Sequence record: LC788711.1
DNA from: Escherichia coli phage NG_S8
DNA: 64,000 nt
Strand: one strand, 5' to 3'
In this document: one piece after another, positions 1 to 64,000 of the stretch
How the letters are laid out: each line of letters starts with the position of its first letter
Numbering within the stretch: position 1 is the stretch's first letter
Notes under the pieces: model-generated
Seen by the model: the letters and a program-made list of their open reading frames with translations, nothing else
Database searches by the model: none
What the model was told of the DNA's origin: nothing
Position numbers and translations under genes: made by a program

Positions 1-1
1 T

Positions 2-35
2 CTAAAAAACTCAGGCAAATATGGGCCTTCGGCCC
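2..35 (-). terminator. possible intrinsic terminator (hairpin gggcc-ttc-ggccc)
   Basis: GC hairpin at 23-35 at end of leftward transcript; U-tract is distal, so weak. Confidence 0.3.
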
Positions 36-624
36 GAAATAATGCTGCTATTTTCAGTGTTCCTAAAAACTTTGGAGACTCCTATCAATGTGCAAATCCG
101 ACCATAAATTTCTAGAAACATAGTGTGCAAATCCGACAGTAAAATCCAGAAATGTGTTTTGGAAAAATGTTGTCTAGAAATAACCGCCCTCCCTATAACC
201 GCCCTGTATAGGAAAACCGGCCTAGGATATGTGACGTTGGAGAGAAACTGCCCTAGAATGCGTGAGAAACAGATTTAAAGTTTAGTGTAAACTCTAGAGT
301 TAGTGCTCAACTATTCCTAGAAACTTAGGAGTCTACTAGAAAGTGTTGGCCGTCCTAGCAGATGAGCGGCAACCGGTGTATCATCTTGAACACAAATATT
401 GCCTTTAAATATTATAAGGTAAATAAAAGTTAATATACCCCCATTTCATGAGAGTTAGCACCTCTAGGCGCGTGCGATTTGATACATCCTCCTGAGTCTC
501 GGGGAGGAAGAACAATTGACGAGAACCTGCAAGCAGAACCGTCATCAAGTATTTTCCTACGAGGAATGATGTAAATCTACGGCCTAGAGGTAAAAACAAG
601 TTGATGTTTTTAATCTATGAGATT

Positions 625-653
625 ATTATAACATGCAGCTCAAATAATGTCAA
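625..653 (-). promoter_or_regulatory. sigma70 consensus promoter, leftward
   Basis: minus-sense TTGACA (648-653) - 17 bp - TATAAT (625-630). Confidence 0.6.
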
Positions 654-670
654 GAAGATTTTGCTAACGT

Positions 671-1396
671 TTATAGATCGTGATTGACTTTGAGTATGAC
701 TCCCTTCGATGCCATGAAAAGGAATGTTGCTAGGTAAGATGACTCGGAATTTAGCGCAGAATAATCTACACTTCCCCTAGATCTAGTTTCTTGTTTAGTG
801 TCAAGAATTGTTTCGATATCAAACTTAACAGATCTTGCAACTTTTCTAGCTTGTTCAGGATCACGTAAGATTTCAAAGTGAGCAGCATCTAGAATATGGT
901 TAGATGATGTTGATTCGTCAACTATACTTAGATGAACCTGCGCAAGTGTAGATACGATTCCTAGCTTTAATTCAGATAGAGAAGAATATGGTGGTTCTAC
1001 TTTCTTTGTAAGTCTAGGGAGATGATCGTATTTACATTGCTTTTGAGGAATCATCAGAATATTAGGATAACATTCTAAACATGACTTTGCATTTCCTTCT
1101 TTAAAATGCGGGAGTTCTTTATCTGCAAAGACGTGGAATGAATCTGCTGAAAATCCTTTAATAGTAGGATCAACAGTTTGAATCAGACGACGTAAACTAA
1201 TATAAGAAGGTGCTAGAGTAACTTCTTCTGCATCTTTATTATATTTAGGTTGCCCACTAGCATTAATATATGCTGGATAAAACTCTGCACAAAATGCTAC
1301 TGCATGAGCTTCTAACTCATTAAGTTCGGAAACATTCTTTCCATTACAAGCTCTAGCTAACTTAATAATCTCTGCTAAATTCTTTTTTATACTCAT
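671..1396 (-). CDS. hypothetical protein (241 aa)
   Basis: ORF track; no motif recognised. Confidence 0.5.
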   Translation of the reverse strand: MSIKKNLAEIIKLARACNGKNVSELNELEAHAVAFCAEFYPAYINASGQPKYNKDAEEVTLAPSYISLRRLIQTVDPTIKGFSADSFHVFADKELPHFKEGNAKSCLECYPNILMIPQKQCKYDHLPRLTKKVEPPYSSLSELKLGIVSTLAQVHLSIVDESTSSNHILDAAHFEILRDPEQARKVARSVKFDIETILDTKQETRSRGSVDYSALNSESSYLATFLFMASKGVILKVNHDL

Positions 1397-1701
1397 ATAT
1401 AATCATCCGGTTTTGGTTTAGTTTTTGTTACTGATTTCACTGAAGGATCTAACTTAATCCACGTAAACCCTAGCTGCTCAGATAAGTGAGATATATTTCT
1501 AGGTGTTATTTTTATATTTGGAGGTAACTTAAATACTAGGTCTTTAAGTAACTTCATATCATCTGAACCAATGAAGAGAATATACTGCATATCTTCTTTT
1601 TGTTCATATTCGTTTTCAGATAATGTACTAACTCCGACTGTATGTTTATTGAGTGTGGCCACCTTACAGCGGCCTACAGTAAACTGAGTAATTATATCCA
1701 T
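1393..1701 (-). CDS. hypothetical protein (102 aa)
   Basis: ORF track; start overlaps upstream stop. Confidence 0.45.
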   Translation of the reverse strand: MDIITQFTVGRCKVATLNKHTVGVSTLSENEYEQKEDMQYILFIGSDDMKLLKDLVFKLPPNIKITPRNISHLSEQLGFTWIKLDPSVKSVTKTKPKPDDYI

Positions 1702-2312
1702 TAACGACCTCTAGCCTTATCTGCATCAATAGCTTCGAATACTTTCGTTAACATTTCTTCAAGCTCACCTTCTTTGCTAGGATTGCTCAAACGAATAGTA
1801 TATGAGTTCCTAGAAACTCCGGAGTCTTCTTGTGCTCCGCGATCTTTTGCAAAGCCCATCATTGCAACGCCAGCTTTATTCCACTCGTCTACGCTAGATG
1901 CTTCCCCAAACTTATATGCTTGCATATTGCTTACCACGCCACCACAAGGAACATTGTGCATATCCGACATTAATCTTTTATCAGAATTATTCAGCATTGC
2001 GATTGGCCCCGACTGCCACGGATCCCGAATAGTCACTGGAGTACTAGGGCGATTCACCTCAGTCTTCACGAGTTTGTACCCAGCATCGATTAGTGCATTA
2101 ATCAGATTATCAGCCGGGATACGAGCCGTGCCAAAGATAGCACGAGCATTCATAAGCTTAGCCTGAAATTCCTTGCAACCTTGAAGATCAGTGTGCAAAA
2201 ACGACAGTTGCATAGATTTAAACTGTACTGTAGCAGTCAGATCTTTAAAGCTGTAATCCCATGTGTCGAGTTCATGATCTGCTACTACTTTAATGGTTTG
2301 TTGTGTAAACAT
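1701..2312 (-). CDS. hypothetical protein (203 aa)
   Basis: ORF track. Confidence 0.5.
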   Translation of the reverse strand: MFTQQTIKVVADHELDTWDYSFKDLTATVQFKSMQLSFLHTDLQGCKEFQAKLMNARAIFGTARIPADNLINALIDAGYKLVKTEVNRPSTPVTIRDPWQSGPIAMLNNSDKRLMSDMHNVPCGGVVSNMQAYKFGEASSVDEWNKAGVAMMGFAKDRGAQEDSGVSRNSYTIRLSNPSKEGELEEMLTKVFEAIDADKARGR

Positions 2313-2497
2313 TATTTATTCTCCAGTTTATCTAACAGCTTACGAGCTGCGATATTGTGTTGTTTAATTTCTCTGTTAAGAATCTCGTTCTCACAGTTTA
2401 ACTCTAGATTCTTAGTATTAAGACGACTGCAAATCAGTATCAAGCCTAGAATAGTTAAGAGTGAACCGCCCAGTAATATAAGAAGTAATGTTTCCAT
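2312..2497 (-). CDS. small membrane protein (61 aa)
   Basis: ORF track; hydrophobic N-terminus. Confidence 0.35.
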   Translation of the reverse strand: METLLLILLGGSLLTILGLILICSRLNTKNLELNCENEILNREIKQHNIAARKLLDKLENK

Positions 2498-2730
2498 TAT
2501 TTGATTCCCATGTAACGTTTAAGATAAACAATGAAGTCTTCCGGTGCGTGCTCTAGGCTACCTTGAGCCACGAATAACTTCAGAGCTTCACGCTGTTGTT
2601 TGAGATTAGTAACTTTGCTACGCAACTTCACGTTATCGTCAATAACCTGATTGGCTTCACGAGTCTTATGCACAGCAGTGTTAATAGCAAATACTAATGC
2701 AATTGCTAAGATAATTAATACATATTCCAT
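2497..2730 (-). CDS. small membrane protein (77 aa)
   Basis: ORF track; N-terminal hydrophobic helix. Confidence 0.35.
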   Translation of the reverse strand: MEYVLIILAIALVFAINTAVHKTREANQVIDDNVKLRSKVTNLKQQREALKLFVAQGSLEHAPEDFIVYLKRYMGIK

Positions 2731-3017
2731 TAGTTACTCCAAATTAACATCCAACTCTTATCAAAGTTAGATGCTCTATTAATTAATTCGCCCATAGAAA
2801 TGTTATTGTTGTCTATGGCTTTTTGTACAAACTCTTTACCGAAATCATCTACTAGGTATCCTGTACCATTTATAATAATCTTGTAGAGAGCTGGAACTAA
2901 AGGATGTTGATGATTAAGAGGACTCTCGTTAACAATTATCTCATTCCTTCCCCACGTCGTCTTGAACAGTTTGTGGGAGAGTAGAGCTAAGGGGTTTGAC
3001 CAGACTACGTACTCCAT
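2730..3017 (-). CDS. hypothetical protein (95 aa)
   Basis: ORF track; overlaps upstream gene by 77 nt. Confidence 0.35.
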   Translation of the reverse strand: MEYVVWSNPLALLSHKLFKTTWGRNEIIVNESPLNHQHPLVPALYKIIINGTGYLVDDFGKEFVQKAIDNNNISMGELINRASNFDKSWMLIWSN

Positions 3018-3483
3018 CTTTCTTTAACTCCTGTTTTAACTTTTGATCTTTATTATACCAAATTATGTGCTCACCGTCAACTACAAATTTGTGGAAAGGT
3101 GCTGGTACGGTGTACACTCCATATTCTGTTAAGCGTGTCACAACTTTATGTGCACATAATCGGCAACCATGCCCTTCTAAGTGAGATCTAGCCGTTTGCC
3201 AGTAATAACCATCGTGATCTGGGCAATAGATCTCAACCTGCTGTTGCATAGTTCTATACTTAACTCTCTCATACCCAAAGAACTTACCATGTGCTTCTAC
3301 AGCTCTCCTAATAAAAATAAGATTAAGTGCGTCTTGCTGGAAGTCTGGATGAAGTTGTTTTAGCTTAGTTCTATTAATAGATCCATCTGATTTAGTGAAT
3401 CTATTTATGGGGAATTGTAATGCTTCCTCATAAAGTAATTCGTTTATTTTATTTCTCATAGTATACATGAAAGGCCAGAACAA
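2941..3483 (-). CDS. hypothetical Cys/His-motif protein (180 aa), possible nuclease-like zinc site
   Basis: ORF track; motif CPDHDGYYW...HLEGHGCRLCAH. Confidence 0.45.
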   Translation of the reverse strand: MFWPFMYTMRNKINELLYEEALQFPINRFTKSDGSINRTKLKQLHPDFQQDALNLIFIRRAVEAHGKFFGYERVKYRTMQQQVEIYCPDHDGYYWQTARSHLEGHGCRLCAHKVVTRLTEYGVYTVPAPFHKFVVDGEHIIWYNKDQKLKQELKKDGVRSLVKPLSSTLPQTVQDDVGKE

Positions 3484-3504
3484 TTAAGTCCTGGCCTCTA
3501 GAAA

Positions 3505-3927
3505 TTAGGTAGCGTCAATGCTCACTAAATCCGTTATAAATTCACCTGATTCCATAGGGATAGCGATCGCAGGGTCACACTCACAGGAGGTTATCCATTC
3601 GTCCCATTTACTATCAAGTAAAGAGATAAAGCTATCAGGACTTCCTCTTTCTTTATACCTAGCTAAATATTCTTCTTTTAGCTCTCGTTCTGGATAAAGC
3701 AAAATAAAATCTATTCCAGCAGCATGAAGAGCATCTCGTACTTCTTTATGACTAGAAACTAAGATCAGTTTACCTTCTTCTATAGCTTGTGAAATGTGCT
3801 CAATATAGTTCGCTGGAAAGTTATCCTTCTGGAACTTAGAAGAATCCGAATCTAGTACACGTGGAAAACACTTAGTGAAGTAAGTCTTACCACACCCTGG
3901 AAAAGCAGATATAACATTAAATTGCAT
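3505..3927 (-). CDS. P-loop NTPase-like protein (140 aa)
   Basis: Walker A FPGCGKTYF near N-terminus. Confidence 0.55.
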   Translation of the reverse strand: MQFNVISAFPGCGKTYFTKCFPRVLDSDSSKFQKDNFPANYIEHISQAIEEGKLILVSSHKEVRDALHAAGIDFILLYPERELKEEYLARYKERGSPDSFISLLDSKWDEWITSCECDPAIAIPMESGEFITDLVSIDAT

Positions 3928-3937
3928 AATTATTTCC

Positions 3938-4321
3938 TTAATGAAGTTGCTTGCCGTTTAAGGCCATATCAGCGGTTTCCAGAAGAGATTCAGTAATCTC
4001 ACGAGAAACTAGATATTCATCAATTGAGTGGCGGCGTTTGCAGGCATAAGCATTAACAATCAGATCTAGAGCACCAAGAACATCATGAATAGTTACTTCT
4101 TCATCCTTGTCTAACTCTTCTTTGGTAATCTCAATTAACTGGCCAACTGCCATTAAAAGCCCAAGAATATCTGCTGTTTCGCCTGCCACCAGCGGATTAG
4201 CACATCCTACTGTAAGATCGAAAGCATGATTGACAATTGACTGCCCATCAACGCTTCCTTCCTCAATCTGCTTCTCCAACTGCTTCATCTGCTCTAGCAC
4301 TGGATTTTTCTTTTGTGTCAT
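3938..4321 (-). CDS. hypothetical protein (127 aa; start moved to ATG 4321)
   Basis: AGGAA RBS 8 nt upstream of ATG at 4319-4321; track ORF 3938-4387. Confidence 0.45.
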   Translation of the reverse strand: MTQKKNPVLEQMKQLEKQIEEGSVDGQSIVNHAFDLTVGCANPLVAGETADILGLLMAVGQLIEITKEELDKDEEVTIHDVLGALDLIVNAYACKRRHSIDEYLVSREITESLLETADMALNGKQLH

Positions 4322-4730
4322 GGTAAAGATTTCCTGTATCAGTTGGAAGGAATGCCGATTGTGCCTTCGGCGGATGTTGTTTAGCAATCCAGTTGAGGAT
4401 CAGTACACGGCTAGGAACGATATCGGTATTATACCAGAAATCATGAACCCAATGTCGTGCATTTTCAAACTTACCGAACTTATACGCTTTCTTGAACAGC
4501 TCAAAACCAAAACAGTCAGGTGCAAAATCTACATCACGATAAGGAATTACCTTAGATCCGGTGAGATCTTGAATCGCTGCGTTAATCTCTGTATGCGAGA
4601 ACTTCGTTTCATGGAAAGTATTAAAGAAGCGGTAATTAAAACGTCCGTTCGTTTCGACAAACAACTGGATGAATAAATCATTAAATTGGCCATCAAACCA
4701 GTAATTCTGTAATCTTTGCAGTGCTGTCAT
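4263..4730 (-). CDS. hypothetical protein (155 aa)
   Basis: ORF track. Confidence 0.45.
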   Translation of the reverse strand: MTALQRLQNYWFDGQFNDLFIQLFVETNGRFNYRFFNTFHETKFSHTEINAAIQDLTGSKVIPYRDVDFAPDCFGFELFKKAYKFGKFENARHWVHDFWYNTDIVPSRVLILNWIAKQHPPKAQSAFLPTDTGNLYHDTKEKSSARADEAVGEAD

Positions 4731-4927
4731 TTACGAACCCCATTTATTGCTGCGATAACGCCTTCATACATGAAAGGAAGAACTTGTGAAATGTGGAAAT
4801 CTTGGACTGTCCAACCAGCTTCTTGATACATAATGTTAATGATTGCACAACTTAACATAAAAGCTGGTAGAATTATAAAGTAATCCCACGTTGCTTTCTG
4901 CAAGTTAGGGTTATAAAAATTAATCAT
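4727..4927 (-). CDS. small membrane protein (66 aa)
   Basis: ORF track; hydrophobic. Confidence 0.35.
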   Translation of the reverse strand: MINFYNPNLQKATWDYFIILPAFMLSCAIINIMYQEAGWTVQDFHISQVLPFMYEGVIAAINGVRK

Positions 4928-5027
4928 CTGTTTTTAAGTCTCCGTATTACTTTGGCCTGCTCAACGATTATGAAAGCGGCAACCACTAAACCGAAGATTA
5001 GGATTGCCGTAACAGTTGTTAAATCAA

Positions 5028-5360
5028 TCAAGGCAGACGCCAAATATAATGGGCTGTCCAAAGTGTTTCTGGTTCATCGTCATGATGCATCACTAGGGAC
5101 TCTGGAGAATAACTATTAGCCAGTTCTTTACGAACCATCTCACGTTCTTCACCAGTTTCAATATTTTTAACAATCACTTTCATATTAAGAGGAGTTAGCT
5201 CAGAAAGTGGTCGCCATAAGTCTTCCAGATCTGTTTTAGTTTTATTCTGGATGGATTGCAAGACTTCTAGTGTCTGAGGATCTACATTAATAAACCCACG
5301 TTCAGTAACAAAACCTAGAAACTCGTCCAGCAGGGTTAATTCACTAAAATTAAGCTTCAT
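5028..5360 (-). CDS. hypothetical protein (110 aa)
   Basis: ORF track. Confidence 0.45.
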   Translation of the reverse strand: MKLNFSELTLLDEFLGFVTERGFINVDPQTLEVLQSIQNKTKTDLEDLWRPLSELTPLNMKVIVKNIETGEEREMVRKELANSYSPESLVMHHDDEPETLWTAHYIWRLP

Positions 5361-5595
5361 CTTTCAGAATATCCTCGATCATGTCAGAAGATTGCTGTAG
5401 TTCGTCTACAATGCGTTTAACGTCAGTTTTTGTCACTTTACCGGCCAACATCGTGAACAGCATTGCAACGATGATGATAGGAACTGGCAGAACAAACAGT
5501 GCTACTTTACCAACGTTCTTCGGGGTCCAGGTATGATACTTAGTAACCAGAACACCAACAATAACCAGATAAAAAGCTAAGATAATTAACATCAT
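5350..5595 (-). CDS. membrane protein (81 aa)
   Basis: two hydrophobic segments. Confidence 0.45.
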   Translation of the reverse strand: MMLIILAFYLVIVGVLVTKYHTWTPKNVGKVALFVLPVPIIIVAMLFTMLAGKVTKTDVKRIVDELQQSSDMIEDILKDEA

Positions 5596-5873
5596 TTCTT
5601 AATCTCCGTGATTACCTGAGCGCGCAGGACTTTAATAGGAAGTTTAGTGTTACCAACAAGAGTTTCAATATTCGTTAGCTTTTCTTTAAGAAGATCTGAG
5701 CGTCTTTGTGCTAATTCGATATCTTCTTCCTGTTCAACGAGACGTTTAACTAGCCCATCATTGGTGAGGCGCATCCTATCCATATTTTTATTAGCATTAA
5801 TAATGCCAATGATTCCGCCAATTGCTGCTAAAGTCGTGAGAACCAGCAATCCAATTAAAATTTCTGTAATCAT
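5592..5873 (-). CDS. membrane protein with coiled coil (93 aa)
   Basis: N-terminal TM segment then charged helix. Confidence 0.45.
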   Translation of the reverse strand: MITEILIGLLVLTTLAAIGGIIGIINANKNMDRMRLTNDGLVKRLVEQEEDIELAQRRSDLLKEKLTNIETLVGNTKLPIKVLRAQVITEIKK

Positions 5874-6268
5874 TTAAATACTCCGTTGCCACATTCAATA
5901 TATGGGCTTATAGTTCTATAAAACGTGATTTTTTCTAAAGATTGGTCAATTGATTTACAAAATCTTTTGGCCTCTTCAATTTGATGCTTTATTTCTTCCA
6001 AGTCTTTCATAACGTGTGCATCTTTTACTTCAGCACCGGAATATTTTGAGAGAGCTATATCAAACTCTGCTTGATTAAGCACAAGGTTTGCTTCTGAGAG
6101 CATTTTATTACGTTTTGCTTGTTCTTTGATTTCCGGGCTAATGTACACTTGTTCAAGAGCTTCTTTCTTCTCATGCTGATTAAGCATGAGGTCACTAACA
6201 CCGAGTGTGATAGCTAGGGAGACTAGGGCATTCAGCCCTAGTACAAGTAAGAATTTTCCATTAGTCAT
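5870..6268 (-). CDS. membrane-anchored protein (132 aa)
   Basis: N-terminal TM segment. Confidence 0.45.
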   Translation of the reverse strand: MTNGKFLLVLGLNALVSLAITLGVSDLMLNQHEKKEALEQVYISPEIKEQAKRNKMLSEANLVLNQAEFDIALSKYSGAEVKDAHVMKDLEEIKHQIEEAKRFCKSIDQSLEKITFYRTISPYIECGNGVFK

Positions 6269-6537
6269 TATTTCTTACCTTTCAGTTGCTTAACTTCACG
6301 CTCAAAAGATGCTGCACGACGTTCGGCAGTTGCCTGATGCTCTTTCGCAAAACGTGCTTCTTGTTTCGCAAGGTTGAATGCCATAGCATTCTTGTTCAGA
6401 GAATCATACATCTTTTTCATTGCCGGAATAGACATCTTCATGAGCTGACCTTCAAAACCCTGCATATCGAGGAGAATTGCCAGAACGTTAGCCATTTCAG
6501 TTTTAGTCATGTTTTCCATTAGAATTTCCTCTCTCAT
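6268..6537 (-). CDS. hypothetical protein (89 aa)
   Basis: ORF track; promoter and GAGAGG RBS directly upstream. Confidence 0.5.
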   Translation of the reverse strand: MREEILMENMTKTEMANVLAILLDMQGFEGQLMKMSIPAMKKMYDSLNKNAMAFNLAKQEARFAKEHQATAERRAASFEREVKQLKGKK

Positions 6538-6551
6538 TAATTTATGAACTT

Positions 6552-6580
6552 ATTATACAGAATTTTAAAGCTAAAAGCAA
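6552..6580 (-). promoter_or_regulatory. T5-type early promoter (TTGCTT-17-TATAAT)
   Basis: plus-strand attata 6552-6557 and aagcaa 6575-6580. Confidence 0.6.
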
Positions 6581-6597
6581 TTGAATTTTTTATTTAC

Positions 6598-7029
6598 TTA
6601 CCAATCGTTAACGAAACCTGAGAACTCAGAAGCAAATACTAACTCAAATTTCTCAGCAATTTCAGGGTGATCTTTACAGATCAGTTCAATGCACTTCTCA
6701 GGTTCCATACCATCTTCTTCAGGATCACCGTAATACTTGTCCCAAAGATCATCAGGAATAACTTGCTCAGCTAGATCTTGGAAGTTCACTAACTGATAGC
6801 GTGGAGTATCCTCATTAATAAAAATCTCATGCAATTCCTCAGATACTTCTCCCTTATAATCGGAAATTAGCAGAGCATTGCAAGCAAAACATTCCCACAT
6901 CATCAAACGCTCAGAAATCGGGTTCGATTTGTCTTGAACATAGGACTGAAAGACTGCCTTAAAAGTAGATTTAACTTGCTCAAACTTATCTGCTGTTGCG
7001 ATTAAAAGTGCTTTATCAATCTTTTGCAT
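6598..7029 (-). CDS. hypothetical protein (143 aa)
   Basis: ORF track. Confidence 0.5.
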   Translation of the reverse strand: MQKIDKALLIATADKFEQVKSTFKAVFQSYVQDKSNPISERLMMWECFACNALLISDYKGEVSEELHEIFINEDTPRYQLVNFQDLAEQVIPDDLWDKYYGDPEEDGMEPEKCIELICKDHPEIAEKFELVFASEFSGFVNDW

Positions 7030-7059
7030 TTTGATTCCTTCTCATCAATTTATAAAGTA

Positions 7060-7088
7060 ATTATACAGAAAACTAAGCATTTTAGCAA
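7060..7088 (-). promoter_or_regulatory. T5-type early promoter
   Basis: attata 7060-7065, tagcaa 7083-7088. Confidence 0.55.
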
Positions 7089-7191
7089 ATGAAGTTTTTA
7101 AAATAAAAGGCCTAAGCCTAGGCCCGTAAAGAAAGAGATAAGAACTACTATCCCTATTGCTATAAATATCTCACGAGCCATGCCATCAAAA

Positions 7192-7782
7192 TCAAACATT
7201 GATATCTCCCCTCAATACCGCTGCCACATCTTCATCGATTTGGAGTACTTCACCAGTAGTGCAGTTAACCACTTTATCATAGCTTGTGAATTTGCCAGAC
7301 ACAATATCCTCTAGAGGAATAGGAGTCTTGCTCATCTCAAAAGAGACGTTGATATAACGTGGGTCACGCACAGAATTAGTGTGCACATGTCCGTGAATGT
7401 TTAGCCTACCACGAAGTTCTGCTTCGTGCAATGGACAATGTGACAGCCAAAACTTCTTGCCACCACCTGTTTGCTTACCTAGAGCCTGAATATCATCATA
7501 AACGTCTACAAGATCTTTAATATGCAGACCCTGACGCTCAGCATCGTGGTTTCCCATAATTAGTTGGTTAGGCACGTTGTGGATAACCGACTTCAACTTG
7601 GCCAACCCTTCTCGCCCCACGGCACTATCTCCTAGCAGCACAAGTTTTGTACGCTTGCCAATGTGCTTGGACAAAGTATCTAGGATATACTCATCGTGCT
7701 CTTTCATGTTCTTAAACCAGGGGCGAAAACGAAGAATCCCTGGGTGGTCTAAGTGGAGTTCACTCCAGAATTTAACTTTCAT
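7192..7782 (-). CDS. calcineurin-like metallophosphoesterase (196 aa)
   Basis: motifs GDSAVGR, GNHD, GHVH. Confidence 0.6.
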   Translation of the reverse strand: MKVKFWSELHLDHPGILRFRPWFKNMKEHDEYILDTLSKHIGKRTKLVLLGDSAVGREGLAKLKSVIHNVPNQLIMGNHDAERQGLHIKDLVDVYDDIQALGKQTGGGKKFWLSHCPLHEAELRGRLNIHGHVHTNSVRDPRYINVSFEMSKTPIPLEDIVSGKFTSYDKVVNCTTGEVLQIDEDVAAVLRGDINV

Positions 7783-7987
7783 TATTATTCCTTACACAGG
7801 TGGATGTAATAGTATAACTATCGTAGAATATACCTTTTGTGAGTCCAATTTGAATACTGGAATAATCTAGCTCACCTCCAGCTACATCACATAAGTGTTT
7901 TGTATCTTCTGCAGTAAATCTCATATTATCGTCGTAGGAATCACATCCAGCTAGTATTAGTACTGATAATAGTAGTAATCTCTTCAT
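7772..7987 (-). CDS. small lipoprotein (71 aa)
   Basis: signal peptide with lipobox LAGC. Confidence 0.5.
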   Translation of the reverse strand: MKRLLLLSVLILAGCDSYDDNMRFTAEDTKHLCDVAGGELDYSSIQIGLTKGIFYDSYTITSTCVRNNNES

Positions 7988-8355
7988 TACAGAACTTCCT
8001 CCGCATATTTATTCCAACCCTGACAATAACTACTAATACCACGAAGTTTGAATATTTCATCATAAACCTCATGGTGCTCTTTCGCTTCTTGGTAGCCTTT
8101 GTCAACCTCTTCCTGTCGTGCTTGTTCAAATTCAACACGATTCTCTAGCATCTTCCAGACTTCTTCGTACTCTGGCCAATTATGCTCTACTACGACTGTT
8201 TTAAGATCCTCTTTACCACGTTGTGCTCGACTATACCATAGTTTGGACAAGATATGCTCCAAAGTAGTAAAGTTACTTTGAGTGATATGCCCTAATTCTA
8301 TGGCTTTCTCAATATCAGATAGCTTTATAACTACATAACGTTCTTCACGTTCCAT
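7987..8355 (-). CDS. hypothetical protein (122 aa)
   Basis: ORF track. Confidence 0.5.
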   Translation of the reverse strand: MEREERYVVIKLSDIEKAIELGHITQSNFTTLEHILSKLWYSRAQRGKEDLKTVVVEHNWPEYEEVWKMLENRVEFEQARQEEVDKGYQEAKEHHEVYDEIFKLRGISSYCQGWNKYAEEVL

Positions 8356-9233
8356 TATAGAATCCTCTGTACACCACAGCTATCATTTTTATCTGTGGTA
8401 AATGTCATGATTTTACCGGCTTCATCATTAAGTTGCGCAACCGTCAACTGCCCGTTGAAAACACCGCCAGTATCGAGATAAACACGGTTCTTGTACAGAA
8501 TTGGGTAAGGAACACCAGTGTGACCATGGAATACGAAATCTACACTTTCAACTTCTGGCACTTCCACAGTCAGTTCATCTTTAAATCCTGCATAACGCTG
8601 GAAATAGGGGTGCTCTGCACCTTGCTTAGACAGATGAAAACCAATTTCCTGAATTACATCACGATCCCATAGATATGGCTCAATGTAATAACTAGGATGA
8701 TCATTAGGATCATTTTCACTTGCAGCGATATGATCAATAATATCGTCCCAATTAGGTGTATGTACATCTAATCCCGCATCTTTATATCTGAATGGTATTC
8801 CACCATGAACAACACCATATTTCTTGCCACGATGGAGTACAGTCATGAATACTGGCATTTTAACTGCCATATCTTCTGCGATACCTTTAATTGTATCGGT
8901 ATCTAGATCATTCATTGCCCACATTCCACCATTATACATCCAGTTGGCGTAGTCACCAGCAATCATAAACTGATCATGGTTGCCACGAACGCTGCGGAAG
9001 CGTGGGTTATATAAGAATTTGGCTAGAACCTGTAAGTTCTGCGGGCCACGGTCAATTAAGTCGCCAACACAGACAACATAGTCACGCTTTTCTTTATATC
9101 CTGCTAGTTTAAGAGCATCTTCCAGCATATCATTACAGCCGTGAATATCTCCTACGAAGAACAGGTTAACATCGTCTGGTACTACTAACATTTCGTGCAG
9201 GTTAAATTCTTTTTTCATTATCGAGTCATCCAA
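8355..9233 (-). CDS. serine/threonine protein phosphatase, PPP family (292 aa)
   Basis: motifs GDIHGC, GDLIDRG, RGNHD. Confidence 0.75.
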   Translation of the reverse strand: MDDSIMKKEFNLHEMLVVPDDVNLFFVGDIHGCNDMLEDALKLAGYKEKRDYVVCVGDLIDRGPQNLQVLAKFLYNPRFRSVRGNHDQFMIAGDYANWMYNGGMWAMNDLDTDTIKGIAEDMAVKMPVFMTVLHRGKKYGVVHGGIPFRYKDAGLDVHTPNWDDIIDHIAASENDPNDHPSYYIEPYLWDRDVIQEIGFHLSKQGAEHPYFQRYAGFKDELTVEVPEVESVDFVFHGHTGVPYPILYKNRVYLDTGGVFNGQLTVAQLNDEAGKIMTFTTDKNDSCGVQRIL

Positions 9234-9598
9234 TTAGTGTGTTTTTCAGCTTCTGTATCATTTGGCTCAAAGACAACGTGACAGTCTACTGCTTCCCAGA
9301 AAGATTGACGGATGATAGCATTTTGTTCTGCAATATCCAATTCTTCCCATTCTTCAAGTGTTTCTAGATCTGTATCAACTTCGGTATCACAGCCCACCAG
9401 CCCCAAAGTAACAACAATAGTAACACGGCCTTCACGTTCTTCGGGATAAGCCTCAGCATATTCCCAAGCAGCCTGTTCAACATAGTATTCTTGCTCCGAT
9501 TTAGACAAAGAGTTATACTTTTCTTCTGTGATTCCCATCTCTACAGCTCGAGTACCACAGACCACGTTGTTATGTATTATAAGATATACGTAATTCAA
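9218..9598 (-). CDS. hypothetical acidic protein (126 aa)
   Basis: ORF track. Confidence 0.5.
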   Translation of the reverse strand: MNYVYLIIHNNVVCGTRAVEMGITEEKYNSLSKSEQEYYVEQAAWEYAEAYPEEREGRVTIVVTLGLVGCDTEVDTDLETLEEWEELDIAEQNAIIRQSFWEAVDCHVVFEPNDTEAEKHTNWMTR

Positions 9599-9629
9599 TG
9601 TGATACTCCTCTTATCAATTTATACATAT

Positions 9630-9658
9630 ATTATATCAAAATTTTTAGCAGAAAGCAA
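9630..9658 (-). promoter_or_regulatory. T5-type early promoter
   Basis: attata 9630-9635, aagcaa 9653-9658. Confidence 0.6.
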
Positions 9659-9660
9659 GT

Positions 9661-9691
9661 AATAAAAAACCCAGATCAGCTAAGATCTGGG
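9661..9691 (-). terminator. intrinsic terminator
   Basis: stem cccagatc/gatctggg with U-tract on minus strand. Confidence 0.55.
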
Positions 9692-9700
9692 TTAGATTTA

Positions 9701-9991
9701 TTAATCTTCTGGATTATCTTCCAGGAAGTTTTTGATTGCGTCATGCATAGTTTCTTTACGAAGTTGACGACCAATCAGAATGTGGTTGGCTTCCACACGA
9801 CCATTAGGGAGACGATCTGCTAGAACTACTACAGGAACCTGACGAACGCCAAATTTCTGCATAAGTTCTGTGTTATCAGTCTCTTTATGAACTTCTAGAC
9901 TGTAGTCCTGTACTACTTTATCGAATACAGGCTCGAACATTTTGCACGGATTGCAGGTAGATCCCTTTAATAGATATACTAATTTACTCAT
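9701..9991 (-). CDS. thioredoxin-fold protein (96 aa)
   Basis: CNPC active-site-like motif. Confidence 0.55.
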   Translation of the reverse strand: MSKLVYLLKGSTCNPCKMFEPVFDKVVQDYSLEVHKETDNTELMQKFGVRQVPVVVLADRLPNGRVEANHILIGRQLRKETMHDAIKNFLEDNPED

Positions 9992-10394
9992 GTTTACTAA
10001 TGGCCTCCAAAAATGCCTTCATCACTTTAACAGTTGCAGTGCTAAGATCTAAGGTAGCACCTAAGCACTCAGATACAGCAGCCTGATAAGGGGCTTTTAG
10101 CCTGCCTTCCGGTACTTGTACTTTCTTATAGGTTTTCTTTTTGACTTTATCCAGCATCGTTTCAAGAACATTGAGAGGCAACTTCTGACCTTCAATATTC
10201 ACGCCAAGCTCTTCCATTAGCATGGTATTTAAGTCAATACGAGTAAGTTTCTTGCCTTTGCTAGACATACGAATTCCCACCTTTTTCTCAAGTTTTGCAC
10301 GCTCTGGTGAATCGAGGTCACGTAATGCGATGTTCAATTCATACGGAGCCATATTGTAATGGTTAGCCATCTGAGTATAGTAACGATCTGACAT
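9984..10394 (-). CDS. hypothetical protein (136 aa)
   Basis: ORF track. Confidence 0.5.
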   Translation of the reverse strand: MSDRYYTQMANHYNMAPYELNIALRDLDSPERAKLEKKVGIRMSSKGKKLTRIDLNTMLMEELGVNIEGQKLPLNVLETMLDKVKKKTYKKVQVPEGRLKAPYQAAVSECLGATLDLSTATVKVMKAFLEAISKHE

Positions 10395-10427
10395 TTGTGA
10401 AACTCCTCTGATTCAATTTATATAAAT

Positions 10428-10456
10428 ATTATATAAAAATTTCAGCGGAAAGTCAA
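10428..10456 (-). promoter_or_regulatory. T5-type early promoter (TTGACT -35)
   Basis: attata 10428-10433, agtcaa 10451-10456. Confidence 0.55.
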
Positions 10457-10469
10457 CTACTTTTTTATA

Positions 10470-10886
10470 TTAGTGTGCTTGATGTGGGAATCTCTTCCTA
10501 ACTAAGTACATAGTTATTGGATATATTGAATACATAAGTATAGGGGAGAAAAGGGTGAAATAAGCCGTGACTCCCCCAGCTAACATTAGTGGTATCAATG
10601 CTAGAGTAAGGGCCATAAGAATCATACCGAATGAGACAGCCAGGGCTACTGTGATGCAGTTCTCTAACTCCATCCAAAGCCAACAATATTTCGTATTCCT
10701 CTGGCAGTTGCATTTGCAAACGCCGAATGTGCCCATAATTATATACTCTAGCCCATGAACGACTTTCTTTAATGTATCATTTTGGGTAACTAGTGCGACA
10801 ACAGTGAGAATTATCATTAAGATGAAAATTACTAGGCTTATTTTCCATATTCCTAGTAATATCATGGTGAATAGTTCTGCAAACAT
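10470..10886 (-). CDS. holin-like membrane protein (138 aa)
   Basis: multiple TM helices, immediately upstream of endolysin. Confidence 0.5.
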   Translation of the reverse strand: MFAELFTMILLGIWKISLVIFILMIILTVVALVTQNDTLKKVVHGLEYIIMGTFGVCKCNCQRNTKYCWLWMELENCITVALAVSFGMILMALTLALIPLMLAGGVTAYFTLFSPILMYSIYPITMYLVRKRFPHQAH

Positions 10887-10961
10887 GGCTTTCTCCTATC
10901 ATTAAGTTTTTAAAGCCCCCTTTGCTTTAAAAGGCGGGAATTACCCCGCCTTGATTTATTA

Positions 10962-11375
10962 TCAGACTAATTCTACGTGACCACCGTCGTAAGTACCACG
11001 ATCGATCTCATCATGATAATCACCAGAACTATTCCAGTCGGCACCAAAACGAAGTTTGACACCAAGTTCCTTACCGGCTTGTTCAAAAGCCTTCTTAACA
11101 GCCCAAAATGCTTCCAGATCTTTCCAATCAATCTTTCCATTAATATATGGTGCAAAATCGATAGCGTCTCCAGTTACATGCTTACTCTTGCTAGGGTCTT
11201 TCAAAAATGAAGTACCATTAGCAATGTTTTGGGCACTTTGTGCTACTGTACGAATACCCTGTACGATTGTGAAATCATATGGAGATAATTCTAAAGCCCT
11301 ACGAGCTACCTTTTGTAGCTCGGGCTTAACAGTTGCTAATTGTTTTTCGCTATTTTTACCAAATTTAAAACTCAT
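10962..11375 (-). CDS. lys: endolysin, L-alanyl-D-glutamate peptidase type (137 aa)
   Basis: size and sequence recalled as EndoT5-like; zinc peptidase His/Asp residues. Confidence 0.7.
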   Translation of the reverse strand: MSFKFGKNSEKQLATVKPELQKVARRALELSPYDFTIVQGIRTVAQSAQNIANGTSFLKDPSKSKHVTGDAIDFAPYINGKIDWKDLEAFWAVKKAFEQAGKELGVKLRFGADWNSSGDYHDEIDRGTYDGGHVELV

Positions 11376-12028
11376 ATAGATCTACCTAATGATCTCCGTT
11401 GTGGGGAACAGAGCTTTGCTAAGTACTCATTAAATTGTTCCGAATCAGCTGTATCTACGGGTTTATCCTTCCATGCAATACCTATGTATCCAGCATAGGT
11501 ATTATTTAGGTTGAAATATGGACAAGTGTAGACGTAATTAAAAGTAATGTTCTTAAATGCTGGTATATTTGACCCAGTATATTTATTTACTTTTACACTT
11601 AAATCCGCAGCGTAGTTAAAGCCTTCCAGGTGACGTCTATAAAGTTCAGACGTCTTATTTACTGCTTTATCGGCCAAGTCAGCCCTATCCAATTGCGCAT
11701 TGCTTTCCCATGCAATAATGTTTGAATAATCATTTATAGCATCTGGTTTATACTTTACTACAAAAACGGCATCCGCACCAGTCTGGGAGAAAAGAACCAT
11801 ACTCTTTTCTCGTGCTACATTAGGAAAGTTATCTATCCTTTGGGTTTGAACATCCTGTAAAACCGAAGACGTGGAGAAAGTCTTTAAAAATGACATCACC
11901 TCGCTAGTGTTACTTACAAACAAGAAAATAATGACAGCAACTAAGATAGTTAGCAGACGTTTTAGTAGCGAAGCTGGATCTTTCGCTTCTTGTAGCAGTA
12001 TCGTTAATAGTTGTATAAACTTTTCCAC
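11372..12028 (-). CDS. membrane-anchored hypothetical protein (218 aa, GTG start)
   Basis: ORF track; GAGGAGG RBS; N-terminal TM. Confidence 0.5.
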   Translation of the reverse strand: MEKFIQLLTILLQEAKDPASLLKRLLTILVAVIIFLFVSNTSEVMSFLKTFSTSSVLQDVQTQRIDNFPNVAREKSMVLFSQTGADAVFVVKYKPDAINDYSNIIAWESNAQLDRADLADKAVNKTSELYRRHLEGFNYAADLSVKVNKYTGSNIPAFKNITFNYVYTCPYFNLNNTYAGYIGIAWKDKPVDTADSEQFNEYLAKLCSPQRRSLGRSI

Positions 12029-12052
12029 TTGTAACCTCCTCTAACCACTACC

Positions 12053-12083
12053 ATTATACTAATTCTAGAGTAAAATTACAATG
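12053..12083 (-). promoter_or_regulatory. possible promoter (TTGTAA-17-TATAAT)
   Basis: minus-sense -10 TATAAT with weaker -35. Confidence 0.4.
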
Positions 12084-12143
12084 TGTTTTTTAAGATCACT
12101 TCTGGAGCACAATTTTTTGTCGTTGTCAAGAAGAATTTTAGGC

Positions 12144-12175
12144 AAAAGAAAAGCCAGAGTCGTTAAACTCTGGCT
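12144..12175 (-). terminator. intrinsic terminator
   Basis: stem agccagag/ctctggct plus U-tract on minus strand. Confidence 0.55.
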
Positions 12176-12184
12176 TAAAACTAC

Positions 12185-12784
12185 TTACACTTCTCCATGT
12201 TCTTCTGGATGCGGGGCTTGAGCTTTACTACACTGCTCTTTACGATAATTCGCCAAAATTTCAATACGCTTATTGATTTCTTTGCTGTTGAGATAGATAT
12301 TCTTATTCTCTTTTACCATGTCCTCGATTTCGTCGACAGAGAAGAACGGAAAGTAAATATCTAGCATCATATCTTCTACAAACTGGTTGTAGGATTCATA
12401 TGCTTTCTTGATTTCTTGACCTTTCTCGCAGAATCCGCCAGAGAACGTATGTCCCATAAGCGTAGCATGTGGATGTACAACCCAACCGTGGCAAGATAGG
12501 AAGATTGTGCAGTAAGCAGAAGCACTAGGACCGAGTAGGTGTCCAATAACAGTTCCACGACAGTTAGCGATTAGGTTAGATAGTTGTGCAGCAGTATCAA
12601 CGTAACCACCCGGCCCATTAATCATCAGATTAATTTCATCATCTTCACCAGCCTGCATCAGTATCATGGATAGGTCACGATACTCATCCGGTGAGCCTAA
12701 TTCTTCATCAAAGAAAAAGGTATATTCGTTAGATTGGCGAACAGTGTGAAACAGGTTAGTCTTTTCTTCTTTCTTATTAGTCAT
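12185..12784 (-). CDS. clpP: ClpP-like serine protease subunit (199 aa)
   Basis: INGPGG..GPSASA..HPHA pattern typical of ClpP. Confidence 0.65.
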   Translation of the reverse strand: MTNKKEEKTNLFHTVRQSNEYTFFFDEELGSPDEYRDLSMILMQAGEDDEINLMINGPGGYVDTAAQLSNLIANCRGTVIGHLLGPSASAYCTIFLSCHGWVVHPHATLMGHTFSGGFCEKGQEIKKAYESYNQFVEDMMLDIYFPFFSVDEIEDMVKENKNIYLNSKEINKRIEILANYRKEQCSKAQAPHPEEHGEV

Positions 12785-12796
12785 AGTGATCCTTAA

Positions 12797-13549
12797 TTAT
12801 CCAACTAGTGGTTCTAGCTCTAAGTCACAGAAGTGGTATACATCAGTACGAAGTGCATCAAGTCCGTTGAAGGTATTCTCAAATTTATGAGAAATGTATT
12901 TTTCAGGAATACCGCTTTCAGACGGATGATCTGTCTCGATGCGATACTTATTAGTAATACCAGATTCAACCTTAATAAGTATGGAATCCATATCTAGAGT
13001 ATTGGTTTCCATGATTAGCTCTCCCTCATTGGGAAAACGCACATCGGTAACGATTGCGACGTCTGGGTCGTCTTTATCGATGGATTGCTCCAGAATTATG
13101 AGCCAAATGCGTTCATGCACCAGCTGCCTTCCTAACTCAGTACCTACAAGCTGTAGCACTTTTCTTGGGGAGATAAATACGCTATACAGCGCATCATCAG
13201 CTTGCTCAATTAACTGCTGAGGATCAAGGTATTTTCCTTCAAAAATCGGCCAAACGTACGAGAAGTCCTCAAACTTATCGATACCATACTTAAACCATAC
13301 GTCTCTAGCTCGCTCCAATTGAGATTGTGTGACCGTAAACCATTGGTCAATCTCTTTTCCCCTGCGCTCTCCCAGAAACTCTGGAGTTACCCCGAGGATT
13401 ACGGATGCAAGTTCGTAAACGGGTTTAGCAAAACTGTAACGACGGGATAAACACGTTGGGAACGTGTCATTACACCAGTCAATCATTAATTCTGCAACGG
13501 TATCTTTTCCCGCACCAGCCTCACCATGTAAACCGACTAATACTGACAT
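12797..13549 (-). CDS. dnk: deoxynucleoside monophosphate kinase (250 aa)
   Basis: P-loop GEAGAGKDT; recalled as T5 dNMP kinase-like. Confidence 0.65.
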   Translation of the reverse strand: MSVLVGLHGEAGAGKDTVAELMIDWCNDTFPTCLSRRYSFAKPVYELASVILGVTPEFLGERRGKEIDQWFTVTQSQLERARDVWFKYGIDKFEDFSYVWPIFEGKYLDPQQLIEQADDALYSVFISPRKVLQLVGTELGRQLVHERIWLIILEQSIDKDDPDVAIVTDVRFPNEGELIMETNTLDMDSILIKVESGITNKYRIETDHPSESGIPEKYISHKFENTFNGLDALRTDVYHFCDLELEPLVG

Positions 13550-13902
13550 TAATCTTTCCTATTTGTAATGGGTGGATAGTAAACTAAGCAACGTTTTTCT
13601 TGTAAATCTTGACGATAGAAGCAAACCATACCGGTCAGTCGTGAAATGTAAGAGTAAACTGCTTCCTCGCATTTTGCTTTTGCATTCCAATCTTTGTAAG
13701 GTACAACAACTACTACGCCATCTTCGCCATTTGTAGCTAATTTCTTTTCGAATTTGAAATCAAAGCTACACGGCTGAAGTCCTTTAGGCCAGTCAACATG
13801 GGCTTGCTTTAACTCATGTGAAGGCTCTGGTTTTATTTCTTCTGCACAGCCTGTGATTGTGATTGCGGCTGCGAGCAGTACTCCAAGTTTCCAGTTAAAC
13901 AT
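13549..13902 (-). CDS. lipoprotein, possible o-spanin (117 aa)
   Basis: signal peptide with lipobox ITGC; overlaps 3-prime end of upstream TM/coiled-coil gene. Confidence 0.45.
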   Translation of the reverse strand: MFNWKLGVLLAAAITITGCAEEIKPEPSHELKQAHVDWPKGLQPCSFDFKFEKKLATNGEDGVVVVVPYKDWNAKAKCEEAVYSYISRLTGMVCFYRQDLQEKRCLVYYPPITNRKD

Positions 13903-14282
13903 GCTAATCTTTCCTCGAACTCCTTACTCTGCTTTTTAGCAATTAATGTAACCAATCCAGGCTTTGCAGATATAATGTCTTGACGACTAAGTGCTTTATC
14001 AAGCTGACTAATTTTCTTGTCTAGATCTGCTTGGGAAACATTATTCATTGTGAAATACTGATTCATACGAGTTTCACGAAGTTCACTCTCAGCTTTCACA
14101 TTATTAAGGGAAGTCTCTAGGGACGTAATCTTTTTAGTAGCTACTGCAAGATCACCTGCTAGAGTCTCAACCTTATTTACTAAGTGATAAGCACCGAATC
14201 CGATGCCTATCGCTAGACCTGCTCCCAGGATATACCACTTACCTTGCCATATTCCTGAAAGAAGTTTTTGTATCAAATCCAT
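13833..14282 (-). CDS. type II membrane coiled-coil protein, possible i-spanin (149 aa)
   Basis: N-terminal TM segment then long coiled coil. Confidence 0.45.
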   Translation of the reverse strand: MDLIQKLLSGIWQGKWYILGAGLAIGIGFGAYHLVNKVETLAGDLAVATKKITSLETSLNNVKAESELRETRMNQYFTMNNVSQADLDKKISQLDKALSRQDIISAKPGLVTLIAKKQSKEFEERLACLTGNLEYCSQPQSQSQAVQKK

Positions 14283-14937
14283 GTGCTGCTAACCTGTCTT
14301 TATCTGATACGGTAATCATATCAGGCTCACCAGTTCCTAGTACACCGAAGATATACTGTTCGAGAACTTGGTGTAAACGGTATAAGTTACTTTCAATTTC
14401 CTGCCACGGAATACCTGACTGGTGGAAACGAATGTTTGTCTGAATTACGAAGTTACGAACATCATCGTTATCGTTCTTCTTAATACCTTTCACATATGCA
14501 ATTGGTACGCGCAGTTCAGATAAGATACGTTCTGCTTTAGGTTTTGCTTCAACCAACATATCTCGCATGGTTTCACGAACATCACCACGATTCTTGTCTA
14601 GTAAGTAAGAACGGGCATGTAATCCCATTTCTTCCATTTTATCAAATACAGCATCGATGTTGAACGTTTTGAAACTGAATGCCGGATGCCAGCAGGACAG
14701 CTCATGTAACCAGTAAACTTCACCTGCAATAAACAGCGGATTTACTGAGTATTCGAAATCACCACGGAAGGATAAGGAACCTTCACGAAACACCTGACGA
14801 TTATGAACAATATTCTTTTCTACATCGTCGGTTACTTTTACTAGCAGCTCTTCAGTTTTACGCTCCCAGACACGATCTGGATCAAATAAACTATTCTGCA
14901 AATCGTATACATCATTGAACTTTGAAATGATTCTCAT
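14239..14937 (-). CDS. hypothetical protein (232 aa)
   Basis: ORF track. Confidence 0.5.
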   Translation of the reverse strand: MRIISKFNDVYDLQNSLFDPDRVWERKTEELLVKVTDDVEKNIVHNRQVFREGSLSFRGDFEYSVNPLFIAGEVYWLHELSCWHPAFSFKTFNIDAVFDKMEEMGLHARSYLLDKNRGDVRETMRDMLVEAKPKAERILSELRVPIAYVKGIKKNDNDDVRNFVIQTNIRFHQSGIPWQEIESNLYRLHQVLEQYIFGVLGTGEPDMITVSDKDRLAAHGFDTKTSFRNMAR

Positions 14938-14968
14938 AAATTATCCTTTTGCCTCAATCTATAAACAT

Positions 14969-14997
14969 ATTATACAATACTTGTGGCATCTGAGCAA
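14969..14997 (-). promoter_or_regulatory. T5-type early promoter
   Basis: attata 14969-14974, gagcaa 14992-14997. Confidence 0.5.
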
Positions 14998-15010
14998 CTG
15001 AAATTTTATT

Positions 15011-15047
15011 ACAAAAATAGCCCAGTCGCAAAATTGCAGGCTGGGCT
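15011..15047 (-). terminator. intrinsic terminator
   Basis: stem agcccag/ctgggct with U-tract on minus strand. Confidence 0.5.
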
Positions 15048-15082
15048 TTGTCATTATTATTCTTGCTAGGAGGTGATTATCA

Positions 15083-15472
15083 TCACTCTTGTTTACTTAA
15101 TTCTCTAGCACGACGTAGCGATCCAGCGGTTCTCCATAGTTTAATGTCGTCAACAACTTCTTTGTAGGGAGCAATAGTAAGACCTAGCGGCCCCGCTACC
15201 AACAGTCCAAAGAAACCAATTACACGCATGTAAAGCAAGCATTCTTTGGGAGTCATTGACTGGACAGCCTGTCTTTCCTCAGCACTGTCGAACTCGTGTT
15301 CTTGATCGTCTAAACGTAGGTACTTAATAAACCATTCAGCAGAATATTCATCCAGATGACGAATAACTGCAATAGCATAGCCTAAACCAATAATAAACCA
15401 TGCTGCTACAATGAATAAAATAAAGCTCATGATATCTCCAGTTAAAGTTGAGGTCAGCGACCAACTCACCAC
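15083..15472 (-). CDS. membrane protein (129 aa)
   Basis: two TM helices. Confidence 0.45.
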   Translation of the reverse strand: MVSWSLTSTLTGDIMSFILFIVAAWFIIGLGYAIAVIRHLDEYSAEWFIKYLRLDDQEHEFDSAEERQAVQSMTPKECLLYMRVIGFFGLLVAGPLGLTIAPYKEVVDDIKLWRTAGSLRRARELSKQE

Positions 15473-15546
15473 TTACCGCACTAAGGGGCACGACTCCCTT
15501 ATCCGTAACAGTTGCAGGTGACGCAACTCGGTCCTACGCGAGTTCT

Positions 15547-15831
15547 TTACTTGCTCTGCATTTCAGCGCGAAACTTTTTCATCTTACGAGTTTTACGGAA
15601 GAAGAAGTAAGTAGCTACTGGCCCGAACAAGGTGTCCATGATAAGCATACCTGACATAATGAATTTGAACATCTTTTCATCGTCAAATTCTGCTAATTCT
15701 GGTGGACGATATTTGTTTATAACATAAAGAATAACATCTTTATTTTTAGAGATATACAGATCATCAATCAGGCTGTAAATCGCGACAACTGCACCAATAA
15801 CAAACCACAAAGCAAATGGAGAGATAATCAT
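15547..15831 (-). CDS. membrane protein (94 aa)
   Basis: TM helices. Confidence 0.45.
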   Translation of the reverse strand: MIISPFALWFVIGAVVAIYSLIDDLYISKNKDVILYVINKYRPPELAEFDDEKMFKFIMSGMLIMDTLFGPVATYFFFRKTRKMKKFRAEMQSK

Positions 15832-16121
15832 TTAAGATCCTTTTCATCAATTAGAATAGTAACAAACAATGGTACACAACCTGGGCACAAATCTTTACCA
15901 AACTTTTCCATCACATCCCAAAGTGGTAAAGTAATCACACCATTCTTAACTCTAGAATCTGTATACTCAGCTATTCGTTTATTTGCAAAATCAGTAGCTA
16001 AATCTGAGTTATGCTCGTAGCTATAATCAGTCCAGAATTTAACATGATCCTTTCTAAGATATTCTAGTACAGCATCAGTTGCTGGAATCTGTACTAGACT
16101 GTTGAGATTTAGCTCTTTCAC
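15828..16121 (-). CDS. hypothetical protein (97 aa)
   Basis: ORF track. Confidence 0.45.
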   Translation of the reverse strand: MKELNLNSLVQIPATDAVLEYLRKDHVKFWTDYSYEHNSDLATDFANKRIAEYTDSRVKNGVITLPLWDVMEKFGKDLCPGCVPLFVTILIDEKDLK

Positions 16122-16572
16122 GTTCTTCTCTCCGACGTTTGCGTTCTTTCATCATGTAAGCTGCTACAACTTCATGGTAGTAGTCGTTAATGTTACCTTC
16201 AGGCAAGAAATGCTTAATCGTTTCTAGCTGGCAGACAACACGGTAAAGATGTTTATTTGGTAAACATAATTTCATGCCCATAACAAATCCAGAGAAGCCT
16301 GGAACACTGAACATGGGTTGGGCTTCTACGTTGCCCTCTGGATTGATACTAAGTTCAATCGAGATGCCCATTTTCATGCTATAAAGCTGACAGCCTTCAC
16401 CATTGCCAAATCTTGACCAAACAGTGAAGTCCTCATCTATCTGATCTTGGATTTCTTCGACTGCATGTTTAATTCTAGGGTCTAAATTACTCATCTTCAC
16501 CTTCAAAGCCGCAGTCATAACGGCAAGTAAAAGAATCAGAACTATTAGTACGTTGAGTAGTGATTTCACCAC
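16075..16572 (-). CDS. hypothetical protein with N-terminal TM (165 aa)
   Basis: ORF track. Confidence 0.45.
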   Translation of the reverse strand: MVKSLLNVLIVLILLLAVMTAALKVKMSNLDPRIKHAVEEIQDQIDEDFTVWSRFGNGEGCQLYSMKMGISIELSINPEGNVEAQPMFSVPGFSGFVMGMKLCLPNKHLYRVVCQLETIKHFLPEGNINDYYHEVVAAYMMKERKRRREERERAKSQQSSTDSSN

Positions 16573-16852
16573 GTTTACTAACAGTAATAGCCGGAGTAGA
16601 GAAGTTTTTATTAGTATAGATTTCTACTTTGCCATTACGTTCTTTAACATCACGTACTTTACCATATTCGGTGGTAATGCCGTTCTGCTGAACTTTAACA
16701 TTACCATTTTTCATAGAAACTTTGGTAGATGCCAGAGAACCGAAACTAACTGCTGAGATTACTAGAGCAATAATAAACTTATTCATCTTCATCGTCCTCT
16801 TTACAGTCACGGCATACATCATAATCATTGAAAGAATATTCGTGAGCTTCAC
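16487..16852 (-). CDS. secreted/periplasmic hypothetical protein (121 aa)
   Basis: signal-peptide-like segment. Confidence 0.4.
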   Translation of the reverse strand: MKLTNILSMIMMYAVTVKRTMKMNKFIIALVISAVSFGSLASTKVSMKNGNVKVQQNGITTEYGKVRDVKERNGKVEIYTNKNFSTPAITVSKRGEITTQRTNSSDSFTCRYDCGFEGEDE

Positions 16853-17060
16853 ACCACCAAGAACAAGAATCGCACAAGAAAATTTCTGTTTTCTCTATTG
16901 CCTGTCCAAGTAGTTCGTCTGCTTCATCTTCTGTAATTTTCAAACTACAAACATCAGCAACACGTTTAACAATCATTTTACCCGCTTCATGATAAGACAT
17001 ACAAGTCCCAACAACATCATGCTCAAGTACGTGAACAGCACAGTCTAGTCGAGTTTTCAT
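16779..17060 (-). CDS. Cys-rich hypothetical protein (93 aa)
   Basis: CDSCSWWC and CRDC motifs. Confidence 0.4.
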   Translation of the reverse strand: MKTRLDCAVHVLEHDVVGTCMSYHEAGKMIVKRVADVCSLKITEDEADELLGQAIEKTEIFLCDSCSWWCEAHEYSFNDYDVCRDCKEDDEDE

Positions 17061-17090
17061 TTCAAAGCCCTCTCATCAATTTATATAAAT

Positions 17091-17119
17091 ATTATATCAA
17101 AAGGAGAGGGTTTTAGCAA
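17091..17119 (-). promoter_or_regulatory. T5-type early promoter
   Basis: attata 17091-17096, tagcaa 17114-17119. Confidence 0.6.
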
Positions 17120-17136
17120 ATGAATTATTTACGAAA

Positions 17137-17532
17137 TTAGTCGTAGCACCACCATAACCCACGCTTACGCAGATCATGATCGCGATTATAGTCGTAATTT
17201 TCTGGATCTTTCATCACACGATGAAGTTCGCGACGGTTTCCCTGCCGAACCATTTTGTTAGAATGCCACTTAACATTCCTACTAACAGAATCCCACCAGT
17301 GCCCATCTTTCTTCTCGTTACGGATGATATTTTCCTGAATCTCCTTCTCAATTTCATCCCAAGTTTTAGCCCATGCTTCATTGGATCGAACTTGATAATA
17401 CTTCCACTGCTTACCATCCCTATCCGTGTAGGTATACGGAATACGGATATTAGTGCTATGAAAATTATAAGTAGAACGATGTGCATCACGCCAGTGACGA
17501 TCACCAGATTGTTTACGATATGTACGGCTCAT
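17137..17532 (-). CDS. hypothetical basic protein (131 aa)
   Basis: ORF track. Confidence 0.45.
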   Translation of the reverse strand: MSRTYRKQSGDRHWRDAHRSTYNFHSTNIRIPYTYTDRDGKQWKYYQVRSNEAWAKTWDEIEKEIQENIIRNEKKDGHWWDSVSRNVKWHSNKMVRQGNRRELHRVMKDPENYDYNRDHDLRKRGLWWCYD

Positions 17533-17590
17533 ATTACCTCCATTAAGTCTTTTAAATTAACTTAATGTGGGCGAACTTCAAAATATAACA

Positions 17591-17776
17591 TCAGTAATCT
17601 CCGTTGTTGTTGTATACTACCCCACTGCTCGGGAGTTCTTCTACTGTCACATCCTCGAATTCTATAGAACTTCTATGGTTTCTAGTCAGTTCGATTGCTT
17701 CTTCTGCAGTTTCTGCAACGACAATAGCTGTACCACCTAACCACAGGCCGCTATAGTTCACTTTAAAAATTTTCAT
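17591..17776 (-). CDS. hypothetical small protein (61 aa)
   Basis: ORF track. Confidence 0.35.
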   Translation of the reverse strand: MKIFKVNYSGLWLGGTAIVVAETAEEAIELTRNHRSSIEFEDVTVEELPSSGVVYNNNGDY

Positions 17777-17794
17777 TTCGAAAATCCTACATAC

Positions 17795-17832
17795 AAGAAA
17801 ACCCCAGACTACCTATTCAATAGCTGGGGTTT
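17795..17832 (-). terminator. intrinsic terminator
   Basis: stem ccccag/ctgggg with U-tract on minus strand. Confidence 0.5.
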
Positions 17833-17840
17833 ATTATTAA

Positions 17841-18140
17841 TTAGATAATTTCGACAATATCCTGAGTTACAAAACCGTCGAATTCATCAGAGATACCACC
17901 TGTAAAGGTGATGCCCATAATCATTGCATCCATCTTTTTAATCTCCGAGATTTTCATGCCTGCTTTACTATTCTTATAGTATTTGCGAGGATTCCCACAC
18001 ATCCAACAAGAACAGATGCAAGGAGTGGTAGTGATAATGCCTAACCGCTTAGGACTTTCTTCATGTGGGAAGACTGTCCAATACTTTTTGCGATTGTTTT
18101 TCACACGTTGCCGGTGATGACGTCTTAATGCTCGATCCAC
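17841..18140 (-). CDS. Cys-rich hypothetical protein (99 aa)
   Basis: CICSCWMC motif. Confidence 0.4.
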   Translation of the reverse strand: MDRALRRHHRQRVKNNRKKYWTVFPHEESPKRLGIITTTPCICSCWMCGNPRKYYKNSKAGMKISEIKKMDAMIMGITFTGGISDEFDGFVTQDIVEII

Positions 18141-18221
18141 ACATTTCTCCTAAAACTTGGGAGATAAATGGAGTTTGCTCGACTACCTTGCGTAGCTGGG
18201 AGAAATCGTATCCAAACCCCA

Positions 18222-18590
18222 TTATATCGCCTGAGTAAATGTACGACTAATAACGTCGTTCTGTTGTTCACGCGTCAATGCGTTAAATCGAACAGCATAG
18301 CCAGAGACACGGATGGTCAACTGAGGATATTTTTCAGGATGTTTCTGTGCATCCAAAAGCTGATCACGGCTTAACACATTGACATTTAGGTGCTGACCAC
18401 CCTCGACTTGAGGAACCACTTCCACATCTACAATGCGAAAGGCCTCAGGGTCAAAGTGAGGTGTGATACCTTCTAGATCTTCGACTAGAACTTTCTGTTT
18501 AAGTTCACCATCTTTAGAATATAGTTGAATGATCTGATTGTTATGAACAATGTTAATTACGCCAGACTTAAGACTTTGATATGCTTTCAT
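18222..18590 (-). CDS. hypothetical protein (122 aa)
   Basis: ORF track. Confidence 0.5.
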
Positions 18591-18962
18591 TAGATCTCCC
18601 TGATGTTAGAATTTGGCTCAGCTTTTTGTTAACCCAGAAGCAAGATAAAAACTGGAAGGCAGGCTTGCTTATTATCTAATCACTAGCTGCTGTTGGGGTG
18701 CTAGCATTCCGGTGAGATTGATGGTCTCGATTAGATAAATAAGCACTGGAACTTTGATTTTAACGTTGCGATCTTCCAGGTCTGTTGCAACTACGTGATT
18801 GCTCACGCTAAGACAATGGCTATCTAAAGTCCTAGCTTCTACATTTATACTCCTGGATAGCATGGAGTTGCAGTCTACTTCCTGCTGTCACGCCCGACCA
18901 TTTATAGAATGTGGACTCTCTTCTCAGCAGGATCTGGTACAATGACCTGATCCTCTGTTTAG

Positions 18963-19035
18963 TAGTTAGTAGTGGATTTGAACCACTGTAGTCACTCCGT
19001 ATGAAGGAGGTGCATAACCGCTCTGCCAACTAACT
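18963..19035 (-). tRNA. tRNA with CAT anticodon (Met/fMet or Ile-lysidine)
   Basis: T-arm agtgg-atttgaa-ccact; acceptor agttagt/actaact; loop TTCATAC. Confidence 0.65.
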
Positions 19036-19041
19036 ATAATT

Positions 19042-19117
19042 TGGTACTCCGACTTGGGATCGAACCAAGATTTGACGATTATCGGTCGCCTGTTCTAACC
19101 GTTTGAACTATCGGAGC
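19042..19117 (-). tRNA. tRNA-Ile (GAT)
   Basis: CCA encoded; T-arm cttgg-gatcgaa-ccaag; loop CCGATAA. Confidence 0.65.
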
Positions 19118-19118
19118 A

Positions 19119-19412
19119 TTACATCATTTCGTCTAAGTAAGAGGTATACTGGTATTTAGCTTCTCCAGTTTTATCTACTTCGACTTCTGTTCTAGGTACT
19201 TTTCGTACCAGACCATGAATCATCTTATAGTTAATAGACTTAGATGGTTCGTGATCTTTTGGAAATACTTGTTTAACCGTTACTACTTTGAAGCCTTCAC
19301 GAGGTGTTAGCACAACAACTTGATCACCTTCTTTTATTTTCCAAGACTCAGGAAATTCGTAAGTGTAGCGTTGACCACCCGTTTGGAACACGACAGAAAG
19401 ATAACGTTTCAT
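19119..19412 (-). CDS. hypothetical protein (97 aa)
   Basis: ORF track; promoter upstream. Confidence 0.5.
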   Translation of the reverse strand: MKRYLSVVFQTGGQRYTYEFPESWKIKEGDQVVVLTPREGFKVVTVKQVFPKDHEPSKSINYKMIHGLVRKVPRTEVEVDKTGEAKYQYTSYLDEMM

Positions 19413-19442
19413 TTGGTTTCCCTCTCATTAATTTATATAAAT

Positions 19443-19471
19443 ATTATAACAAGAAATAAGAGAGAAGGCAA
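19443..19471 (-). promoter_or_regulatory. T5-type early promoter
   Basis: attata 19443-19448, aggcaa 19466-19471. Confidence 0.55.
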
Positions 19472-19486
19472 ATGAATTTTTAAATT

Positions 19487-19561
19487 TGGTGCTCCCACCA
19501 GGAATCGAACCCGGTTCAGATGCTTACAAGGCAACTGCATCGCCAGCAATGCTTTAGGAGC
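19487..19561 (-). tRNA. tRNA-Thr (TGT), tentative
   Basis: CCA encoded; T-arm and acceptor pair; loop CTTGTAA; one anticodon-stem mismatch. Confidence 0.55.
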
Positions 19562-19728
19562 AATAAACCCGTTATTTCAACGGAATTTCTTTTTCAAATA
19601 CAGGAGACTTATCAGACATTACTGTCATAGCCAACTGTTGTAAGAATTCGAAGGAGAGTTTTAAACGTTCTTCACCCAACTCAACCTCAACGCACTACAT
19701 TTGTTTATCTACCTTTAGCTTTAGATTA

Positions 19729-19950
19729 TCAGCCATCTTCGGGTTCTCTTTGCTCAGCTATTGCTAGCCAGTCTGGTAAAAGAAACTTAGTACGAAATTC
19801 CTCATATGTTTCTTCTGGATGAAAACTATAGCCTTGCTTTTCATCATTTAATAAAACCGAACCATCTTCTTGCTCATAAGCTCGATATGTTTCACCAATA
19901 ATTAAAACTCGTCTATTAGGGTTTTTATTACGAAACTCAAAAACGTGCAT
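19729..19950 (-). CDS. hypothetical protein (73 aa)
   Basis: ORF track. Confidence 0.4.
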   Translation of the reverse strand: MHVFEFRNKNPNRRVLIIGETYRAYEQEDGSVLLNDEKQGYSFHPEETYEEFRTKFLLPDWLAIAEQREPEDG

Positions 19951-19966
19951 AACGTTTCCTTATATT

Positions 19967-20041
19967 TGGTGCGGGATACGAGAGTCGAACTCGTGTCTAC
20001 TGGTTGGAAGCCAGTTATTCTAGCCACTGAACTAATCACGC
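19967..20041 (-). tRNA. tRNA-Gly (TCC)
   Basis: CCA encoded; T-arm acgag-agtcgaa-ctcgt; loop CTTCCAA. Confidence 0.65.
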
Positions 20042-20047
20042 ATAAAT

Positions 20048-20123
20048 TGGCTGGAGAAGGAGGAATCGAACCTACCATTAACGGAGTCAAAGGCCGTTGT
20101 GCTAACCGTTACACTACTCTCCA
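20048..20123 (-). tRNA. tRNA-Gln (TTG)
   Basis: CCA encoded; loop CTTTGAC. Confidence 0.65.
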
Positions 20124-20129
20124 AGTATT

Positions 20130-20205
20130 TGGCTGGGATGCCACGGATTGAACGTGGAACCTTCGGAGTCAGAGGCCGACGATCTGCCAATTGATCTACA
20201 TCCCA
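20130..20205 (-). tRNA. tRNA-Gln (CTG)
   Basis: CCA encoded; perfect acceptor tgggatg/catccca; loop CTCTGAC. Confidence 0.7.
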
Positions 20206-20212
20206 ATAATTT

Positions 20213-20413
20213 TTATTCTACAGGAACCGTGGCAATTGGATCTGGTTCTTCTAGACGTTTACCATTATGATCAACACGAATAATACCACAACCTTCACAG
20301 ATTACAACAGCACCATAGCCTTCTTTAACTTCGGCTTCTGTAATCAGACCAGAAAGATCACCAGTATCTTTGCCCCACATATCGATAGAGCATTCTTTGC
20401 AGAAATCAGCCAT
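20213..20413 (-). CDS. small Cys-containing protein (66 aa)
   Basis: CKEC...CEGC motif. Confidence 0.4.
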   Translation of the reverse strand: MADFCKECSIDMWGKDTGDLSGLITEAEVKEGYGAVVICEGCGIIRVDHNGKRLEEPDPIATVPVE

Positions 20414-20437
20414 ATTTTAGTTCCTATATAAGTTAAT

Positions 20438-20512
20438 TGGTGCATCCTCAGGGAATCGAACCCCGATCGTAAAGTTCGTAGCTTTACATTCTTTCCATTG
20501 AAATAAGGACGC
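20438..20512 (-). tRNA. tRNA-Arg (ACG)
   Basis: anticodon arm GTAAAG-CTACGAA-CTTTAC. Confidence 0.65.
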
Positions 20513-20518
20513 AATATT

Positions 20519-20595
20519 TGGGGTGGCTAGTGGAATTCGAATCCACATAGGCCTGATTCACAATCAGGATCATTAACCAATTATGATATAGCCAC
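20519..20595 (-). tRNA. tRNA-His (GTG)
   Basis: perfect acceptor gtggcta/tagccac; loop TTGTGAA. Confidence 0.7.
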
Positions 20596-20807
20596 AATTG
20601 AAAACTCGCAGGGTTAGCGAAACCATCCTCAAATAGCATTTTCTAGAATACTAATCAAGTTATCTTCTATTGCACGAAGCTCAAGACGAGTACGAATTTT
20701 CAATTGTGGCGGCTCTCCGAAACTCATCACACTAACAACTAGTTGATTACACCTGGATTCTCGCCCAGGAAATTCTCTAGAAAGGTGCACCGTTACTCTT
20801 TGAGCCA

Positions 20808-20890
20808 TTGAATATCAAGAAGCAGAAGGACTTGAACCTTCACGAGATAGACCATTTATCTCAGCCTCGTTTTCGGGTATCTTATGAGGA
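20808..20890 (-). ncRNA. tRNA-like element (T-arm only, no acceptor partner found)
   Basis: hairpin gaagg-acttgaa-ccttc at 20815-20831; boundaries approximate. Confidence 0.3.
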
Positions 20891-20961
20891 GTGGATGTTC
20901 CCCTTACGCCCTTTAGGAAGCCCCGTCTACCGATTCCGGCATACTTCAAGAATACTAGTTG

Positions 20962-21297
20962 CTAAACATCTTTAGGTTTCCAAAGTCTAGCAAATTTTAA
21001 AACATTTGGCATATCAACAGAACTCATAGGCATAACTACTAAACAGCTAGGTTCTGCATTACAGATAGTGCGCTCAAAACCTACGTAACACTCTAGGGTA
21101 GATATGATCTTTTTAAATTCTTTTTTATTAACCCTAAGAATTACTTTCTTAAAAGAATTATCAAGCCAATCCCCATACCTAGGGTCATCCTGAAACTTAA
21201 TATGAGCGTTTAAAACAGAGTGAGCAACTAGAGTTGGTACCATATAATCGGGTGCTTCATCTAGTACTGCAATATACATTTTAATATAACTACTCAT
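20962..21297 (-). CDS. hypothetical protein (111 aa)
   Basis: ORF track. Confidence 0.45.
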   Translation of the reverse strand: MSSYIKMYIAVLDEAPDYMVPTLVAHSVLNAHIKFQDDPRYGDWLDNSFKKVILRVNKKEFKKIISTLECYVGFERTICNAEPSCLVVMPMSSVDMPNVLKFARLWKPKDV

Positions 21298-21313
21298 ATT
21301 TTTCCTTATTAGT

Positions 21314-21403
21314 TGGAGGAAGGTAATGGAGTCGAACCATCACCATATCGCTACAGCGGGCAGGTTTTCAAGACCTGTTACATACCACTATGTCCTACCT
21401 TCC
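21314..21403 (-). tRNA. tRNA-Ser (TGA), type II
   Basis: long variable arm; anticodon arm CAGGT-CTTGAAA-ACCTG; acceptor ggaaggt/accttcc. Confidence 0.65.
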
Positions 21404-21410
21404 AGTTGTT

Positions 21411-21502
21411 TGGCGGAAGAAGAGAGATTCGAACTCTCAAGCCTGCTTTAACAAGTCAGCCACTTTCCAAGCGGTTTTCGTCACCTATCGATTTGCTCTT
21501 CC
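21411..21502 (-). ncRNA. type II tRNA-like element, cloverleaf not resolved
   Basis: CCA, T-arm gagag-attcgaa-ctctc and acceptor pair present; no D-stem or anticodon stem could be placed. Confidence 0.4.
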
Positions 21503-21666
21503 GTAGATCTCAGGATTAAATCATAAACTTCATTAGCGGATACTGGAAGTATGAGATTATACATCTTTTGGTCATACCTCTGACCATACTCTATAAACAC
21601 ATACTCTTTAGTTAATGTATTAACAGCTAACCAGATATCAGTTATAGGAGTTTTCATCATGAGTTA

Positions 21667-21747
21667 ATCCAATGTTTGGTAGGGATGGAGGGACTCGAAC
21701 CCACACCCGAAGACTAGAACCTAAATCTAGCGCGTCTGCCAATTTCG
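21667..21747 (-). tRNA. tRNA-Leu (TAG)
   Basis: D-arm GCG-loop-CGC; anticodon arm CTAGA-TTTAGGT-TCTAG. Confidence 0.6.
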
Positions 21748-21764
21748 CCACATCCCCATTTTAT

Positions 21765-21983
21765 TTAGTTAGAAATAAATAATAATCCCGCAACAATGGA
21801 ACCTACGCCACTGAATACCATTATCAGCATAGCTTCTAAGCTGATAAAGCGGACAGTATATGGAGCGCCCCAAGAATAATCAGTAAAGAAAGTTTTCTTT
21901 TCTTTAGCTAAATCTTTAACAGTTCTAAAATAGATAGCTAGTGCTAAAGCTGCAAGAACTACAGAGGCTGCTAAGAATACCAT
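21765..21983 (-). CDS. small membrane protein (72 aa)
   Basis: two hydrophobic helices. Confidence 0.4.
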   Translation of the reverse strand: MVFLAASVVLAALALAIYFRTVKDLAKEKKTFFTDYSWGAPYTVRFISLEAMLIMVFSGVGSIVAGLLFISN

Positions 21984-22002
21984 ATTATTTCCTTAATTTG
22001 TT

Positions 22003-22078
22003 TGGTGGAGTCACTCAGAATTGAACTGAGTTCCACTGCTTGCAAGGCAGTAAGTTTAACCAAATAACCTATGACCCC
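22003..22078 (-). tRNA. tRNA-Ala (TGC)
   Basis: G3-U70 pair; anticodon arm ACTGC-CTTGCAA-GCAGT. Confidence 0.7.
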
Positions 22079-22083
22079 GAATT

Positions 22084-22162
22084 TGGTGGAGAATAAGAGA
22101 TTCGAACTCTTCTGATATCCTCGGTGCAAGCGAGGTGTCCACTCCAAGCAGACCCATTCCCC
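22084..22162 (-). tRNA. divergent tRNA-Ala-like (TGC)
   Basis: G3-U70 pair; anticodon arm CCTCG-CTTGCAC-CGAGG; G at position 8 and 7-nt variable loop. Confidence 0.5.
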
Positions 22163-22171
22163 AAAATTTAT

Positions 22172-22435
22172 TTATTCTCTATACATATCGAGAACAGTTG
22201 CTACAATCTGAGCTTCTAGCCTAGCAATATCTTTATTCACTATATCAGATTCTACTACTAAGTGATTATATATTGCTTCAGTTTTAGCAAGATCTACGTC
22301 AGATAGCTTATTAAGACTATTATAATACTTAGCATTATTGCAACGTTTCTTCATATCGGAAACTCGTTTATGAAGTGTTCTTTGTTGATAACGTTGCGAC
22401 ATTAGTTTCTTAGCCATATCTTTCAGATCAAACAT
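22172..22435 (-). CDS. hypothetical coiled-coil protein (87 aa)
   Basis: ORF track. Confidence 0.4.
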   Translation of the reverse strand: MFDLKDMAKKLMSQRYQQRTLHKRVSDMKKRCNNAKYYNSLNKLSDVDLAKTEAIYNHLVVESDIVNKDIARLEAQIVATVLDMYRE

Positions 22436-22700
22436 AGATATTCCTTCTAGTTTACTAAGGCTATTAGCTCGGTGTGCGTATTACCCTCAGACATTAGCCA
22501 GTAGAGGATAACCGCTCTTCACAAACCCGATACACTATTCAGTTGCCGCTGAATCTAGTGGACTAATCTAGAACTTCTTGCAAAGTATCCCCCGCCATTA
22601 GGGGTCTAATTGCAGTTGTGCTTTTTGGCAGCCAGTCCTAGGTCGAGCTAATACCTTAGTGAACTTTGATGAGGATTTCTCCTCATCAATTTATATAAAT

Positions 22701-22729
22701 ATTATAACAAGAAATTAAGCATCAAGCAA
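22701..22729 (-). promoter_or_regulatory. T5-type early promoter with hairpin-sequestered RBS-like leader
   Basis: attata 22701-22706, aagcaa 22724-22729; leader forms 8-bp hairpin gatgagga/tcctcatc. Confidence 0.55.
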
Positions 22730-23081
22730 GTACATTTTTAGCGATTTCTTGTAGTTCCTTAACGTCGCTAACGAAAAGGTAATCAGAGCTTCCAGAGTGC
22801 ATACTCTGCATAACCACACCATCCTCTGGTGCATCTTCCTTCAAAGTAAGTCCTAACCAGAACTCGGCAAAACTAGGTGTTACCTCACCTTGACTTGCCT
22901 TGAACACATCGCCTTCTGTGATCTCTTGACCAGTGGAGAGTCCCATGTACGGTACGTTCAGATCAATATCTTTGTAGAACTCAGCTAGATCTTGCTCGAA
23001 ATCCCAACCTTTAGAGATAGCGAACTCCACTGTTACATGACCGAAATAGCCTTGAACCTTGCTTGATAATTGCATTTGCAA
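22722..23081 (-). CDS. hypothetical acidic protein (119 aa)
   Basis: ORF track. Confidence 0.5.
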   Translation of the reverse strand: MQMQLSSKVQGYFGHVTVEFAISKGWDFEQDLAEFYKDIDLNVPYMGLSTGQEITEGDVFKASQGEVTPSFAEFWLGLTLKEDAPEDGVVMQSMHSGSSDYLFVSDVKELQEIAKNVLA

Positions 23082-23100
23082 TTCCTTATTTTGAGTTAAT

Positions 23101-23174
23101 TGGTACTCGGTGATAGAATCGAACTATCGCAACCGTCGTGTAAAGACGGGGTTCTCCCATTAAACTAACCGAGC
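23101..23174 (-). tRNA. tRNA-Val (TAC)
   Basis: CCA encoded; anticodon arm CCGTC-TTTACAC-GACGG. Confidence 0.65.
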
Positions 23175-23308
23175 AAAAGACGTCCTATAATATAGGCTTC
23201 AACTACAAATTCACAGAAACCTGCTAAAAACATACCTATTGTAAAATCGGCAGAGAATACATAGGAATCTTTTATTTTCTGCTTCATTAAGTAAAACCAG
23301 ATAGTCAT
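23165..23308 (-). CDS. small hydrophobic peptide (47 aa), below track threshold
   Basis: ATG overlaps upstream stop; GGAGAG RBS; 3-prime end overlaps tRNA-Val. Confidence 0.35.
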   Translation of the reverse strand: MTIWFYLMKQKIKDSYVFSADFTIGMFLAGFCEFVVEAYIIGRLLLG

Positions 23309-23625
23309 TAAAATCTCTCCATTCTAAAGCCAATGAAGTAAGGTGCATTACATGGAACATGCTTAAGATCTTTAAGAGTAATTTTACGTCCTAAGCGTCG
23401 TTCCATACAAGTGAAACATAGAACAATATCTTTGGGCTGCTCTTTTCTTATCTGATCCCAGACCCAATCTTCAACCATACACATTTCATGGTATTGTTCA
23501 CAGTCTCGACAATAATGACACTGATGTTCTGGTACTTTTTGATTTTTAATACACAGTTCAGTAAAGCGTTTTCCGGCTCTGCCAGACATTTCTGATATTG
23601 TTTCTAGAACTTTGTTAATATTCAT
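23308..23625 (-). CDS. Cys-rich zinc-finger-like protein (105 aa)
   Basis: CHYCRDC...C motifs. Confidence 0.5.
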   Translation of the reverse strand: MNINKVLETISEMSGRAGKRFTELCIKNQKVPEHQCHYCRDCEQYHEMCMVEDWVWDQIRKEQPKDIVLCFTCMERRLGRKITLKDLKHVPCNAPYFIGFRMERF

Positions 23626-23642
23626 AACAAATTCCTTTAAAT

Positions 23643-23721
23643 TGGTAGACCGCCTGGGACTCGAACCCAGAACCTTCCGGTTAAAAGCCGGGTGCTGCTA
23701 AACCAATTGAGCTAGCGATCT
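23643..23721 (-). tRNA. tRNA-Lys (TTT), divergent D-arm
   Basis: CCA encoded; anticodon loop CTTTTAA; D-stem poorly paired. Confidence 0.6.
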
Positions 23722-23723
23722 AT

Positions 23724-23888
23724 TTAGTACATATATACTTCTTTAATAGAGTAGACTTTTAAGTAAGGATGATTAATACCAAATTCCGCCATCACTTCGT
23801 TTTCATCTTTACCGTAATGAGCTAGTGGATACTTCTTACGATCTTTGCTAGAACGCAGATCACTTACTTTTAAACGAAATAATTTCAT
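23724..23888 (-). CDS. small basic protein (54 aa), below track threshold
   Basis: ATG with AAGGA RBS 7 nt upstream. Confidence 0.4.
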   Translation of the reverse strand: MKLFRLKVSDLRSSKDRKKYPLAHYGKDENEVMAEFGINHPYLKVYSIKEVYMY

Positions 23889-23909
23889 TTCGAAATCCTT
23901 CTATTAAAT

Positions 23910-23987
23910 TGGAAGCGGGTGTAGGAATCGAACCTACCTCTTTCTAGCTTATGAGACTAGCGATCTCTACCAGAGATCTAACCCGCA
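23910..23987 (-). tRNA. tRNA with CAT anticodon (Met type; U1-U72 unpaired)
   Basis: anticodon arm CTAGT-CTCATAA-GCTAG; position 1-72 mismatch. Confidence 0.6.
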
Positions 23988-23993
23988 ATTGTT

Positions 23994-24071
23994 TGGTCTC
24001 CGTGGGAGGATTTGAACCCCCGACCCTACCGCCCCAAACGGAACGCTCTGGCCAAACTGAGCTACACGGAG
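23994..24071 (-). tRNA. tRNA-Pro (TGG)
   Basis: perfect acceptor ctccgtg/cacggag; loop TTTGGGG. Confidence 0.65.
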
Positions 24072-24103
24072 AATATTCTTTGTTAACTCACTTTATAAGA
24101 TAT

Positions 24104-24132
24104 ATTATACAGAGAATTAAGTGAAATAGCAA
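24104..24132 (-). promoter_or_regulatory. T5-type early promoter driving a tRNA operon
   Basis: attata 24104-24109, tagcaa 24127-24132; no ORF follows, tRNA-Pro starts about 30 nt downstream. Confidence 0.55.
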
Positions 24133-24382
24133 ATGAGTTTTTAATAAATTTACTTATTGTGTAGGCCACCTCACGCTTCAAACGCTCTGCTGACAAAGAA
24201 GTTTGCGAGACTTCTCTTAAATGCCAGAATAGATCCGCCGATCTATCGGAACCTACTCAATAAGTAAACTTTCGTTTACCTACACCTACCTGGTCGGGAG
24301 GATTTTCAGCGACTAGAACCGGCCGGAAACTCATCGCCTTGTTTATCTAGGATCCGTTCTCTAGGAAGCAGAAACCTAAATT

Positions 24383-24456
24383 TGGTGCGGTCGGAGGGAA
24401 TCGAACCCTCAACTTCTGGTTGGCAACCAAAAATTATACCTTTTAACTACGAACGC
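24383..24456 (-). tRNA. tRNA-Gly (GCC)
   Basis: CCA encoded; anticodon arm TTTGG-TTGCCAA-CCAGA. Confidence 0.6.
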
Positions 24457-24465
24457 ATAATAAGT

Positions 24466-24587
24466 CAATCTAGGCAGGACTTGAACCTGCTATCACTTGT
24501 GCGGATTTACGAGAACCATTCTTTCACTCGAATCGAACGAGCTTCTACCCTCGGCAAGCTGGTGTCCCCTCTCCACCACGCTAGAAT
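24466..24587 (-). ncRNA. atypical 122-nt tRNA-like element with two T-arm hairpins
   Basis: T-arms at 24474-24490 and 24526-24542; outer acceptor aatctag/ctagaat pairs 6 of 7. Confidence 0.4.
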
Positions 24588-24654
24588 GTTTGATAAAGAG
24601 TCCGGTGTAGCAATCCGTAAGGGTGCACCTACTGTAGCCTTTACTCTTTAAATT

Positions 24655-24730
24655 TGGTACACCCACTAGGACTTGAACCTAGAACCCTCCGCTTAAGAGG
24701 CGGTAGCTCTAACCATTGAGCTATGGATGT
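24655..24730 (-). tRNA. tRNA-Lys (CTT)
   Basis: D-arm GCTC/GAGC; anticodon loop CTCTTAA. Confidence 0.65.
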
Positions 24731-24736
24731 ATTATT

Positions 24737-24813
24737 TGGCGCGACCGATGGGATTCGAACCCACATTCTCTCCCGTGACAGGGAAGTACCATTACCAAGC
24801 CAGCCCCGATCGC
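24737..24813 (-). tRNA. tRNA-Asp (GTC)
   Basis: anticodon arm CTTCC-CTGTCAC-GGGAG. Confidence 0.6.
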
Positions 24814-24822
24814 ATAATTTGT

Positions 24823-25008
24823 TTACTCAGCTTTGAGTTTTTCGATAGCTTCCTCAACCTCTTTTAGAGCTTCACGACGTGCATTCTGTTGCTGCATATC
24901 TTGAATTAATGTCAGTTTTTGGTTTTCAATTTCTTGATCCCAAACCTTAATATTATTAATCAGACTATCACGATCAGCTTCTAGTCGAGCAATTGCACGA
25001 GTTGTCAT
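24823..25008 (-). CDS. small coiled-coil protein (61 aa)
   Basis: ORF track. Confidence 0.4.
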   Translation of the reverse strand: MTTRAIARLEADRDSLINNIKVWDQEIENQKLTLIQDMQQQNARREALKEVEEAIEKLKAE

Positions 25009-25111
25009 ATCTATTTCCTCAGTTGTTAATGAAAAATGGTATCTGTGACTGAATTCAATATCAGTAATGATAGCTGGTTGGCTACCGGTTTACTTAACTC
25101 TACACAGAATA

Positions 25112-25194
25112 TGGCGGGCCGTGTAGGATTCGAACCTACGTTGTCTTTCGACATGGATTAACAGTCCACCGCCAAACCGCTTGGCTAACGACCC
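25112..25194 (-). tRNA. type II tRNA with GTT (Asn) anticodon and G73
   Basis: Ser-like D-arm GCC-AAGCGGTTT-GGC, variable hairpin GTCGAAAGAC, anticodon arm GTGGA-CTGTTAA-TCCAT. Confidence 0.55.
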
Positions 25195-25201
25195 TAAAAT
25201 T

Positions 25202-25277
25202 TGGACGACCGCATGAGATTCGAACTCACATAAGGAGGTTTTGCAGGCCTCCGCCTAAGCCATTCAGCCAACGGTCG
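25202..25277 (-). tRNA. tRNA-Cys (GCA)
   Basis: anticodon loop CTGCAAA. Confidence 0.6.
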
Positions 25278-25455
25278 ATTTATCTTGCTTTTCGAGATTA
25301 GTAAACTCTAGATCTTTAGAATGTCCTATAGATCTAGCATAATAGCCATCTCCAGCATCATAGCCTGACTTACCACACTCACACATCTTAAACTCTCTAT
25401 AACGAGTGAAAATATGTTCAGAACCACAACACTTAAATTTAACTAACATTTTCAT
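25264..25455 (-). CDS. small zinc-ribbon-like protein (63 aa)
   Basis: CCGSEH...CECGKSG motif. Confidence 0.4.
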   Translation of the reverse strand: MKMLVKFKCCGSEHIFTRYREFKMCECGKSGYDAGDGYYARSIGHSKDLEFTNLEKQDKSTVG

Positions 25456-25694
25456 TTAACACGCTCCGGTAAATCTTCGAGTTTATATTGAGTAGCCACA
25501 TTAGCAGCATCTAGTAACAAACCCATATGTTTAAGAATTCTAGTGATAGCCTCGCCTTCTGCTTCTTCTACAAAGCAACGTAGTTGCATGAAGTCAATAC
25601 CACCATCCATACCAGAGAAAATGTTAAGTAAGCGAAGCATTACCAGCTTACGTTCTTTCAATTCTTGTTCTGTCATGTTGCTTCTCCAGTTCAA
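25452..25694 (-). CDS. hypothetical protein (80 aa)
   Basis: ORF track. Confidence 0.45.
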   Translation of the reverse strand: MNWRSNMTEQELKERKLVMLRLLNIFSGMDGGIDFMQLRCFVEEAEGEAITRILKHMGLLLDAANVATQYKLEDLPERVK

Positions 25695-25705
25695 TTTATG
25701 TAATA

Positions 25706-25734
25706 ATTATACAGAACTTTAAGCGGTTAAGCAA
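25706..25734 (-). promoter_or_regulatory. T5-type early promoter
   Basis: attata 25706-25711, aagcaa 25729-25734. Confidence 0.6.
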
Positions 25735-25999
25735 CTACATTTTTCAGAAATATGATGCCTTTCTTTTTCTTCTTATACTTCCACGTTAACGGATTCTGTC
25801 GATTATGAACGCTTGAGATCTTTGTCTCGTCAAAGTTCTTCAATACCATGTAATCACAAGCCAACTGCTCTAGTGGAATGGTTTCTCCGTCAAAAGCATA
25901 AACATAAGGCTGTTGACTGGCACGATAATGATAGACTTTGTTAATTCTGCGTTTTAATGACTTATCCGCACAATAAATAAAGAAGTTTTCAGGATGCAT
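25727..25999 (-). CDS. hypothetical protein (about 90 aa; ATG 25999 preferred)
   Basis: AAGGAG RBS 6 nt upstream of ATG at 25997-25999; track ORF uses TTG at 26014. Confidence 0.45.
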   Translation of the reverse strand: MHPENFFIYCADKSLKRRINKVYHYRASQQPYVYAFDGETIPLEQLACDYMVLKNFDETKISSVHNRQNPLTWKYKKKKKGIIFLKNVVA

Positions 26000-26016
26000 C
26001 AGCATCTCCTTCAAAT

Positions 26017-26091
26017 TGGTGCACCCCGTTGGTAACGATCCAACCTCTCAAGCTCTTCAGGCAAGCGCTAATCCATCTCAGCTAAAGGTGC
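26017..26091 (-). tRNA. divergent tRNA, possibly Phe (GAA)
   Basis: CCA, acceptor and D-arm pair; T-loop ATCGTTA atypical; loop CTGAAGA with weak stem. Confidence 0.4.
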
Positions 26092-26097
26092 AAATAT

Positions 26098-26176
26098 TGG
26101 CAAACCTACTAGGACTCGAACCTAGACCGTACGGTTTTGGAGACCGACATGCTGTCCAGTAACACTCTAGGAATGC
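26098..26176 (-). tRNA. tRNA-Trp (CCA) candidate with weak acceptor stem
   Basis: CCA encoded; T-arm ctagg-actcgaa-cctag; anticodon arm TCGGT-CTCCAAA-ACCGT. Confidence 0.45.
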
Positions 26177-26182
26177 AGAAAT

Positions 26183-26259
26183 TGGCGTCCTGTGCGGGGA
26201 TCGAACCCGCAAATCCTACCTTGAAAGGGTAGTGACTTTACCAGTTTGTCTAACAGGAC
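26183..26259 (-). tRNA. tRNA-Glu (TTC)
   Basis: perfect acceptor gtcctgt/acaggac; anticodon arm CTACC-CTTTCAA-GGTAG. Confidence 0.7.
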
Positions 26260-26266
26260 TTAAATT

Positions 26267-26357
26267 TGGTGTTGGATGATGGAGTCGAACCACCCGAGAC
26301 CCTTCCGAGTCGGCAGATTTACAGTCTGCTTCGCTACCTCTACGATACTAATCCAAC
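26267..26357 (-). tRNA. tRNA-Tyr (GTA), type II
   Basis: anticodon arm GCAGA-CTGTAAA-TCTGC; long variable arm; perfect acceptor. Confidence 0.7.
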
Positions 26358-26482
26358 ATATTTGAATGAAAAGTAAGTCGGTTAAACTCAAGGTGGAATA
26401 TTTCAGGATTTCCTGACTTTACCCCTAAAAGCAACTCGCTTAGTTACTTCTCATTCAGATATGTTTTCCAAATTAGATAACT

Positions 26483-26511
26483 ATTATATCAAGTTTTGAA
26501 GGACTGAGCAA
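26483..26511 (-). promoter_or_regulatory. T5-type early promoter driving a tRNA operon
   Basis: attata 26483-26488, gagcaa 26506-26511. Confidence 0.55.
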
Positions 26512-26547
26512 GTCAAATTTTAAAGAACTTGCTCAGTGCTATATCAG

Positions 26548-26823
26548 TTACTCGAAGCTAGGAGTGACACTCAGTTTGAATGGAAGCTCGAACACTTCTT
26601 CATAATCATCATTGAGCGTAATTACACGACCTTCTAGCTTAGTCATGGTGATTTCGATATCAGCCTTTGCATCAGGAGCCATACCAGCTTCCACACATTT
26701 AGCTTTGACTTCCGGCAGAAGTTCTACATCGTAGAAATAAAGCCATTCAATCTCACCTTCCCAGCCACCCCAGGATTTACAAACAGCACTTTCAACACCA
26801 GTTGCAGTAACACGTTTTGACAT
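26548..26823 (-). CDS. hypothetical protein (91 aa)
   Basis: ORF track. Confidence 0.45.
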   Translation of the reverse strand: MSKRVTATGVESAVCKSWGGWEGEIEWLYFYDVELLPEVKAKCVEAGMAPDAKADIEITMTKLEGRVITLNDDYEEVFELPFKLSVTPSFE

Positions 26824-26853
26824 TCGTTAACTCCTTCATCAATTTATATAACT

Positions 26854-26884
26854 ATTATAGCAGAAATCTTAAGTAAAAAGCAAG
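26854..26884 (-). promoter_or_regulatory. T5-type early promoter (18-bp spacer)
   Basis: attata 26854-26859, aagcaa 26879-26884. Confidence 0.55.
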
Positions 26885-26913
26885 TACATTTTTAAAATTT
26901 CTGCTTGGAGGAG

Positions 26914-27120
26914 TTAAACTCCTGATTCTTCAGCCAGATCAAGCCCAACCAACGTGATTGCCATAATAGCCGCGCCATGTTCTTTCTCTCCTAGCTCTTT
27001 GGCTTGAGTGAGAATATTGAGGAATTGCTTTTGAAAATCTGCAACTTCTTCTGTCAAGCCTGCTTCAGCAATAATTCCTTTCAGCATAAAGCGTTGTGCC
27101 GTAATTTCAGGATTAGCCAT
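26914..27120 (-). CDS. hypothetical protein (68 aa)
   Basis: ORF track. Confidence 0.4.
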   Translation of the reverse strand: MANPEITAQRFMLKGIIAEAGLTEEVADFQKQFLNILTQAKELGEKEHGAAIMAITLVGLDLAEESGV

Positions 27121-27133
27121 TTATTATCTCCAG

Positions 27134-27256
27134 TTATTTAGAGTGTAAACCAAACTTAGGATCATAGCGATCGTAAGTCGTACCATTAGTTGAAGCCTTG
27201 ATGCTATGAAAACGACAGTACATAAATTTACGCAGTGCTTTCTTAATAGCTTTCAT
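27134..27256 (-). CDS. small basic protein (40 aa), below track threshold
   Basis: ATG with AAGGA RBS 7 nt upstream. Confidence 0.3.
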   Translation of the reverse strand: MKAIKKALRKFMYCRFHSIKASTNGTTYDRYDPKFGLHSK

Positions 27257-27271
27257 TTTATTTCCTTAATT

Positions 27272-27349
27272 TGGTAGGGGTGGTGGGATTCGAACCCACA
27301 AAACCTGAATTTTAAGTCCAGTACCTATGCCAATTCGATTACACCCCCA
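27272..27349 (-). tRNA. tRNA, anticodon read as TAA (Leu), class I-like
   Basis: CCA encoded; T-arm gtggg-attcgaa-cccac; loop CTTAAAA; D-arm unclear. Confidence 0.45.
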
Positions 27350-27356
27350 TGTAATC

Positions 27357-27710
27357 TTAGCGAATCTCTAAACCCTGGAAATATCGAGGGAATGGAGAGC
27401 CAACTTCAAAATTGATGCCCCAATTAAGTTCAACGAGTTCAGATTTATTAAGATCTAGGCCATTACCTTCAAAGATATAGCCGTAAACCGCAGGGAACAT
27501 AGCTGCTAGATCTTCCATATCGGAATGAGCATTGTGTTCTTCACGGAACTGCTCAAACTCTTCAAAGAACTTTTCTAGGAAGAACTCAGGTACGATAAAA
27601 GTTACCACATCAGTAGAATCATCGGTACGATACACCGTAGCTTGGAACAAGCCAACACCTAAAAGGTTTATTGCCGGAGTAGTAAAAATATCCATCTTAG
27701 CCTCTCTCAA
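27357..27710 (-). CDS. hypothetical acidic protein (117 aa)
   Basis: ORF track. Confidence 0.45.
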   Translation of the reverse strand: MREAKMDIFTTPAINLLGVGLFQATVYRTDDSTDVVTFIVPEFFLEKFFEEFEQFREEHNAHSDMEDLAAMFPAVYGYIFEGNGLDLNKSELVELNWGINFEVGSPFPRYFQGLEIR

Positions 27711-27882
27711 TGTCTAGACAAATTGCATATTCAGGGTTGATACCAGTACCTTTACATGTAGGACATTCCCATTCTCTACAGAAAATATCCCCAGGCTCTG
27801 CATCATCCTGCCTACCACCACCATGACAGTCCTTACACCGACATTCTTCTAATGCTTTCTTCATTTCATAGAATCTGGACAT
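27697..27882 (-). CDS. small zinc-finger-like protein (61 aa)
   Basis: CRCKDCHGGG...CPTCKG motifs. Confidence 0.4.
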   Translation of the reverse strand: MSRFYEMKKALEECRCKDCHGGGRQDDAEPGDIFCREWECPTCKGTGINPEYAICLDIERG

Positions 27883-27898
27883 ATAGTCTCCTAGTTAA

Positions 27899-27976
27899 TT
27901 GGTGGCTCCCGGAGGATTCGAACCTACCTACCTTTCGCTTATGAGGCGACGGCTCATACCAAATGAGCTTGAGAAC
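27899..27976 (-). tRNA. tRNA with CAT anticodon (Met/Ile2 type)
   Basis: D-arm GCTC/GAGC; anticodon loop CTCATAA. Confidence 0.6.
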
Positions 27977-27981
27977 CAAAT

Positions 27982-28075
27982 TTGGAGGAAGATGCCAGAC
28001 TCGAACTGGCACACCATGTCTCCACAGCTACTGGCTGTTTAGCAAACAGCTCCCTTACCTTTAGGGTTAATCTTC
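27982..28075 (-). tRNA. tRNA-Ser (GCT), type II
   Basis: perfect acceptor ggaagat/atcttcc; anticodon arm GCTGT-TTGCTAA-ACAGC. Confidence 0.7.
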
Positions 28076-28089
28076 CAAATTTATGAATA

Positions 28090-28118
28090 TATTATACAGA
28101 AAATTTCGGCATTAAGCA
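28090..28118 (-). promoter_or_regulatory. T5-type early promoter driving a tRNA operon
   Basis: attata 28090-28095, aagcaa 28113-28118. Confidence 0.6.
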
Positions 28119-28127
28119 AGTGAAATT

Positions 28128-28424
28128 TTACTGAACATTGCACTGATATACCTGTTTGATACGTGTCACTGACTTCTTAGTTGGGTTGATAGAAGAACCC
28201 TGCCACCAACGTGACTCTGAGCTAAGAACAGCACCAGGAACAGCCTGCTCTTTTGGCAGAACAATATCAAAACACTGTTCACCCATATTATCTTTAATGT
28301 GTGACCAAATATCCAAAGTAAATCGTTCTAACTTATTACAAACCTGAACTTGACAAAGTTCCTGTTGCGGAGCAGCAAATACAGAAGTAGATACTAGAGT
28401 CAATGCAAATACAATGCGTTTCAT
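28128..28424 (-). CDS. secreted hypothetical protein (98 aa; start at signal-peptide Met)
   Basis: GAGAGAGGAA RBS; N-terminus MKRIVFALTLVSTSVFA. Confidence 0.45.
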   Translation of the reverse strand: MKRIVFALTLVSTSVFAAPQQELCQVQVCNKLERFTLDIWSHIKDNMGEQCFDIVLPKEQAVPGAVLSSESRWWQGSSINPTKKSVTRIKQVYQCNVQ

Positions 28425-28454
28425 GTTTGATTCCTCTCTCGAATTTATAAATAT

Positions 28455-28483
28455 ATTATACAGAGAATTTAGCATTCAAGCAA
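28455..28483 (-). promoter_or_regulatory. T5-type early promoter
   Basis: attata 28455-28460, aagcaa 28478-28483. Confidence 0.6.
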
Positions 28484-28626
28484 TTGAATTTTTAAACTTT
28501 TTAGTGGAAAATCGCAGGGCACTTAAGGGTAGCACGTTGTTGCTGCAATAATAGTATATGATTCTAAAGAATTAAATACTAAAGACCTTAGTTGAATAAC
28601 TTATGGGCTTTTCTTTTGCCTTAAAT

Positions 28627-28662
28627 ACAGAAAAGCCCGCGCTCTCGGGGGAAACGCGGGCT
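28627..28662 (-). terminator. intrinsic terminator
   Basis: 8-bp GC stem agcccgcg/cgcgggct with U-tract on minus strand. Confidence 0.6.
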
Positions 28663-28686
28663 TGTTTCGAAGATTACGTGTAACTA

Positions 28687-28854
28687 TTACTTATTACGCA
28701 TATCCATGATCATTTGACCATCGTAGCCAGTACCGACAACAGTCTGTGGTACACCACCTTGGTATTTTTCAGCACGAAGCATTTCAACTTCCAGCTGCTT
28801 CCAACGAATTACTTTTTGATCGGAAGTCAGTTCTTTAGTGTTTTTAGTAAACAT
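28687..28854 (-). CDS. small hypothetical protein (55 aa), below track threshold
   Basis: ATG with AAGGAA RBS. Confidence 0.35.
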   Translation of the reverse strand: MFTKNTKELTSDQKVIRWKQLEVEMLRAEKYQGGVPQTVVGTGYDGQMIMDMRNK

Positions 28855-28865
28855 ATATTTCCTTA

Positions 28866-29066
28866 TTATTTAGAAGAGTTAGCTACTACAGTTACTTTAG
28901 TTGCAGAAATAAACAGGCTAGCATCCACAGCAAATTCAGGAGCTTTGATATCTCCGTTATGAAATATGACTATACCGGAGACTACTTCAAATGCTAGTGC
29001 TGTAACATCGGTGGTATTTACTTGTGAATGTTCACCTACTACTTTTACTATATATCGTGTTTTCAC
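28866..29066 (-). CDS. hypothetical protein (66 aa)
   Basis: ORF track. Confidence 0.4.
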   Translation of the reverse strand: MKTRYIVKVVGEHSQVNTTDVTALAFEVVSGIVIFHNGDIKAPEFAVDASLFISATKVTVVANSSK

Positions 29067-29092
29067 TTTATTTTCCTAGCAGTTAATAAAAT

Positions 29093-29167
29093 TGGCCGAG
29101 GTGACAGGATTCGAACCTGCATAAAGGAATTTAGAAGACTCCTGCCTATCCCTTAGACTACACCCCG
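29093..29167 (-). tRNA. tRNA-Arg (TCT)
   Basis: CCA encoded; anticodon arm GGAGT-CTTCTAA-ATTCC; acceptor pairs with one G-U. Confidence 0.7.
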
Positions 29168-30281
29168 TTTAGGTATTTTTAAGAACTCTTATAAAAGCTC
29201 TTAAAGATACCCGACGATAGGTAGGGTCAGCCCCCTCAGATTAAGCTCTGCAGCCCTTCCGTCAGACAATATCTTCCAGTTTAAGTCAGGGTGACTTTGT
29301 GGTTATGCCCTTCGTATGTGAAAGACTCGGTTAGGCTTAGGTCATGACTCCCAGCCTACTGCTGCTCCTCAACAGGAATTATCGCGTTTACCTGTACTAT
29401 TGTGCACCATTAGTGGCATCTCTCATGCCAGCATTTCCCACTCTCATAGTTACGCGGTCTGTTAGAATCGCACCTCCGATTTTCGATGCGAAGCTGGATG
29501 CCTAGTCTCAGGTTAAACGGGGCACACACTAGGCAGTGATCCCGAGTTCCGAGTTTGGTTGAGGCCGTCAGGTTTCCTCGTGGTTTAGCTGTTTCGCCCT
29601 AAACAATTCCTGCAACATTAAGGATGCAGGGGGATAGGTGGTACTCCAGCAGCGAGTGCTTATCCGGTATAAGCCCGAGTTATCCGATTCTTTCCGACCG
29701 TAGGATTCGAACCTACATCTTCCACCAGTTGCGGCTTGATATTACCGTTTATACTAGGACGGCAGTGTTATCGCATAAGTCAGTTCGACACCCCACATTG
29801 TGACTGGTAAGTCCCCCAATGAAGCCATCAGTCGTTAGACCTCCATCATTCATTAAAAACTTACGCTATTCACTATTCGATGGACAATCGCCGCATTGTG
29901 GTATACATACGTCTTGACTTGCATCCTAGACGGGTCAGCGTTGAAAGTTATATGGATTTCTCAAGCCCAACCTTCAGTCTTCTACCCCTGGGACACGCAC
30001 CGTACTTCACACTATGCCTAGCTCATGTTGAGAACCATCGTTTTGTATAAATTAGAGAAGAGTTTACGAGGTTTCGGGACAGCTCCCGAATTTTACAAGA
30101 CGTCTCGAATCTGACCGCAAAGTCGGCTCATTGGCCGGATATACCGGACTAGGCGTCATAAGTCTCACAGATGATCTTTCTTAACTCACCGACTCTATTC
30201 AGTGGAGTAGCTATCTCGGCATCCGAGAATCACTAAACTCACTCAGCGTAATCGGCTCGCTGTTCTCTAATTTATGAATCT
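29168..30281 (-). ncRNA. candidate large non-coding RNA / long ORF-free transcribed region
   Basis: about 1.1 kb with no ORF of 60 aa or more on either strand; promoter at 30282-30310; several local hairpins; embedded tRNA-like hairpin. Confidence 0.35.
29692..29767 (-). ncRNA. degenerate tRNA-like element (T-arm only)
   Basis: T-arm gtagg-attcgaa-cctac at 29700-29716; no complementary 5-prime acceptor strand. Confidence 0.3.
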
Positions 30282-30310
30282 ATTATACAGAATTTTGAAG
30301 CGTTTAGCAA
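30282..30310 (-). promoter_or_regulatory. T5-type early promoter driving the ORF-free region
   Basis: attata 30282-30287, tagcaa 30305-30310. Confidence 0.6.
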
Positions 30311-30318
30311 ATCAATTT

Positions 30319-30762
30319 TTAATTAAATTCGCCAGCAACCTGAGCAGCGATGCCACCGTCATAACGACCAGGGAATTCTTCCTTAATCGCTTTCATCAGC
30401 ATACCTTTTGTAATCCCAGGGTTCAACTTAACTAATTCTGCAAAGTATTTGCGAATCTCAGAATCAGAAAGCTGAGGAGGCAGATACTGTTGTAACCATT
30501 TGTTCAGTATATATTCATACTGAGCAGACTGCAAGCTATAATTATCAAGGTCTTGACCATGAAGTTTAGCTTTCGTCTGATTAATGCTTTTCAGTTGAGC
30601 TTTTAGATAAGATACAAACTGCTCAGAAGTAATGAAGTCTTTATCAACACGCTGAAGATCTCCGATTATGGTCTGATAGCTTTTAGCTACTTCTTTATCA
30701 GAACCATCAACCTTAGATTCCTGCAAAGCCCTACGCAAAACATCTAGAATATTCTCTTCCAT
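30319..30762 (-). CDS. GatB/YqeY-domain protein (147 aa)
   Basis: C-terminal pattern YLPPQLS...GITKGMLMKAIKEEFPGRYDGG resembles YqeY family. Confidence 0.55.
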   Translation of the reverse strand: MEENILDVLRRALQESKVDGSDKEVAKSYQTIIGDLQRVDKDFITSEQFVSYLKAQLKSINQTKAKLHGQDLDNYSLQSAQYEYILNKWLQQYLPPQLSDSEIRKYFAELVKLNPGITKGMLMKAIKEEFPGRYDGGIAAQVAGEFN

Positions 30763-30932
30763 TATTTAATTCCCAGTGCTTGGTTAAAAGATTGTTCTGT
30801 CATAACTGCCGAGACTTTAGCGAAATCAAACTTCTTAGGGTTTGTAGTAATTTCAGCAACGTTAGTAGTTTTAACTGTTTTCGTAGTACGGATACCACGA
30901 GTATTAACACCAATAATTACAACTGATTTCAT
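30762..30932 (-). CDS. small hypothetical protein (56 aa), below track threshold
   Basis: GAGAGGAAG RBS; stop overlaps downstream ATG (TAATG). Confidence 0.4.
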   Translation of the reverse strand: MKSVVIIGVNTRGIRTTKTVKTTNVAEITTNPKKFDFAKVSAVMTEQSFNQALGIK

Positions 30933-30963
30933 ATTTCGCTTCCTCTCATTAATTTATGAAAGT

Positions 30964-30992
30964 ATTATACAGAAATTTAAGGCTTTAAGCAA
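30964..30992 (-). promoter_or_regulatory. T5-type early promoter
   Basis: attata 30964-30969, aagcaa 30987-30992. Confidence 0.6.
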
Positions 30993-31000
30993 TCGAATTT

Positions 31001-31468
31001 TTAAGTTTTCTTAACCACAGGCTTGTAGAACGTATGGCCTTGAATCTTCGTTGTTTTCTTAAACTTCTTTGTCCAGTACGGTTTATCTTTACCACTATGG
31101 AAGTATAACGCTCCATGTGTTGGATCTTGTGGTAAATCAACGTAGTATATCACTCTAGCTAAATTCTTAGCAACTTGCCAAGCCTCATCGGTTTTATCAA
31201 CTTTTGGTCTCTTGGCCACCCAAGAGAACTGGTTAGACTGATATACTACTTTACAGTAAGAATCAGGAAAAGTACCAGAGTTAACACGGTTTTTAGTAAC
31301 CTGTGCAACTGCGATCATTCCTTTAGTGCCCTCACCTCGTGCTTCGAAGTAGATATTTTTTGCAATGCAATCAATCTGCTTTGAGTCGTAGGTCGCATGA
31401 CTATTGAAGCTATAGGTTAGGGCAGCTATTAAAAGCAAAGCTGCCTTCATTTTATTTACTCCGGCCAA
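31001..31468 (-). CDS. SleB-like cell wall hydrolase with signal peptide (155 aa)
   Basis: motif NIYFEARGE...AVAQVTKNR. Confidence 0.55.
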   Translation of the reverse strand: MAGVNKMKAALLLIAALTYSFNSHATYDSKQIDCIAKNIYFEARGEGTKGMIAVAQVTKNRVNSGTFPDSYCKVVYQSNQFSWVAKRPKVDKTDEAWQVAKNLARVIYYVDLPQDPTHGALYFHSGKDKPYWTKKFKKTTKIQGHTFYKPVVKKT

Positions 31469-31773
31469 TCGTACTCAATACGATTAGGGCTTTCTTGATA
31501 CCCTTCGTCTAAGAGATCATTACGCATGGTCTCTTTAGCTACTGGGTTCGAGGTTACTAGTACCACTTTCTTGGGTCTCTGACCAAATTCTAGGAGTAAA
31601 CGAAGAATTTGATAACCTTCCATACCATCTACAGCCAGATCGTTATCCATATAAACGAAATGACCTGTGGTATCGGTTTTATTCAGAAACTCAACAGCGG
31701 CTTCGGGGGTTCGAATGATAATGTCCATTCCATGAAGGTTACGCACATCATCAATCAGAATATGAAAAATCAT
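31456..31773 (-). CDS. stand-alone receiver-domain-like protein (105 aa), tentative
   Basis: ILIDDV...YMDNDLAVDGMEGYQILRLL resembles a CheY-like acidic pocket. Confidence 0.35.
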   Translation of the reverse strand: MIFHILIDDVRNLHGMDIIIRTPEAAVEFLNKTDTTGHFVYMDNDLAVDGMEGYQILRLLLEFGQRPKKVVLVTSNPVAKETMRNDLLDEGYQESPNRIEYDWPE

Positions 31774-31803
31774 AATAGCCTCGTCTCATCAATTTAAAAA
31801 TAT

Positions 31804-31832
31804 ATTATACAGAAAACTAAACTAATTAGCAA
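31804..31832 (-). promoter_or_regulatory. T5-type early promoter
   Basis: attata 31804-31809, tagcaa 31827-31832. Confidence 0.6.
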
Positions 31833-32216
31833 ATACATTTTTAAATTGAGAGACTAGTAAACCGATAAACAGCCTAGAGGCGCCACAGGCCATATCTTAT
31901 GAGCCATGTACCTTTGATCTAGGGTTTGAATCATCAACGAATACTTTGCATCTTTTAGCTTTAGAAGGTTAGAAGTTTGAGTGCTTTTAACTTTTCAGCT
32001 TTCATACTTGAGCGTTGATCTTTGAAGTTGTGTTGGTACTACCAACGACCTTTTGTTTTTACGTGTCAGATTAAATGTCTGATGTAATAAACATAATCTC
32101 CAATAGATTATACTTTATAGTATGGTCAGCGGTCTTATTTAACCTCGTATTTCAACCGCTGCTGCGAGGTAAGATGCTTGGGCTTTCGTCTACCGATTTA
32201 CTAGTCTTTTAAATTA

Positions 32217-32855
32217 TTACTCTACTTCGATAAAAGTAGAGGCGTTGGACTCAGACAGAACAAAGTCAACGTTGGTTGCAAAGTCCTGGTACTCTTCGTC
32301 GTGTTGCTTGATCAGCTTTTCCAGCTCCAGCGGATCGATCAGGAACGGAGTGTTCTTGAGTTCCAGCAGGTTAAGCTGCATCTTAACTTCATCCTCGGAA
32401 GTCTTCTTGTCACGGGTAGCCATGGTATCCTGCAAACGCTCATACTTGGCATCAAACTGAGCCTTTTGAGTGTTAAACTTAACAGTAGCAGCATGGAACT
32501 GCTTACGCATGTTAGCCAGCAACTGAGCTTTGAGTTCCATAGAACGCTTAGCTTCGATTGCTTCCGCAACAGTCATAGAGCGGGAACCGATCTCTACAAC
32601 AGTTTCAGCATTGCTCTTGATCAGCGCTGCTTTCAGATGATCACGCTGGGTCATCATATCCAGCAGAGACTGGAAATCAGTTTTAATACGAGTAGACAGA
32701 GCATCTACTTCGATTGCAGCACCAACGACAACTTGATTCTTGTCTTTACCTTCACCAACAGCAATCAAAAGCTGTTGTTCAGTAGCTTTACGGATTTTAG
32801 CTTCCAGAGACTTGATAGTTGCCAGAGCACGAGTTTTAGAGATACGAGTAGTCAT
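32217..32855 (-). CDS. hypothetical coiled-coil protein (212 aa)
   Basis: ORF track. Confidence 0.5.
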   Translation of the reverse strand: MTTRISKTRALATIKSLEAKIRKATEQQLLIAVGEGKDKNQVVVGAAIEVDALSTRIKTDFQSLLDMMTQRDHLKAALIKSNAETVVEIGSRSMTVAEAIEAKRSMELKAQLLANMRKQFHAATVKFNTQKAQFDAKYERLQDTMATRDKKTSEDEVKMQLNLLELKNTPFLIDPLELEKLIKQHDEEYQDFATNVDFVLSESNASTFIEVE

Positions 32856-32909
32856 TATTTGCTTCCTTATATGAAGTTTGAGATTTGAATTTGTTTTAAA
32901 AACGGTCTA

Positions 32910-33092
32910 TTACAGACCGATTGCGAGCAGAGTGCGCAGAACAGTATCAGAACTGTTATCAATATTCGGATTGGCGCGATTCAGTACGTTAAAGATTTTC
33001 TGGATGCCGGACTGACGTTCAGCCATACGACGCAGACCCAGGTTACGTTTTGCTACTTTACCATTTTTACGGACGTTTTTAGATACTGGCAT
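32910..33092 (-). CDS. small basic protein (60 aa)
   Basis: ORF track; promoter upstream. Confidence 0.4.
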   Translation of the reverse strand: MPVSKNVRKNGKVAKRNLGLRRMAERQSGIQKIFNVLNRANPNIDNSSDTVLRTLLAIGL

Positions 33093-33132
33093 AATTGTTT
33101 TCCTTTTGTTGTTCTCTCAAATTTATGAATAT

Positions 33133-33161
33133 ATTATACAGAATTTTGGAGCTGAAAGCAA
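33133..33161 (-). promoter_or_regulatory. T5-type early promoter
   Basis: attata 33133-33138, aagcaa 33156-33161. Confidence 0.6.
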
Positions 33162-33162
33162 A

Positions 33163-33864
33163 TCAAATTTTGATTTTTTCGATCATGATGGCTACACAAT
33201 AACTTTCAACTAAAGCATCGAATGCGGGATCATGTTTCACTGGATAGATTCCATAACGAATGGTATCCATCTTTTCCATTTTAGCTTTTGCCCAGCTAGC
33301 ACCTTCGGCTTCTAGATCTTTATAACTATAACCAGCTTGCATCCACTGATTACGGAAAGATCGAACGTTACCTAAGTTCCAGAATTTCCATGGAACTATT
33401 TCTTCATGGGTTCCGGCATGGAATGTATTTGCAGAGTAGATAGTCATATCAAACTCTGGGCCATTGCCGTAGTACAGAGCATTATCTCCTAGAGACAATT
33501 CCATAATGTTCTGAGCCATAGAGAAGGCAGCATAATTAGAGCCTACGTCATTAGTGCAGTGATGCTTACCATCACGGAAGGCAATCAGTTTAGGATTACG
33601 ACCATTTAGAGCCTCCATAATATGGAGCGCAGATGGACTGTTTTTAGCTTGATCCATCCAGAATGCAATAGTAGAGGCAGTTACCTTAGCACCCGCATTA
33701 AGCTGATCTTGAACGTCTAGAGTAACGAATACCAGATCAGGATCTTTATCAATTCCGTGCATCGCTACAAAAGAGAAAGAAGGCATTGCAATATGAGTAG
33801 TACCGCAATTTCCTGGAGTACCTAGAGATTCAATGTCCAGCATACCAAAGGGCTTGAATTTCAT
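33163..33864 (-). CDS. DEDDh-type 3-prime-5-prime exonuclease-like protein (233 aa)
   Basis: LDIESLG (Exo I-like) and HDPAFDALV (Exo III-like) motifs. Confidence 0.5.
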   Translation of the reverse strand: MKFKPFGMLDIESLGTPGNCGTTHIAMPSFSFVAMHGIDKDPDLVFVTLDVQDQLNAGAKVTASTIAFWMDQAKNSPSALHIMEALNGRNPKLIAFRDGKHHCTNDVGSNYAAFSMAQNIMELSLGDNALYYGNGPEFDMTIYSANTFHAGTHEEIVPWKFWNLGNVRSFRNQWMQAGYSYKDLEAEGASWAKAKMEKMDTIRYGIYPVKHDPAFDALVESYCVAIMIEKIKI

Positions 33865-33894
33865 AATTATGTCCTTTATTGTTGTAGAAAACTA

Positions 33895-34107
33895 TTAAAG
33901 AGCTGTCTCTTTAATAGACTCCCACTGTTTGGGGTCTTTCAGAGGAAGTTCCTCTTCTTCAAACAGGTCTGTTCCATTTTCGTTAACATCCCAGTTTTCT
34001 TCCATGATCTCTTCTAGAAGCTCATGTTTAGAAAGACGAGTGTAGTCTCTAGCAGATTTATGAGTGCTAGCACGGTTAAAATCATTCTTTGCAACGAAGT
34101 TACGCAT
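33895..34107 (-). CDS. hypothetical protein (70 aa)
   Basis: ORF track. Confidence 0.4.
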   Translation of the reverse strand: MRNFVAKNDFNRASTHKSARDYTRLSKHELLEEIMEENWDVNENGTDLFEEEELPLKDPKQWESIKETAL

Positions 34108-34114
34108 AGTTTCT

Positions 34115-34140
34115 CCAAATAAGAGGGGCTTTCGCCCCCT
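34115..34140 (-). terminator. possible intrinsic terminator (ggggc-tttc-gcccc)
   Basis: GC hairpin; same hairpin recurs at 34402-34419. Confidence 0.4.
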
Positions 34141-34148
34141 GATTTAAA

Positions 34149-34364
34149 TTACTTGCCCAGCAGTTTAAGGATATTTTCCTTAATAGTTTGAGCAGATTTT
34201 TCACTCTTATTGGTTTCAGCCAGTTTCAGAGCGAGTTCTTCTTGCTGTTTCTGAATATCAGCAGCAGTTTTCTGGTCAGCTTCAATACGAGCTTGAAGTT
34301 CATCAGTAATAGTGGTAAAGGAAGCAACGATTTCAGTAACGGAACGTGGTTTCTTAGAGAACAT
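34149..34364 (-). CDS. hypothetical coiled-coil protein (71 aa)
   Basis: ORF track. Confidence 0.4.
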   Translation of the reverse strand: MFSKKPRSVTEIVASFTTITDELQARIEADQKTAADIQKQQEELALKLAETNKSEKSAQTIKENILKLLGK

Positions 34365-34425
34365 AAAAATATCCTTAATTAGTCAGAGAAAGAGTTAATA
34401 TATGGGGCTTTCGCCCCATCAATCA

Positions 34426-34941
34426 TTACTTCGCTTTACGCTTACGAGCAGGTTTAGCGGATTTACGATCAGAAGCACCAGTAAACTTAATACCGATACC
34501 ATAGCACAGAGCGCGAACGTTGTCACGGCTGTACTCTACACCGAAGATATTCGGTTTAACGGAGCCAAACTGTCCACGCGATTCACGCATTACGTCAGCC
34601 ATTGGCTTACGCTTCTGATTGACTGCTTTTTCGTAGTCTTTCAGAGCCATACCGTTGCGGGCGAACATCTCAGCACCGCCGTTAAAGCTCAGAGTTACCG
34701 GTACAGACTTATGACCTTCACCCTTGATGAACACAACCTGCTTAGCAGTTGCGCGAGTAGAGTTCTTGGCCTTCGGCTTCTGGCGAACCGGAGCCGGAGA
34801 CTTCAGGGCAGTCTGAGCCTGAGCATCAGTAGGATGCTTACGCAGATGACGTTCCAGACGAGCCTTACGATTGGCTTCGGTCTGAGTGAAAGTTTTAACT
34901 GCCGGAGCTGCCTGAGTTTTTGCGTTTTTCTGCTTAGCCAT
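34426..34941 (-). CDS. highly basic protein, possible DNA/RNA-binding (171 aa)
   Basis: Lys/Arg-rich N- and C-termini. Confidence 0.5.
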   Translation of the reverse strand: MAKQKNAKTQAAPAVKTFTQTEANRKARLERHLRKHPTDAQAQTALKSPAPVRQKPKAKNSTRATAKQVVFIKGEGHKSVPVTLSFNGGAEMFARNGMALKDYEKAVNQKRKPMADVMRESRGQFGSVKPNIFGVEYSRDNVRALCYGIGIKFTGASDRKSAKPARKRKAK

Positions 34942-34979
34942 TATTTGTTTTCCTTTTTGTTGATCAATTTATGAGATAT

Positions 34980-35008
34980 ATTATACGAAATTTTGAAGCG
35001 TTTAGCAA
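34980..35008 (-). promoter_or_regulatory. T5-type early promoter
   Basis: attata 34980-34985, tagcaa 35003-35008. Confidence 0.6.
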
Positions 35009-35024
35009 ATGAATTTTTTAAAAA

Positions 35025-35303
35025 TTATCTGCCGATCATCTTAGCTTGTTCCTCACTGGAAACGTACTGATAACCACCCTTGTTATATGCAGGAGCAGTA
35101 CACAGTTTCTTGCGCTCAATTTCTTCTTGAGCTTTGCGTTCCCTTTCGGCTAATTCTTCATCTAGGTAAACTAGACGTTGCTCCGGAGGTGGTGGAAGCC
35201 TAGTTTCTGGCTCACCAATATTTGCCTTTCTGATCTGACGCGGAGATTGTGCGCGTTTTCTCAAAGGTTTAAATCCTAATGAATTTGAGTTGTAAATTCG
35301 CAT
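35025..35303 (-). CDS. hypothetical protein (92 aa)
   Basis: ORF track. Confidence 0.45.
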   Translation of the reverse strand: MRIYNSNSLGFKPLRKRAQSPRQIRKANIGEPETRLPPPPEQRLVYLDEELAERERKAQEEIERKKLCTAPAYNKGGYQYVSSEEQAKMIGR

Positions 35304-35330
35304 AAAGCCCTCCTCACTTTCAATACGAAT

Positions 35331-35359
35331 ATTATACTAAATTCGAGGGCTTTAAGCAA
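35331..35359 (-). promoter_or_regulatory. T5-type early promoter
   Basis: attata 35331-35336, aagcaa 35354-35359. Confidence 0.6.
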
Positions 35360-35379
35360 GTGAATTTTTAAATTATTTA

Positions 35380-35868
35380 TTACATCTCAGCAAGTTCTTG
35401 CTCAGTAATTACAGTATTGCATAGAGCATCAACTTCTTCATTACCACGAATACCTGAGTGACCTTTAACCTTAACAAAGGTTGGATTGGTATCATGGAAG
35501 TTAATATACTGTTGAGTTAGTTTAAATGCTTCTTGCCAGAGTTCTAGATTAAGAGGAGTTTCACCATCTCCCTTCTTCCAGCCTTTCTTCTGCCAAGACC
35601 ACATCCAGCTTTCCATACCATTTTTGCAGTAAGCAGAATCAGTGTAGATAATTACTGGACGATTATCTTTCTTAGTAGACCAACGAAGAACTTCTACAAT
35701 TGCAGTAAGTTCCATTTCGTTATTAGTAGTTTTAGGGCTGAAGCCAGATTTAGAGCCAATACGATCATCATTATCATTATAGACAACGAATCCCCACGCA
35801 CCTAAACCAGGATTGCCTTTACATGCACCATCTGTATATATGTGGAAAACCGACATTATTTGCTCCAA
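35380..35868 (-). CDS. rnh: ribonuclease H (162 aa)
   Basis: YTDGAC...NNEMEL...YTDS motifs of RNase HI. Confidence 0.8.
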   Translation of the reverse strand: MEQIMSVFHIYTDGACKGNPGLGAWGFVVYNDNDDRIGSKSGFSPKTTNNEMELTAIVEVLRWSTKKDNRPVIIYTDSAYCKNGMESWMWSWQKKGWKKGDGETPLNLELWQEAFKLTQQYINFHDTNPTFVKVKGHSGIRGNEEVDALCNTVITEQELAEM

Positions 35869-36125
35869 TCAATTTCAAGCCAAAAACCTTCACGCTGTTC
35901 ATACTTAGCTTCTACAACATAACCTAGTTTGCTAAGTTTTTGCATGACGCTATTTCTAGCGTTTTCTGAGTATTCAGTTAATCCCTGGATGTGACAGTTA
36001 AATTCTTTATCTTTAATAGCTTTGTCAATCTCTACGGCAATAAGTGATTCTAGGTCAATTACTTCCTTTTTAATGCTAGCAATAGTATTTTGTTTTGCTT
36101 CTAAAGCAGATAAAAGAATAGACAT
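35856..36125 (-). CDS. hypothetical protein (89 aa)
   Basis: ORF track. Confidence 0.45.
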   Translation of the reverse strand: MSILLSALEAKQNTIASIKKEVIDLESLIAVEIDKAIKDKEFNCHIQGLTEYSENARNSVMQKLSKLGYVVEAKYEQREGFWLEIDWSK

Positions 36126-36127
36126 AT

Positions 36128-36706
36128 TTATTCTCCAATTACTAAAACATCATGTTGGGAAGATACACCACACATATAATCTGCACAATGCGTAAAAGCC
36201 AGATCAATGATTTCAAATATATCATCTACATCTAAATCTGTGGCTCGACAATCCGCAATAGCTAAACCTGTACGAATACTGGAAAGTACATCTTCTCCTC
36301 CACAGCCTACACCGGCATATTCAACTTCTAGAATAGAAGCATTAGATTGGAAAATAAAGATTCTTCCTTTGTAGAGCATAATAAATTGTCCCAGATTAGG
36401 TTCAGCATATTTTTCATTTTTCTTTTCGCCAAAATCTTTCTGGTTAAACATATCACGTAATTTAGGTACTATTTCCGTATATAAATATTTATCATCGGAA
36501 ATATCTGCTAAACGTGGTGGTACAGTAAAGCTATGCTCTAGTAATTGTCCCATGTAGAAGGAACTAGTGTATCCGAAGTACAAATCATCAGAGATTTTGA
36601 ATACTTTCGGATTTTTAACCAGCAGTTTCGTATAGCCATTAGAACCCATACGATCACCAGCTAAGTATACTTTATCTTTATATTTAAATGCTACTATGGC
36701 TGTCAT
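36128..36706 (-). CDS. HslV/proteasome-beta-like Ntn hydrolase (192 aa)
   Basis: N-terminus MTAIVAFKYKDKVYLAGD aligns gap-free with HslV TTIVSVRRNGHVVIAGD; GVGCGG matches the GSGG region. Confidence 0.5.
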   Translation of the reverse strand: MTAIVAFKYKDKVYLAGDRMGSNGYTKLLVKNPKVFKISDDLYFGYTSSFYMGQLLEHSFTVPPRLADISDDKYLYTEIVPKLRDMFNQKDFGEKKNEKYAEPNLGQFIMLYKGRIFIFQSNASILEVEYAGVGCGGEDVLSSIRTGLAIADCRATDLDVDDIFEIIDLAFTHCADYMCGVSSQHDVLVIGE

Positions 36707-36736
36707 TATTAAATCCTTCTGTCAAATTAGAAGTAT

Positions 36737-36765
36737 ATTATATTTGAATTTCACTCAGTAAGCAA
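36737..36765 (-). promoter_or_regulatory. T5-type early promoter
   Basis: attata 36737-36742, aagcaa 36760-36765. Confidence 0.6.
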
Positions 36766-36804
36766 ATGAAATTTAAATATAATAGCCCCGAAGGGCTATT
36801 TGAA

Positions 36805-37158
36805 TTAGATTATAATCAAGATTATTAGGGCGTATGTCAGATAATGCAGTAACTGATCAAATCCTAAAGCTATCCAAAACTTAGCATCGCTTATAGCGTA
36901 TTTACAGCGTTGTGCTTTCCAATAATCTATAATAAAGTGTAGAATTAATTCCATAATAGCTAAAGCTATAGACATTCCTGGTGATGTGAATAGGATTAGA
37001 ATTGCAAATGTTAATCCAGCATGTACTAGCGAATGGGTTAATAATGGAAGTTTCCACCCTATTTTATGCGTCTTTCTTAGCATATATGGTGTTTGGAGTG
37101 GATAATCGGCCATAAAATGTTTTAGAAAGAATATGACAAATAATAGTATAATTAACAT
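36805..37158 (-). CDS. integral membrane protein (117 aa)
   Basis: three or more TM helices. Confidence 0.45.
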   Translation of the reverse strand: MLIILLFVIFFLKHFMADYPLQTPYMLRKTHKIGWKLPLLTHSLVHAGLTFAILILFTSPGMSIALAIMELILHFIIDYWKAQRCKYAISDAKFWIALGFDQLLHYLTYALIILIII

Positions 37159-37161
37159 ATG

Positions 37162-38016
37162 TTACACCGTAAATGGATATGCAATAGCAGGATGGTGTTC
37201 ATAGCCACGAACAGTAAAATCATCCTTACTTACCCACGTTAATACATCATCCAAAGTTCTAATATTTGGATTGATTTCTAAAGTAGGAGGTGCAAAAGGT
37301 TCACGATCGAATTGCTTGTGCTCCATCAGAACATTATACTGATCTTCATAGATATGAAGATTAATAATCTTTTGACGAGCAATACCTGGCTTAAGACCTG
37401 TAATCTGTGCCATAATAGCTAGAAGTGCATAGCATTGCACCATATTAAATACTTGGCCCAGCAAGAAATCATTAGACCTCTGGAAAGAGTTTAGGTATAG
37501 TGTATCACCTAAAATAGAGAATTGATGGGTATGCATACACGGACGTAGGCATCCTTTACGAAATTCCCCAGGGTTCCAAAAAGTTAAAATTTCTCCACGA
37601 TCGTCAATCCCTCTTTTCAAATTATGATAGACTTTGGCTAACTGATCAAATACCATACCATCAGAATTAGTCCAATGACGTCCTTGAACACCATAGACTC
37701 GTCCCATATCATCCTCGCCTTTACGGAATGGATTACCTAGCCAGGCAATATTTTCATTTGCATTAGCATTCCATGTATTAACACCAATAGCGCGGAATTG
37801 TGCTGCTGAGTCGTACCCACGGAGATATCCGATCATTTCCATTATTGCTTGTTTAGCAAATGCTTTACGAGTAGTTACTAGCGGCAGTTCTCCTGCTCCT
37901 ACGTTAAAGGTAAAGTCTGCATCAATAATGGTTAGGCAACGAACCCCTGTTCTAGGATTCGTTACCCATACACCCTCTTCAAGAATACGTTTTCCAGTTT
38001 CAATATATTGCTTCAT
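37162..38016 (-). CDS. thyA: thymidylate synthase (284 aa)
   Basis: ThyA-like length and conserved blocks including catalytic-Cys region PCMHTHQF. Confidence 0.85.
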
Positions 38017-38543
38017 TTAAATATCACCAATTCTTGTAAGAATGAAAGCGTTTTATCTGCATTCTGTCCTGCCACATAGTCCATTCTAGTTGCCATTGAA
38101 TTAGTTAAAGTAATATGATGATGCAGATGTACATCAGCAGATAATGGTGTGGCTGAAGTAATAGTAGAGATATACGCCATATCTAGATGATTTTTGACAT
38201 ACATTTCAAGAAGCAGAGTTGCTCCCCCTAATACTACAGTTACCTCTTCCTTGAGAAAATCAGGCAGACGGTATCCAATGTTGCTTATGCGTGTAGCTGA
38301 TCTTATAGAGTTCGGTAGTGGTCTATTTGCATAAATAAATAGGTCAGAATCTCCTAGTATTCTTTTTTGCAGAGTCTCAGGGAATGCTAACCAAGTTCCT
38401 GCTCCTACAATAATATTGTCAGGTGCCAGAGAATCCAATGTAGCATAGAAGATATCTAGTTCTTCTTTGAAAGAACCCCAGGGGAGCTTACCATTGAGGC
38501 CGAACTCCCCATTCGGCCCAGTTGCATAGATTGCTGCTATCAT
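38013..38543 (-). CDS. dihydrofolate reductase (176 aa)
   Basis: N-terminus [22 protein letters not shown]; overlapping-stop coupling with thyA. Confidence 0.75.
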
Positions 38544-39688
38544 TAGAACATATCCTCAAATTCGTTGCCAAGATCTTTCAGAGTATCAGCAGAGGTTTCA
38601 GTTACTTGACCTACACGATATGCTGCACCAATCTGAATCTCTTGCGGAGCAGGTTGTAAAGATGTAGTATCCAACCAGTTCATAATCCACGGAATAGGGT
38701 TCTTAGTAATTACAGGTAAGTGGCTTGGCCATTCTACACCAATGTGCATAAATGCGTTACGTCCTACAAAGTAAAGATATTCTTCAAGCAGTTCTGCGTT
38801 CAAACCAATCAGACTACGGCCTTTAAAGATAAAGTGACCCCATTCAATCTCAGTTTTCAGAGTTTTTAGGAGTTGTGCTGGTGCTTTAGCTAATGCTTCA
38901 TCTACCAGATCTTTATCAAACTGCTGAAACATAATCTGGATGATAGCTTTAGACATTTGAGTGTGCAGAGCTTCATCTTTAGCAATTAGTTGCAGGTTCT
39001 TGGCAATACCTTGCAGAATATCGTTCTCTGCTAGAGCAAAGGTACATGCAAAAGATGCGTAGAACTGCATTGCTTCCAGACCGTAGATTGCAAAGTAAGC
39101 ATCTAACAGCTTAGCTTGAGTTTCACGTTTAACTTCAGGGAACTCAGTTTCTGGATAAGTATTATCACCCTGATGATCACGTACTGCAAGGAAATACTGA
39201 CCTAACAGATACAATTCATCAAACAGTTCAACAGAATCTGCGATACGTGCAAATGCTTCTTGGTTTTTAGTTACAGAATCAATAAATTCTGCTGGGTCAG
39301 TCAGAACGTTACGAATAATGTTACTATACGCACGGCTATGTAGATCTTCGAAGTAGCTCCACTGCTTGAGCATACCTTCCAATTCAGGACGGCTTACAAG
39401 TGGCATAATAGCTGCCTCAGGAGCACGACTAATGAAAGAATCTGTTTGAGTTTGCCATGCTAAGTTCAGGAGAGTAATTTCCTGGATATCACGCGGGAGG
39501 TTTGGCCATTGTTTCTTATCAGCTTCCAGACTGATTTCAGTTTCAGTCCAAAATTGAGAACGTTGCAGAAGTGCTAGACGCTCAAGTTCAGGATGTGCTA
39601 CACGAACGTAATCTGCGATACCAAGAGAATCGCCCAGGAAAAGGTCAGCGTTAGTATGATCCCAATTCAGGTTTAGTAAAGTAGTCAT
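38543..39688 (-). CDS. nrdB: ribonucleotide reductase class I beta subunit (381 aa)
   Basis: diiron/tyrosyl radical protein pattern; adjacent to nrdA. Confidence 0.8.
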   Translation of the reverse strand: MTTLLNLNWDHTNADLFLGDSLGIADYVRVAHPELERLALLQRSQFWTETEISLEADKKQWPNLPRDIQEITLLNLAWQTQTDSFISRAPEAAIMPLVSRPELEGMLKQWSYFEDLHSRAYSNIIRNVLTDPAEFIDSVTKNQEAFARIADSVELFDELYLLGQYFLAVRDHQGDNTYPETEFPEVKRETQAKLLDAYFAIYGLEAMQFYASFACTFALAENDILQGIAKNLQLIAKDEALHTQMSKAIIQIMFQQFDKDLVDEALAKAPAQLLKTLKTEIEWGHFIFKGRSLIGLNAELLEEYLYFVGRNAFMHIGVEWPSHLPVITKNPIPWIMNWLDTTSLQPAPQEIQIGAAYRVGQVTETSADTLKDLGNEFEDMF

Positions 39689-39719
39689 TGATTTTCCTCT
39701 TTCTCACTATTTCAGGAAT

Positions 39720-39748
39720 ATTATAGCAAATCTGGTAGCGATTAGCAA
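39720..39748 (-). promoter_or_regulatory. T5-type early promoter
   Basis: attata 39720-39725, tagcaa 39743-39748. Confidence 0.6.
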
Positions 39749-39794
39749 GTAAAATTTCAAAGAAAAAGGAGACCCGAAGATCTCCTTGTTTTTA

Positions 39795-42185
39795 TTACAG
39801 GTTACAACCACCTGATGCACAACCTGCTGCTTCTTCACCAGCTCCACCACCATTTTCAGTGTTGAAGTTAGCGTAGTACCAAGTTTTCCAACCGTACTTA
39901 ACAGCAGTCATGAAATCACGAACTACTACTGGACCAGGAATGATTTCATTCTCAAACTTGGTGTAGTCATAGTACATATTCGTACTGATAGACTGACTGA
40001 AAAATTTCTGCATGGTTGCTACCCATTTGATCCACTCGATACGATCTACATCATAAGCCAGTTTATAGCTCATTAATGTATCCCAATCAGTTGCACCTGG
40101 AGCAATTGCAATTACTTTATTCACTGCACTACCCTTGATAGATACGATCTTACGAGGCGGTTCAATAGAGTTAGTAACACCTAGCAGTACAGAGGAACTT
40201 TCACCTGGCATCTGAGCAGTCAGAACAGAGTTACGCATACCATATTTCAGAATATCTGCACGCAGAGATTCCCAATCCATTTCTAGACCTACAGTTACCA
40301 GTTCATCAACAGTTTTCTTATACGTGTCGATTACCAGAGTTCCTTGTGAAGGCTTAGTACGATTAAACCAGTCACATGCACCCTGTTCTTTGGCCAGACG
40401 TACAGAGGCTTTGTGCAGGAAGTAGGACAGCTTTTCAGCTTCACGGTGAATCCAGTTACGTGCTTCAACACCTTCGTAAGCCAAACCTTCTGCTGCCATT
40501 GCACCTGCTGCGTTCATCAGACCAATACCAACGTTACGACGTTTCTTAGCCGTGTATTCCATAGTTGGGAATGGATAATCCTGAATCTCGATGATTGTAT
40601 CAACGAATTTCAGAAGGATGTAGCAAGTTTTCTCCCATTCAGCCAGAGATTCCATGCGGCCTAGTACAACACCACCTAAGTTACACAGAGATACTTCACC
40701 AATATCTTCTGGACGCATATCGTCTAACTGATCTTGGGTTTTATACAGTTCCGTAATGTGATGGAATGGACGGGTTGGCTGAGTAATTTCAACACAAAGG
40801 TTGGTCATACGAATCGGGTCAAGGAAGTTACCATGACGGTTAGATTCACCAATGTGATGAGCATACATACGCCCCGTTTCCATACGGATACGCAACCAAG
40901 TATCTAGGATTTCTTTTGCAGAGATTCTAGGAGCTGCTGGAATTGTTTTTCCTTCGTGGTCGATCTTTGTAAGAGATGCCACACGTTTCTCCGCTGCCAC
41001 GTAGATTTCTTCAAACTTAGCCTCATCTTCGCCATAAAACGCTTCATGAACTTCTGGTGCGTAGAAATAGGACATTAGCGTAATATCTTCGCTTTTCAGG
41101 TAACGTTTTAACAGAAGGTTGTTAAAGCTCAGAGAGTAATCCATTTTATCGATTTTATTCTCGTCTGTAGCACGTTGTTGTTTAACCTGCATCAACTGAA
41201 TGATTTCAGGATCGAAGTATGGATAAGACACAGTAGCAGAACCGCCACGGGTTTGCTGAGTGTTAGCTTTTACTGAACGGTCAATGTGTCGATAATATGG
41301 CAGTTTTCCGGAATGCGGGAATGCCCCATTTCGCACCGGATCAGCAATTGATCGGCTTTCAAGATGATACCCGATTCCCGCTCTGGCTGCGACCATTTTG
41401 AAGACGATGTGCTCGGCTGTGTCGATTGAATCCAGCGTGTCAGTGGAATCCACGAGGCAACAACTAGCAAATCCACGGTCACTAGAGCGCAGGCCAACCA
41501 GTGGCGGCGTAGGAACGTTGATTTTGTGGAGCGACATTGCATTGTAGAGGTCGATTGCATCTAGAATTGTCCAGTTAGGTTGAGATAACATCGCCATTGC
41601 CATACCCATGTAGGCAAACTGCGGGGTTTCATAAATTTCACCAGTTGCAATATTACGACGAGAATACTTGTCGAAGAACTGTTTCAGTCCACCACTGGTG
41701 AATAAACGATCGCGATCATGATCAATAACTTGGTTCAGAGCGTCAAACTGATCATCGCTAATCCATGCACTCATGTCTTCCCAAGCGCCAACACGAACCA
41801 TATGATCGTGGAAGAAACGCAGAGAAGGTGGTTCGAAGGAATCATATAGGCGTTTACGCATCTGCGCAAGACGTAATTCCTTTGCTGGCACATCGTATGC
41901 TGGATTATCTTTGATAAGACCTTCAGCGGCTTTAATTAACGCATCCATTAGGGTATCGGAATCTACAACACCTTTAGGTAGAGTTTTTTGAGCAGACATA
42001 GTGATGGCTGACCAGCTCACATCAACTGTTTTGCAGCCATATACTGCCCAACCATTGAGTTTTTCAGGAGCAAAGTCTTCTACAGTACCGTCACGTTTAA
42101 TTACTTTTGTAATTCTAAAGTCCATTGCGGTTTCCTTTTTATAGTTCTCAGGATTTAGATAGTATTCTACTTTGTTTTGAGTCAT
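39795..42185 (-). CDS. nrdA: ribonucleotide reductase class I alpha subunit (796 aa)
   Basis: ATP-cone N-terminus, active-site NLCxE block, C-terminal Cys pair. Confidence 0.9.
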   Translation of the reverse strand: MTQNKVEYYLNPENYKKETAMDFRITKVIKRDGTVEDFAPEKLNGWAVYGCKTVDVSWSAITMSAQKTLPKGVVDSDTLMDALIKAAEGLIKDNPAYDVPAKELRLAQMRKRLYDSFEPPSLRFFHDHMVRVGAWEDMSAWISDDQFDALNQVIDHDRDRLFTSGGLKQFFDKYSRRNIATGEIYETPQFAYMGMAMAMLSQPNWTILDAIDLYNAMSLHKINVPTPPLVGLRSSDRGFASCCLVDSTDTLDSIDTAEHIVFKMVAARAGIGYHLESRSIADPVRNGAFPHSGKLPYYRHIDRSVKANTQQTRGGSATVSYPYFDPEIIQLMQVKQQRATDENKIDKMDYSLSFNNLLLKRYLKSEDITLMSYFYAPEVHEAFYGEDEAKFEEIYVAAEKRVASLTKIDHEGKTIPAAPRISAKEILDTWLRIRMETGRMYAHHIGESNRHGNFLDPIRMTNLCVEITQPTRPFHHITELYKTQDQLDDMRPEDIGEVSLCNLGGVVLGRMESLAEWEKTCYILLKFVDTIIEIQDYPFPTMEYTAKKRRNVGIGLMNAAGAMAAEGLAYEGVEARNWIHREAEKLSYFLHKASVRLAKEQGACDWFNRTKPSQGTLVIDTYKKTVDELVTVGLEMDWESLRADILKYGMRNSVLTAQMPGESSSVLLGVTNSIEPPRKIVSIKGSAVNKVIAIAPGATDWDTLMSYKLAYDVDRIEWIKWVATMQKFFSQSISTNMYYDYTKFENEIIPGPVVVRDFMTAVKYGWKTWYYANFNTENGGGAGEEAAGCASGGCNL

Positions 42186-42248
42186 TATGCAAGTACAATT
42201 TTTCAGATAAAAAGAGCCCGGATATTTTCATACCCAGGCTCGTCTGTC

Positions 42249-42491
42249 TTACCATTTAAGTTTATCGGCTTGATCAAGTAATTGCTGTTGTATTTCTTGG
42301 TTAAAGAGAATATCTACAGAAGTACTTAGTTCATTATAATTGAAAGGCCGATTTGGATTAGAGGCTACAATTTTCCACGCTAGGGTAGTCTTAGGACTTT
42401 CTTCCCCTTCCTTACGTGTAATCATATTAGCAGCGCTCAGTGAAGTACGGTGGATCTTAGTTTTGCGGTGCAGATGTACGACGTTTCCCAT
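42249..42491 (-). CDS. hypothetical protein (80 aa)
   Basis: ORF track. Confidence 0.45.
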   Translation of the reverse strand: MGNVVHLHRKTKIHRTSLSAANMITRKEGEESPKTTLAWKIVASNPNRPFNYNELSTSVDILFNQEIQQQLLDQADKLKW

Positions 42492-42492
42492 A

Positions 42493-43254
42493 TTACACCT
42501 TCCCCATATCCTTAAAGATATCGTAGAATGCTTTAGACTCTGGTGAGCGAACGTTGTCGATCAGTTCGATCATAGAGAAAGGAGAGTTTTCGTACTTCTC
42601 ATAGACTTCCATAAGAAGTGCTAGACCTGAATCACCCTTGATGTCTTTCTGAGCTATATCCCCACAGATAATTAAACGACAATCTTGTCCTACACGAGTC
42701 AGGAGACAGATCATTGCTTCAACGGAGATATTCTGAGCTTCATCGACAATAACATAGGAGTTGTTGAAAGTTCGACCACGGGCATGTTCGATAGCCAGGA
42801 ATTTGATTTTCTGACGTTCGACATATCCTTTGTAGGCGTGATCACCGATTGCCCATTTCATGCCATCGGCTATTGGTTCCAACCAAGGCTCTAGCTTTTC
42901 TGCCAGATCACCTGGGAGCATACCAAGAGATTTACCTAGAGGTTCGTTCGGACGCACGAGGATCACTTGCTCAATATCTGAGTGAATGTCTACGAGTTCC
43001 TGAGCTGCAAGAACGGATGGAATAAAGGTTTTACCAGTACCTGGTTCACCAATACCCACAGTCACTGTATTGTTCTTGATCATATTGATATATGATTTTT
43101 GCTCACGGTTTTTACCAACTAGGGATTTAGCAACTGGATTGGCGTAATCACCAGAGAAATCTGCTTGAATTACGTTACTCTCATACTTGTTGCCACGCTT
43201 TCTTGAACCATTGCGGTTCTCTCTTTTTTGACGTGCTTTTCCCATAAATAACAC
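42493..43254 (-). CDS. phoH: PhoH-like ATPase (253 aa)
   Basis: Walker A GEPGTGKTF; PhoH-like blocks. Confidence 0.85.
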   Translation of the reverse strand: MLFMGKARQKRENRNGSRKRGNKYESNVIQADFSGDYANPVAKSLVGKNREQKSYINMIKNNTVTVGIGEPGTGKTFIPSVLAAQELVDIHSDIEQVILVRPNEPLGKSLGMLPGDLAEKLEPWLEPIADGMKWAIGDHAYKGYVERQKIKFLAIEHARGRTFNNSYVIVDEAQNISVEAMICLLTRVGQDCRLIICGDIAQKDIKGDSGLALLMEVYEKYENSPFSMIELIDNVRSPESKAFYDIFKDMGKV

Positions 43255-43318
43255 TCCTATAGTGTACTTCGCTAACAGAGGATCAACAAAAAGATCTTGT
43301 TTATCAACTTACAAATAT

Positions 43319-43347
43319 ATTATACCAATATATACGGGAGAAAGCAA
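43319..43347 (-). promoter_or_regulatory. T5-type early promoter for phoH (divergent region)
   Basis: attata 43319-43324, aagcaa 43342-43347. Confidence 0.6.
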
Positions 43348-43539
43348 CTACAATTTTAAATAAGCCTATGATATTGCATTTAAATAAAAAATTTGCTTGC
43401 TTTTATTGGGAGATGTATGGTACTAGATAATCATTTTATATCGCGTACACGGGTGCGTGATTATACTATTTTTAGTAGAGGTTGGCAAATAAAATTTTTT
43501 GACTCAGATCATGTTACAGAACTTTATAGTAAAATATTG

Positions 43540-43568
43540 TTGACATCCGCCTTCGAATGAGTTATAAT
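43540..43568 (+). promoter_or_regulatory. sigma70 consensus promoter for nrdD
   Basis: TTGACA 43540-43545, 17-bp spacer, TATAAT 43563-43568; possible second promoter about 40 bp upstream. Confidence 0.65.
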
Positions 43569-43597
43569 AGTAGTCTTAGTTAGAGAAGGAGGGTATA

Positions 43598-45472
43598 ATG
43601 AATCGCAATGAAGAACTAAAGTATAAAGGAATGCAGTCCTTGATTCGAAACTGCAAAGAAATTATCGAAGGTTCAGCAGATGAAGAGCTGCTGTTTAATA
43701 ATGCCAATAAGCCCTCAGAACGTTTCCCTACACAAAGGGATATGCTTGCAGGGGAATTGAGTAAATATCTGATTCTGGAAGAAATGCCAATCCAGATTCG
43801 AAATGCTCACATGATTGGTGATATTCACTTCCATGATGCTGATTACGCTGCGTTAGGTATGACTAACTGTTGCCTGGTTGCTTTGGAAGATATGTTGAAG
43901 AATGGTATGAAGGTTGGTAATGCTGAAATCAGTACACCAAACTCTATTACTACTGCGGCTGCTATCACAGCTCAGATTATCACTCAGGTTAGTTCACATC
44001 AATATGGGGGTACTTCTGTAGACCGATTAGATGAAGTATTGGCTCCTTATGTTCGTAAGTCTTATGATAAGAATCATGCGTTTGCAAAGCGTTGGACTAA
44101 GGATGAAGCTAAAGCATCTGTAATGGCTACGGAAATGACTGAGAAAGAAGTTTACGATGCCTGTCAGGGCCTGGAGTATGAAATCAATACGATGTTCAAC
44201 TCTAATGGTCAAAGTCCGTTTATTACCTTTGGTTTTGGTCTAGGAACTTCTTTGGAAGCACGTCTTGTACAGAAAGCAATACTAGAAGTACGTATGGATG
44301 GTTTGGGTATCAATAAACGTACAGCTATCTTCCCTAAACTGGTATTTGTTTTGCGTGAGGGCGTAAACATGAAACCTGGTGATGTTAACTATGATATCAA
44401 GAAGTTAGCTATGAAATGTACTGCTGAACGTATGTATCCTGACTACATCAGTTATGATAAGGTTGTAGAAGTTACGGGGGACTACAAAGTCTCTATGGGC
44501 TGTCGTTCGTTCCTGGCTGCTGCGGAAGATGGTGAAACTTCTGGTCGTAACAACTTAGGCGTTGTTTCCGTAAACCTTCCTCGAATCGCTATCGAAGCGG
44601 AAGGAAATATTGATCTATTCTTCGATCTGCTTGAGCTGCGTGTGGATACCGCGTTAAAAGCATTGGAGTGGAGGGTTGATCGCTTAAAATACATTCAAGC
44701 TAAAGCTGCGCCCATCCTCTATATGTCAGGAGCCTTTGGATTACGTCTGGGGCCAGATGAATATGTATTTGATCATTTCTACAAGCGTGCTTCTGTATCT
44801 CTAGGGTATATTGGTTGCCACGAAATGTTGCAGCTCATGTTTGGTAAAGATGTAGATACAATGTCTGAGTCTTGTATCAAGTTCGTTCAACGTGTGCTAC
44901 AATACATGCGTGATCGTGCTGATCAGAAGAAGGAAGAGACTCAATTAGGGTATAGTCTGTATGCTACACCATCTGAATCTCTATGTGACCGCTTCTGTCG
45001 CCTAGACCGTGAGTATTTCCCAGAGCATGAAGATATTCTGGCTAAAGGATATTACACTAATTCCCATCACCTTGATGTAGAACGTAAGGTTGCTCCAAAT
45101 GTGAAGTTTGATTATGAGTCTAACTTTACTCCTATTGCTTCTGGTGGGTGCATTTCCTATGTGGAATTACCGGATATGAAACGATTCCCTGATGCACTGG
45201 AATGGGTTATTAACTATGCTGCAAGTAAAGTTCATTACTTCGGTATTAATACTCCAGTAGACTCTTGTGGGGAATGTGGGTTCTTGGGTGAAACTATAGC
45301 TTCTGAGGATGGTTTCAAATGCCCAATTTGTGGCAATCATGATCCTGAGACTCTTGAGGTAACTCGTCGAGTTTGTGGATATCTTGGAAATCCAGGTGCT
45401 CGTCCGTTTAACCCAGGTAAACAACATGAGGTTATGGGTCGAGTGAAACATCAAGACATTCGCGCTAAATAA
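43598..45472 (+). CDS. nrdD: anaerobic ribonucleotide reductase, class III (624 aa)
   Basis: C-terminal glycyl-radical motif RVCGYLG and Cys zinc site. Confidence 0.9.
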   Translation: MNRNEELKYKGMQSLIRNCKEIIEGSADEELLFNNANKPSERFPTQRDMLAGELSKYLILEEMPIQIRNAHMIGDIHFHDADYAALGMTNCCLVALEDMLKNGMKVGNAEISTPNSITTAAAITAQIITQVSSHQYGGTSVDRLDEVLAPYVRKSYDKNHAFAKRWTKDEAKASVMATEMTEKEVYDACQGLEYEINTMFNSNGQSPFITFGFGLGTSLEARLVQKAILEVRMDGLGINKRTAIFPKLVFVLREGVNMKPGDVNYDIKKLAMKCTAERMYPDYISYDKVVEVTGDYKVSMGCRSFLAAAEDGETSGRNNLGVVSVNLPRIAIEAEGNIDLFFDLLELRVDTALKALEWRVDRLKYIQAKAAPILYMSGAFGLRLGPDEYVFDHFYKRASVSLGYIGCHEMLQLMFGKDVDTMSESCIKFVQRVLQYMRDRADQKKEETQLGYSLYATPSESLCDRFCRLDREYFPEHEDILAKGYYTNSHHLDVERKVAPNVKFDYESNFTPIASGGCISYVELPDMKRFPDALEWVINYAASKVHYFGINTPVDSCGECGFLGETIASEDGFKCPICGNHDPETLEVTRRVCGYLGNPGARPFNPGKQHEVMGRVKHQDIRAK

Positions 45473-45480
45473 TGAATCAG

Positions 45481-45516
45481 CCAGGTTGCTAGTCGACCTG
45501 GCTTTTATTTTATTTG
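45481..45516 (+). terminator. intrinsic terminator after nrdD
   Basis: hairpin ccaggttgctagtcgacctgg followed by T-run. Confidence 0.65.
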
Positions 45517-45542
45517 CTTTCGAGCTAAAACTTATGTATAAT
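45514..45542 (+). promoter_or_regulatory. T5-type early promoter
   Basis: TTGCTT 45514-45519, TATAAT 45537-45542, conserved leader. Confidence 0.65.
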
Positions 45543-45570
45543 TGATTTATAAATTTGAGAGGAGAAAGCT

Positions 45571-45852
45571 ATGAGCGAATTGCTTCCGAAAGTAGATGTT
45601 TCCCATCTTGGAGAGCCTAGTGAAGAACGTAAGGCTCTAGATTGGTTGGGCGGATTTGATTATCGTCGTGTTGTTGCAACATGGAATGATAAGAAAGTTA
45701 AGAAGTTTCGGGTACATTATGTAGGTAAAGACAAGTGGCTCTGGATTGATTATGAAGAATCGAAGGGGTCTACTAAGGCTGTGAAAATTTATCGTATGTA
45801 TGGGTATTATTATGCTCACTGTGATAAGAATGAATTTACAGTACAGAACTAA
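45571..45852 (+). CDS. hypothetical protein (93 aa)
   Basis: ORF track; GAGAGGAG RBS. Confidence 0.5.
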   Translation: MSELLPKVDVSHLGEPSEERKALDWLGGFDYRRVVATWNDKKVKKFRVHYVGKDKWLWIDYEESKGSTKAVKIYRMYGYYYAHCDKNEFTVQN

Positions 45853-45861
45853 GGAATAAGA

Positions 45862-46065
45862 ATGAAAAACGTAAAACATCTTAAATATCGCTTAATTTAC
45901 AACGGACGTATGGAAACAGAAGATCTAGCTCAGCTAGCGATCAATTCAGATGAAGTTACAGTTCGTGCTTTGTCCATCGAGAAGCTGCGTGCTTCTTATG
46001 AAAATCGTATTATGGAATTGGAGGAAAAACTTTATGGACTTCTTGAATCAGAATCTAAAAAGTAA
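45862..46065 (+). CDS. hypothetical protein (67 aa)
   Basis: ORF track. Confidence 0.45.
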   Translation: MKNVKHLKYRLIYNGRMETEDLAQLAINSDEVTVRALSIEKLRASYENRIMELEEKLYGLLESESKK

Positions 46066-46228
46066 TTTAGAAAATATGCTTATGGAGCAGTGGAATGCTG
46101 GGTATAATGCTGGAGTAGCTACCTGTATTGCTGGTTTGGATATGCTTATTAAGCAAGAGAAGGTTCGCCCAGAAGAAGCAATTCTGCTCCAAAATATCAT
46201 CGAAGGATTCAAGCAAGGAATCATATAA
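46034..46228 (+). CDS. hypothetical protein (64 aa; start moved to ATG 46034)
   Basis: in frame with track ORF 45950-46228. Confidence 0.4.
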   Translation: MDFLNQNLKSNLENMLMEQWNAGYNAGVATCIAGLDMLIKQEKVRPEEAILLQNIIEGFKQGII

Positions 46229-47079
46229 TGCGTAGACTAATCGTTGTTAGTGGTGCAGGTTTGAGTGTAGATAGTGGTGTTCGTGCTTTCCGTACTGATA
46301 CTGCTAGTGGGAAATCCTTGTGGGATGAGTACGATCTAGAGGAAGTATGTAGCTTGCCTAACTTTGAAGCTGGCTTCCGTCGCTTCTGTGGTGAAGATGA
46401 TCCTAACTACTTCAGTGCTCGTTTCCCTGGCATTGATAAAGATGGTAACGATCTGTATCTCAAGACTCATGAGTTCTACAACATGCGTCGTCAGGAATTA
46501 CAGACTGTTGAGCCTAACATTGCCCATCTGCGAATTGCAGAATGGTTCCAGCGTTATGGTGCGGATAGCGTGAAGAACTTCACTACTAACGTTGATGACC
46601 TTCTGGAACGTGCTGGTATCCCTCGTGATGAAATCATTCACGCTCACGGGTACTTGAAAGAGGTGATCTATCGTCAGGGTCGCAACCAAATCATCGAAGA
46701 TGTTGGGTATACTGCGATTGCCCCTGAGGATTACGAATGGGTAAAACCAAACGTAACATTCTTTGGTGAGACGGCTCCGTGGTATATGGGTCAGATTAAC
46801 CTGTTTGATACACTTACTAGCAATGATATGGTTATTGTAGTAGGTTGTAGCAACCAAGTAATCGACTTCAACTGGGAGCTATTTCCTGCTGTATGTCGTG
46901 GAACTAAGATGATGGTTGTTAACCCACAAGTTCGTTATGACGAACAGCTTGAGTATGAGAAACGTGGTGTTACTGTATGGCGTGCTGGAGCTGCCGAAGT
47001 TTTTGGTAATAAACACTTTATTGATCAAGTTGAAGCTTTTATGGAGGGAAATATTTATGTCCCAGAAAAGCATGTGTGA
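46228..47079 (+). CDS. Sir2-family NAD-dependent protein (283 aa)
   Basis: N-terminal GAGLSVDSGVRAFR matches the Sir2 NAD-binding signature. Confidence 0.7.
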   Translation: MRRLIVVSGAGLSVDSGVRAFRTDTASGKSLWDEYDLEEVCSLPNFEAGFRRFCGEDDPNYFSARFPGIDKDGNDLYLKTHEFYNMRRQELQTVEPNIAHLRIAEWFQRYGADSVKNFTTNVDDLLERAGIPRDEIIHAHGYLKEVIYRQGRNQIIEDVGYTAIAPEDYEWVKPNVTFFGETAPWYMGQINLFDTLTSNDMVIVVGCSNQVIDFNWELFPAVCRGTKMMVVNPQVRYDEQLEYEKRGVTVWRAGAAEVFGNKHFIDQVEAFMEGNIYVPEKHV

Positions 47080-47239
47080 TCTTTTAGTATGGCCAGACGG
47101 TAGTTGGTGCTACCGTTTCGAATTTGCTACTGATGACTTCTCATGGAAGAGTGATGATTTCTGCGTTATCTATGAGGATACAGCAGAATGGAAAGAGTTC
47201 CTTATTAAGGAGGGAGAATATGGTGAAGAAGATTTTTAA
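47072..47239 (+). CDS. small acidic protein (55 aa)
   Basis: ATG overlaps Sir2 stop. Confidence 0.35.
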   Translation: MCDLLVWPDGSWCYRFEFATDDFSWKSDDFCVIYEDTAEWKEFLIKEGEYGEEDF

Positions 47240-47405
47240 GGGTATCTGGAAAGGTCTAGTATGGTTTGTCAACCTAATCGGTATGATTACCATTTATTCT
47301 CTGTTCCTATCTGTTATGTGGGGTAAAGGTGAATTGAAGGTTCCAGTTCCTTTTACTGATGAAGTTAAAGTCTGGACGTGGGATGCTACTGGTGGAAATA
47401 AGTAA
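47220..47405 (+). CDS. small membrane protein (61 aa)
   Basis: AAGGAGGG RBS; hydrophobic helix. Confidence 0.4.
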   Translation: MVKKIFKGIWKGLVWFVNLIGMITIYSLFLSVMWGKGELKVPVPFTDEVKVWTWDATGGNK

Positions 47406-47899
47406 TACTCCTGTGATTTTCCTGGATATTGATGGGGTGCTCAATTCGAGCATCTCTCACCATCATGCTCCAGATAGTGAGAAGCTATTCTTTGGGGGTG
47501 ATTGGGTTTACAAGCCATTACTCCAGGCTTTTCAGAACTTTCTTGAGCCATCCCCAATAATGATTGTTGGGGTATCTTCATGGTTTTCTGTACGAAATGA
47601 AATGGAGAACGTTCAGATTATGACCGGACTCGGTTTGATCGATCGTTTTCTTGGTACAACAGATTTTACTGGAGGTGGTTTATCTCGGGGGTAATTCTGT
47701 TTTACGTTTTGTCGAAAAATATAAGCTCAAGCATTGGTGTGTCCTAGATGATGCTGGTGCTATGATGTATCAATTTCCTACTGTTATTGTAAACGGCAGG
47801 ACTGGAATAAACCTTCAAGATTTAAACGCTATCAGCTATATGCTGGAGTTTAGTCCAGATCTTGAAATGTGTAAGGCTCTTCAGAAACTTAAGGTATAA
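47383..47899 (+). pseudogene. HAD-superfamily phosphatase-like gene interrupted by a +1 frameshift at a G5 run
   Basis: N-part carries VIFLDIDGVLN; C-part in +1 frame carries HWCVLDDAG; frames meet at ggggg 47687-47691. Confidence 0.5.
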
Positions 47900-47901
47900 G
47901 C

Positions 47902-48330
47902 ATGTTCAATAATATTTTCATGAAAGAGGTAAATCCTATGCTTCTCAACTTCTGGCGCTCTCTCCCTAATGGTATGTATAATGAAACCATCAATCTCCTT
48001 AAGATTTGGTGTGAGAATAACGATATCTTCCTGTCTTTTAAAGGCCCGCTAGAGGAAGCTCCGTGTATTGGAGTTAGTGTGGATTTAGGCGAGGGAGTAG
48101 AAGAGATTGTAGACTGGAAAGAACTTGATGAAATGGGTCTGGTTTTTGCCTTGAACCATAAGCTGTTTATGCCTGCAAATCACCGTCTTATTGTAAATTA
48201 TCGCACTGGTGAAGCTCCTGCTTTCCAGGTAAATGAACGTGAGGGCTGGTCATACTCGCCCGGGGAAGTAAATGAGGGGATTCAGAAACTTCGTCGTTTC
48301 GGGTATATGATCCCAGGTTTAACTGCTTAA
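47902..48330 (+). CDS. hypothetical protein, paralog A (142 aa)
   Basis: shares DW.EL..MGL..ALN...F.P and PGL pattern with next ORF. Confidence 0.5.
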   Translation: MFNNIFMKEVNPMLLNFWRSLPNGMYNETINLLKIWCENNDIFLSFKGPLEEAPCIGVSVDLGEGVEEIVDWKELDEMGLVFALNHKLFMPANHRLIVNYRTGEAPAFQVNEREGWSYSPGEVNEGIQKLRRFGYMIPGLTA

Positions 48331-48339
48331 GGAGGCAGA

Positions 48340-48735
48340 ATGGAACAAGTATTTTGGCGTCAGATAGATCCTAGTTTGGTAGAGCGTGCTGAGGGGCTCC
48401 TTGCACGTTGGTTGGGGGTTGACAAGGTTAGTGTAACATTTCCGTTTACTTCTGTAACAGACCCTAGTGTAGGAGTCTTTGTGGATGAAGATGAAGATGA
48501 TGGTTGGGAAGCTGACTGGAATGAATTGTCCAGCATGGGCTTGATTGTTGCCCTCAACTTCTCTATATTCCATCCACGTGGCTTAGCCATTACACGTGAC
48601 CCCGAAACTGGTGAATCCCCTTATCTTTTGCAAGTAGAAGATGATATTTGGGAGTACACCGAAGATATTCTCGAAGAAGCTAAAGGTCACTTAAATCGCA
48701 TTGGGATCTATGTCCCAGGCCTAAATGATGATTGA
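48340..48735 (+). CDS. hypothetical protein, paralog B (131 aa)
   Basis: tandem paralog of 47902-48330. Confidence 0.5.
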   Translation: MEQVFWRQIDPSLVERAEGLLARWLGVDKVSVTFPFTSVTDPSVGVFVDEDEDDGWEADWNELSSMGLIVALNFSIFHPRGLAITRDPETGESPYLLQVEDDIWEYTEDILEEAKGHLNRIGIYVPGLNDD

Positions 48736-48826
48736 TTTTCATTAGCCCAATCCTGATTACCGAGTCATTTTGGCTCGGTTTTCTCTGTGCTCAAAGACAC
48801 TGATAGCACCTTCGGAAAAATTTTAC

Positions 48827-48855
48827 TTGCAGGATGCTCAAAATCTTGATATAAT
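48827..48855 (+). promoter_or_regulatory. T5-type early promoter with long leader
   Basis: TTGCAG 48827-48832, TATAAT 48850-48855; no start codon for about 500 nt. Confidence 0.55.
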
Positions 48856-49351
48856 ATTTATATTGAATTGAGAGACATTAGTAAAAATTGATTTTGCTAA
48901 TTTTTCTTGTTTACAATCCGCAATACGGAACAGTTAGGCTGCCCCATTAAGGGTTGTTTTAACTATTACTAGTGTTTATACTGCATTAGTTAATTATCAA
49001 TTAAGTGATCTGCGTACCCTGAATTCGGAAAGGTAAATCCAAACCGTGCATATTTAGCTCGTTATATAGGCAGAGCTTTATATGGGGGTGCGAACGAAAA
49101 GAGCAGCGAATGGTGACACGTCCAGTAGCCACCTACCAATAGGATAGTGAGGGCAATCAGAATCGGCTTAGCGGCCAATGACCTAGGTTCTGATCTGGAT
49201 AAGAGTTAAGAGAGCGCAGCACTGAGGTATGATAACTTATTCATACTGCTTGATGGTGATTAATGTTTGTGTAAATGGTAGTAATAGTTGTTCTATTCTT
49301 TTGAATAGTCCTAAAGAAAGATATCCGAATAACCAACATAGGAGTATTGTT

Positions 49352-52141
49352 GTGTTCTCAATCCTACAAGGTCACGCAGGATTTTCCAGAGATAAAGCCA
49401 CTGGCATCTGGAAAGAGATCAAAGTGGAAGATTACACCTTTGCAAAGCGATTCTCTAAAGAGCATCCAGAAGGTAAACCAGCTTCCATGCCCTTCAAATT
49501 TGATGTACTTGAAGAACTTGACCCGCAAAACCTTGCTGAAATGTTACCTATCATGCGTCGTCTTACCAAAGACCCGCATATTGTAGCTATTCGGGGTAAG
49601 TGTCTAGCTCCAAAAGATAATGTGCGTCGTACCAGAGGAAACTTTAACGTATCCAATCCTAGTCATATTATTGCTATGGACGTGGATGGTATTGTAGATA
49701 CTGGTGGCTATGACAAGTTTAATCTTGTTGGCATGGCACGTCATATTATTAAGATGTTGAATAGTATTAGTGAGGATATGTTTCCTCTTGATGCAGGGTT
49801 TATTGCCCATGCATCGTCTTCGGCTGGATTAAAACCAGGTATCCGAATGCACTTAATGCTAGAATCTAATGTCAAGGTAACGCAGGGACAGTTAAAGTTC
49901 TTATTTACATCTATCAATGATAGTAGTAAGCAAAAGTACGGCTTTGATATTGCTGACTTAGCTTATTATTCTTCTGTTCAGCTTCACTATTTCGCAGATC
50001 CCTTATTTGATGATGGTATAGTCGATCCGTTTAAAGCGGAGAATAAACCACGTCTTGTGTATGTTAAGGGTTCGAAGGTGAATCTACCTAATAACCTAGT
50101 TGACTTTGAAACAACTAGAGGTGAGTTTAAAGAAGAATTCTACTCCTTACTTGACCAAATTAAAGGCAAGAAGGCTGCATCTGATAAAGTGGAAGAAACC
50201 ATCAGCGAACTAGAAGAAGCTGAGGATGGGGTGTACCTGCGTATTATTCCAAAACTTTACCACAGAGCGTTAGAAGATGGTGTTGACTTTACATGGTTAG
50301 AACGTGAGATTAAACCAGCTTTATCTGAATATATTGCAACTAAAGATAATAGTCGTAATATTCAAGATTACTTTAATAACGGTCGTAAGCAGGCTCTCAA
50401 AGCCTTTGTAAATAACTCCAAACGTGAGATTCCACCAAACTTAAAAGGTGTACCATTAAAACGTCTAGACACAGATTCTCCACCAGAAGTTCCATACCTG
50501 AAAATTAACATTGTACCACCAAAAGGACATTTAACATTTGTTAAGGCAAGTCTTGGTACGGGTAAAACTACAGCAGTAACTAAGTGGCTAGATGCAGGTG
50601 TTCTTCCAGGAAACTTTATTGCAATCACAAATACTAGGGCACTTGTATCTTCTAACGCGAAGAAATTCGGTGCTGGTCAGTATGATAAGTCAGTTGATAT
50701 GCTGAACTTCAAACGTGGTGCCATTGATCGTATGTCTTCAACTATTCACTCTATCCATAAGTTCAAGAGCTTTGTGGGTCAGATTGATACGATCTTTATT
50801 GATGAATGTGACGCAGTAATGAATGATCTGTTATTCGCTCCGGTTGTTAAAAACCGTCGTGAATGTATTCAGGTTCTTCGTGATATCCTTATTACTGCTA
50901 AAACTGTTATCTTATCCGATGGTGATATCAGTGCAGAAACGATTGAAGCCTATGGTTCTTTGATTGATTTTGATAAACCAGTCGCATTTTATAATCACCA
51001 CCGTAAAATGCTGGCGAAAGCTCATGCTTATGAATTCCCTGATGAATCCAGTATTTGGGTTGCACTTCAAACATCTTTAGAGATGGGGGAGAAATCAATC
51101 CTAGTATCTGACTGTGGCCCGGATGAACTGAATGAGAAGGGAATGGCATTACGTCGTAATACTGGTGCGTTAGTTAAAGAAATTCACTCAAACTCTACGT
51201 CTGATGTAGATATCCGACGTATTCTGGATTATACAACTAATGAGCTAATTGATCAACAGATTGATTGTTTATTATGTAGTCCATCTGTAACGAGTGGTGT
51301 TGACTTTAACTATTTTGATAACGTATTCGTAATCACTAGAACCTCAAACCAAGCGCCAAACATGCGTTTTCAAGCAATCAGGCGCGACCGTGGTGCTCAG
51401 AACATTTATTATTTTATTGATAAATCTACGAGTGGATTTTCTGCGGGTTCCGAGCAATATAATATTGACGAAGGTTGGATTGAGTTAGCCCAACAACTGT
51501 ACGCACGTCGTCGTGAGCTGGAATCTAGAAACTATACTAGTACTTTGCGTTATTATCTGCTTGATCAGGGTGCAACTATCGATATTTTCAGCGAAAGCTG
51601 GGGAACTATCGAAGGTGCAGGCAAAGAGTATACAGAAGAGCGAATCAAAGCTATTTTGCACTCAACTCCTGAATATTGTGCACCACGTCATGCAGATGCC
51701 TATGAAGCCAAGTTACTTCTGGTTCGCTATTATCATCTGGATTCTATTAAAGATGTAACAGTGGAACACGTTGAACAGTATATCAAGGATAAACCAAACG
51801 ATAGAGCTGCATTCTTCCATAAGATGCACGACATGTTCTGGGAAGATATTAAAAAGTGTTCAAACGTAACAATCAAACCGTTTATCGAAGCTCTTAAGAA
51901 TAAGAAGAAGGATTTCTTCCTTAAGACAGGTCAGAGCGCTAACCCAAAATATGCTCGTATGTATCTTGGCATGATGGGTATCGGTAAAGATCTGGATACG
52001 GAAAAGATTGTGGACTGGTACAGAACTTACTGTAAGATCGAATGTATGCCGATTCCAGTTAAGTTTATGACAGATGAAGAACGTCAGATGCATGAGGAAG
52101 CTCTTGCTGAATTGGGGGCTAGAAATGACAGCGAAGAATAA
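49352..52141 (+). CDS. SF2 helicase-like replication origin-binding-type protein (about 929 aa, GTG start)
   Basis: Walker A SLGTGKTT, Walker B IFIDECDAV; AGGAG RBS before GTG 49352; track ORF extends to 49229. Confidence 0.7.
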   Translation: MFSILQGHAGFSRDKATGIWKEIKVEDYTFAKRFSKEHPEGKPASMPFKFDVLEELDPQNLAEMLPIMRRLTKDPHIVAIRGKCLAPKDNVRRTRGNFNVSNPSHIIAMDVDGIVDTGGYDKFNLVGMARHIIKMLNSISEDMFPLDAGFIAHASSSAGLKPGIRMHLMLESNVKVTQGQLKFLFTSINDSSKQKYGFDIADLAYYSSVQLHYFADPLFDDGIVDPFKAENKPRLVYVKGSKVNLPNNLVDFETTRGEFKEEFYSLLDQIKGKKAASDKVEETISELEEAEDGVYLRIIPKLYHRALEDGVDFTWLEREIKPALSEYIATKDNSRNIQDYFNNGRKQALKAFVNNSKREIPPNLKGVPLKRLDTDSPPEVPYLKINIVPPKGHLTFVKASLGTGKTTAVTKWLDAGVLPGNFIAITNTRALVSSNAKKFGAGQYDKSVDMLNFKRGAIDRMSSTIHSIHKFKSFVGQIDTIFIDECDAVMNDLLFAPVVKNRRECIQVLRDILITAKTVILSDGDISAETIEAYGSLIDFDKPVAFYNHHRKMLAKAHAYEFPDESSIWVALQTSLEMGEKSILVSDCGPDELNEKGMALRRNTGALVKEIHSNSTSDVDIRRILDYTTNELIDQQIDCLLCSPSVTSGVDFNYFDNVFVITRTSNQAPNMRFQAIRRDRGAQNIYYFIDKSTSGFSAGSEQYNIDEGWIELAQQLYARRRELESRNYTSTLRYYLLDQGATIDIFSESWGTIEGAGKEYTEERIKAILHSTPEYCAPRHADAYEAKLLLVRYYHLDSIKDVTVEHVEQYIKDKPNDRAAFFHKMHDMFWEDIKKCSNVTIKPFIEALKNKKKDFFLKTGQSANPKYARMYLGMMGIGKDLDTEKIVDWYRTYCKIECMPIPVKFMTDEERQMHEEALAELGARNDSEE

Positions 52142-52358
52142 AAAGTGGGAAACAAGGAAGTTTTCCGTAAAAGAACGGAAAACTTCTGTTTACGATACTG
52201 CGGAGAAACTATGTAGGGTTGTACCACCTCGTCTCGCTGGCATCCCTAACGTCTCCATATGGTTACTTAAACAACGGAAGACTCGTGTGTCTCTTCGCAT
52301 TGGCTTTGAGTTAGATAAAGTCTATGCTGAACTTGCTTCTTTGCTCAAAGAATCGTAA
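52125..52358 (+). CDS. hypothetical basic protein (77 aa)
   Basis: ATG overlaps end of upstream gene. Confidence 0.35.
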   Translation: MTAKNKKWETRKFSVKERKTSVYDTAEKLCRVVPPRLAGIPNVSIWLLKQRKTRVSLRIGFELDKVYAELASLLKES

Positions 52359-52366
52359 AAATTTAT

Positions 52367-52395
52367 TTGCTTTTAGGAAAATTTTTCTGTATAAT
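52367..52395 (+). promoter_or_regulatory. PN25-like strong early promoter
   Basis: TTGCTT 52367-52372, TATAAT 52390-52395; sequence nearly identical to the T5 PN25 promoter as recalled. Confidence 0.8.
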
Positions 52396-52426
52396 AGATT
52401 CATAAATTTGAGAGAGGAGTTTAAAT

Positions 52427-53131
52427 ATGGCTGGTTCTCGTAGAAAGAAACTTATCCATGAAATCCCTGATGAAACCTTTAAAAAGGTTATTGAACATCT
52501 GGAGAATGGTGGTACTAAGAAAGCAGCATGTGAAATGCTCGGTGTTTCTTCTAACCCAACTATGGAACGAATGATCGAAGAATGGAGAGATCGTCAGGTT
52601 CAAGTTGCGGAAATGAAAAAGAAGAAGCGTGGAACACTGATTGAGGGTGTTGAGCTTGCAAACGTAATTGAACAGTATCTTTCTGGTGATTCTTTTGAAG
52701 AAATTGCTGATCGTAACTATCGTTCTGTAGCGATGATTAAATCTGTTCTGGAACGTTATGGTGCTCTGCTTCGTTTAAACGATATTGTTGATCCATTGAA
52801 TCCTCCGTTGATTCCTGATGATGCAATGGCAGAAGAATTTGAAGTTGGTGAACTTGTTTGGGTTCCTGGCTATCAGTGTATTGGTGAAATCAAGAAAGCA
52901 ATGACTAACCCAGTTGGCTGCTACCGTGTTTGGTTGTTATCAGAAGGTAAACAACAGAACGTTCACTATATGCACTACGAATTAGCTTCTGTTAAACATC
53001 TGGAAAAGCTGGGTGTTGATGTTAAGGCTCTGGGCTTTAAGTGGAGTCGTGAAGAAGTTATCACGTTGGTTAATGAAGCTGTTAAAGCTGCCCTGAAACT
53101 AGATAAAGAGAAAGGAAAACGTCGTGAGTAA
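52427..53131 (+). CDS. HTH-containing protein, possible regulator (234 aa)
   Basis: N-terminal helix-turn-helix-like GTKKAACEMLGVSSNPTMERMI. Confidence 0.55.
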   Translation: MAGSRRKKLIHEIPDETFKKVIEHLENGGTKKAACEMLGVSSNPTMERMIEEWRDRQVQVAEMKKKKRGTLIEGVELANVIEQYLSGDSFEEIADRNYRSVAMIKSVLERYGALLRLNDIVDPLNPPLIPDDAMAEEFEVGELVWVPGYQCIGEIKKAMTNPVGCYRVWLLSEGKQQNVHYMHYELASVKHLEKLGVDVKALGFKWSREEVITLVNEAVKAALKLDKEKGKRRE

Positions 53132-53360
53132 ACTAACTGATCTGTTAAAAGCTGGAGACGTAAAATATCTCCAGCGAACTAGTTGGGAAAATAATAAAGA
53201 TTACACAGTAATCCTGAAATTCTTTGTAGATAGCAATACCGTACGCCAGTACGTGTGGATGCCTTTTGATACATCATTATTCCCAAGTGATGAAGTGTGT
53301 GAACTAACCCTAGAAGAAGCCCTGGCCGACGATTGGGAGATCGTTGAACTAGATGTGTAG
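53124..53360 (+). CDS. hypothetical protein (78 aa)
   Basis: ORF track; overlaps upstream stop. Confidence 0.5.
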   Translation: MSKLTDLLKAGDVKYLQRTSWENNKDYTVILKFFVDSNTVRQYVWMPFDTSLFPSDEVCELTLEEALADDWEIVELDV

Positions 53361-53380
53361 CAGTTACTGAAAAATTTCAG

Positions 53381-53409
53381 TTGCTTAATCCTGTAATTCT
53401 TGATATAAT
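53381..53409 (+). promoter_or_regulatory. T5-type early promoter
   Basis: TTGCTT 53381-53386, TATAAT 53404-53409. Confidence 0.65.
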
Positions 53410-53467
53410 ATTCTCATAGTTTGAAAGAACTATTCTGTTTAATTCTTAATTAAGGAAATCGAAAAAT

Positions 53468-53878
53468 ATGACTACTCCAACTCAGTGGACTGATGAACTG
53501 TTCGAAAAAATGTCTTCCGACTACGTTGCTCGTATGGAGCAATTCCCAGAAGATGAGCGTCCGGGCGTTAGCATGGAAATTGTTAGCGAAATTGCTCAGG
53601 AAAATGGTGTAACTCCGAACGGTTTCCGTATGAAGCTGACCAAAGCAGGTCTGTATATCAAGAAAGCTGCTGGCTCTACTTCTAAATCAAGCGCATCTAC
53701 TGGAGAAAAAGCTTCTGGTGGTTCTCGTACTTCCAAAGCTCAGGCTCACTCCGATCTTCGCTCCGCATTCTCTGATGCTGGCTTAGCCCCGGACTTCCTG
53801 GACGACGCAATCATCGACAAGCTGACCGGTAAAGCAGCTGCTCATCTGGCAGAAGCTATCCGAGCTATCACTAAGTAA
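53468..53878 (+). CDS. hypothetical protein with D5-like repeat unit (136 aa)
   Basis: segment TPNGFRMKLTKAGLYIKK resembles repeats of the 56795 protein. Confidence 0.5.
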   Translation: MTTPTQWTDELFEKMSSDYVARMEQFPEDERPGVSMEIVSEIAQENGVTPNGFRMKLTKAGLYIKKAAGSTSKSSASTGEKASGGSRTSKAQAHSDLRSAFSDAGLAPDFLDDAIIDKLTGKAAAHLAEAIRAITK

Positions 53879-53914
53879 TTCTTAGATAAATCCACCAACA
53901 CAAGGAATACAGTT

Positions 53915-54211
53915 ATGAATAAAGCTGAAATTATTGCTCAATGCGAAAAATTTGGTGAGTTTTATCTTCATTACGAAAAACTTCGTCAGAAAGGAACCAC
54001 GTACCTTCAGGGTACGATGGAATTTGATCCAGCTCAGGATAAATACCTGGCTGAGCGTATTAAACGTGAGCGCATCCGTAAGCCGAAAGAAGATGAAATC
54101 CTCGTTTTCTCTCGTACTAACGATAGCTTCCGTTTCATTCCTGTTGCGAAAGTTCGCCGTGTGACGAGCCTCCAGTCAGAGTTAGATCGTGCTTCTCCAG
54201 TAGGCCGATAA
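53915..54211 (+). CDS. hypothetical protein (98 aa)
   Basis: ORF track. Confidence 0.5.
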   Translation: MNKAEIIAQCEKFGEFYLHYEKLRQKGTTYLQGTMEFDPAQDKYLAERIKRERIRKPKEDEILVFSRTNDSFRFIPVAKVRRVTSLQSELDRASPVGR

Positions 54212-54221
54212 GAAACCAATT

Positions 54222-54243
54222 AGCCCCTATATGGGGCTTTTTG
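54222..54243 (+). terminator. intrinsic terminator
   Basis: hairpin agcccc-tatat-ggggct followed by ttttt. Confidence 0.6.
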
Positions 54244-54261
54244 TGTATTTGGGATATGTAA

Positions 54262-54570
54262 ATGAGCGATCAGGTAAATCAAAACTATGAAGGACACGTT
54301 GACGACCAGTCCATCATGCTTTGGGAGAAGGAGGGGGAACAAGTAAGACTAACCGTATCTGAATTTCGTGGGAATCTATACATGGGAATTCGTTACTGGC
54401 TCCAAGATATTACTGGAGAGTGGTTTCCAACGAAATCCGGCTTCTCTTTTCCTTATACCCTAGAAACTACATCACAGCTATTCTACGCTTTTACGCAAAT
54501 CCTCAGTGAATCCGAGGTCTTGCATGAAGTACAGAAACGAGCTGAAGAACTCAAAGCCAAGAATGCCTAG
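54262..54570 (+). CDS. hypothetical protein (102 aa)
   Basis: ORF track. Confidence 0.5.
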   Translation: MSDQVNQNYEGHVDDQSIMLWEKEGEQVRLTVSEFRGNLYMGIRYWLQDITGEWFPTKSGFSFPYTLETTSQLFYAFTQILSESEVLHEVQKRAEELKAKNA

Positions 54571-54588
54571 TTCTTGGCTTTTTCTTTA
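54555..54588 (+). terminator. intrinsic terminator
   Basis: hairpin agccaagaa/ttcttggct followed by T-run. Confidence 0.6.
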
Positions 54589-54597
54589 TAAATGTAC

Positions 54598-54626
54598 TTG
54601 CTTTCGACTCAGTTTTCATATATAAT
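54598..54626 (+). promoter_or_regulatory. T5-type early promoter
   Basis: TTGCTT 54598-54603, TATAAT 54621-54626. Confidence 0.65.
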
Positions 54627-54637
54627 ATTTATATAAA

Positions 54638-54856
54638 TTGATGAGAGGATCAATTATGGCAATGACAATAACACTTCCAAAGATTCAAGCAAAACTTAAT
54701 TTGCTCTCCATAGCAAGAATCAATTACCAGGATAGTATCGGCACTCCAAACCAGAAAGCGTACAAAGATGCGTGGTTGAAAGAAGCTGCTGATTTAGCTG
54801 GTATGGCTGCTCAGTATAATAAAGAACTCAAAATGGAAATCGCAGACGATGAATAA
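54638..54856 (+). CDS. hypothetical protein (72 aa)
   Basis: ORF track. Confidence 0.45.
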   Translation: MMRGSIMAMTITLPKIQAKLNLLSIARINYQDSIGTPNQKAYKDAWLKEAADLAGMAAQYNKELKMEIADDE

Positions 54857-55820
54857 TGTAAAAGACTTTATCAAACGTTGTCAAGAAGCGTACTACCAGG
54901 GAATGAGTCTTATTTCCGATGAAGAATATGATCGTCTGATTAAAAGATTCCCACTAGAGGAAGAAATCGGACCGAAAGGTGATATCCCTCATTTGTATCG
55001 TATGTATTCTTTACAGAAAGTCTATTACGATCGTGGTGATAAAGCTCCATTTAACCCATTAGGTCAGGTTGAAACTGATAAGTTAGATGGTTGTGCGATT
55101 TCTCTATTATATATTAATGGTGAATTTGTTCAAGCGTTAACTCGTGGTAACGGTATTCTAGGGAATGATGTAACGCATAATGTTAAAATGCTGAACATTC
55201 CCAAAACTATTTCCCAAAAAGTACCAACTCAAATCACTGGTGAAGTTCTCATTACTAAAGAAGTAGAGAACAAACGTAACTACGCTTCGGGTGCTATTAA
55301 CCTGAAAGATAGTGATGATTTCATGCAACGTATTGGTGAAGGTGGTTTAATCTTCGTTGCATATGGTATCCAGTGTTCAGCGGAAACAGTCGGTATTACA
55401 GAAGCCTATTTAAAAGATATGCTTTGGCTAGAGAATGAGAACTTCTTGACAGTTATTAATGTTCGTTCCTTCTTTAAATGGATTCCGACAGATGGTAAAG
55501 TTGTTCGCATTAACGACAACAATAAATTCTTCCGTGAAGGTTGGACTAATAAATTTCCTCGTGGTGCATTTGCTATTAAAGAGGATGAAGAAGGCGAAAT
55601 TACCACACTTGTTAAAGTTGAATGGCAAGTAGGGGCTTCTGGTAAAGTAACTCCAGTTGGTTATTTCGAACCGGTGATTATTGATGATGCCACAATCGTT
55701 AAAGCAACTCTTAATAACGTTGATTATATTAACGCTCTCGATTTAGAGATCGGTTGCCAGATTCGAGTGATTCGTGCTGGTGGTGTAATCCCTTGTATAG
55801 TAGAGCGAGTATACGACTAA
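54849..55820 (+). CDS. ligA: NAD-dependent DNA ligase, N-terminal adenylation/OB part (323 aa)
   Basis: adenylation motif KLDG (TDKLDGCAISLLY); ends before Zn-finger/HhH/BRCT regions. Confidence 0.75.
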   Translation: MNNVKDFIKRCQEAYYQGMSLISDEEYDRLIKRFPLEEEIGPKGDIPHLYRMYSLQKVYYDRGDKAPFNPLGQVETDKLDGCAISLLYINGEFVQALTRGNGILGNDVTHNVKMLNIPKTISQKVPTQITGEVLITKEVENKRNYASGAINLKDSDDFMQRIGEGGLIFVAYGIQCSAETVGITEAYLKDMLWLENENFLTVINVRSFFKWIPTDGKVVRINDNNKFFREGWTNKFPRGAFAIKEDEEGEITTLVKVEWQVGASGKVTPVGYFEPVIIDDATIVKATLNNVDYINALDLEIGCQIRVIRAGGVIPCIVERVYD

Positions 55821-55963
55821 TTCGTAACCCTTTGCTACCCGTTTACCATGTCGGAATTATAAAGTGGTTATTGACATTTTCGCCGCTTAGGTATATACTA
55901 TTATCATTCAGTTGAGGGATAGAAAGTTATGGCGAGGGTAAGCAAAGTTAGTTAAAATTGTAG

Positions 55964-55992
55964 TTGCTAAATGCTTAAATACTTGCTATAAT
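55964..55992 (+). promoter_or_regulatory. T5-type promoter between the two ligase parts
   Basis: TTGCTA 55964-55969, TATAAT 55987-55992. Confidence 0.6.
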
Positions 55993-56019
55993 ATTTATAT
56001 AAATTGATAAGGAAGAAAT

Positions 56020-56802
56020 TTGATGAAAATCGAAATTCCAACACAATGTCCCTCTTGTGGTTCTAAGCTAGATCTTGTCAACGGGCAATTATTCTGTAGG
56101 AATAAGTCCAACTGTCCAGCGCAATCAAGTAAGTTAATCGAGAACTTCTGCACAAAAATGAAGTTAAAGGGCTTTGGCCCGAAAACTATTGAGAAGCTGG
56201 AGCTGACTAAGATCTCAGAACTGTTTTACCTGACCGAAGAAGATTTGGTCGGAGCTGTGGGTAGCAAGGTTGCCGCTAAATTGATTAGCGAGTTAAATAC
56301 TAAGGTTCGCGGAGACATTAACTTTGGTTCAGTTCTCGGTTCTTTAGGAATTCCTCTTATTGGAGAGGTTGCAGCAAAGAAACTGTCCCAAAATTGCACT
56401 AGCTTCCACGATGTGAAGGCTGACGGCAAGGCTGGAGAAAATTACAAAACCTGGCTAAATTCCCCACAAGGCAAGGATGTTATTGAATTACCGTGGAAAT
56501 TCTCAACGGGTATTCGAGGTGCTAAAGCGGATATCATCATTACAGATGATTTAGTTGCCCAGCCAAATGGAATCACGGTCTGTATTACCGGATCTTTGCA
56601 AGATTTTGCAAATCGAACGGATGCAACAAACTATTTAGAAAGTCTAGGATATACGGTTAAGAAGTCCGTTACCAAAGACGTCAAATACCTAATCTGTGAG
56701 GATGAATCAAAACGTTCTTCCTCATCTTATAAGAAAGCCGAAACGAATGGGATAGAAATCCTGTCGATTAAAGAACTATTGGAGAAAAATAATAATGTCT
56801 AA
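56020..56802 (+). CDS. ligB: NAD-dependent DNA ligase, C-terminal Zn-finger/HhH/BRCT part (260 aa)
   Basis: Cys4 zinc finger CPSCGSKL...CRNKSNCPAQ, HhH-like GFGPKT, BRCT-like C-terminus. Confidence 0.75.
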   Translation: MMKIEIPTQCPSCGSKLDLVNGQLFCRNKSNCPAQSSKLIENFCTKMKLKGFGPKTIEKLELTKISELFYLTEEDLVGAVGSKVAAKLISELNTKVRGDINFGSVLGSLGIPLIGEVAAKKLSQNCTSFHDVKADGKAGENYKTWLNSPQGKDVIELPWKFSTGIRGAKADIIITDDLVAQPNGITVCITGSLQDFANRTDATNYLESLGYTVKKSVTKDVKYLICEDESKRSSSSYKKAETNGIEILSIKELLEKNNNV

Positions 56803-57562
56803 ACTGAACTGGAACGTAGAAGGTGTAACCGAGTCTCTGAAAGCAAAAGCCACTGCTCTGGGTGTTGCTGTAATCTCTCAAGAACAAGTAGCTGCTATCG
56901 CTGCTGAACTGGCTACCGAGACTGGTAAAGACGTTACCGCTCGCTCTGTTGGCTCTAAGCTGCGTAAAGAAGGTTTCGAAGTACAGAAAGCAAACGAAGT
57001 ACAGAAATCCCCGTGGACTCCTGAGCAGGAAGCTGAACTGGTTGATTTCCTGAACGCTCATGCTGGTCAGTATACTTACGCTGAAATCGCTGCTGCTGTA
57101 GCTGGTGGTCAGTTCGGTGCTAAGCAGGTACAAGGTAAGATCCTGAGTCTGGAAATGACTGCTTCTGTTAAGCCAACCGAAAAAGCTGCTGCTGTTCGTT
57201 CCTTTACTCCTGACGAAGAAACTGATTTCGTTAATCAGGTTGTTGCTGGTGCTACTATTGAAGCTATCGCTGCTCACTTCGGTCGCAATATTAAGCAGAT
57301 CCGTGGTAAAGCTCTGAGTCTGCTTCGTGAAGGTCGTATCGCTGCTATGCCGGTACAGGAAACTTCAAGTGCTAAAACTCGTGAAGATCTGTTAGAAGGT
57401 CTGGATCTGGCTAACATGACTGTTGCTGAGATCGCTGAGAAAACTGGTAAGTCTGAGCGCGGTGTTAAATCTATGCTGTCTCGTCGTGGTCTGGTTGCTA
57501 AGGACTATGATGGTGCCGCTAAGCGTGCTAAACTGGATGCAAAAGCTGCGGCTGCTGAATAA
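56795..57562 (+). CDS. repeat-built DNA-binding protein, T5 D5-like (255 aa)
   Basis: four internal repeats of about 60 aa; Ala/Lys-rich with highly biased codons. Confidence 0.55.
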   Translation: MSKLNWNVEGVTESLKAKATALGVAVISQEQVAAIAAELATETGKDVTARSVGSKLRKEGFEVQKANEVQKSPWTPEQEAELVDFLNAHAGQYTYAEIAAAVAGGQFGAKQVQGKILSLEMTASVKPTEKAAAVRSFTPDEETDFVNQVVAGATIEAIAAHFGRNIKQIRGKALSLLREGRIAAMPVQETSSAKTREDLLEGLDLANMTVAEIAEKTGKSERGVKSMLSRRGLVAKDYDGAAKRAKLDAKAAAAE

Positions 57563-57580
57563 TCTGGTAAATTAAACCTA

Positions 57581-57612
57581 AGGGGAGGGGGCTATGCTCC
57601 TTCCCCTTTTTG
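57581..57612 (+). terminator. intrinsic terminator
   Basis: 10-bp GC-rich hairpin followed by ttttt. Confidence 0.65.
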
Positions 57613-57644
57613 CATTTAGAAGGCACGAAAGCGTGCAAAGGAGA

Positions 57645-59117
57645 ATGACCTTGTTTAACGTGCAAGCTGTAGTGTTGAAGATGCTTCTCGCTTCTGGACA
57701 GAAGCAAATAGCATTGGAAACATTCTCAAAACTGCATAAAGATCATTTTAATGACGCTTTCTCCTCAATTTACCAAGCCGTCCAGAATTATTATAAGAAA
57801 TATAACGCAATGCCGTCCATTGACGCACTGATGCTTGAGGCCAATAGGAACGCCCGCCTTTCTCAAGCTCTTGTCGTCTTAGCTAACACTCAAATTCCAG
57901 AAGTGAGCATGGAACAGGCGCTTGAAGTCCTAGAAGCCGAATATACACAGGATCTATTCCTGAAACTTCTAGAAACAGACGTGCTTCAAGATTTAACAAT
58001 GCTGGATCAGGGAGAAATTCTCAACCGAGTTGCCTCCCTTCACTTAAAATTAGAAGAGAAAGTAACGAATACTGGAAAGGTATTCAACGCAGACACAATG
58101 CGTATTTTCCAGAGAGAAGAAGATACCAAACTGAACTTGATCGCTCTTGGTATTTGTAATGAGTTCGACGCTCAAATTGGTTTAGCTCGCACAGAAACGT
58201 TACTGCTTGGTGGTTGGCGTGGTACTGGTAAATCCATTATCTGTTCAAACATACAGGTTCAGCAATATTTGAATGGAGACATTGCTCCATATTTCTCAAT
58301 TGAGATGAAAGAGCACGAAGTGTTTAGACGTAATCTGGCTATGTTAGCTGGAGTATCTGCATTAGCAATGCGTAACAACACTCTTGAAGGTGCTGCTCTG
58401 TTGAGATTAGCCAGAACTAGGGCTAGGATGTTTAATGGTGGTGAAGAGCTTTTCGATAACTTCGTTAAGCAATACACTATGGCTAAAATGAGTGACTTCT
58501 ATGATATGGAAAGTAAACTCCTTGAAGGCTATGAGCTTCACACTCCTATGATCATCGTTTACGATCCTGAACTGTCTATTACGACGGTTGACGTAGAATT
58601 AAATAAACTAGTTGCTAAGTATGGTGATAAGGTTACTGTAGCTCTTCTAGACTATATTAACCAAACAAGACTTCCAGATTCAAAGACCATTGATATGTAT
58701 GACTGGAAAGAACAGATGGTTGTTAGTTCATCTTTCAAATCTATCTGCCAGAAACATAACGTGGCTGGTGTTGCCCCTTACCAGATTGACCAAGATGGTA
58801 GAACGCGTATGTCTAAAGGGATTCTTGATTCCGCAGATATGGCTGCTAATCTTAATGCTGCAAAAGCTGATAACGGTCAAGGTGCTATTATGTTTGACTT
58901 CGTTAAGACTCGTTCCTCTGATAGTGTGAAGTTTATGCCTAAGATGAACTGGGAAACTCTACGAATGGATAACACTACCAACCTAGCAATGGAAGATATT
59001 GCGCAAATGGAAGCTGAGTTCGTTATTCCTATTGAAAAGGATAAACCAGCTCAACCTAAACGTGCTAAGAAAGACAAAGCTGAAAATTCAACAGGTGAAC
59101 AGGCCAGCGATATATGA
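57645..59117 (+). CDS. replicative helicase-like ATPase (about 490 aa)
   Basis: Walker A GGWRGTGKS; AAGGAG RBS before ATG 57645; track ORF starts at 57594. Confidence 0.65.
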   Translation: MTLFNVQAVVLKMLLASGQKQIALETFSKLHKDHFNDAFSSIYQAVQNYYKKYNAMPSIDALMLEANRNARLSQALVVLANTQIPEVSMEQALEVLEAEYTQDLFLKLLETDVLQDLTMLDQGEILNRVASLHLKLEEKVTNTGKVFNADTMRIFQREEDTKLNLIALGICNEFDAQIGLARTETLLLGGWRGTGKSIICSNIQVQQYLNGDIAPYFSIEMKEHEVFRRNLAMLAGVSALAMRNNTLEGAALLRLARTRARMFNGGEELFDNFVKQYTMAKMSDFYDMESKLLEGYELHTPMIIVYDPELSITTVDVELNKLVAKYGDKVTVALLDYINQTRLPDSKTIDMYDWKEQMVVSSSFKSICQKHNVAGVAPYQIDQDGRTRMSKGILDSADMAANLNAAKADNGQGAIMFDFVKTRSSDSVKFMPKMNWETLRMDNTTNLAMEDIAQMEAEFVIPIEKDKPAQPKRAKKDKAENSTGEQASDI

Positions 59118-60004
59118 GTAGAATAACAGAACTACTTGATCTGAAAGGCATTGAATACAAAGACACAGGTGGGGACATCCTCATCTGTTGTCTCAATCCA
59201 GATCATGATGATAAACACCCAAGCTTGCGTATTGACCCTGAATCAGGTATTATGCATTGCTTGAGCTGTGGCTTCGGTAGAGGAATACCGAGCATTTACC
59301 ATTATTTTAATGAGACTCAGTACAGACAGTCACCAAGATTGTCACAAGTACGTAAAAAGATTTCAGAGATTAGGAATGGATCTACGAATCTTGCAATTCC
59401 TGAATCTGCTTACCTTTTCGAAGGTGATTTCCGAGGTATCAGTTCTAAGACCTTGAAGAAATATTTTGCTTTCCAACATCAAGCAGACTGGGAAGGCAGA
59501 ATTGTATTCCCAATAACAGATGCTGTTGGACGCAATATCCTATTTCTGGGACGTTCTATAAACAGTTCTGCCCCTCCTAAATACTTAGTAAAACCAAAAC
59601 AAGTTTCACCACCGATTTTCCCTGTACGATATAATACACCAGTTCTTGTTCTAGTTGAAGGTATCTTTGATATGTTAAATCTAGAAGATAACGGTGTGGA
59701 TTATGCTTCTTGCTGCTTTGGTACACATCAGTTTACATCTGATAACATTGCTGATAAGTTCAGTCCTTACATTATTGCTGGGGTAAGAGTAGTAGTTATC
59801 CTATTAGATAATGATGCCTCTGGTAATAAAGCTGCTCAAGCACTAGCGAAGCTAATTCGTACAAAAACACGTTTAACACCTGTAGTTGGTAACTTCCTTC
59901 TTCCAGAAGGCAAAGACCCAGGTGATTTAAATAAAGAAGAGATCGATATGTTGGCTCAACGTATTGAAATTTTAGTTGCCGAATCGCTCAAAGATTTGGT
60001 ATAA
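59114..60004 (+). CDS. DNA primase, zinc-ribbon plus Toprim (296 aa)
   Basis: CCLNPDHDDKHPSLRI...CLSCGFG zinc ribbon; Toprim-like LVEGIFDM and LLDND. Confidence 0.75.
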   Translation: MSRITELLDLKGIEYKDTGGDILICCLNPDHDDKHPSLRIDPESGIMHCLSCGFGRGIPSIYHYFNETQYRQSPRLSQVRKKISEIRNGSTNLAIPESAYLFEGDFRGISSKTLKKYFAFQHQADWEGRIVFPITDAVGRNILFLGRSINSSAPPKYLVKPKQVSPPIFPVRYNTPVLVLVEGIFDMLNLEDNGVDYASCCFGTHQFTSDNIADKFSPYIIAGVRVVVILLDNDASGNKAAQALAKLIRTKTRLTPVVGNFLLPEGKDPGDLNKEEIDMLAQRIEILVAESLKDLV

Positions 60005-60066
60005 TATATTGGTAAGTTAGAGAAGAAACACTGAAGTTATACTTACTTACCAAAAGGAGACTAAAT

Positions 60067-62634
60067 TTGAAAATTGCAGTAGTTGATAAAGCTCTAAATA
60101 ACACTCGTTATGATAAACACTTCCAGCTTTACGGTGAGGAAGTTGATGTATTCCATATGTGTAACGAGAAGTTATCTGGCCGTTTGCTGAAAAAGCATAT
60201 TACAATCGGAACTCCAGATAACCCGTTCGATCCGAACGATTACGATTTTGTTGTACTAGTTGGTGCTGAACCTTTCCTGTATTTCGCAGGTAAGAAAGGT
60301 ATCGGTGATTATACTGGTAAACGTGTAGAGCATGGCGGCTATGCCAATTGGATTGCAAGTATTAGTCCAGCTCAGTTACACTTTAAACCTGAAATGAAAC
60401 CAGTTTTCGATGCAACTGTAGAAAGTATTCACGATATTATTAATGGTCGTGAGAAGATTGCAAAAGCTGGTGATTATCGTCCTATTACTGATCCAGATGA
60501 AGCTGAAGAATACATCAAGATGGTGTATAACATGGTTATCGGTCCTATCGCATTCGACTCCGAAACCTCAGCTTTGTACGCTCGTGATGGTTATCTGCTT
60601 GGTGTTTCTATATCTCACCAAGAGTACCAGGGTGTTTATATTGACTCTGACAGCATAACCGAAGTAGCTGTACATTATCTCCAGAAAATTCTGGATAGCA
60701 AGAATCATCAGATCGTTTTTCATAACTTGAAGTTCGATATGCACTTTTATTCCTATCACTTAGGACTTTCCTTTGAGAAAGCACATAAAGAGCGTAGACT
60801 TCATGATACCATGTTACAACACTATGTTCTCGATGAACGTCGTGGTACTCACGGCTTGAAATCTCTGGCTATGAAGTATACTGACATGGGCGATTACGAC
60901 TTTGAACTGGATAAGTTCAAGGATGATTATTGCAAAGCACATAAAATCAAGAAAGAAGATTTCAGCTATGATCTGATTCCATTTGATATTATGTGGCCTT
61001 ATGCTGCAAAAGATACCGATGCTACTCTGCGTCTGCATAACTTCTTCTTACCGAAAATTGAGAAGAATGAAAAACTTTGCAGTCTATACTATGATGTTCT
61101 GATGCCTGGTTGCGTATTCCTGCAACGTGTTGAAGATCGTGGTGTACCAATTTCTGTTGATCGCTTGAAAGAAGCTCAGTATCAGTTAACTCACAACCTG
61201 AGCAAGGCTCGTGAAAAGCTGTATACTTATCCAGAAGTCGTTCAGCTAGAGAAAGATCAGAACGAAGCGTTTAACCCGAACTCTGTTAAGCAACTTCGTG
61301 TTCTTCTGTTTGATTATGTTGGTCTGACTCCAACGGGTAAATTGACGGATACAGGTGCAGATTCTACAAACGCAGAAGCTCTGAATGAATTGGCTACTCA
61401 GCACCCGATTGCGAAAACTCTGCTAGAGATTCGTAAGCTGACTAAGCTGATCTCTACTTATGTTGAGAAGATTCTTCTGAGCATCGATGCAGATGGTTAC
61501 ATTCGTACTGGTTTCCACGAACACATGACTACTTCTGGTCGTCTGAGTTCTTCTGGTAAGCTAAACCTGCAACAGTTACCGCGTGATGAATCTATTATCA
61601 AGGGTTGTGTAGTAGCTCCCCCTGGATATCGTGTAATCGCATGGGACTTAACAACTGCGGAAGTTTATTACGCTGCTGTACTGTCTGGTGACAGAAACAT
61701 GCAACAAGTATTTATCAACATGAAGAATGAGCCTGATAAATACCCTGACTTCCACTCAAACATCGCACACATGGTATTTAAACTGACCTGTGAACCACGT
61801 GATGTTAAGAAGCTGTTCCCAGCTCTGCGTCAGGCTGCTAAGGCAATTACCTTCGGTATTCTGTATGGTTCTGGCCCAGCTAAAGTAGCTCATTCTGTTA
61901 ACGAAGCTCTTCTGGAACAGGCTGCTAAGACAGGCGAACCGTTTGTTGAATGTACCGTTGCAGATGCGAAGGACTATATCGAAACTTACTTCGGTCAGTT
62001 CCCTCAGCTTAAGCGTTGGATTGATAAGTGCCACGATCAGATCAAGAACTTTGGATTCATCTATAGTCACTTTGGTCGTAAGCGTCGTCTGCACAACATC
62101 CATTCCGAAGATCGTGGTGTTCAGGGTGAAGAAATCCGTTCTGGATTTAACGCAATCATTCAGTCTGCATCTTCTGATAGCCTGCTGTTAGGTGCTATTG
62201 ATGCTGATGAAGAAATCCTATCCCTGGGTCTAGGAAAAGAGATGAAGATCGTCATGTTGGTTCACGACTCCGTGGTTGCTATTGTACGTGAAGATCTGAT
62301 TGATCAATATAACGAGATTCTGATTCGTAACATCCAGAAGGATCGTGGTATTAGTATCCCTGGCTGCCCAATCGGTATTGATTCTGATTCTGAGAAAGGT
62401 GGTTCTCGTGACTACTCTTGTGGTAAGATGAAGAAACAGCACCCATCAATCGCTTGTATTGATGATGATGAGTATACTCGTTATGTTAAGGGTGTATTAC
62501 TCGATGCAGATTTCGAGTATAAGAAGTTAGCTGCAATGGATAAAGAGCATCCAGACCACAGCAAGTACAAGGATGATAAGTTTATTGCTGTATGTAAAGA
62601 TCTGGATAATGTGAAAAGGATTTTAGGTGCTTGA
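60067..62634 (+). CDS. family A DNA polymerase with 3-prime-5-prime exonuclease domain (855 aa, TTG start)
   Basis: N-terminus recalled as T5 DNA polymerase; exo motif FDSETS; Pol A motifs DYSQIELR-like and KAITFGILYG. Confidence 0.9.
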   Translation: MKIAVVDKALNNTRYDKHFQLYGEEVDVFHMCNEKLSGRLLKKHITIGTPDNPFDPNDYDFVVLVGAEPFLYFAGKKGIGDYTGKRVEHGGYANWIASISPAQLHFKPEMKPVFDATVESIHDIINGREKIAKAGDYRPITDPDEAEEYIKMVYNMVIGPIAFDSETSALYARDGYLLGVSISHQEYQGVYIDSDSITEVAVHYLQKILDSKNHQIVFHNLKFDMHFYSYHLGLSFEKAHKERRLHDTMLQHYVLDERRGTHGLKSLAMKYTDMGDYDFELDKFKDDYCKAHKIKKEDFSYDLIPFDIMWPYAAKDTDATLRLHNFFLPKIEKNEKLCSLYYDVLMPGCVFLQRVEDRGVPISVDRLKEAQYQLTHNLSKAREKLYTYPEVVQLEKDQNEAFNPNSVKQLRVLLFDYVGLTPTGKLTDTGADSTNAEALNELATQHPIAKTLLEIRKLTKLISTYVEKILLSIDADGYIRTGFHEHMTTSGRLSSSGKLNLQQLPRDESIIKGCVVAPPGYRVIAWDLTTAEVYYAAVLSGDRNMQQVFINMKNEPDKYPDFHSNIAHMVFKLTCEPRDVKKLFPALRQAAKAITFGILYGSGPAKVAHSVNEALLEQAAKTGEPFVECTVADAKDYIETYFGQFPQLKRWIDKCHDQIKNFGFIYSHFGRKRRLHNIHSEDRGVQGEEIRSGFNAIIQSASSDSLLLGAIDADEEILSLGLGKEMKIVMLVHDSVVAIVREDLIDQYNEILIRNIQKDRGISIPGCPIGIDSDSEKGGSRDYSCGKMKKQHPSIACIDDDEYTRYVKGVLLDADFEYKKLAAMDKEHPDHSKYKDDKFIAVCKDLDNVKRILGA

Positions 62635-63124
62635 TTTCAAATTGCCCGTATATGCTTTACGGGCGTTTGTATCAATTGAGCAGGAAGGTGATTATTCCGT
62701 AATTACAACAAGATATAATAAATATGTGCTAGATAACAGGGAGTTGCCTGGCACATTCTCTCAACGTAGGTTAGCCTTATTTGAGAAGCGGAAAGAATTA
62801 CCTTATAAGCTCTATCCTATTCGTGGTAGAATATCAATGTTGTCCCAATTAGTTGGGTCAAAGCGTAGCCAGTTCATAGATTCTGATGGAAATCTCATTA
62901 ACTGGAAGAAAACTACGTTCTATGATGTTATCACGTCTAAAGTTCTGCATTCTGCAAGAATTTATAATGGAAAGTATCAATGCTATGTGGCTAAAGTCCC
63001 GTATCCATTCGTGCTATCCTATGTTCCAGCTTATATAAGCTATATTCTGGTAAATAATAGCCCTGTTATTTATCAAGTCCATCAAGAGGAGCCTGAAATT
63101 CCTAGACTTAGAATAAAATTATGA
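62627..63124 (+). CDS. hypothetical protein (165 aa)
   Basis: ORF track. Confidence 0.45.
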   Translation: MLDFKLPVYALRAFVSIEQEGDYSVITTRYNKYVLDNRELPGTFSQRRLALFEKRKELPYKLYPIRGRISMLSQLVGSKRSQFIDSDGNLINWKKTTFYDVITSKVLHSARIYNGKYQCYVAKVPYPFVLSYVPAYISYILVNNSPVIYQVHQEEPEIPRLRIKL

Positions 63125-64000
63125 AGGTTGTTATATCTAATAAAGCCTATTTCAAGCCCGATGATGAACTCTGGGATTATTGTAGTAAGCAAACCACTTA
63201 TCACATCGAGACAATGACTAGTAAATACCCTATTATGTATAAGAATAGTGGTGTTGTTGCTAAAGAGATTAAGTGGATTCCCATTACGCGCCTGGATTTA
63301 CTAGATGCTAAGGGAGTAAAATACGAATTAGTTGATAAACGCACATTAGCTCCGGTAGAAATACCAGAACCTCAGTTCAAGCTACGTGAAGAAGATCAGC
63401 TTCCTATATATGAAGAGTGCGATGATACCTGTATTATTAATGGTAAGCCTGGATTTGGTAAAACTATCCTAGCTCTAGCTCTTGCATATAAGTTTGGCCA
63501 GAAAACTCTGGTAATCTGCACTAACACATCCATTCGTGAAATGTGGGCTGCAGAAGTTCGTAAATGGTTTGGATTCGAGCCGGGTATTATAGGTTCTGGA
63601 AAGTATAACATTGATCCACCAATCGTGGTCAGTAATATACAAACAGTGAACAAACATGCGAATAATCTTTCTAAGGTATTCGGTACTGTTATAGTTGATG
63701 AAGTTCACCACTGTGTAGCTACAACTTTCACTAATTTCCTAGAGATCTCATGTGCTCGCTACAAGATCGGTCTATCAGGTACATTAAAACGTAAAGATGG
63801 GCTACAAGTTATGTTCAAAGATTTCTTTGGATATAAGATCTTTAGTCCCCCTGTTAATAACACTGTTCCACCCACAATCCATAGGTACTCCGTACCTGTC
63901 GAGTTATCAGGAAACCAGAACGTACCATGGGCACTACGTGCTAATGATGTATATAATCATCCTGAATATCGGGAAACTATTATAAACCTAGCACATTTAT
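63121..64000 (+). CDS. SF2 DEAH-box helicase, 5-prime partial (runs off window)
   Basis: Walker A GKPGFGKT and DEVHH box; ATG 63121 overlaps upstream stop. Confidence 0.6.
   Translation, partial: MKVVISNKAYFKPDDELWDYCSKQTTYHIETMTSKYPIMYKNSGVVAKEIKWIPITRLDLLDAKGVKYELVDKRTLAPVEIPEPQFKLREEDQLPIYEECDDTCIINGKPGFGKTILALALAYKFGQKTLVICTNTSIREMWAAEVRKWFGFEPGIIGSGKYNIDPPIVVSNIQTVNKHANNLSKVFGTVIVDEVHHCVATTFTNFLEISCARYKIGLSGTLKRKDGLQVMFKDFFGYKIFSPPVNNTVPPTIHRYSVPVELSGNQNVPWALRANDVYNHPEYRETIINLAHL

What the first reader, a model, noticed from the sequence alone, without database searches (positions are those of the whole stretch)
1..655. Repeat-rich, ORF-poor transcribed region at the left edge of the window
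A perfect consensus promoter (TTGACA-17-TATAAT, 625-653) fires leftward into about 600 nt with no convincing ORF; track ORF 405-599 lacks an ATG or RBS. The region contains direct repeats: tgtgcaaatccgac twice (about 89-102 and 123-136), taaccgccct twice (181-190, 197-206), tctagaaa twice and cctagaa-like motifs. It ends at a GC hairpin (23-35). It could be an operator or iteron array, or a non-coding RNA. The window may start just inside the terminal repeat boundary of a T5-like genome.
Basis: seen in the sequence. Interest (0 to 1): 0.5.

Follow-up and report, generated by a model that had tools for sequence, protein, structure and literature searches.

The report
Terminal-repeat boundary repeats plus unreported phage RNA
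This gene-free stretch lies at the inner edge of the long terminal repeat of a T5-like phage: its left part is an already described array of conserved DNA repeats, and its right part looks like an unreported, strongly promoted, about 200-nt hairpin-shaped non-coding RNA gene found in every T5-family lineage examined.

Summary
The minus-strand promoter at 653..625 is 12/12 consensus with a TG extended -10. The repeats and the GC hairpin are real and conserved, and no ORF is conserved.

[quoted passage not shown] The region has three parts:
- **1-57:** the right half of a near-invariant block of about 115 bp that spans the repeat boundary.
- **58-400:** the known overrun of T5 "Repeat Region 3".
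- **About 420-653:** a self-contained transcription unit that is apparently unreported. It has a T5-type promoter with +1 at 618. The RNA has a 5' hairpin, a rod of about 130 nt and a G-run terminator hairpin.

At least ten unrelated rod sequences in T5, EPS7, Stitch, HdH2, AKFV33, phiR2-01, My1 and Sugarland keep this architecture. Fold z-scores run from -3.4 to -6.3 in nine types and -2.2 in Sugarland. The sense strand is the more stable in 9 of 10 types. There are compensatory changes, no Rfam match and no conserved ORF.

The transcript most likely stops near 420, not at the hairpin at 23-35. The functions of the RNA and of the repeats are inferred, not shown.

The parts
1..57 (.). Right half of a near-invariant block of about 115 bp (about -55 to +57) in which the left terminal repeat ends. 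The T5-equivalent boundary lies between window positions 2 and 3 (TC|TAAAAAAC).
   Evidence: T5 LTR end 10139, Stitch 9982 and phiR2-01 9901 map to window positions 2-8. Alignments of 22-24 relatives show almost no variation from -55 to +57.
23..35 (.). GC hairpin or palindrome GGGCC-TTC-GGCCC, invariant in all Markadamsvirinae examined.
   Evidence: Because it never varies, covariation says nothing for or against it. It is not called as a terminator and is absent from My1.
62..75 (+). Palindromic motif M1 (CCTAAAAACTTTGG). Related copies lie at the boundary itself (window 2-15) and at 316-329.
   Evidence: conserved in the alignment.
89..102 (+). Direct repeat D (TGTGCAAATCCGAC), equivalent to T5 DRD copy 7.
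124..137 (+). Direct repeat D, equivalent to T5 DRD copy 8.
160..223 (+). Invariant block GGAAATGTGTTTTG.GAAAAATGT..CTAGAAATAACCGCCCTCCCTATAACCGCCCT. It holds two exact ATAACCGCCCT copies (180-190, 195-205) and a degenerate third (213-223).
   Evidence: Related copies are also present in My1 and Sugarland.
261..274 (+). Degenerate remnant of DRD copy 9: CGTGAGAAACAGAT here, TGTGCAAATCCGAT in T5 and others.
   Evidence: alignment; T5 annotation.
313..391 (.). Conserved block TTCCTAGAAACTTAGGAGTCTA..AGAAAGTGTTG.GCC.TCCTAGCAGATGAGCGGCAAC.GGTGTATCATCTTGAA. Sequence conservation among relatives stops at its right edge.
392..419 (.). A+T-rich spacer. Its sequence varies between lineages but its composition and length are kept.
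420..618 (-). Candidate non-coding 'rod RNA'. Predicted +1 is at 618. P1 hairpin: 611-605 with 598-592. P2 rod: 591-460. Terminator-like hairpin ACUCUCAU-GAA-AUGGGGGU: 455-437. U-rich tail: 436-420.
   Evidence: MFE -64.3 kcal/mol, identical to the centroid, z = -4.76 with 0 of 200 shuffles as stable. The same architecture appears in at least 10 sequence types. Covariation. A covariance model built from other types hits exactly 434-618 on the minus strand. No Rfam match.
625..653 (-). Sigma-70 promoter: -35 TTGACA (653-648), 17-bp spacer, TG (633-632), -10 TATAAT (630-625), followed by the T5-type start-site signature AATCTCATAGATT.
   Evidence: It is conserved in position in all 37 distinct relatives and in phiR2-01, My1 and Sugarland.
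405..599 (-). Mechanical ORF (64 aa from TTG at 599; 46 aa from ATG at 545). Judged non-coding.
   Evidence: It is frameshifted or truncated in 8 of 11 close type-A variants, and no ORF is shared between types. It matches no PHROG or Pfam family, while all three neighbouring genes have PHROGs.

Best explanation
Window 1-655 is the non-coding control region that directly abuts the inner boundary of the left terminal repeat of a T5-like (Epseptimavirus-type) phage. It holds two kinds of element.

(a) Positions 1-400 are DNA-level sites:
- the right half of an invariant block that spans the repeat boundary;
- same-orientation copies of direct repeat D;
- ATAACCGCCCT repeats;
- CTAGAAA and CCTAAAAACTTAGG motifs.

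This is the part of T5 'Repeat Region 3' that overruns into unique DNA. I infer that these are protein-binding sites that mark or process the repeat boundary when concatemers are cut and packaged.

(b) Positions about 420-653 are an independent gene for a non-coding RNA of about 200 nt:
- A consensus extended -10 promoter of the T5 class starts transcription at 618, leftward.
- The RNA folds into a short 5' hairpin and a rod of about 130 nt.
- It ends in a hairpin whose 3' arm is an invariant G-run, followed by a U-rich tail.
- Most transcripts therefore stop near 420, before the repeats.

The rod sequence is replaced wholesale between lineages while its shape, the promoter, the 5' leader and the G-run are kept. 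So I infer that shape rather than sequence is what is recognised. The RNA would be made in bulk as soon as second-step DNA enters the cell. It most likely acts in trans as a stable structured RNA that binds or titrates a protein.

Shown: the anatomy, the conservation, the structural signal and the absence of a conserved ORF. Inferred: that the RNA is expressed, where it ends, and what both parts do.
For: Identity and position:
- The window is 99.8% identical to Salmonella phages 9-29, 1-29 and 1-19.
- Window position 5 aligns with T5 10141, and the T5 LTR ends at 10139. The Stitch and phiR2-01 boundaries map within 6 nt of that.
- The 14-mers are T5 DRD copies 7 and 8. Six more copies lie at -464 to -255, all on the same strand.
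- Davison describes Repeat Region 3 as overrunning the LTR by 270 bp and assigns the DRDs no function.
- An invariant block spans the boundary.
- As RNA, positions 1-420 fold only weakly.

RNA gene:
- The promoter is 12/12 with TG, and unique in that respect in the 64 kb.
- It keeps its position in 37 distinct sequences and in phiR2-01, My1 and Sugarland.
- Its start-site signature is enriched: 4 copies against 0.07 expected.
- At least 10 mutually unalignable rod types fold to the same architecture. Z-scores are -4.8 to -6.3 for six types, -4.76 for the window, and -5.43 and -4.16 for two My1 constructs.
- The sense strand is more stable in 8 of 8 types and in 9 of 10 overall.
- Type A: no pair is broken, and every variable column is unpaired or changes C-G to U-G.
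- Type B: three pairs show compensatory double changes. P1 also has compensatory pairs.
- A model built from types D/E/F alone recovers types A and C at the right coordinates, and finds a single hit in the window.
- On that alignment 93.6% of cells pair, against 86.2% in shuffles and 34-47% in slid controls. The covariation score is 0.152 against 0.060, reached by 0 of 500 shuffles.
- Every type analysed for this (A-H) ends in a G-run hairpin followed by a U-rich tail.
- No ORF is conserved.
Against: - No transcript data were available, so the RNA, its +1 and its 3' end are predictions.
- Within the window's own type (A) there is no compensatory change, only the absence of disruptive ones.
- The cross-type pair counts come from an alignment fitted to the model, which favours the structure.
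- The model did not detect the T5-type (B), AKFV33 or phiR2-01 RNAs. Their homology rests on position, promoter and architecture.
- Sugarland's rod is weak (z = -2.2), and there the antisense strand folds slightly better.
- Several terminator hairpins are weak (dG down to -2.3 kcal/mol), and the window's was not called by the terminator scan. Substantial read-through into the repeats is possible.
- No target, partner or complementarity was found. The trans-acting, protein-binding role is an inference from shape conservation only.
- The role of the boundary block and of the DRDs in end formation is untested. The left and right repeat boundaries of T5 share no significant motif.
Confidence: 0.7

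Rival explanations
1. The unit acts in cis. The strong promoter exists to drive transcription, or an R-loop or primer RNA, leftward through the A+T-rich spacer and the DRD array towards the repeat boundary. That would activate replication or duplication of the terminal repeat, or terminase cutting. The analogues are T7 phiOR with its concatemer junction, ColE1 RNA II, and the T4 and T7 promoter-plus-unwinding-element origins.
For: - The order promoter, structured RNA with an invariant G-run, about 30-40 bp of A+T-rich DNA, direct repeats one mismatch from the relaxed DnaA-box consensus, invariant boundary block is kept from T5 to My1 and Sugarland.
- The terminators are weak in several types.
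- The RNA gene always sits next to this non-coding region, although the flanking protein gene varies.
Against: - Type D has a canonical strong terminator (dG -17 kcal/mol followed by UUUUUCUUU), which should stop most transcription before the repeats.
- Strand-specific RNA structure with compensatory changes is conserved, which argues that the RNA product itself matters.
- Published electron microscopy, cited at second hand, places T5 origins internally.
- Nothing here tests replication or packaging.
Confidence: 0.17
2. The long hairpin works as DNA: a cruciform or single-strand hairpin serving as an origin, a recombination site or a packaging signal. The RNA would be incidental.
For: - The antisense strand is also significantly structured, with z from -2.1 to -4.9.
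- In Sugarland the antisense strand folds slightly better.
- Within type A there is no covariation that could tell RNA from DNA pairing.
Against: - The sense strand is more stable in 9 of 10 types, by 3 to 13 kcal/mol.
- In 7 of 8 types the sense fold has at least as many G·U pairs as the antisense fold.
- The terminator hairpin pairs a C/U-rich arm with a G-run through G·U pairs, which is possible only on the transcribed strand.
- A consensus promoter and a U-rich tail flank the hairpin in every lineage.
Confidence: 0.07
3. The promoter expresses a small protein: the 46-64 aa ORF at 405-599, annotated as a CDS in phage 1-29 and EPS7.
For: - There is an internal ATG at 545 with AGGA 9 nt upstream.
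- CDSs are annotated here in some records.
Against: - The ORF is lost in EPS7 and truncated to 35 aa in 8 of 11 close variants.
- The other sequence types carry unrelated ORFs of 22-43 aa in different frames.
- There is no PHROG or Pfam match, although the neighbouring genes have PHROGs.
- T5's curated annotations place no CDS here.
Confidence: 0.03
4. One reading: one transcript of about 600 nt runs from the promoter through an operator or iteron array and terminates at the GC hairpin at 23-35.
For: - The promoter points that way.
- The hairpin is invariant, and on the minus strand TTTTTT follows 13 nt after it.
- The terminator at 437-455 is not strong in this type.
Against: - The hairpin does not meet the terminator criteria.
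- It is part of a block that continues, equally conserved, for 55 bp into the terminal repeat.
- Positions 1-420 fold only weakly as RNA.
- My1 lacks the hairpin but keeps the RNA unit.
Confidence: 0.08

Closest known systems
T5 'Repeat Region 3' / injection-stop (iss) region, with direct repeat D (GenBank AY587007 annotation; Davison 2020 preprint 10.1101/866236)
   Same: Window 1 to about 274 is homologous to T5 10140-10409. The two 14-mers are DRD copies 7 and 8, a degenerate copy 9 is present, and the position relative to the LTR end is the same.
   Different: The published descriptions stop at the repeats. They assign the DRDs no function and mention no promoter or RNA to their right. The part in this window lies outside the first-step-transfer DNA, so it cannot itself be the injection stop signal.
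Terminase recognition and cutting sites flanked by repeated binding sites (lambda cos; SPP1 and P22 pac; the T7 concatemer junction with promoter phiOR). Comparison from general knowledge.
   Same: The genome end falls inside a strongly conserved block. Same-orientation repeats flank it on both sides, six DRDs to the left and two or three to the right. A promoter with no downstream gene points at the junction.
   Different: No terminase binding or cutting has been tested. The T5 left and right boundaries share no significant motif. How T5's 10-kb repeats are generated is not known.
Phage-encoded small structured RNAs with their own strong promoter near a genome end, for example phi29 pRNA (about 174 nt)
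   Same: Similar size, a strong promoter, a position next to the genome's left-end region, and no coding capacity.
   Different: No match to the pRNA model or to any other Rfam model. The architecture is a single long rod. T5 packages with a terminase, and no RNA requirement is known.
6S RNA (rod-like RNA of about 184 nt that binds sigma-70 RNA polymerase)
   Same: Length, overall rod shape and high expected abundance. T5 depends on host sigma-70 polymerase throughout infection.
   Different: There is no large central bubble in any type and no Rfam 6S match.
Transcription-primed origins (ColE1 RNA II; T7 primary origin; T4 oriF and oriG)
   Same: The order strong promoter, structured RNA with a G-run, A+T-rich DNA, then iteron-like direct repeats one mismatch from the relaxed DnaA-box consensus.
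   Different: A terminator follows the RNA. There is no evidence that replication starts here, and the published mapping, cited at second hand, places T5 origins internally.

Membership tests
T5 Repeat Region 3 (DRD-containing overrun of the LTR) | Sequence homology to T5 10140-10409, immediately right of the LTR end | tested here: met
   Window 5-390 aligns to T5 10141-10528 at 78.8% identity. The LTR ends of T5, Stitch and phiR2-01 map to window positions 2-8.
T5 Repeat Region 3 (DRD-containing overrun of the LTR) | Direct repeat D units (TGTGCAAATCCGAC) in the same orientation as the copies inside the LTR | tested here: met
   Exact copies lie at 89-102 and 124-137. Six further copies lie at -464 to -255 on the same strand in the closest relative. 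T5 annotates these as DRD copies 7 and 8.
Independent small non-coding RNA gene | Its own promoter, conserved in position | tested here: met
Independent small non-coding RNA gene | Intrinsic terminator at the 3' end | tested here: inconclusive
   A G-run hairpin with a U-rich tail is present in all eight types analysed (A-H), but dG ranges from -2.3 to -17.1 kcal/mol. The window's copy was not called by the terminator scan.
Independent small non-coding RNA gene | Secondary structure conserved beyond sequence, with compensatory changes | tested here: met
   At least 10 sequence types share one architecture. Compensatory pairs are seen. Caveats: the alignment is model-fitted, and type A shows none.
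Independent small non-coding RNA gene | No conserved reading frame | tested here: met
Independent small non-coding RNA gene | A detectable discrete transcript | not testable with these tools
   No transcriptome data for T5-like phages were found in the searchable library.
6S RNA | Match to the Rfam 6S covariance model, and a large central bubble that mimics an open promoter | tested here: not met
   No Rfam hit at E up to 1 in the window or up to 0.1 in the other types. The predicted rods have only small bulges.
phi29-type packaging RNA (pRNA) | Match to the Rfam pRNA model | tested here: not met
DnaA boxes | 9-mer TT(A/T)TNCACA (reverse complement TGTGNA(A/T)AA) | tested here: inconclusive
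   The DRD core TGTGCAAAT differs from the relaxed consensus at one position, by direct comparison of the sequences. No perfect box lies in 1-700. Binding was not tested.
Iteron or transcription-primed replication origin | Direct repeats plus an A+T-rich unwinding element next to a promoter | tested here: inconclusive
   The elements are present, but a terminator intervenes.
Iteron or transcription-primed replication origin | Replication demonstrably initiates at the site | not testable with these tools
   Only second-hand statements that T5 origins are internal.
Terminase cos/pac-type end-formation site | The physical genome end maps inside a conserved site | tested here: met
   Annotated repeat ends in three genomes fall within 6 nt of each other, inside an invariant block of about 115 bp.
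Terminase cos/pac-type end-formation site | Terminase binds and cuts there | not testable with these tools
   This needs biochemistry or genetics.

The most novel reading that the evidence does not exclude
The conserved promoter and rod-RNA unit is functionally coupled to the terminal-repeat boundary next to it. In one version, transcription from the consensus promoter towards the invariant boundary block is needed to cut or duplicate the 10-kb terminal repeat during concatemer processing, much as T7 phiOR and its concatemer junction work. In another, the RNA itself acts as a cofactor or primer. That would give a first molecular handle on how T5-type long terminal repeats are made, and on what Repeat Region 3 does.
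Probability: 0.15. Interest if true: 0.85.

Novelty: new member of a known kind. Interest (0 to 1): 0.6.

Why it matters
T5 has been a model phage for decades, yet two questions remain open: what its conserved repeat-rich non-coding region does, and how its 10-kb terminal repeats are formed. This analysis adds three things:
- The repeat boundary lies in the middle of an invariant block flanked by DRD arrays.
- The first DNA of the second transfer step carries a candidate non-coding RNA gene that is not annotated in any record examined. It is present in all three Demerecviridae lineages examined and is driven by a consensus promoter.
- The body of that RNA has been replaced at least ten times while keeping its shape, a pattern typical of molecules recognised by shape or caught in host-phage conflict.

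Each point can be tested directly, by Northern blot or Term-seq, by deleting or swapping the rod, and by mapping genome ends in mutants. It also matters for annotation: many GenBank records call spurious 'hypothetical proteins' across this RNA and across the repeats.

Tried and rejected
- **Rfam:** the window at E up to 1 and five other loci at E up to 0.1 gave no relevant family.
- **tRNA/tmRNA scan:** nothing in 1-700; the tRNAs lie at 18.9-29.2 kb.
- **Small protein:** rejected on non-conservation and the lack of PHROG or Pfam matches.
- **Antisense or derived-from-host idea:** no meaningful complementarity to the rest of the window, and no match in 5,426 E. coli genomes.
- **Shared motif at both repeat boundaries:** comparing the T5 left and right junctions gave only short chance-level matches, the longest being TAACCGCC-like.
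- **Operator palindrome at the start site:** dropped, because AATCTCATAGATT is largely the T5-class promoter start signature.
- **Retron anti-defence protein Rad as a link:** it maps to the tRNA region and is unrelated.
- **One MAFFT alignment of all types:** the rods are not alignable, so I used per-type alignments and a covariance-model alignment instead.
- **Covariance model limits:** the model built from types D/E/F did not detect types B, G or H.
- **Papers not held:** Davison 2015 and Bourguignon 1976 could not be retrieved.
- **Transcriptome data:** none found for T5-like phages.

Full report
**What the window is.** The first 3 kb are 99.8% identical to Salmonella phages 9-29, 1-29 and 1-19, and related to about 440 T5-like records. 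Window position 5 aligns with T5 (AY587007) position 10141, and T5's left terminal repeat (LTR) is annotated 1..10139. The second T5 record agrees once its 80-bp offset is allowed for. Stitch (repeat end 9982) and Yersinia phage phiR2-01 (9901) put the boundary within 6 nt of the same point.

**Checking the observation.**
- The minus-strand promoter at 653..625 matches 12 of 12 with a TG extended -10. It is the only such site in the 64 kb.
- TGTGCAAATCCGAC is exact at 89-102 and 124-137. At up to 3 mismatches there are 13 matches in the window against 4.2 expected.
- ATAACCGCCCT is exact at 180-190 and 195-205.
- CTAGAAA and CTAG are enriched.
- The hairpin GGGCC-TTC-GGCCC is at 23-35.
- One correction: ORF 405-599 has an internal ATG at 545 with AGGA 9 nt upstream, and some records annotate it as a CDS.

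**The left part (1-400) is known DNA.**
- T5's annotation names the 14-mers direct repeat D (DRD) copies 7 and 8, with copy 9 further right. Copies 1-6 lie inside the LTR next to the major nick.
[quoted passage not shown] It lists nine DRDs, gives them no function and mentions no promoter.
- In the closest relative, six DRDs lie at -464 to -255 and two at +89 and +124, all on one strand. The boundary lies in the 344-bp gap between them.
- T5-like contigs carry 5-7 exact 14-mers in this fixed layout.
- Alignment of 24 distinct relatives shows near-invariant blocks at 8-57, 160-207 and 313-391. Conservation stops at about 391.
- The conservation continues leftward across the boundary. A block of about 115 bp (-55 to +57) hardly varies, and the repeat ends in its middle...CCTGTGGCTC|TAAAAACTCAGGC....
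- Folded as RNA, 1-420 is only weakly structured, with z = -2.2 on the minus strand and -1.4 on the plus strand.

I therefore read 1-400 as DNA sites. Their position suggests that they mark or process the repeat boundary in concatemers. That is inference. The left and right boundaries of T5 share no significant motif.

**The right part (about 420-653) is a transcription unit.**
- A near-consensus leftward promoter with TG sits at the equivalent place in 19 of 23 relatives at 10 or more matches of 12. The others have TTGCAT as the -35.
- All 37 distinct sequences recovered carry TGnTAT(A/C)AT.
- The promoter carries the T5-class start signature TATAAT-N4-TCATAnATT, found 4 times in the window against 0.07 expected. 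From memory, this is the pattern of T5 promoter PN25. It places +1 at window 618.
- Downstream, the DNA falls into sequence types that cannot be aligned with one another, yet each folds on its own into the same shape: a short 5' hairpin, a long rod of 95-157 nt, and a hairpin whose 3' arm is an invariant G-run followed by a U-rich tail.
- For the window, the MFE is -64.3 kcal/mol and equals the centroid, with z = -4.76 and 0 of 200 shuffles as stable. That stability matches adjacent pairs of genuine tRNA genes in the window, at lower G+C.

**RNA or DNA hairpin?**
- The sense strand is more stable than the antisense strand in 8 of 8 types.
- Among the distant phages it is also more stable in My1, but not in Sugarland.
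- The terminator hairpin pairs a C/U arm with the G-run through G·U pairs.

**Covariation.**
- Type A (11 sequences): no pair is broken, and every variable column is unpaired or changes C-G to U-G.
- Type B (9 sequences): three pairs show compensatory double changes.
- Types D/E/F: P1 has three compensatory pairs.
- A covariance model built only from D/E/F finds types A and C full-length at the right coordinates (window 434-618 on the minus strand, E about 1e-10) and nothing else in the window.
- On that alignment 93.6% of cells pair, against 86.2% in shuffles and 34-47% in slid controls. Eight pairs change on both sides. The covariation score is 0.152 against 0.060, reached by 0 of 500 shuffles. 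The alignment was fitted to the model, which favours the structure.

**Coding potential.** The 64-aa ORF is lost in EPS7 and truncated to 35 aa in most type-A variants, and the other types have unrelated short ORFs. It matches no PHROG or Pfam family, while all three neighbouring genes have PHROGs.

**Known RNA families.** Rfam has no match for any type. I found no report of such an RNA in the searchable literature. No feature for it is annotated in the T5 records or in the other GenBank records examined.

**Phylogenetic reach.** The same promoter, hairpin, rod and G-run unit, built from new rod sequences, lies between the repeats and the first leftward gene in three more phages:
- Yersinia phiR2-01;
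- Pectobacterium My1, subfamily Mccorquodalevirinae, z = -5.43;
- Klebsiella Sugarland, genus Sugarlandvirus, with a 12/12 promoter plus TG but a weaker rod, z = -2.2.

DRD-like and ATAACCGCCCT-like repeats are present in My1 and Sugarland too.

**How it most likely works.**
- Shown: a conserved strong promoter, a conserved strand-specific fold, a terminator-like end and no conserved ORF.
- Inferred: this is the first second-step DNA to enter the cell, and host sigma-70 polymerase makes large amounts of a discrete RNA of about 200 nt from it. The rod sequence is replaced freely while its shape is kept, so the RNA is probably recognised by shape and acts in trans on a protein.
- I found no target by complementarity.
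- The main rival is a cis role: transcription, an R-loop or a primer acting on the adjacent A+T-rich spacer, the DRD array and the boundary block. The conserved arrangement and the weak terminators in some types fit that rival. The canonical terminator in type D and the selection on RNA structure argue against it.

**Verdict.** The repeats and their position are already known. The promoter-driven rod RNA appears to be a new RNA family of unknown function, conserved across the T5 family.

Noticed in passing
window 1955-1968 and 2192-2205: DRD-like 14-mers (TGTGCATATCCGAC with 1 mismatch; TGTGCAAAAACGAC with 2) lie on the plus strand inside the minus-strand 203-aa gene. T5 annotates 'direct repeat D copy 10' inside the homologous ORF019, and several relatives keep an exact 14-mer there, about 1.8 kb right of the boundary. 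A DNA site conserved inside a coding region would be unusual.
   Followed up: partly
window 4-9: The window has a run of six A exactly at the repeat boundary (TCTAAAAAAC). All relatives, including those 99.8% identical, have five (CTCTAAAAAC). This may be a homopolymer sequencing or assembly difference at a contig or record start.
   Followed up: no
window 57476-57665 (+): This is the most stable 190-nt window in the whole 64 kb (MFE -71.4 kcal/mol, G+C 0.48). It lies outside the tRNA cluster and was not examined.
   Followed up: no
window 43540 (+) and 43488 (-): The second 12/12 consensus promoter (TTGACA-17-TATAAT, no TG) sits back to back with an 11/12 promoter on the other strand, which looks like a divergent promoter pair.
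   Followed up: no
window 7578-7591 (+): TGTGGATAACCGAC is a DRD-like 14-mer whose first nine bases are a perfect DnaA box (TGTGGATAA). It shows how close the DRD unit is to a DnaA box.
   Followed up: no
L173/L174 (T5 AY587007 positions 33-47): CTAACCGCCACCCCC lies about 35 nt inside the genome's left end and resembles the ATAACCGCCCTCCC repeat at window 180-193. It is the only motif shared by the two repeat boundaries, and on its own it is not statistically significant.
   Followed up: partly
L012 and L060 (relatives with a type-A RNA): About 750 bp of extra DNA is inserted between the RNA promoter and the homologue of the 241-aa gene. So the RNA unit and its protein-coding neighbour are separable.
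   Followed up: no
L178 (Klebsiella phage Sugarland MG459987, locus about 3480): The homologue of the T5-type boundary block (GGGGTTGACACAGAAAAAATTCCTGTGGCTC|TAAAAAAC) lies about 340 bp to the right of the repeat end that PhageTerm predicted for this record (10138). Either the predicted end is imprecise or the boundary has moved.
   Followed up: no
L005 2487-3017 (-), L175 1759-1965 (+), L006 2340-2477 (+): Different GenBank records annotate mutually inconsistent 'hypothetical protein' CDSs across the DRD array and the repeat boundary. The curated T5 records annotate none there. These are probably over-calls in repeat DNA.
   Followed up: partly
OR848837.1 (3,447-bp record named Listeria phage LM 4-14-1), positions 1-36: A short record filed under a Listeria phage matches window 5-40, and the match starts at its very first base. 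It looks like a T5-like contig that broke at the repeat boundary, possibly a contaminant.
   Followed up: no

What the first reader, a model, noticed from the sequence alone, without database searches (positions are those of the whole stretch)
18963..29167. Large promoter-driven tRNA arsenal including a structurally divergent tRNA-Lys(UUU)
About 30 tRNA genes sit in a 10 kb block in at least four operons with their own promoters (24104, 26483, 28090, 30282). Three carry CAT anticodons, two are Ala(TGC) with G3-U70, and Lys occurs as CTT and as a TTT copy with a degenerate D-arm (23643-23721). Phage tRNA sets are known to compensate for, or resist, host anticodon nucleases, and a T5 tRNA-Lys has been reported to neutralise the PARIS system; the divergent Lys copy fits that role, but this is inference.
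Basis: partly seen in the sequence, partly recalled or inferred. Interest (0 to 1): 0.5.

Follow-up and report, generated by a model that had tools for sequence, protein, structure and literature searches.

The report
T5-like phage tRNA gene cluster
This is the well-known tRNA-rich early region of a T5-like Salmonella phage: 30 promoter-driven tRNA genes, several identical or nearly identical to phage tRNAs already shown to defeat bacterial tRNA-cutting defences. It is real and functional, but largely ordinary for this phage family.

Summary
The window is an Epseptimavirus (T5-like), 99.8% identical to Salmonella phage 3-29 over this block. It carries 30 tRNA genes at 18962-29167, all on the minus strand, covering all 20 amino acids.

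The "degenerate D-arm" of tRNA-Lys(UUU) is a single extra nucleotide in the 3' strand of the D stem. Many T5-like phages share it, and strong covariation supports the cloverleaf, so this is not a pseudogene. The gene sits where T5's PARIS-neutralising tRNA-Lys sits. It differs from the host at both anticodon-stem positions that AriB needs (C39 and G41 instead of U39 and A41). It is 72/79 identical to SP15 tRNA-Lys, which rescues phages from PrrC170. The window's tRNA-Tyr, Thr and Asn are 100% identical to SP15's, and SP15 tRNA-Tyr is the published anti-Retron-Eco7 tRNA.

Novelty is low. Side finding: an uncharacterised ~1.1 kb structured leader ("RNAX") lies upstream of tRNA-Arg.

The parts
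18962..19035 (-). tRNA-Met(CAU), elongator type. It is the only gene without an encoded CCA (it reads ...ACTA).
   Evidence: ARAGORN; Rfam 50.9 bits; 95% identical to the T5 tRNA-Met next to Ile1; 3' end read.
19042..19117 (-). tRNA-Ile(GAU)
   Evidence: 58.9 bits.
19487..19561 (-). tRNA-Thr(UGU). The anticodon stem-loop reads UAAGCA where the host has UAAUCA.
   Evidence: 100% identical to SP15 tRNA-Thr.
19967..20041 (-). tRNA-Gly(UCC)
   Evidence: 65.5 bits.
20048..20123 (-). tRNA-Gln(UUG)
20130..20205 (-). tRNA-Gln(CUG)
20438..20512 (-). tRNA-Arg(ACG)
20519..20595 (-). tRNA-His(GUG)
   Evidence: 100% identical to T5 tRNA-His.
21314..21403 (-). tRNA-Ser(UGA)
   Evidence: 29.1 bits; 89% identical to T5.
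21411..21502 (-). tRNA-Ser(GGA)
   Evidence: ARAGORN; only a weak Rfam tRNA-Sec hit of 26.5 bits; 72% identical to the tRNA-Ser that T5 annotates as tRNAS2.
21677..21757 (-). tRNA-Leu(UAG)
22003..22078 (-). tRNA-Ala(UGC) copy 1, with G3-U70
22084..22162 (-). tRNA-Ala(UGC) copy 2, with G3-U70, G8 in place of U8 and a 7-nt variable loop
   Evidence: ARAGORN; Rfam 38.1 bits with lax filters; annotated as tRNA-Ala in chee24, faergetype and beppo.
23101..23174 (-). tRNA-Val(UAC)
   Evidence: 95% identical to T5.
23643..23721 (-). tRNA-Lys(UUU), 79 nt. It has one extra C in the 3' strand of the D stem, a 10-nt D loop, a C27-A43 mismatch, an anticodon stem CCCGG/CCGGA (C39, C40, G41), discriminator A73 and an encoded CCA.
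   Evidence: (54.3 bits); family covariation; 72/79 identical to SP15, 57/79 to T5 and 51/79 to E. coli.
23910..23987 (-). Initiator-like tRNA(CAU), with a U1-U72 mismatch and A11-U24
   Evidence: 99% identical to the T5 gene annotated tRNAfM.
23994..24071 (-). tRNA-Pro(UGG)
24383..24456 (-). tRNA-Gly(GCC)
24655..24730 (-). tRNA-Lys(CUU), an isoacceptor with no E. coli counterpart
   Evidence: 64.8 bits. All five lys genes in the E. coli lysT cluster are UUU. Also present in faergetype.
24737..24813 (-). tRNA-Asp(GUC)
25112..25194 (-). tRNA-Asn(GUU), 83 nt, with a 13-nt variable arm (GUC-GAAA-GAC mini-hairpin). The anticodon stem-loop is host-like (UAAUCC).
   Evidence: 100% identical to SP15 tRNA-Asn.
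25202..25277 (-). tRNA-Cys(GCA)
26017..26091 (-). tRNA-Phe(GAA), missed by ARAGORN. It has two U-U pairs in the anticodon stem and an unusual T loop, AUCGUUA.
   Evidence: Rfam 33.4 bits; annotated in 3-29; sequence comparison with T5, SP15 and chee24.
26098..26174 (-). tRNA-Trp(CCA)
26183..26259 (-). tRNA-Glu(UUC)
26267..26357 (-). tRNA-Tyr(GUA), 91 nt, with a lengthened variable arm
   Evidence: 100% identical to SP15 tRNA-Tyr, the published anti-Retron-Eco7 tRNA (PMC11555353, PMC12673091).
27272..27348 (-). tRNA-Leu(UAA)
27900..27977 (-). tRNA(CAU), probably Ile2 (the lysidine-modified type)
   Evidence: 86% identical to the T5 gene annotated tRNAI2. The identity assignment rests on T5's annotation only.
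27983..28076 (-). tRNA-Ser(GCU)
29093..29167 (-). tRNA-Arg(UCU)
   Evidence: 99% identical to T5.
30282..30310 (-). T5-type early promoter (TTGCTA-17-TATAAT) driving the RNAX leader and tRNA-Arg. Homologue of T5 P16-17.
   Evidence: 91% identical to T5 P16-17.
28455..28483 (-). T5-type promoter, homologue of T5 P15a
   Evidence: 97% identical to P15a.
28091..28119 (-). T5-type promoter directly upstream of Ser(GCU) and Ile2(CAU).
   Evidence: Exact motif match; sequence read; partial matches to P15c and P15a.
26828..26902 (-). Homologue of the T5 promoter annotated P15c
   Evidence: blastn, 90.7% over 75 nt; not picked up by the strict motif.
26483..26511 (-). T5-type promoter with an extended -10 (TGATATAAT) upstream of Tyr-Glu-Trp-Phe. 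Homologue of T5 P14a.
   Evidence: 92% identical to P14a. The SP15 tRNA-Tyr promoter is reported as exceptionally strong (PMC11555353).
25706..25734 (-). T5-type promoter, homologue of T5 P14b
   Evidence: 84%.
24104..24132 (-). T5-type promoter upstream of Pro-fMet-ORF-Lys(UUU). Homologue of T5 P13a.
   Evidence: 87.5%.
22701..22729 (-). T5-type promoter, homologue of T5 P13b
   Evidence: 90.5%.
19443..19471 (-). T5-type promoter (one mismatch, TG-extended -10) upstream of an ORF, Ile(GAU) and Met
29168..30275 (-). ~1.1 kb non-coding, structured leader between the promoter and tRNA-Arg(UCU). Homologue of the T5 misc_RNA 'RNAX'. It contains a tRNA-like module at 29689-29763.
   Evidence: No minus-strand ORF longer than 39 aa. 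T5 annotation. 528 phage records match. Modular alignment. Covariation. No Rfam family.
24464..24588 (-). Homologue of the T5 small RNA 'rna2'
   Evidence: blastn, 89.6%.
24158..24256 (-). Homologue of T5 'RNAIV'
   Evidence: blastn, 89%.
25037..25109 (-). Homologue of T5 'rna3', directly downstream of tRNA-Asn
   Evidence: blastn, 94.5%.
22519..22653 (-). Homologue of T5 'RNA2H'
   Evidence: blastn, 79%.
20597..20702 (-). Homologue of T5 'RNAIII', directly upstream of tRNA-His
   Evidence: blastn, 96%.
20807..20950 (-). Homologue of T5 'rna1'
   Evidence: blastn, 82%.
28633..28663 (-). Terminator-like hairpin (12-bp stem followed by a T run) closing the RNAX-Arg transcription unit

Best explanation
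What it is. The block is the tRNA-rich early region of a T5-like Salmonella phage of the genus Epseptimavirus. Thirty tRNA genes are interleaved with small ORFs and small stable RNAs. At least nine strong T5-type sigma-70 promoters transcribe them on the minus strand.

How it works. The tRNAs are presumably cut out of polycistronic transcripts by host RNase P and other processing enzymes; this step is inferred. The set supplies every amino acid plus an initiator-like tRNA. It is close to a minimal complete decoding set, and every member compared is only 59-80% identical to its E. coli counterpart.

What it does. It has two compatible effects.
1. It keeps phage translation supplied and matched to the phage's A/U-rich codon usage.
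2. It provides replacement tRNAs that tRNA-cutting defence nucleases do not recognise, so abortive infection through tRNA depletion fails.

The second effect is shown experimentally for identical or near-identical tRNAs of relatives. SP15 tRNA-Tyr acts against Retron-Eco7 PtuAB. SP15 tRNA-Lys acts against PrrC170. T5 tRNA-Lys, Thr and Asn act against PARIS AriB.

The Lys(UUU) gene. At 23643-23721 lies the positional counterpart of T5's PARIS-neutralising tRNA. It is a functional tRNA. The odd D-arm is a conserved one-nucleotide insertion (bulge or mismatch). The anticodon stem has lost both bases that AriB requires, so it most likely escapes AriB and restores AAA/AAG decoding. This last step is inferred.
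For: Identity of the region.
- 99.8% identity to Salmonella phage 3-29 over 10.4 kb, and 632 phage records match.
- Synteny with the T5 and SP15 tRNA regions, including the order Pro-fMet-ORF-Lys-Val.
- 30 tRNA genes.

Promoters.
- The motif occurs 32 times against 3.1 expected.
- It aligns with promoters annotated in T5.

The Lys(UUU) tRNA is functional.
- In 13 Lys(UUU) sequences, 96.3% of cells pair and 17 of 21 pairs show compensatory change; 0 of 500 shuffles reach this.
- The D stem modelled with a bulge is 98% paired.
- The gene has an encoded CCA, discriminator A73 and a UUU anticodon.

Nuclease determinants.
- The host site is U36-A-A-U39-C40|A41; T5 reads UAAACC and the window reads UAACCG.
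- U39A abolishes AriB cleavage and A41C reduces it (PMC12409363).
- The window's Thr(UGU) has G39.

Links to tested tRNAs.
- Tyr, Thr and Asn are 100% identical to SP15's.
- Lys is 72/79 identical to SP15's.
- SP15 tRNA-Tyr is not cleaved by Retron-Eco7 and needs its longer variable loop (PMC12673091).
- SP15 tRNA-Lys rescues phages from PrrC170 (PMC11555353).

Codon side.
- CGG, the one codon without a phage decoder, occurs at 0.4 per 1000 codons.
- AAG makes up 41% of Lys codons, which fits an added Lys(CUU).
Against: - Nothing was tested on this exact Lys sequence.
- C39 is not the substitution that was assayed, which was U39A.
- U16, a D-loop contact whose change to C impairs AriB cleavage, is retained here (PMC12409363).
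- Restoring the host cleavage site in T5 tRNA-Lys did not restore cleavage, so determinants outside the anticodon stem exist and are unknown (PMC12409363).
- The window's tRNA-Asn has the host-like AriB site, and its tRNA-Tyr has an anticodon stem-loop identical to the host's. Any escape for these must rest on other features or on abundance.
- Bas34 carries its own Lys(UUU) and is still PARIS-sensitive, so carrying such a gene is not sufficient (PMC12409363).
- The Lys anticodon loop CUUUUAA is identical to the host's, so sequence alone does not predict evasion of loop-cutting nucleases such as PrrC.
- RorSlfn5 cleaves T5-encoded tRNAs as well as host tRNAs (PMC13056530).
Confidence: 0.75

Rival explanations
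1. Codon compensation or translational autonomy is the sole function. On this view the tRNAs exist to match the phage's A/U-rich codon usage and to make translation independent of the host tRNA pool, and any nuclease evasion is incidental.
For: - The set is a near-minimal complete decoder. It has U34 tRNAs for all four-codon boxes, plus Arg(UCU), Ile2(CAU), Leu(UAA), Leu(UAG) and Gly(UCC) for codons that are rare in E. coli.
- In 46 phage ORFs the usage per 1000 codons is CTA 14.1, AGA 6.8, ATA 6.5 and GGA 13.1. These are higher than the E. coli values I recall from codon tables, which I did not compute here.
- CGG, which no phage tRNA decodes, occurs at only 0.4 per 1000.
- AAG makes up 41% of Lys codons, and a dedicated Lys(CUU) is present.
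Against: - Identical or near-identical tRNAs in SP15 and T5 are necessary and sufficient to overcome specific defences (PMC11464382, PMC11555353, PMC12409363).
- E. coli tRNA-Tyr driven from its own promoter, or E. coli tRNA-Lys, rescued poorly compared with the phage versions (PMC11555353).
- Every tRNA compared is only 59-80% identical to its host counterpart, including those for abundant host tRNAs such as Lys(UUU). Supply alone does not require that much divergence.
Confidence: 0.2
2. Replenishment after host shut-off. T5-like phages degrade host DNA and stop host transcription early in infection. On this view the phage tRNAs simply replace a decaying host tRNA pool during a long infection.
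For: - The genes lie in the early region behind many strong early promoters.
- The set is complete, covering 20 amino acids plus an initiator-like tRNA.
- Counteracting depletion of host tRNA during infection is cited as a role of phage tRNAs in PMC11555353.
Against: - T5 mutants lacking 16 of their 23 tRNAs (T5Mos) remain viable on defence-free hosts and become sensitive specifically to PARIS (PMC11464382).
- tRNAs are long-lived compared with the infection cycle. This is established knowledge and was not tested here.
Confidence: 0.25
3. The Lys(UUU) gene is a decaying pseudogene or an uncharged decoy. On this view the D-arm defect prevents normal folding or charging, and at most the RNA soaks up nucleases.
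For: - The D stem has a C13-C22 mismatch or a bulge, and pair 27-43 is a mismatch.
- Belukhina et al. raise the possibility that over-expressed viral tRNAs act as competitive inhibitors of AriB (PMC12409363).
Against: - The same insertion is conserved across Epseptimavirus, Tequintavirus and a Vibrio phage.
- Compensatory changes occur in all four stems; 17 of 21 pairs covary and 0 of 500 shuffles reach the observed score.
- The Rfam tRNA score is 54.3 bits.
- The CCA end, A73 and the UUU anticodon are intact.
- SP15 tRNA-Lys has the same architecture, is 72/79 identical, and restores phage growth under PrrC170, where a supply of decodable Lys-tRNA is what is limiting (PMC11555353).
Confidence: 0.04

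Closest known systems
Bacteriophage T5 tRNA-Lys(UUU), the PARIS (AriB) suppressor (Burman et al. 2024, PMC11464382; Belukhina et al. 2025, PMC12409363)
   Same: - Same genomic position: promoter P13a, then Pro, fMet, a small ORF and Lys.
- Same anticodon loop, CUUUUAA.
- Same expanded 10-nt D loop, a 27-43 mismatch, A73 and an encoded CCA.
- Both differ from the host at positions 39 and 41 of the anticodon stem.
   Different: - Only 57/79 identical.
- The window has C39/G41 where T5 has A39/C41.
- The window keeps U16 where T5 has C16.
- The window has an extra C in the D stem that T5 lacks.
- AriB resistance is shown for T5 only.
Phage SP15 tRNA-Tyr and tRNA-Lys from the tRNA-rich region, which act against Retron-Eco7 PtuAB and PrrC170 (Azam et al. 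2024, PMC11555353; PMC12673091)
   Same: - tRNA-Tyr, tRNA-Thr and tRNA-Asn are 100% identical.
- tRNA-Lys is 72/79 identical and has the same bulged D stem.
- The promoter homologue lies upstream of Tyr.
   Different: - The window's Lys has G31-C39 and C27-A43 where SP15 has A31-U39 and U27-A43.
- The window has about 7 more tRNA genes than ARAGORN finds in SP15 (30 against 23). The extras are Lys(CUU), Gly(GCC), Gly(UCC), Arg(ACG), Ser(GGA), a second Ala and a third CAU tRNA.
- The window lacks SP15's anti-retron ORF75.
Salmonella phage 3-29 (NC_048145) and other Epseptimavirus genomes
   Same: - 99.8% DNA identity over the block, with the same tRNA set.
   Different: - The window lacks the PnuC/NadR module that 3-29 has between Ser(GCU) and Arg(UCU).
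- RefSeq annotates only 24 of the tRNAs.
Mycobacteriophage tRNAs with anticodon-loop mutations proposed to evade anticodon nucleases (van den Berg et al. 2023, PMC10264068)
   Same: - The same idea: phage tRNAs are nuclease-insensitive substitutes.
   Different: - Here the anticodon loops of Lys, Thr, Asn and Tyr are identical to the host's. The differences lie in the anticodon stem, the D arm and the variable arm.

Membership tests
tRNA-rich region of T5-like phages (Demerecviridae, Markadamsvirinae) | DNA homology and gene order shared with the T5, SP15 and 3-29 tRNA regions | tested here: met
   99.8% identity to 3-29, and 119 records cover at least 80% of the query. The order Pro-fMet-ORF-Lys-Val and the other gene runs match T5 and SP15.
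tRNA-rich region of T5-like phages (Demerecviridae, Markadamsvirinae) | More than 20 tRNA genes on one strand, interleaved with small ORFs | tested here: met
   30 tRNA genes, all on the minus strand. The small ORFs between them have no Pfam domains.
tRNA-rich region of T5-like phages (Demerecviridae, Markadamsvirinae) | T5-type early promoters in front of the tRNA groups | tested here: met
   TTGCT-N18-TATAAT occurs 32 times against 3.1 expected. The sites are 84-97% identical to T5 P13a, P13b, P14a, P14b, P15a, P15c and P16-17. Promoter activity was not measured.
tRNA-rich region of T5-like phages (Demerecviridae, Markadamsvirinae) | Homologues of the T5 small stable RNAs and RNAX | tested here: met
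   rna1, rna2, rna3, RNAIII, RNAIV, RNA2H and pieces of RNAX are found at 79-96% identity. RNAI was not found.
Functional elongator tRNA (Rfam RF00005), applied to Lys(UUU) at 23643-23721 | Cloverleaf supported by covariation | tested here: met
   54.3 bits. 96.3% of cells pair, 17 of 21 pairs are compensatory, and 0 of 500 shuffles reach this. Slid controls pair at 47.6% or less.
Functional elongator tRNA (Rfam RF00005), applied to Lys(UUU) at 23643-23721 | Canonical 4-bp D stem | tested here: not met
   There is one extra nucleotide. Rfam models it as a C13-C22 mismatch. A bulge model gives 98% pairing across the family. The deviation is conserved in at least 6 other phages.
Functional elongator tRNA (Rfam RF00005), applied to Lys(UUU) at 23643-23721 | Lysine identity elements (U35 within anticodon UUU, discriminator A73) and aminoacylation | tested here: inconclusive
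   UUU, A73 and an encoded CCA are present. That these are the LysRS identity elements is established knowledge. Charging cannot be tested here.
AriB (PARIS)-resistant phage tRNA-Lys(UUU), T5 type | Loss of U39 (Mut1; U39A abolishes cleavage) | tested here: met
   The window has C39, paired with G31. The assayed change was U39A, so the effect of C39 is inferred (PMC12409363).
AriB (PARIS)-resistant phage tRNA-Lys(UUU), T5 type | Loss of A41 at the cleavage site C40|A41 (Mut2) | tested here: met
   The window has G41. The assayed change was A41C (PMC12409363).
AriB (PARIS)-resistant phage tRNA-Lys(UUU), T5 type | U16 changed to C in the D loop (Mut3) | tested here: not met
   The window's D loop is AAUUGGUUUA, so U16 is retained. 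T5 has AACUGG.
AriB (PARIS)-resistant phage tRNA-Lys(UUU), T5 type | Not cleaved by activated AriB, and rescues a Lys-deleted phage on PARIS+ cells | not testable with these tools
   This needs an in vitro cleavage assay or a plaque assay.
Anti-Retron-Eco7 phage tRNA-Tyr, SP15 type | Sequence identity with SP-tRNA-Tyr, including its variable loop, which is longer than the host's | tested here: met
   91/91 nt identical to SP15. E. coli tyrU is 85 nt. The longer variable loop is required for inhibition (PMC12673091).
Anti-Retron-Eco7 phage tRNA-Tyr, SP15 type | A strong dedicated promoter | tested here: inconclusive
   The P14a homologue with an extended -10 lies 125 nt upstream. Its strength was not measured here.

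The most novel reading that the evidence does not exclude
The structural oddities scattered through this tRNA set are not drift. They include the D-stem insertion and enlarged D loop of Lys(UUU), the hairpin variable arm of Asn, the lengthened variable arm of Tyr and the altered T loop of Phe. On the novel reading they are body-level escape adaptations, each blocking docking of a different tRNA nuclease while leaving the anticodon loop host-like. Part of the same counter-defence module would be the ~1.1 kb structured RNAX leader with its embedded CCA-less tRNA-like element. It could act as an RNase P-punctuated processing scaffold or as a decoy for tRNA-binding nucleases.
Probability: 0.15. 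Interest if true: 0.6.

Novelty: new member of a known kind. Interest (0 to 1): 0.3.

Why it matters
The block adds a natural variant series to a system that is already tractable. T5-like phages carry at least four anticodon-stem versions of tRNA-Lys(UUU): UAAACC, UAACCG, UAAUCG and UAAGCA. They occur with or without a D-stem insertion. Belukhina et al. showed that AriB reads determinants outside the anticodon stem that are still unknown, and these variants are ready-made probes for finding them. The block also shows that a Salmonella phage carries the exact anti-retron tRNA-Tyr characterised in an E. coli O157 phage, so these counter-defence tRNAs move across host genera. Beyond that, the finding confirms existing knowledge rather than extending it.

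Tried and rejected
- Generic sigma-70 scan. It found 28 sites against 33 expected, so it could not discriminate. I replaced it with the T5-specific motif and with blastn of promoters annotated in T5.
- Loose viral-contig pattern for tRNA-Lys T-arm plus anticodon. It returned 120 mostly unrelated phage tRNAs and said little about the T5 lineage. A D-arm-anchored pattern and GenBank hits served better.
- Rfam on the RNAX leader and on the small-RNA gaps. No family matched other than tRNA.
- Pfam on ten small ORFs in the block. Only a sub-threshold YqeY hit appeared, on the ORF upstream of the block.
- Minimum free energy z-score of RNAX. The value was -1.57, which is not significant alone, so the case for structure rests on covariation.
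- Search for SP15's anti-retron ORF75 in the window. It is absent; only the first 18 codons are shared.
- Bas33/Bas34 tRNA sequences in the supplement of PMC12409363. No supplement is held. The Sargen and Helaine paper is also not held.
- Hypervariability of anticodon-stem positions 39-41 as a signature of an arms race. I rejected it because the acceptor and T stems of the same tRNAs vary just as much.
- The pseudogene reading of Lys(UUU). I rejected it on covariation and on SP15 function.

Full report
**What the window is.** The 10.4 kb around the finding is 99.8% identical to Salmonella phage 3-29 (Epseptimavirus, Demerecviridae). It matches 632 phage records, nearly all of them T5-like phages of Salmonella, Escherichia and Klebsiella. 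G+C content is about 40%, and the GC skew changes sign near 44 kb. This matches the strand on which promoter motifs lie.

**The observation.** ARAGORN reports 29 tRNA genes between 18962 and 29167, all on the minus strand.
- Rfam confirms 27 of them at its gathering score. It adds tRNA-Phe(GAA) at 26020-26091 (33.4 bits), which RefSeq also annotates in 3-29.
- With laxer filters the second Ala(UGC) scores 38.1 bits.
- Ser(GGA) rests on ARAGORN and on its 72%-identical counterpart annotated in T5.

That makes 30 tRNA genes covering all 20 amino acids. A further Rfam hit at 29692-29763 is a CCA-less tRNA-like element, not a tRNA.

By similarity to T5's annotation the three CAU tRNAs are:
- an elongator Met, 95% identical to T5's;
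- an initiator-like tRNA, 99% identical to T5's tRNAfM, with a U1-U72 mismatch and A11-U24;
- Ile2, 86% identical to T5's tRNAI2.

**Promoters.** A generic sigma-70 scan is not enriched (28 found, 33 expected). That motif occurs 32 times in the window against 3.08 expected, and 0 of 100 shuffles reach 32. blastn of promoters annotated in the T5 GenBank records places seven of them in the block:

| T5 promoter | Window position |
|---|---|
| P13a | 24151-24088 |
| P13b | 22750-22667 |
| P14a | 26533-26458 |
| P14b | 25756-25681 |
| P15c | 26902-26828 |
| P15a | 28503-28429 |
| P16-17 | 30321-30264 |

The block therefore has at least nine promoters.

**The Lys(UUU) gene.** The sequence is:

AGAUCGC UA GCUC AAUUGGUUUA G[C]AGC A CCCGG CUUUUAA CCGGA AGGUU CUGGG UUCGAGU CCCAG GCGGUCU A CCA

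Relative to T5's tRNA-Lys (GCUC...GAGC) it has one extra C in the 3' strand of the D stem. Rfam models this as a C13-C22 mismatch.

The same insertion, as C or U, occurs in SP15, chee24, phiLLS, DaisyDussoix (Bas31), S147, Vibrio phage PG07 and an IMG/VR contig. It is absent from T5, Sugarland and faergetype.

On an alignment of 13 Lys(UUU) sequences:
- the cloverleaf with a bulged D stem pairs in 96.3% of cells;
- 17 of 21 pairs show compensatory change;
- no shuffle out of 500 reaches the observed values;
- slid controls pair at 47.6% or less.

The gene has a UUU anticodon, discriminator A73 and an encoded CCA. It is a constrained, functional tRNA and not a degenerate copy.

**Comparison with known nuclease determinants.** AriB of PARIS cuts E. 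coli tRNA-Lys(UUU) between C40 and A41. U39A abolishes cleavage, and A41C and U16C reduce it. Thr(UGU) and Asn(GUU) are further targets (PMC11464382, PMC12409363). The sequences from U36 to position 41 compare as follows:

| tRNA | E. coli | T5 | Window |
|---|---|---|---|
| Lys(UUU) | UAAUCA | UAAACC | UAACCG |
| Thr(UGU) | UAAUCA | – | UAAGCA |
| Asn(GUU) | UAAUCC | UAAGUU | UAAUCC |

The window's Lys has lost both anticodon-stem determinants but keeps U16. Its Thr has lost U39. Its Asn is host-like at this site, although it carries a 13-nt hairpin variable arm.

Retron-Eco7 PtuAB cuts host tRNA-Tyr in the variable loop, between U47 and C48. SP15 tRNA-Tyr is not cut and needs its longer variable loop to inhibit the system (PMC12673091). 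The window's 91-nt tRNA-Tyr is identical to SP15's, as are its Thr and Asn.

SP15 tRNA-Lys has the same bulged architecture and is 72/79 identical to the window's. It rescued T1 and T7 from PrrC170 (PMC11555353).

In Salmonella, Gifsy-1 HepS cleaves Thr, Ile and Ser anticodon loops (PMC13043305). tRNA-targeting defences are therefore relevant in the natural host.

**Mechanism.** Four things are shown: the genes, the promoters, the structural constraint, and the identity to experimentally characterised anti-defence tRNAs. Three things are inferred: processing from polycistronic transcripts, charging, and resistance of this particular Lys(UUU) to AriB.

Codon usage also fits the tRNA set. In 46 ORFs:
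- CGG, the only codon without a phage decoder, occurs at 0.4 per 1000;
- AAG makes up 41% of Lys codons, alongside a Lys(CUU) that E. coli lacks;
- CTA (14.1), AGA (6.8) and GGA (13.1) are frequent.

Supply and escape are compatible functions. I do not treat them as exclusive.

**Caveats.**
- The D-arm insertion is not what distinguishes T5's proven PARIS-resistant tRNA.
- C39 was not the substitution tested.
- Determinants outside the anticodon stem exist but are unmapped.
- Bas34 carries a Lys(UUU) gene and is still PARIS-sensitive.
- A bacterial Schlafen cleaves T5-encoded tRNAs as well as host tRNAs (PMC13056530).

**Side finding.** Between the promoter at 30310-30282 and tRNA-Arg(UCU) lie about 1.1 kb with no minus-strand ORF longer than 39 aa.
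- The T5 record AY734508 annotates the homologous 719 nt as misc_RNA "RNAX".
- 528 phage records match it, mostly unannotated.
- No Rfam family matches, and no paper in the library uses the name.
- An alignment of nine phages is modular, with conserved blocks separated by insertions and deletions.
- RNAalifold on the 3' domain finds 10 pairs with compensatory change.
- The embedded tRNA-like module at 29689-29763 pairs in 88.5% of cells, with 5 compensatory pairs that no shuffle out of 500 reaches.
- The folding-energy z-score is only -1.57.

The block also holds homologues of T5's small RNAs rna1, rna2, rna3, RNAIII, RNAIV and RNA2H.

**Verdict.** This is a real, functional and well-understood kind of element. 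The specific Lys(UUU) variant is an untested member of a known class.

Noticed in passing
window 29168-30275 (minus strand): A ~1.1 kb non-coding leader lies between a strong T5-type promoter and tRNA-Arg(UCU). It is homologous to the misc_RNA 'RNAX' annotated only in T5 record AY734508. It is conserved in 528 phage records and built of conserved blocks separated by indels, and several hairpins show compensatory changes. No Rfam family matches and no paper in the library names it. Function unknown.
   Followed up: partly
window 29689-29763 (minus strand): A tRNA-like module sits inside RNAX. It has acceptor, D and T arms with a GGUUCGAAUCC T loop, a stub of 3 bp with a 6-nt loop in place of the anticodon arm, and AAGA in place of CCA. 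Some GenBank records call it tRNA-Sec, tRNA-Ser or tRNA-OTHER. Covariation in the acceptor and T stems suggests a conserved structure, possibly an RNase P processing signal.
   Followed up: partly
window 20597-20702, 20807-20950, 22519-22653, 24158-24256, 24464-24588, 25037-25109 (minus strand): ORF-free stretches between tRNAs are 79-96% identical to T5's annotated small stable RNAs (RNAIII, rna1, RNA2H, RNAIV, rna2, rna3). None hits any Rfam family, even at E-values up to 5.
   Followed up: partly
window 26017-26091 (minus strand): tRNA-Phe(GAA) has two U-U pairs in the middle of its anticodon stem, a feature conserved in T5, SP15, chee24 and faergetype. Only the window's sequence, among those five compared, has the T arm GUUGG-AUCGUUA-CCAAC, which lacks the usual T54 and A58. 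This is why ARAGORN misses it.
   Followed up: partly
window 25112-25194 (minus strand): tRNA-Asn(GUU) is 83 nt long and has a 13-nt variable arm forming a GUC-GAAA-GAC mini-hairpin, which is unusual for a class I tRNA. It is identical in SP15 and faergetype. T5 and chee24 have a normal 78-nt version with a different anticodon stem.
   Followed up: partly
window 24655-24730 (minus strand): tRNA-Lys(CUU) is an isoacceptor that E. coli does not have; all lys genes seen there are UUU. It is present in the window, 3-29 and faergetype, and beppo annotates two tRNA-Lys genes. It is absent from T5, SP15 and chee24. The phage uses AAG for 41% of its Lys codons.
   Followed up: partly
window 18955-19037 (minus strand): The elongator tRNA-Met is the only gene in the block without an encoded CCA; it reads A-CUA after the acceptor stem. 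The T5 orthologue encodes CCA.
   Followed up: no
window 28128-28475 (minus strand): A 115-aa ORF behind the P15a-like promoter shares only its first 18 codons with SP15 ORF75, the reported anti-retron protein. The rest is unrelated and begins with a hydrophobic, signal-peptide-like segment. This looks like a cassette swap behind a conserved promoter and 5' end.
   Followed up: partly
window 28076-29093 compared with L001 (phage 3-29) 12100-15100: The window lacks the PnuC transporter and NadR-like nicotinamide-nucleotide adenylyltransferase genes that 3-29 and most relatives carry between tRNA-Ser(GCU) and tRNA-Arg(UCU). Only two short flanking pieces align.
   Followed up: partly
L002 (T5 st0, AY692264) 12558-12632: ARAGORN reads the gene annotated tRNA-Thr in this T5 record with anticodon TAT (Ile). 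The otherwise nearly identical gene in the window, SP15 and chee24 has TGT.
   Followed up: no
L147 (phage IrisVonRoten, Bas32) 661-738: Its tRNA-Lys has the anticodon loop CCUUUAA, with C at the normally invariant U33.
   Followed up: no
whole window: The T5 early-promoter motif TTGCT-N18-TATAAT occurs 32 times, ten-fold over expectation. The hits lie on the minus strand below about 44 kb and on the plus strand above it, apart from two one-mismatch plus-strand hits (9491, 37312) and one one-mismatch minus-strand hit (51228). This tracks the change in GC skew. CGG codons are almost absent, at 0.4 per 1000.
   Followed up: partly
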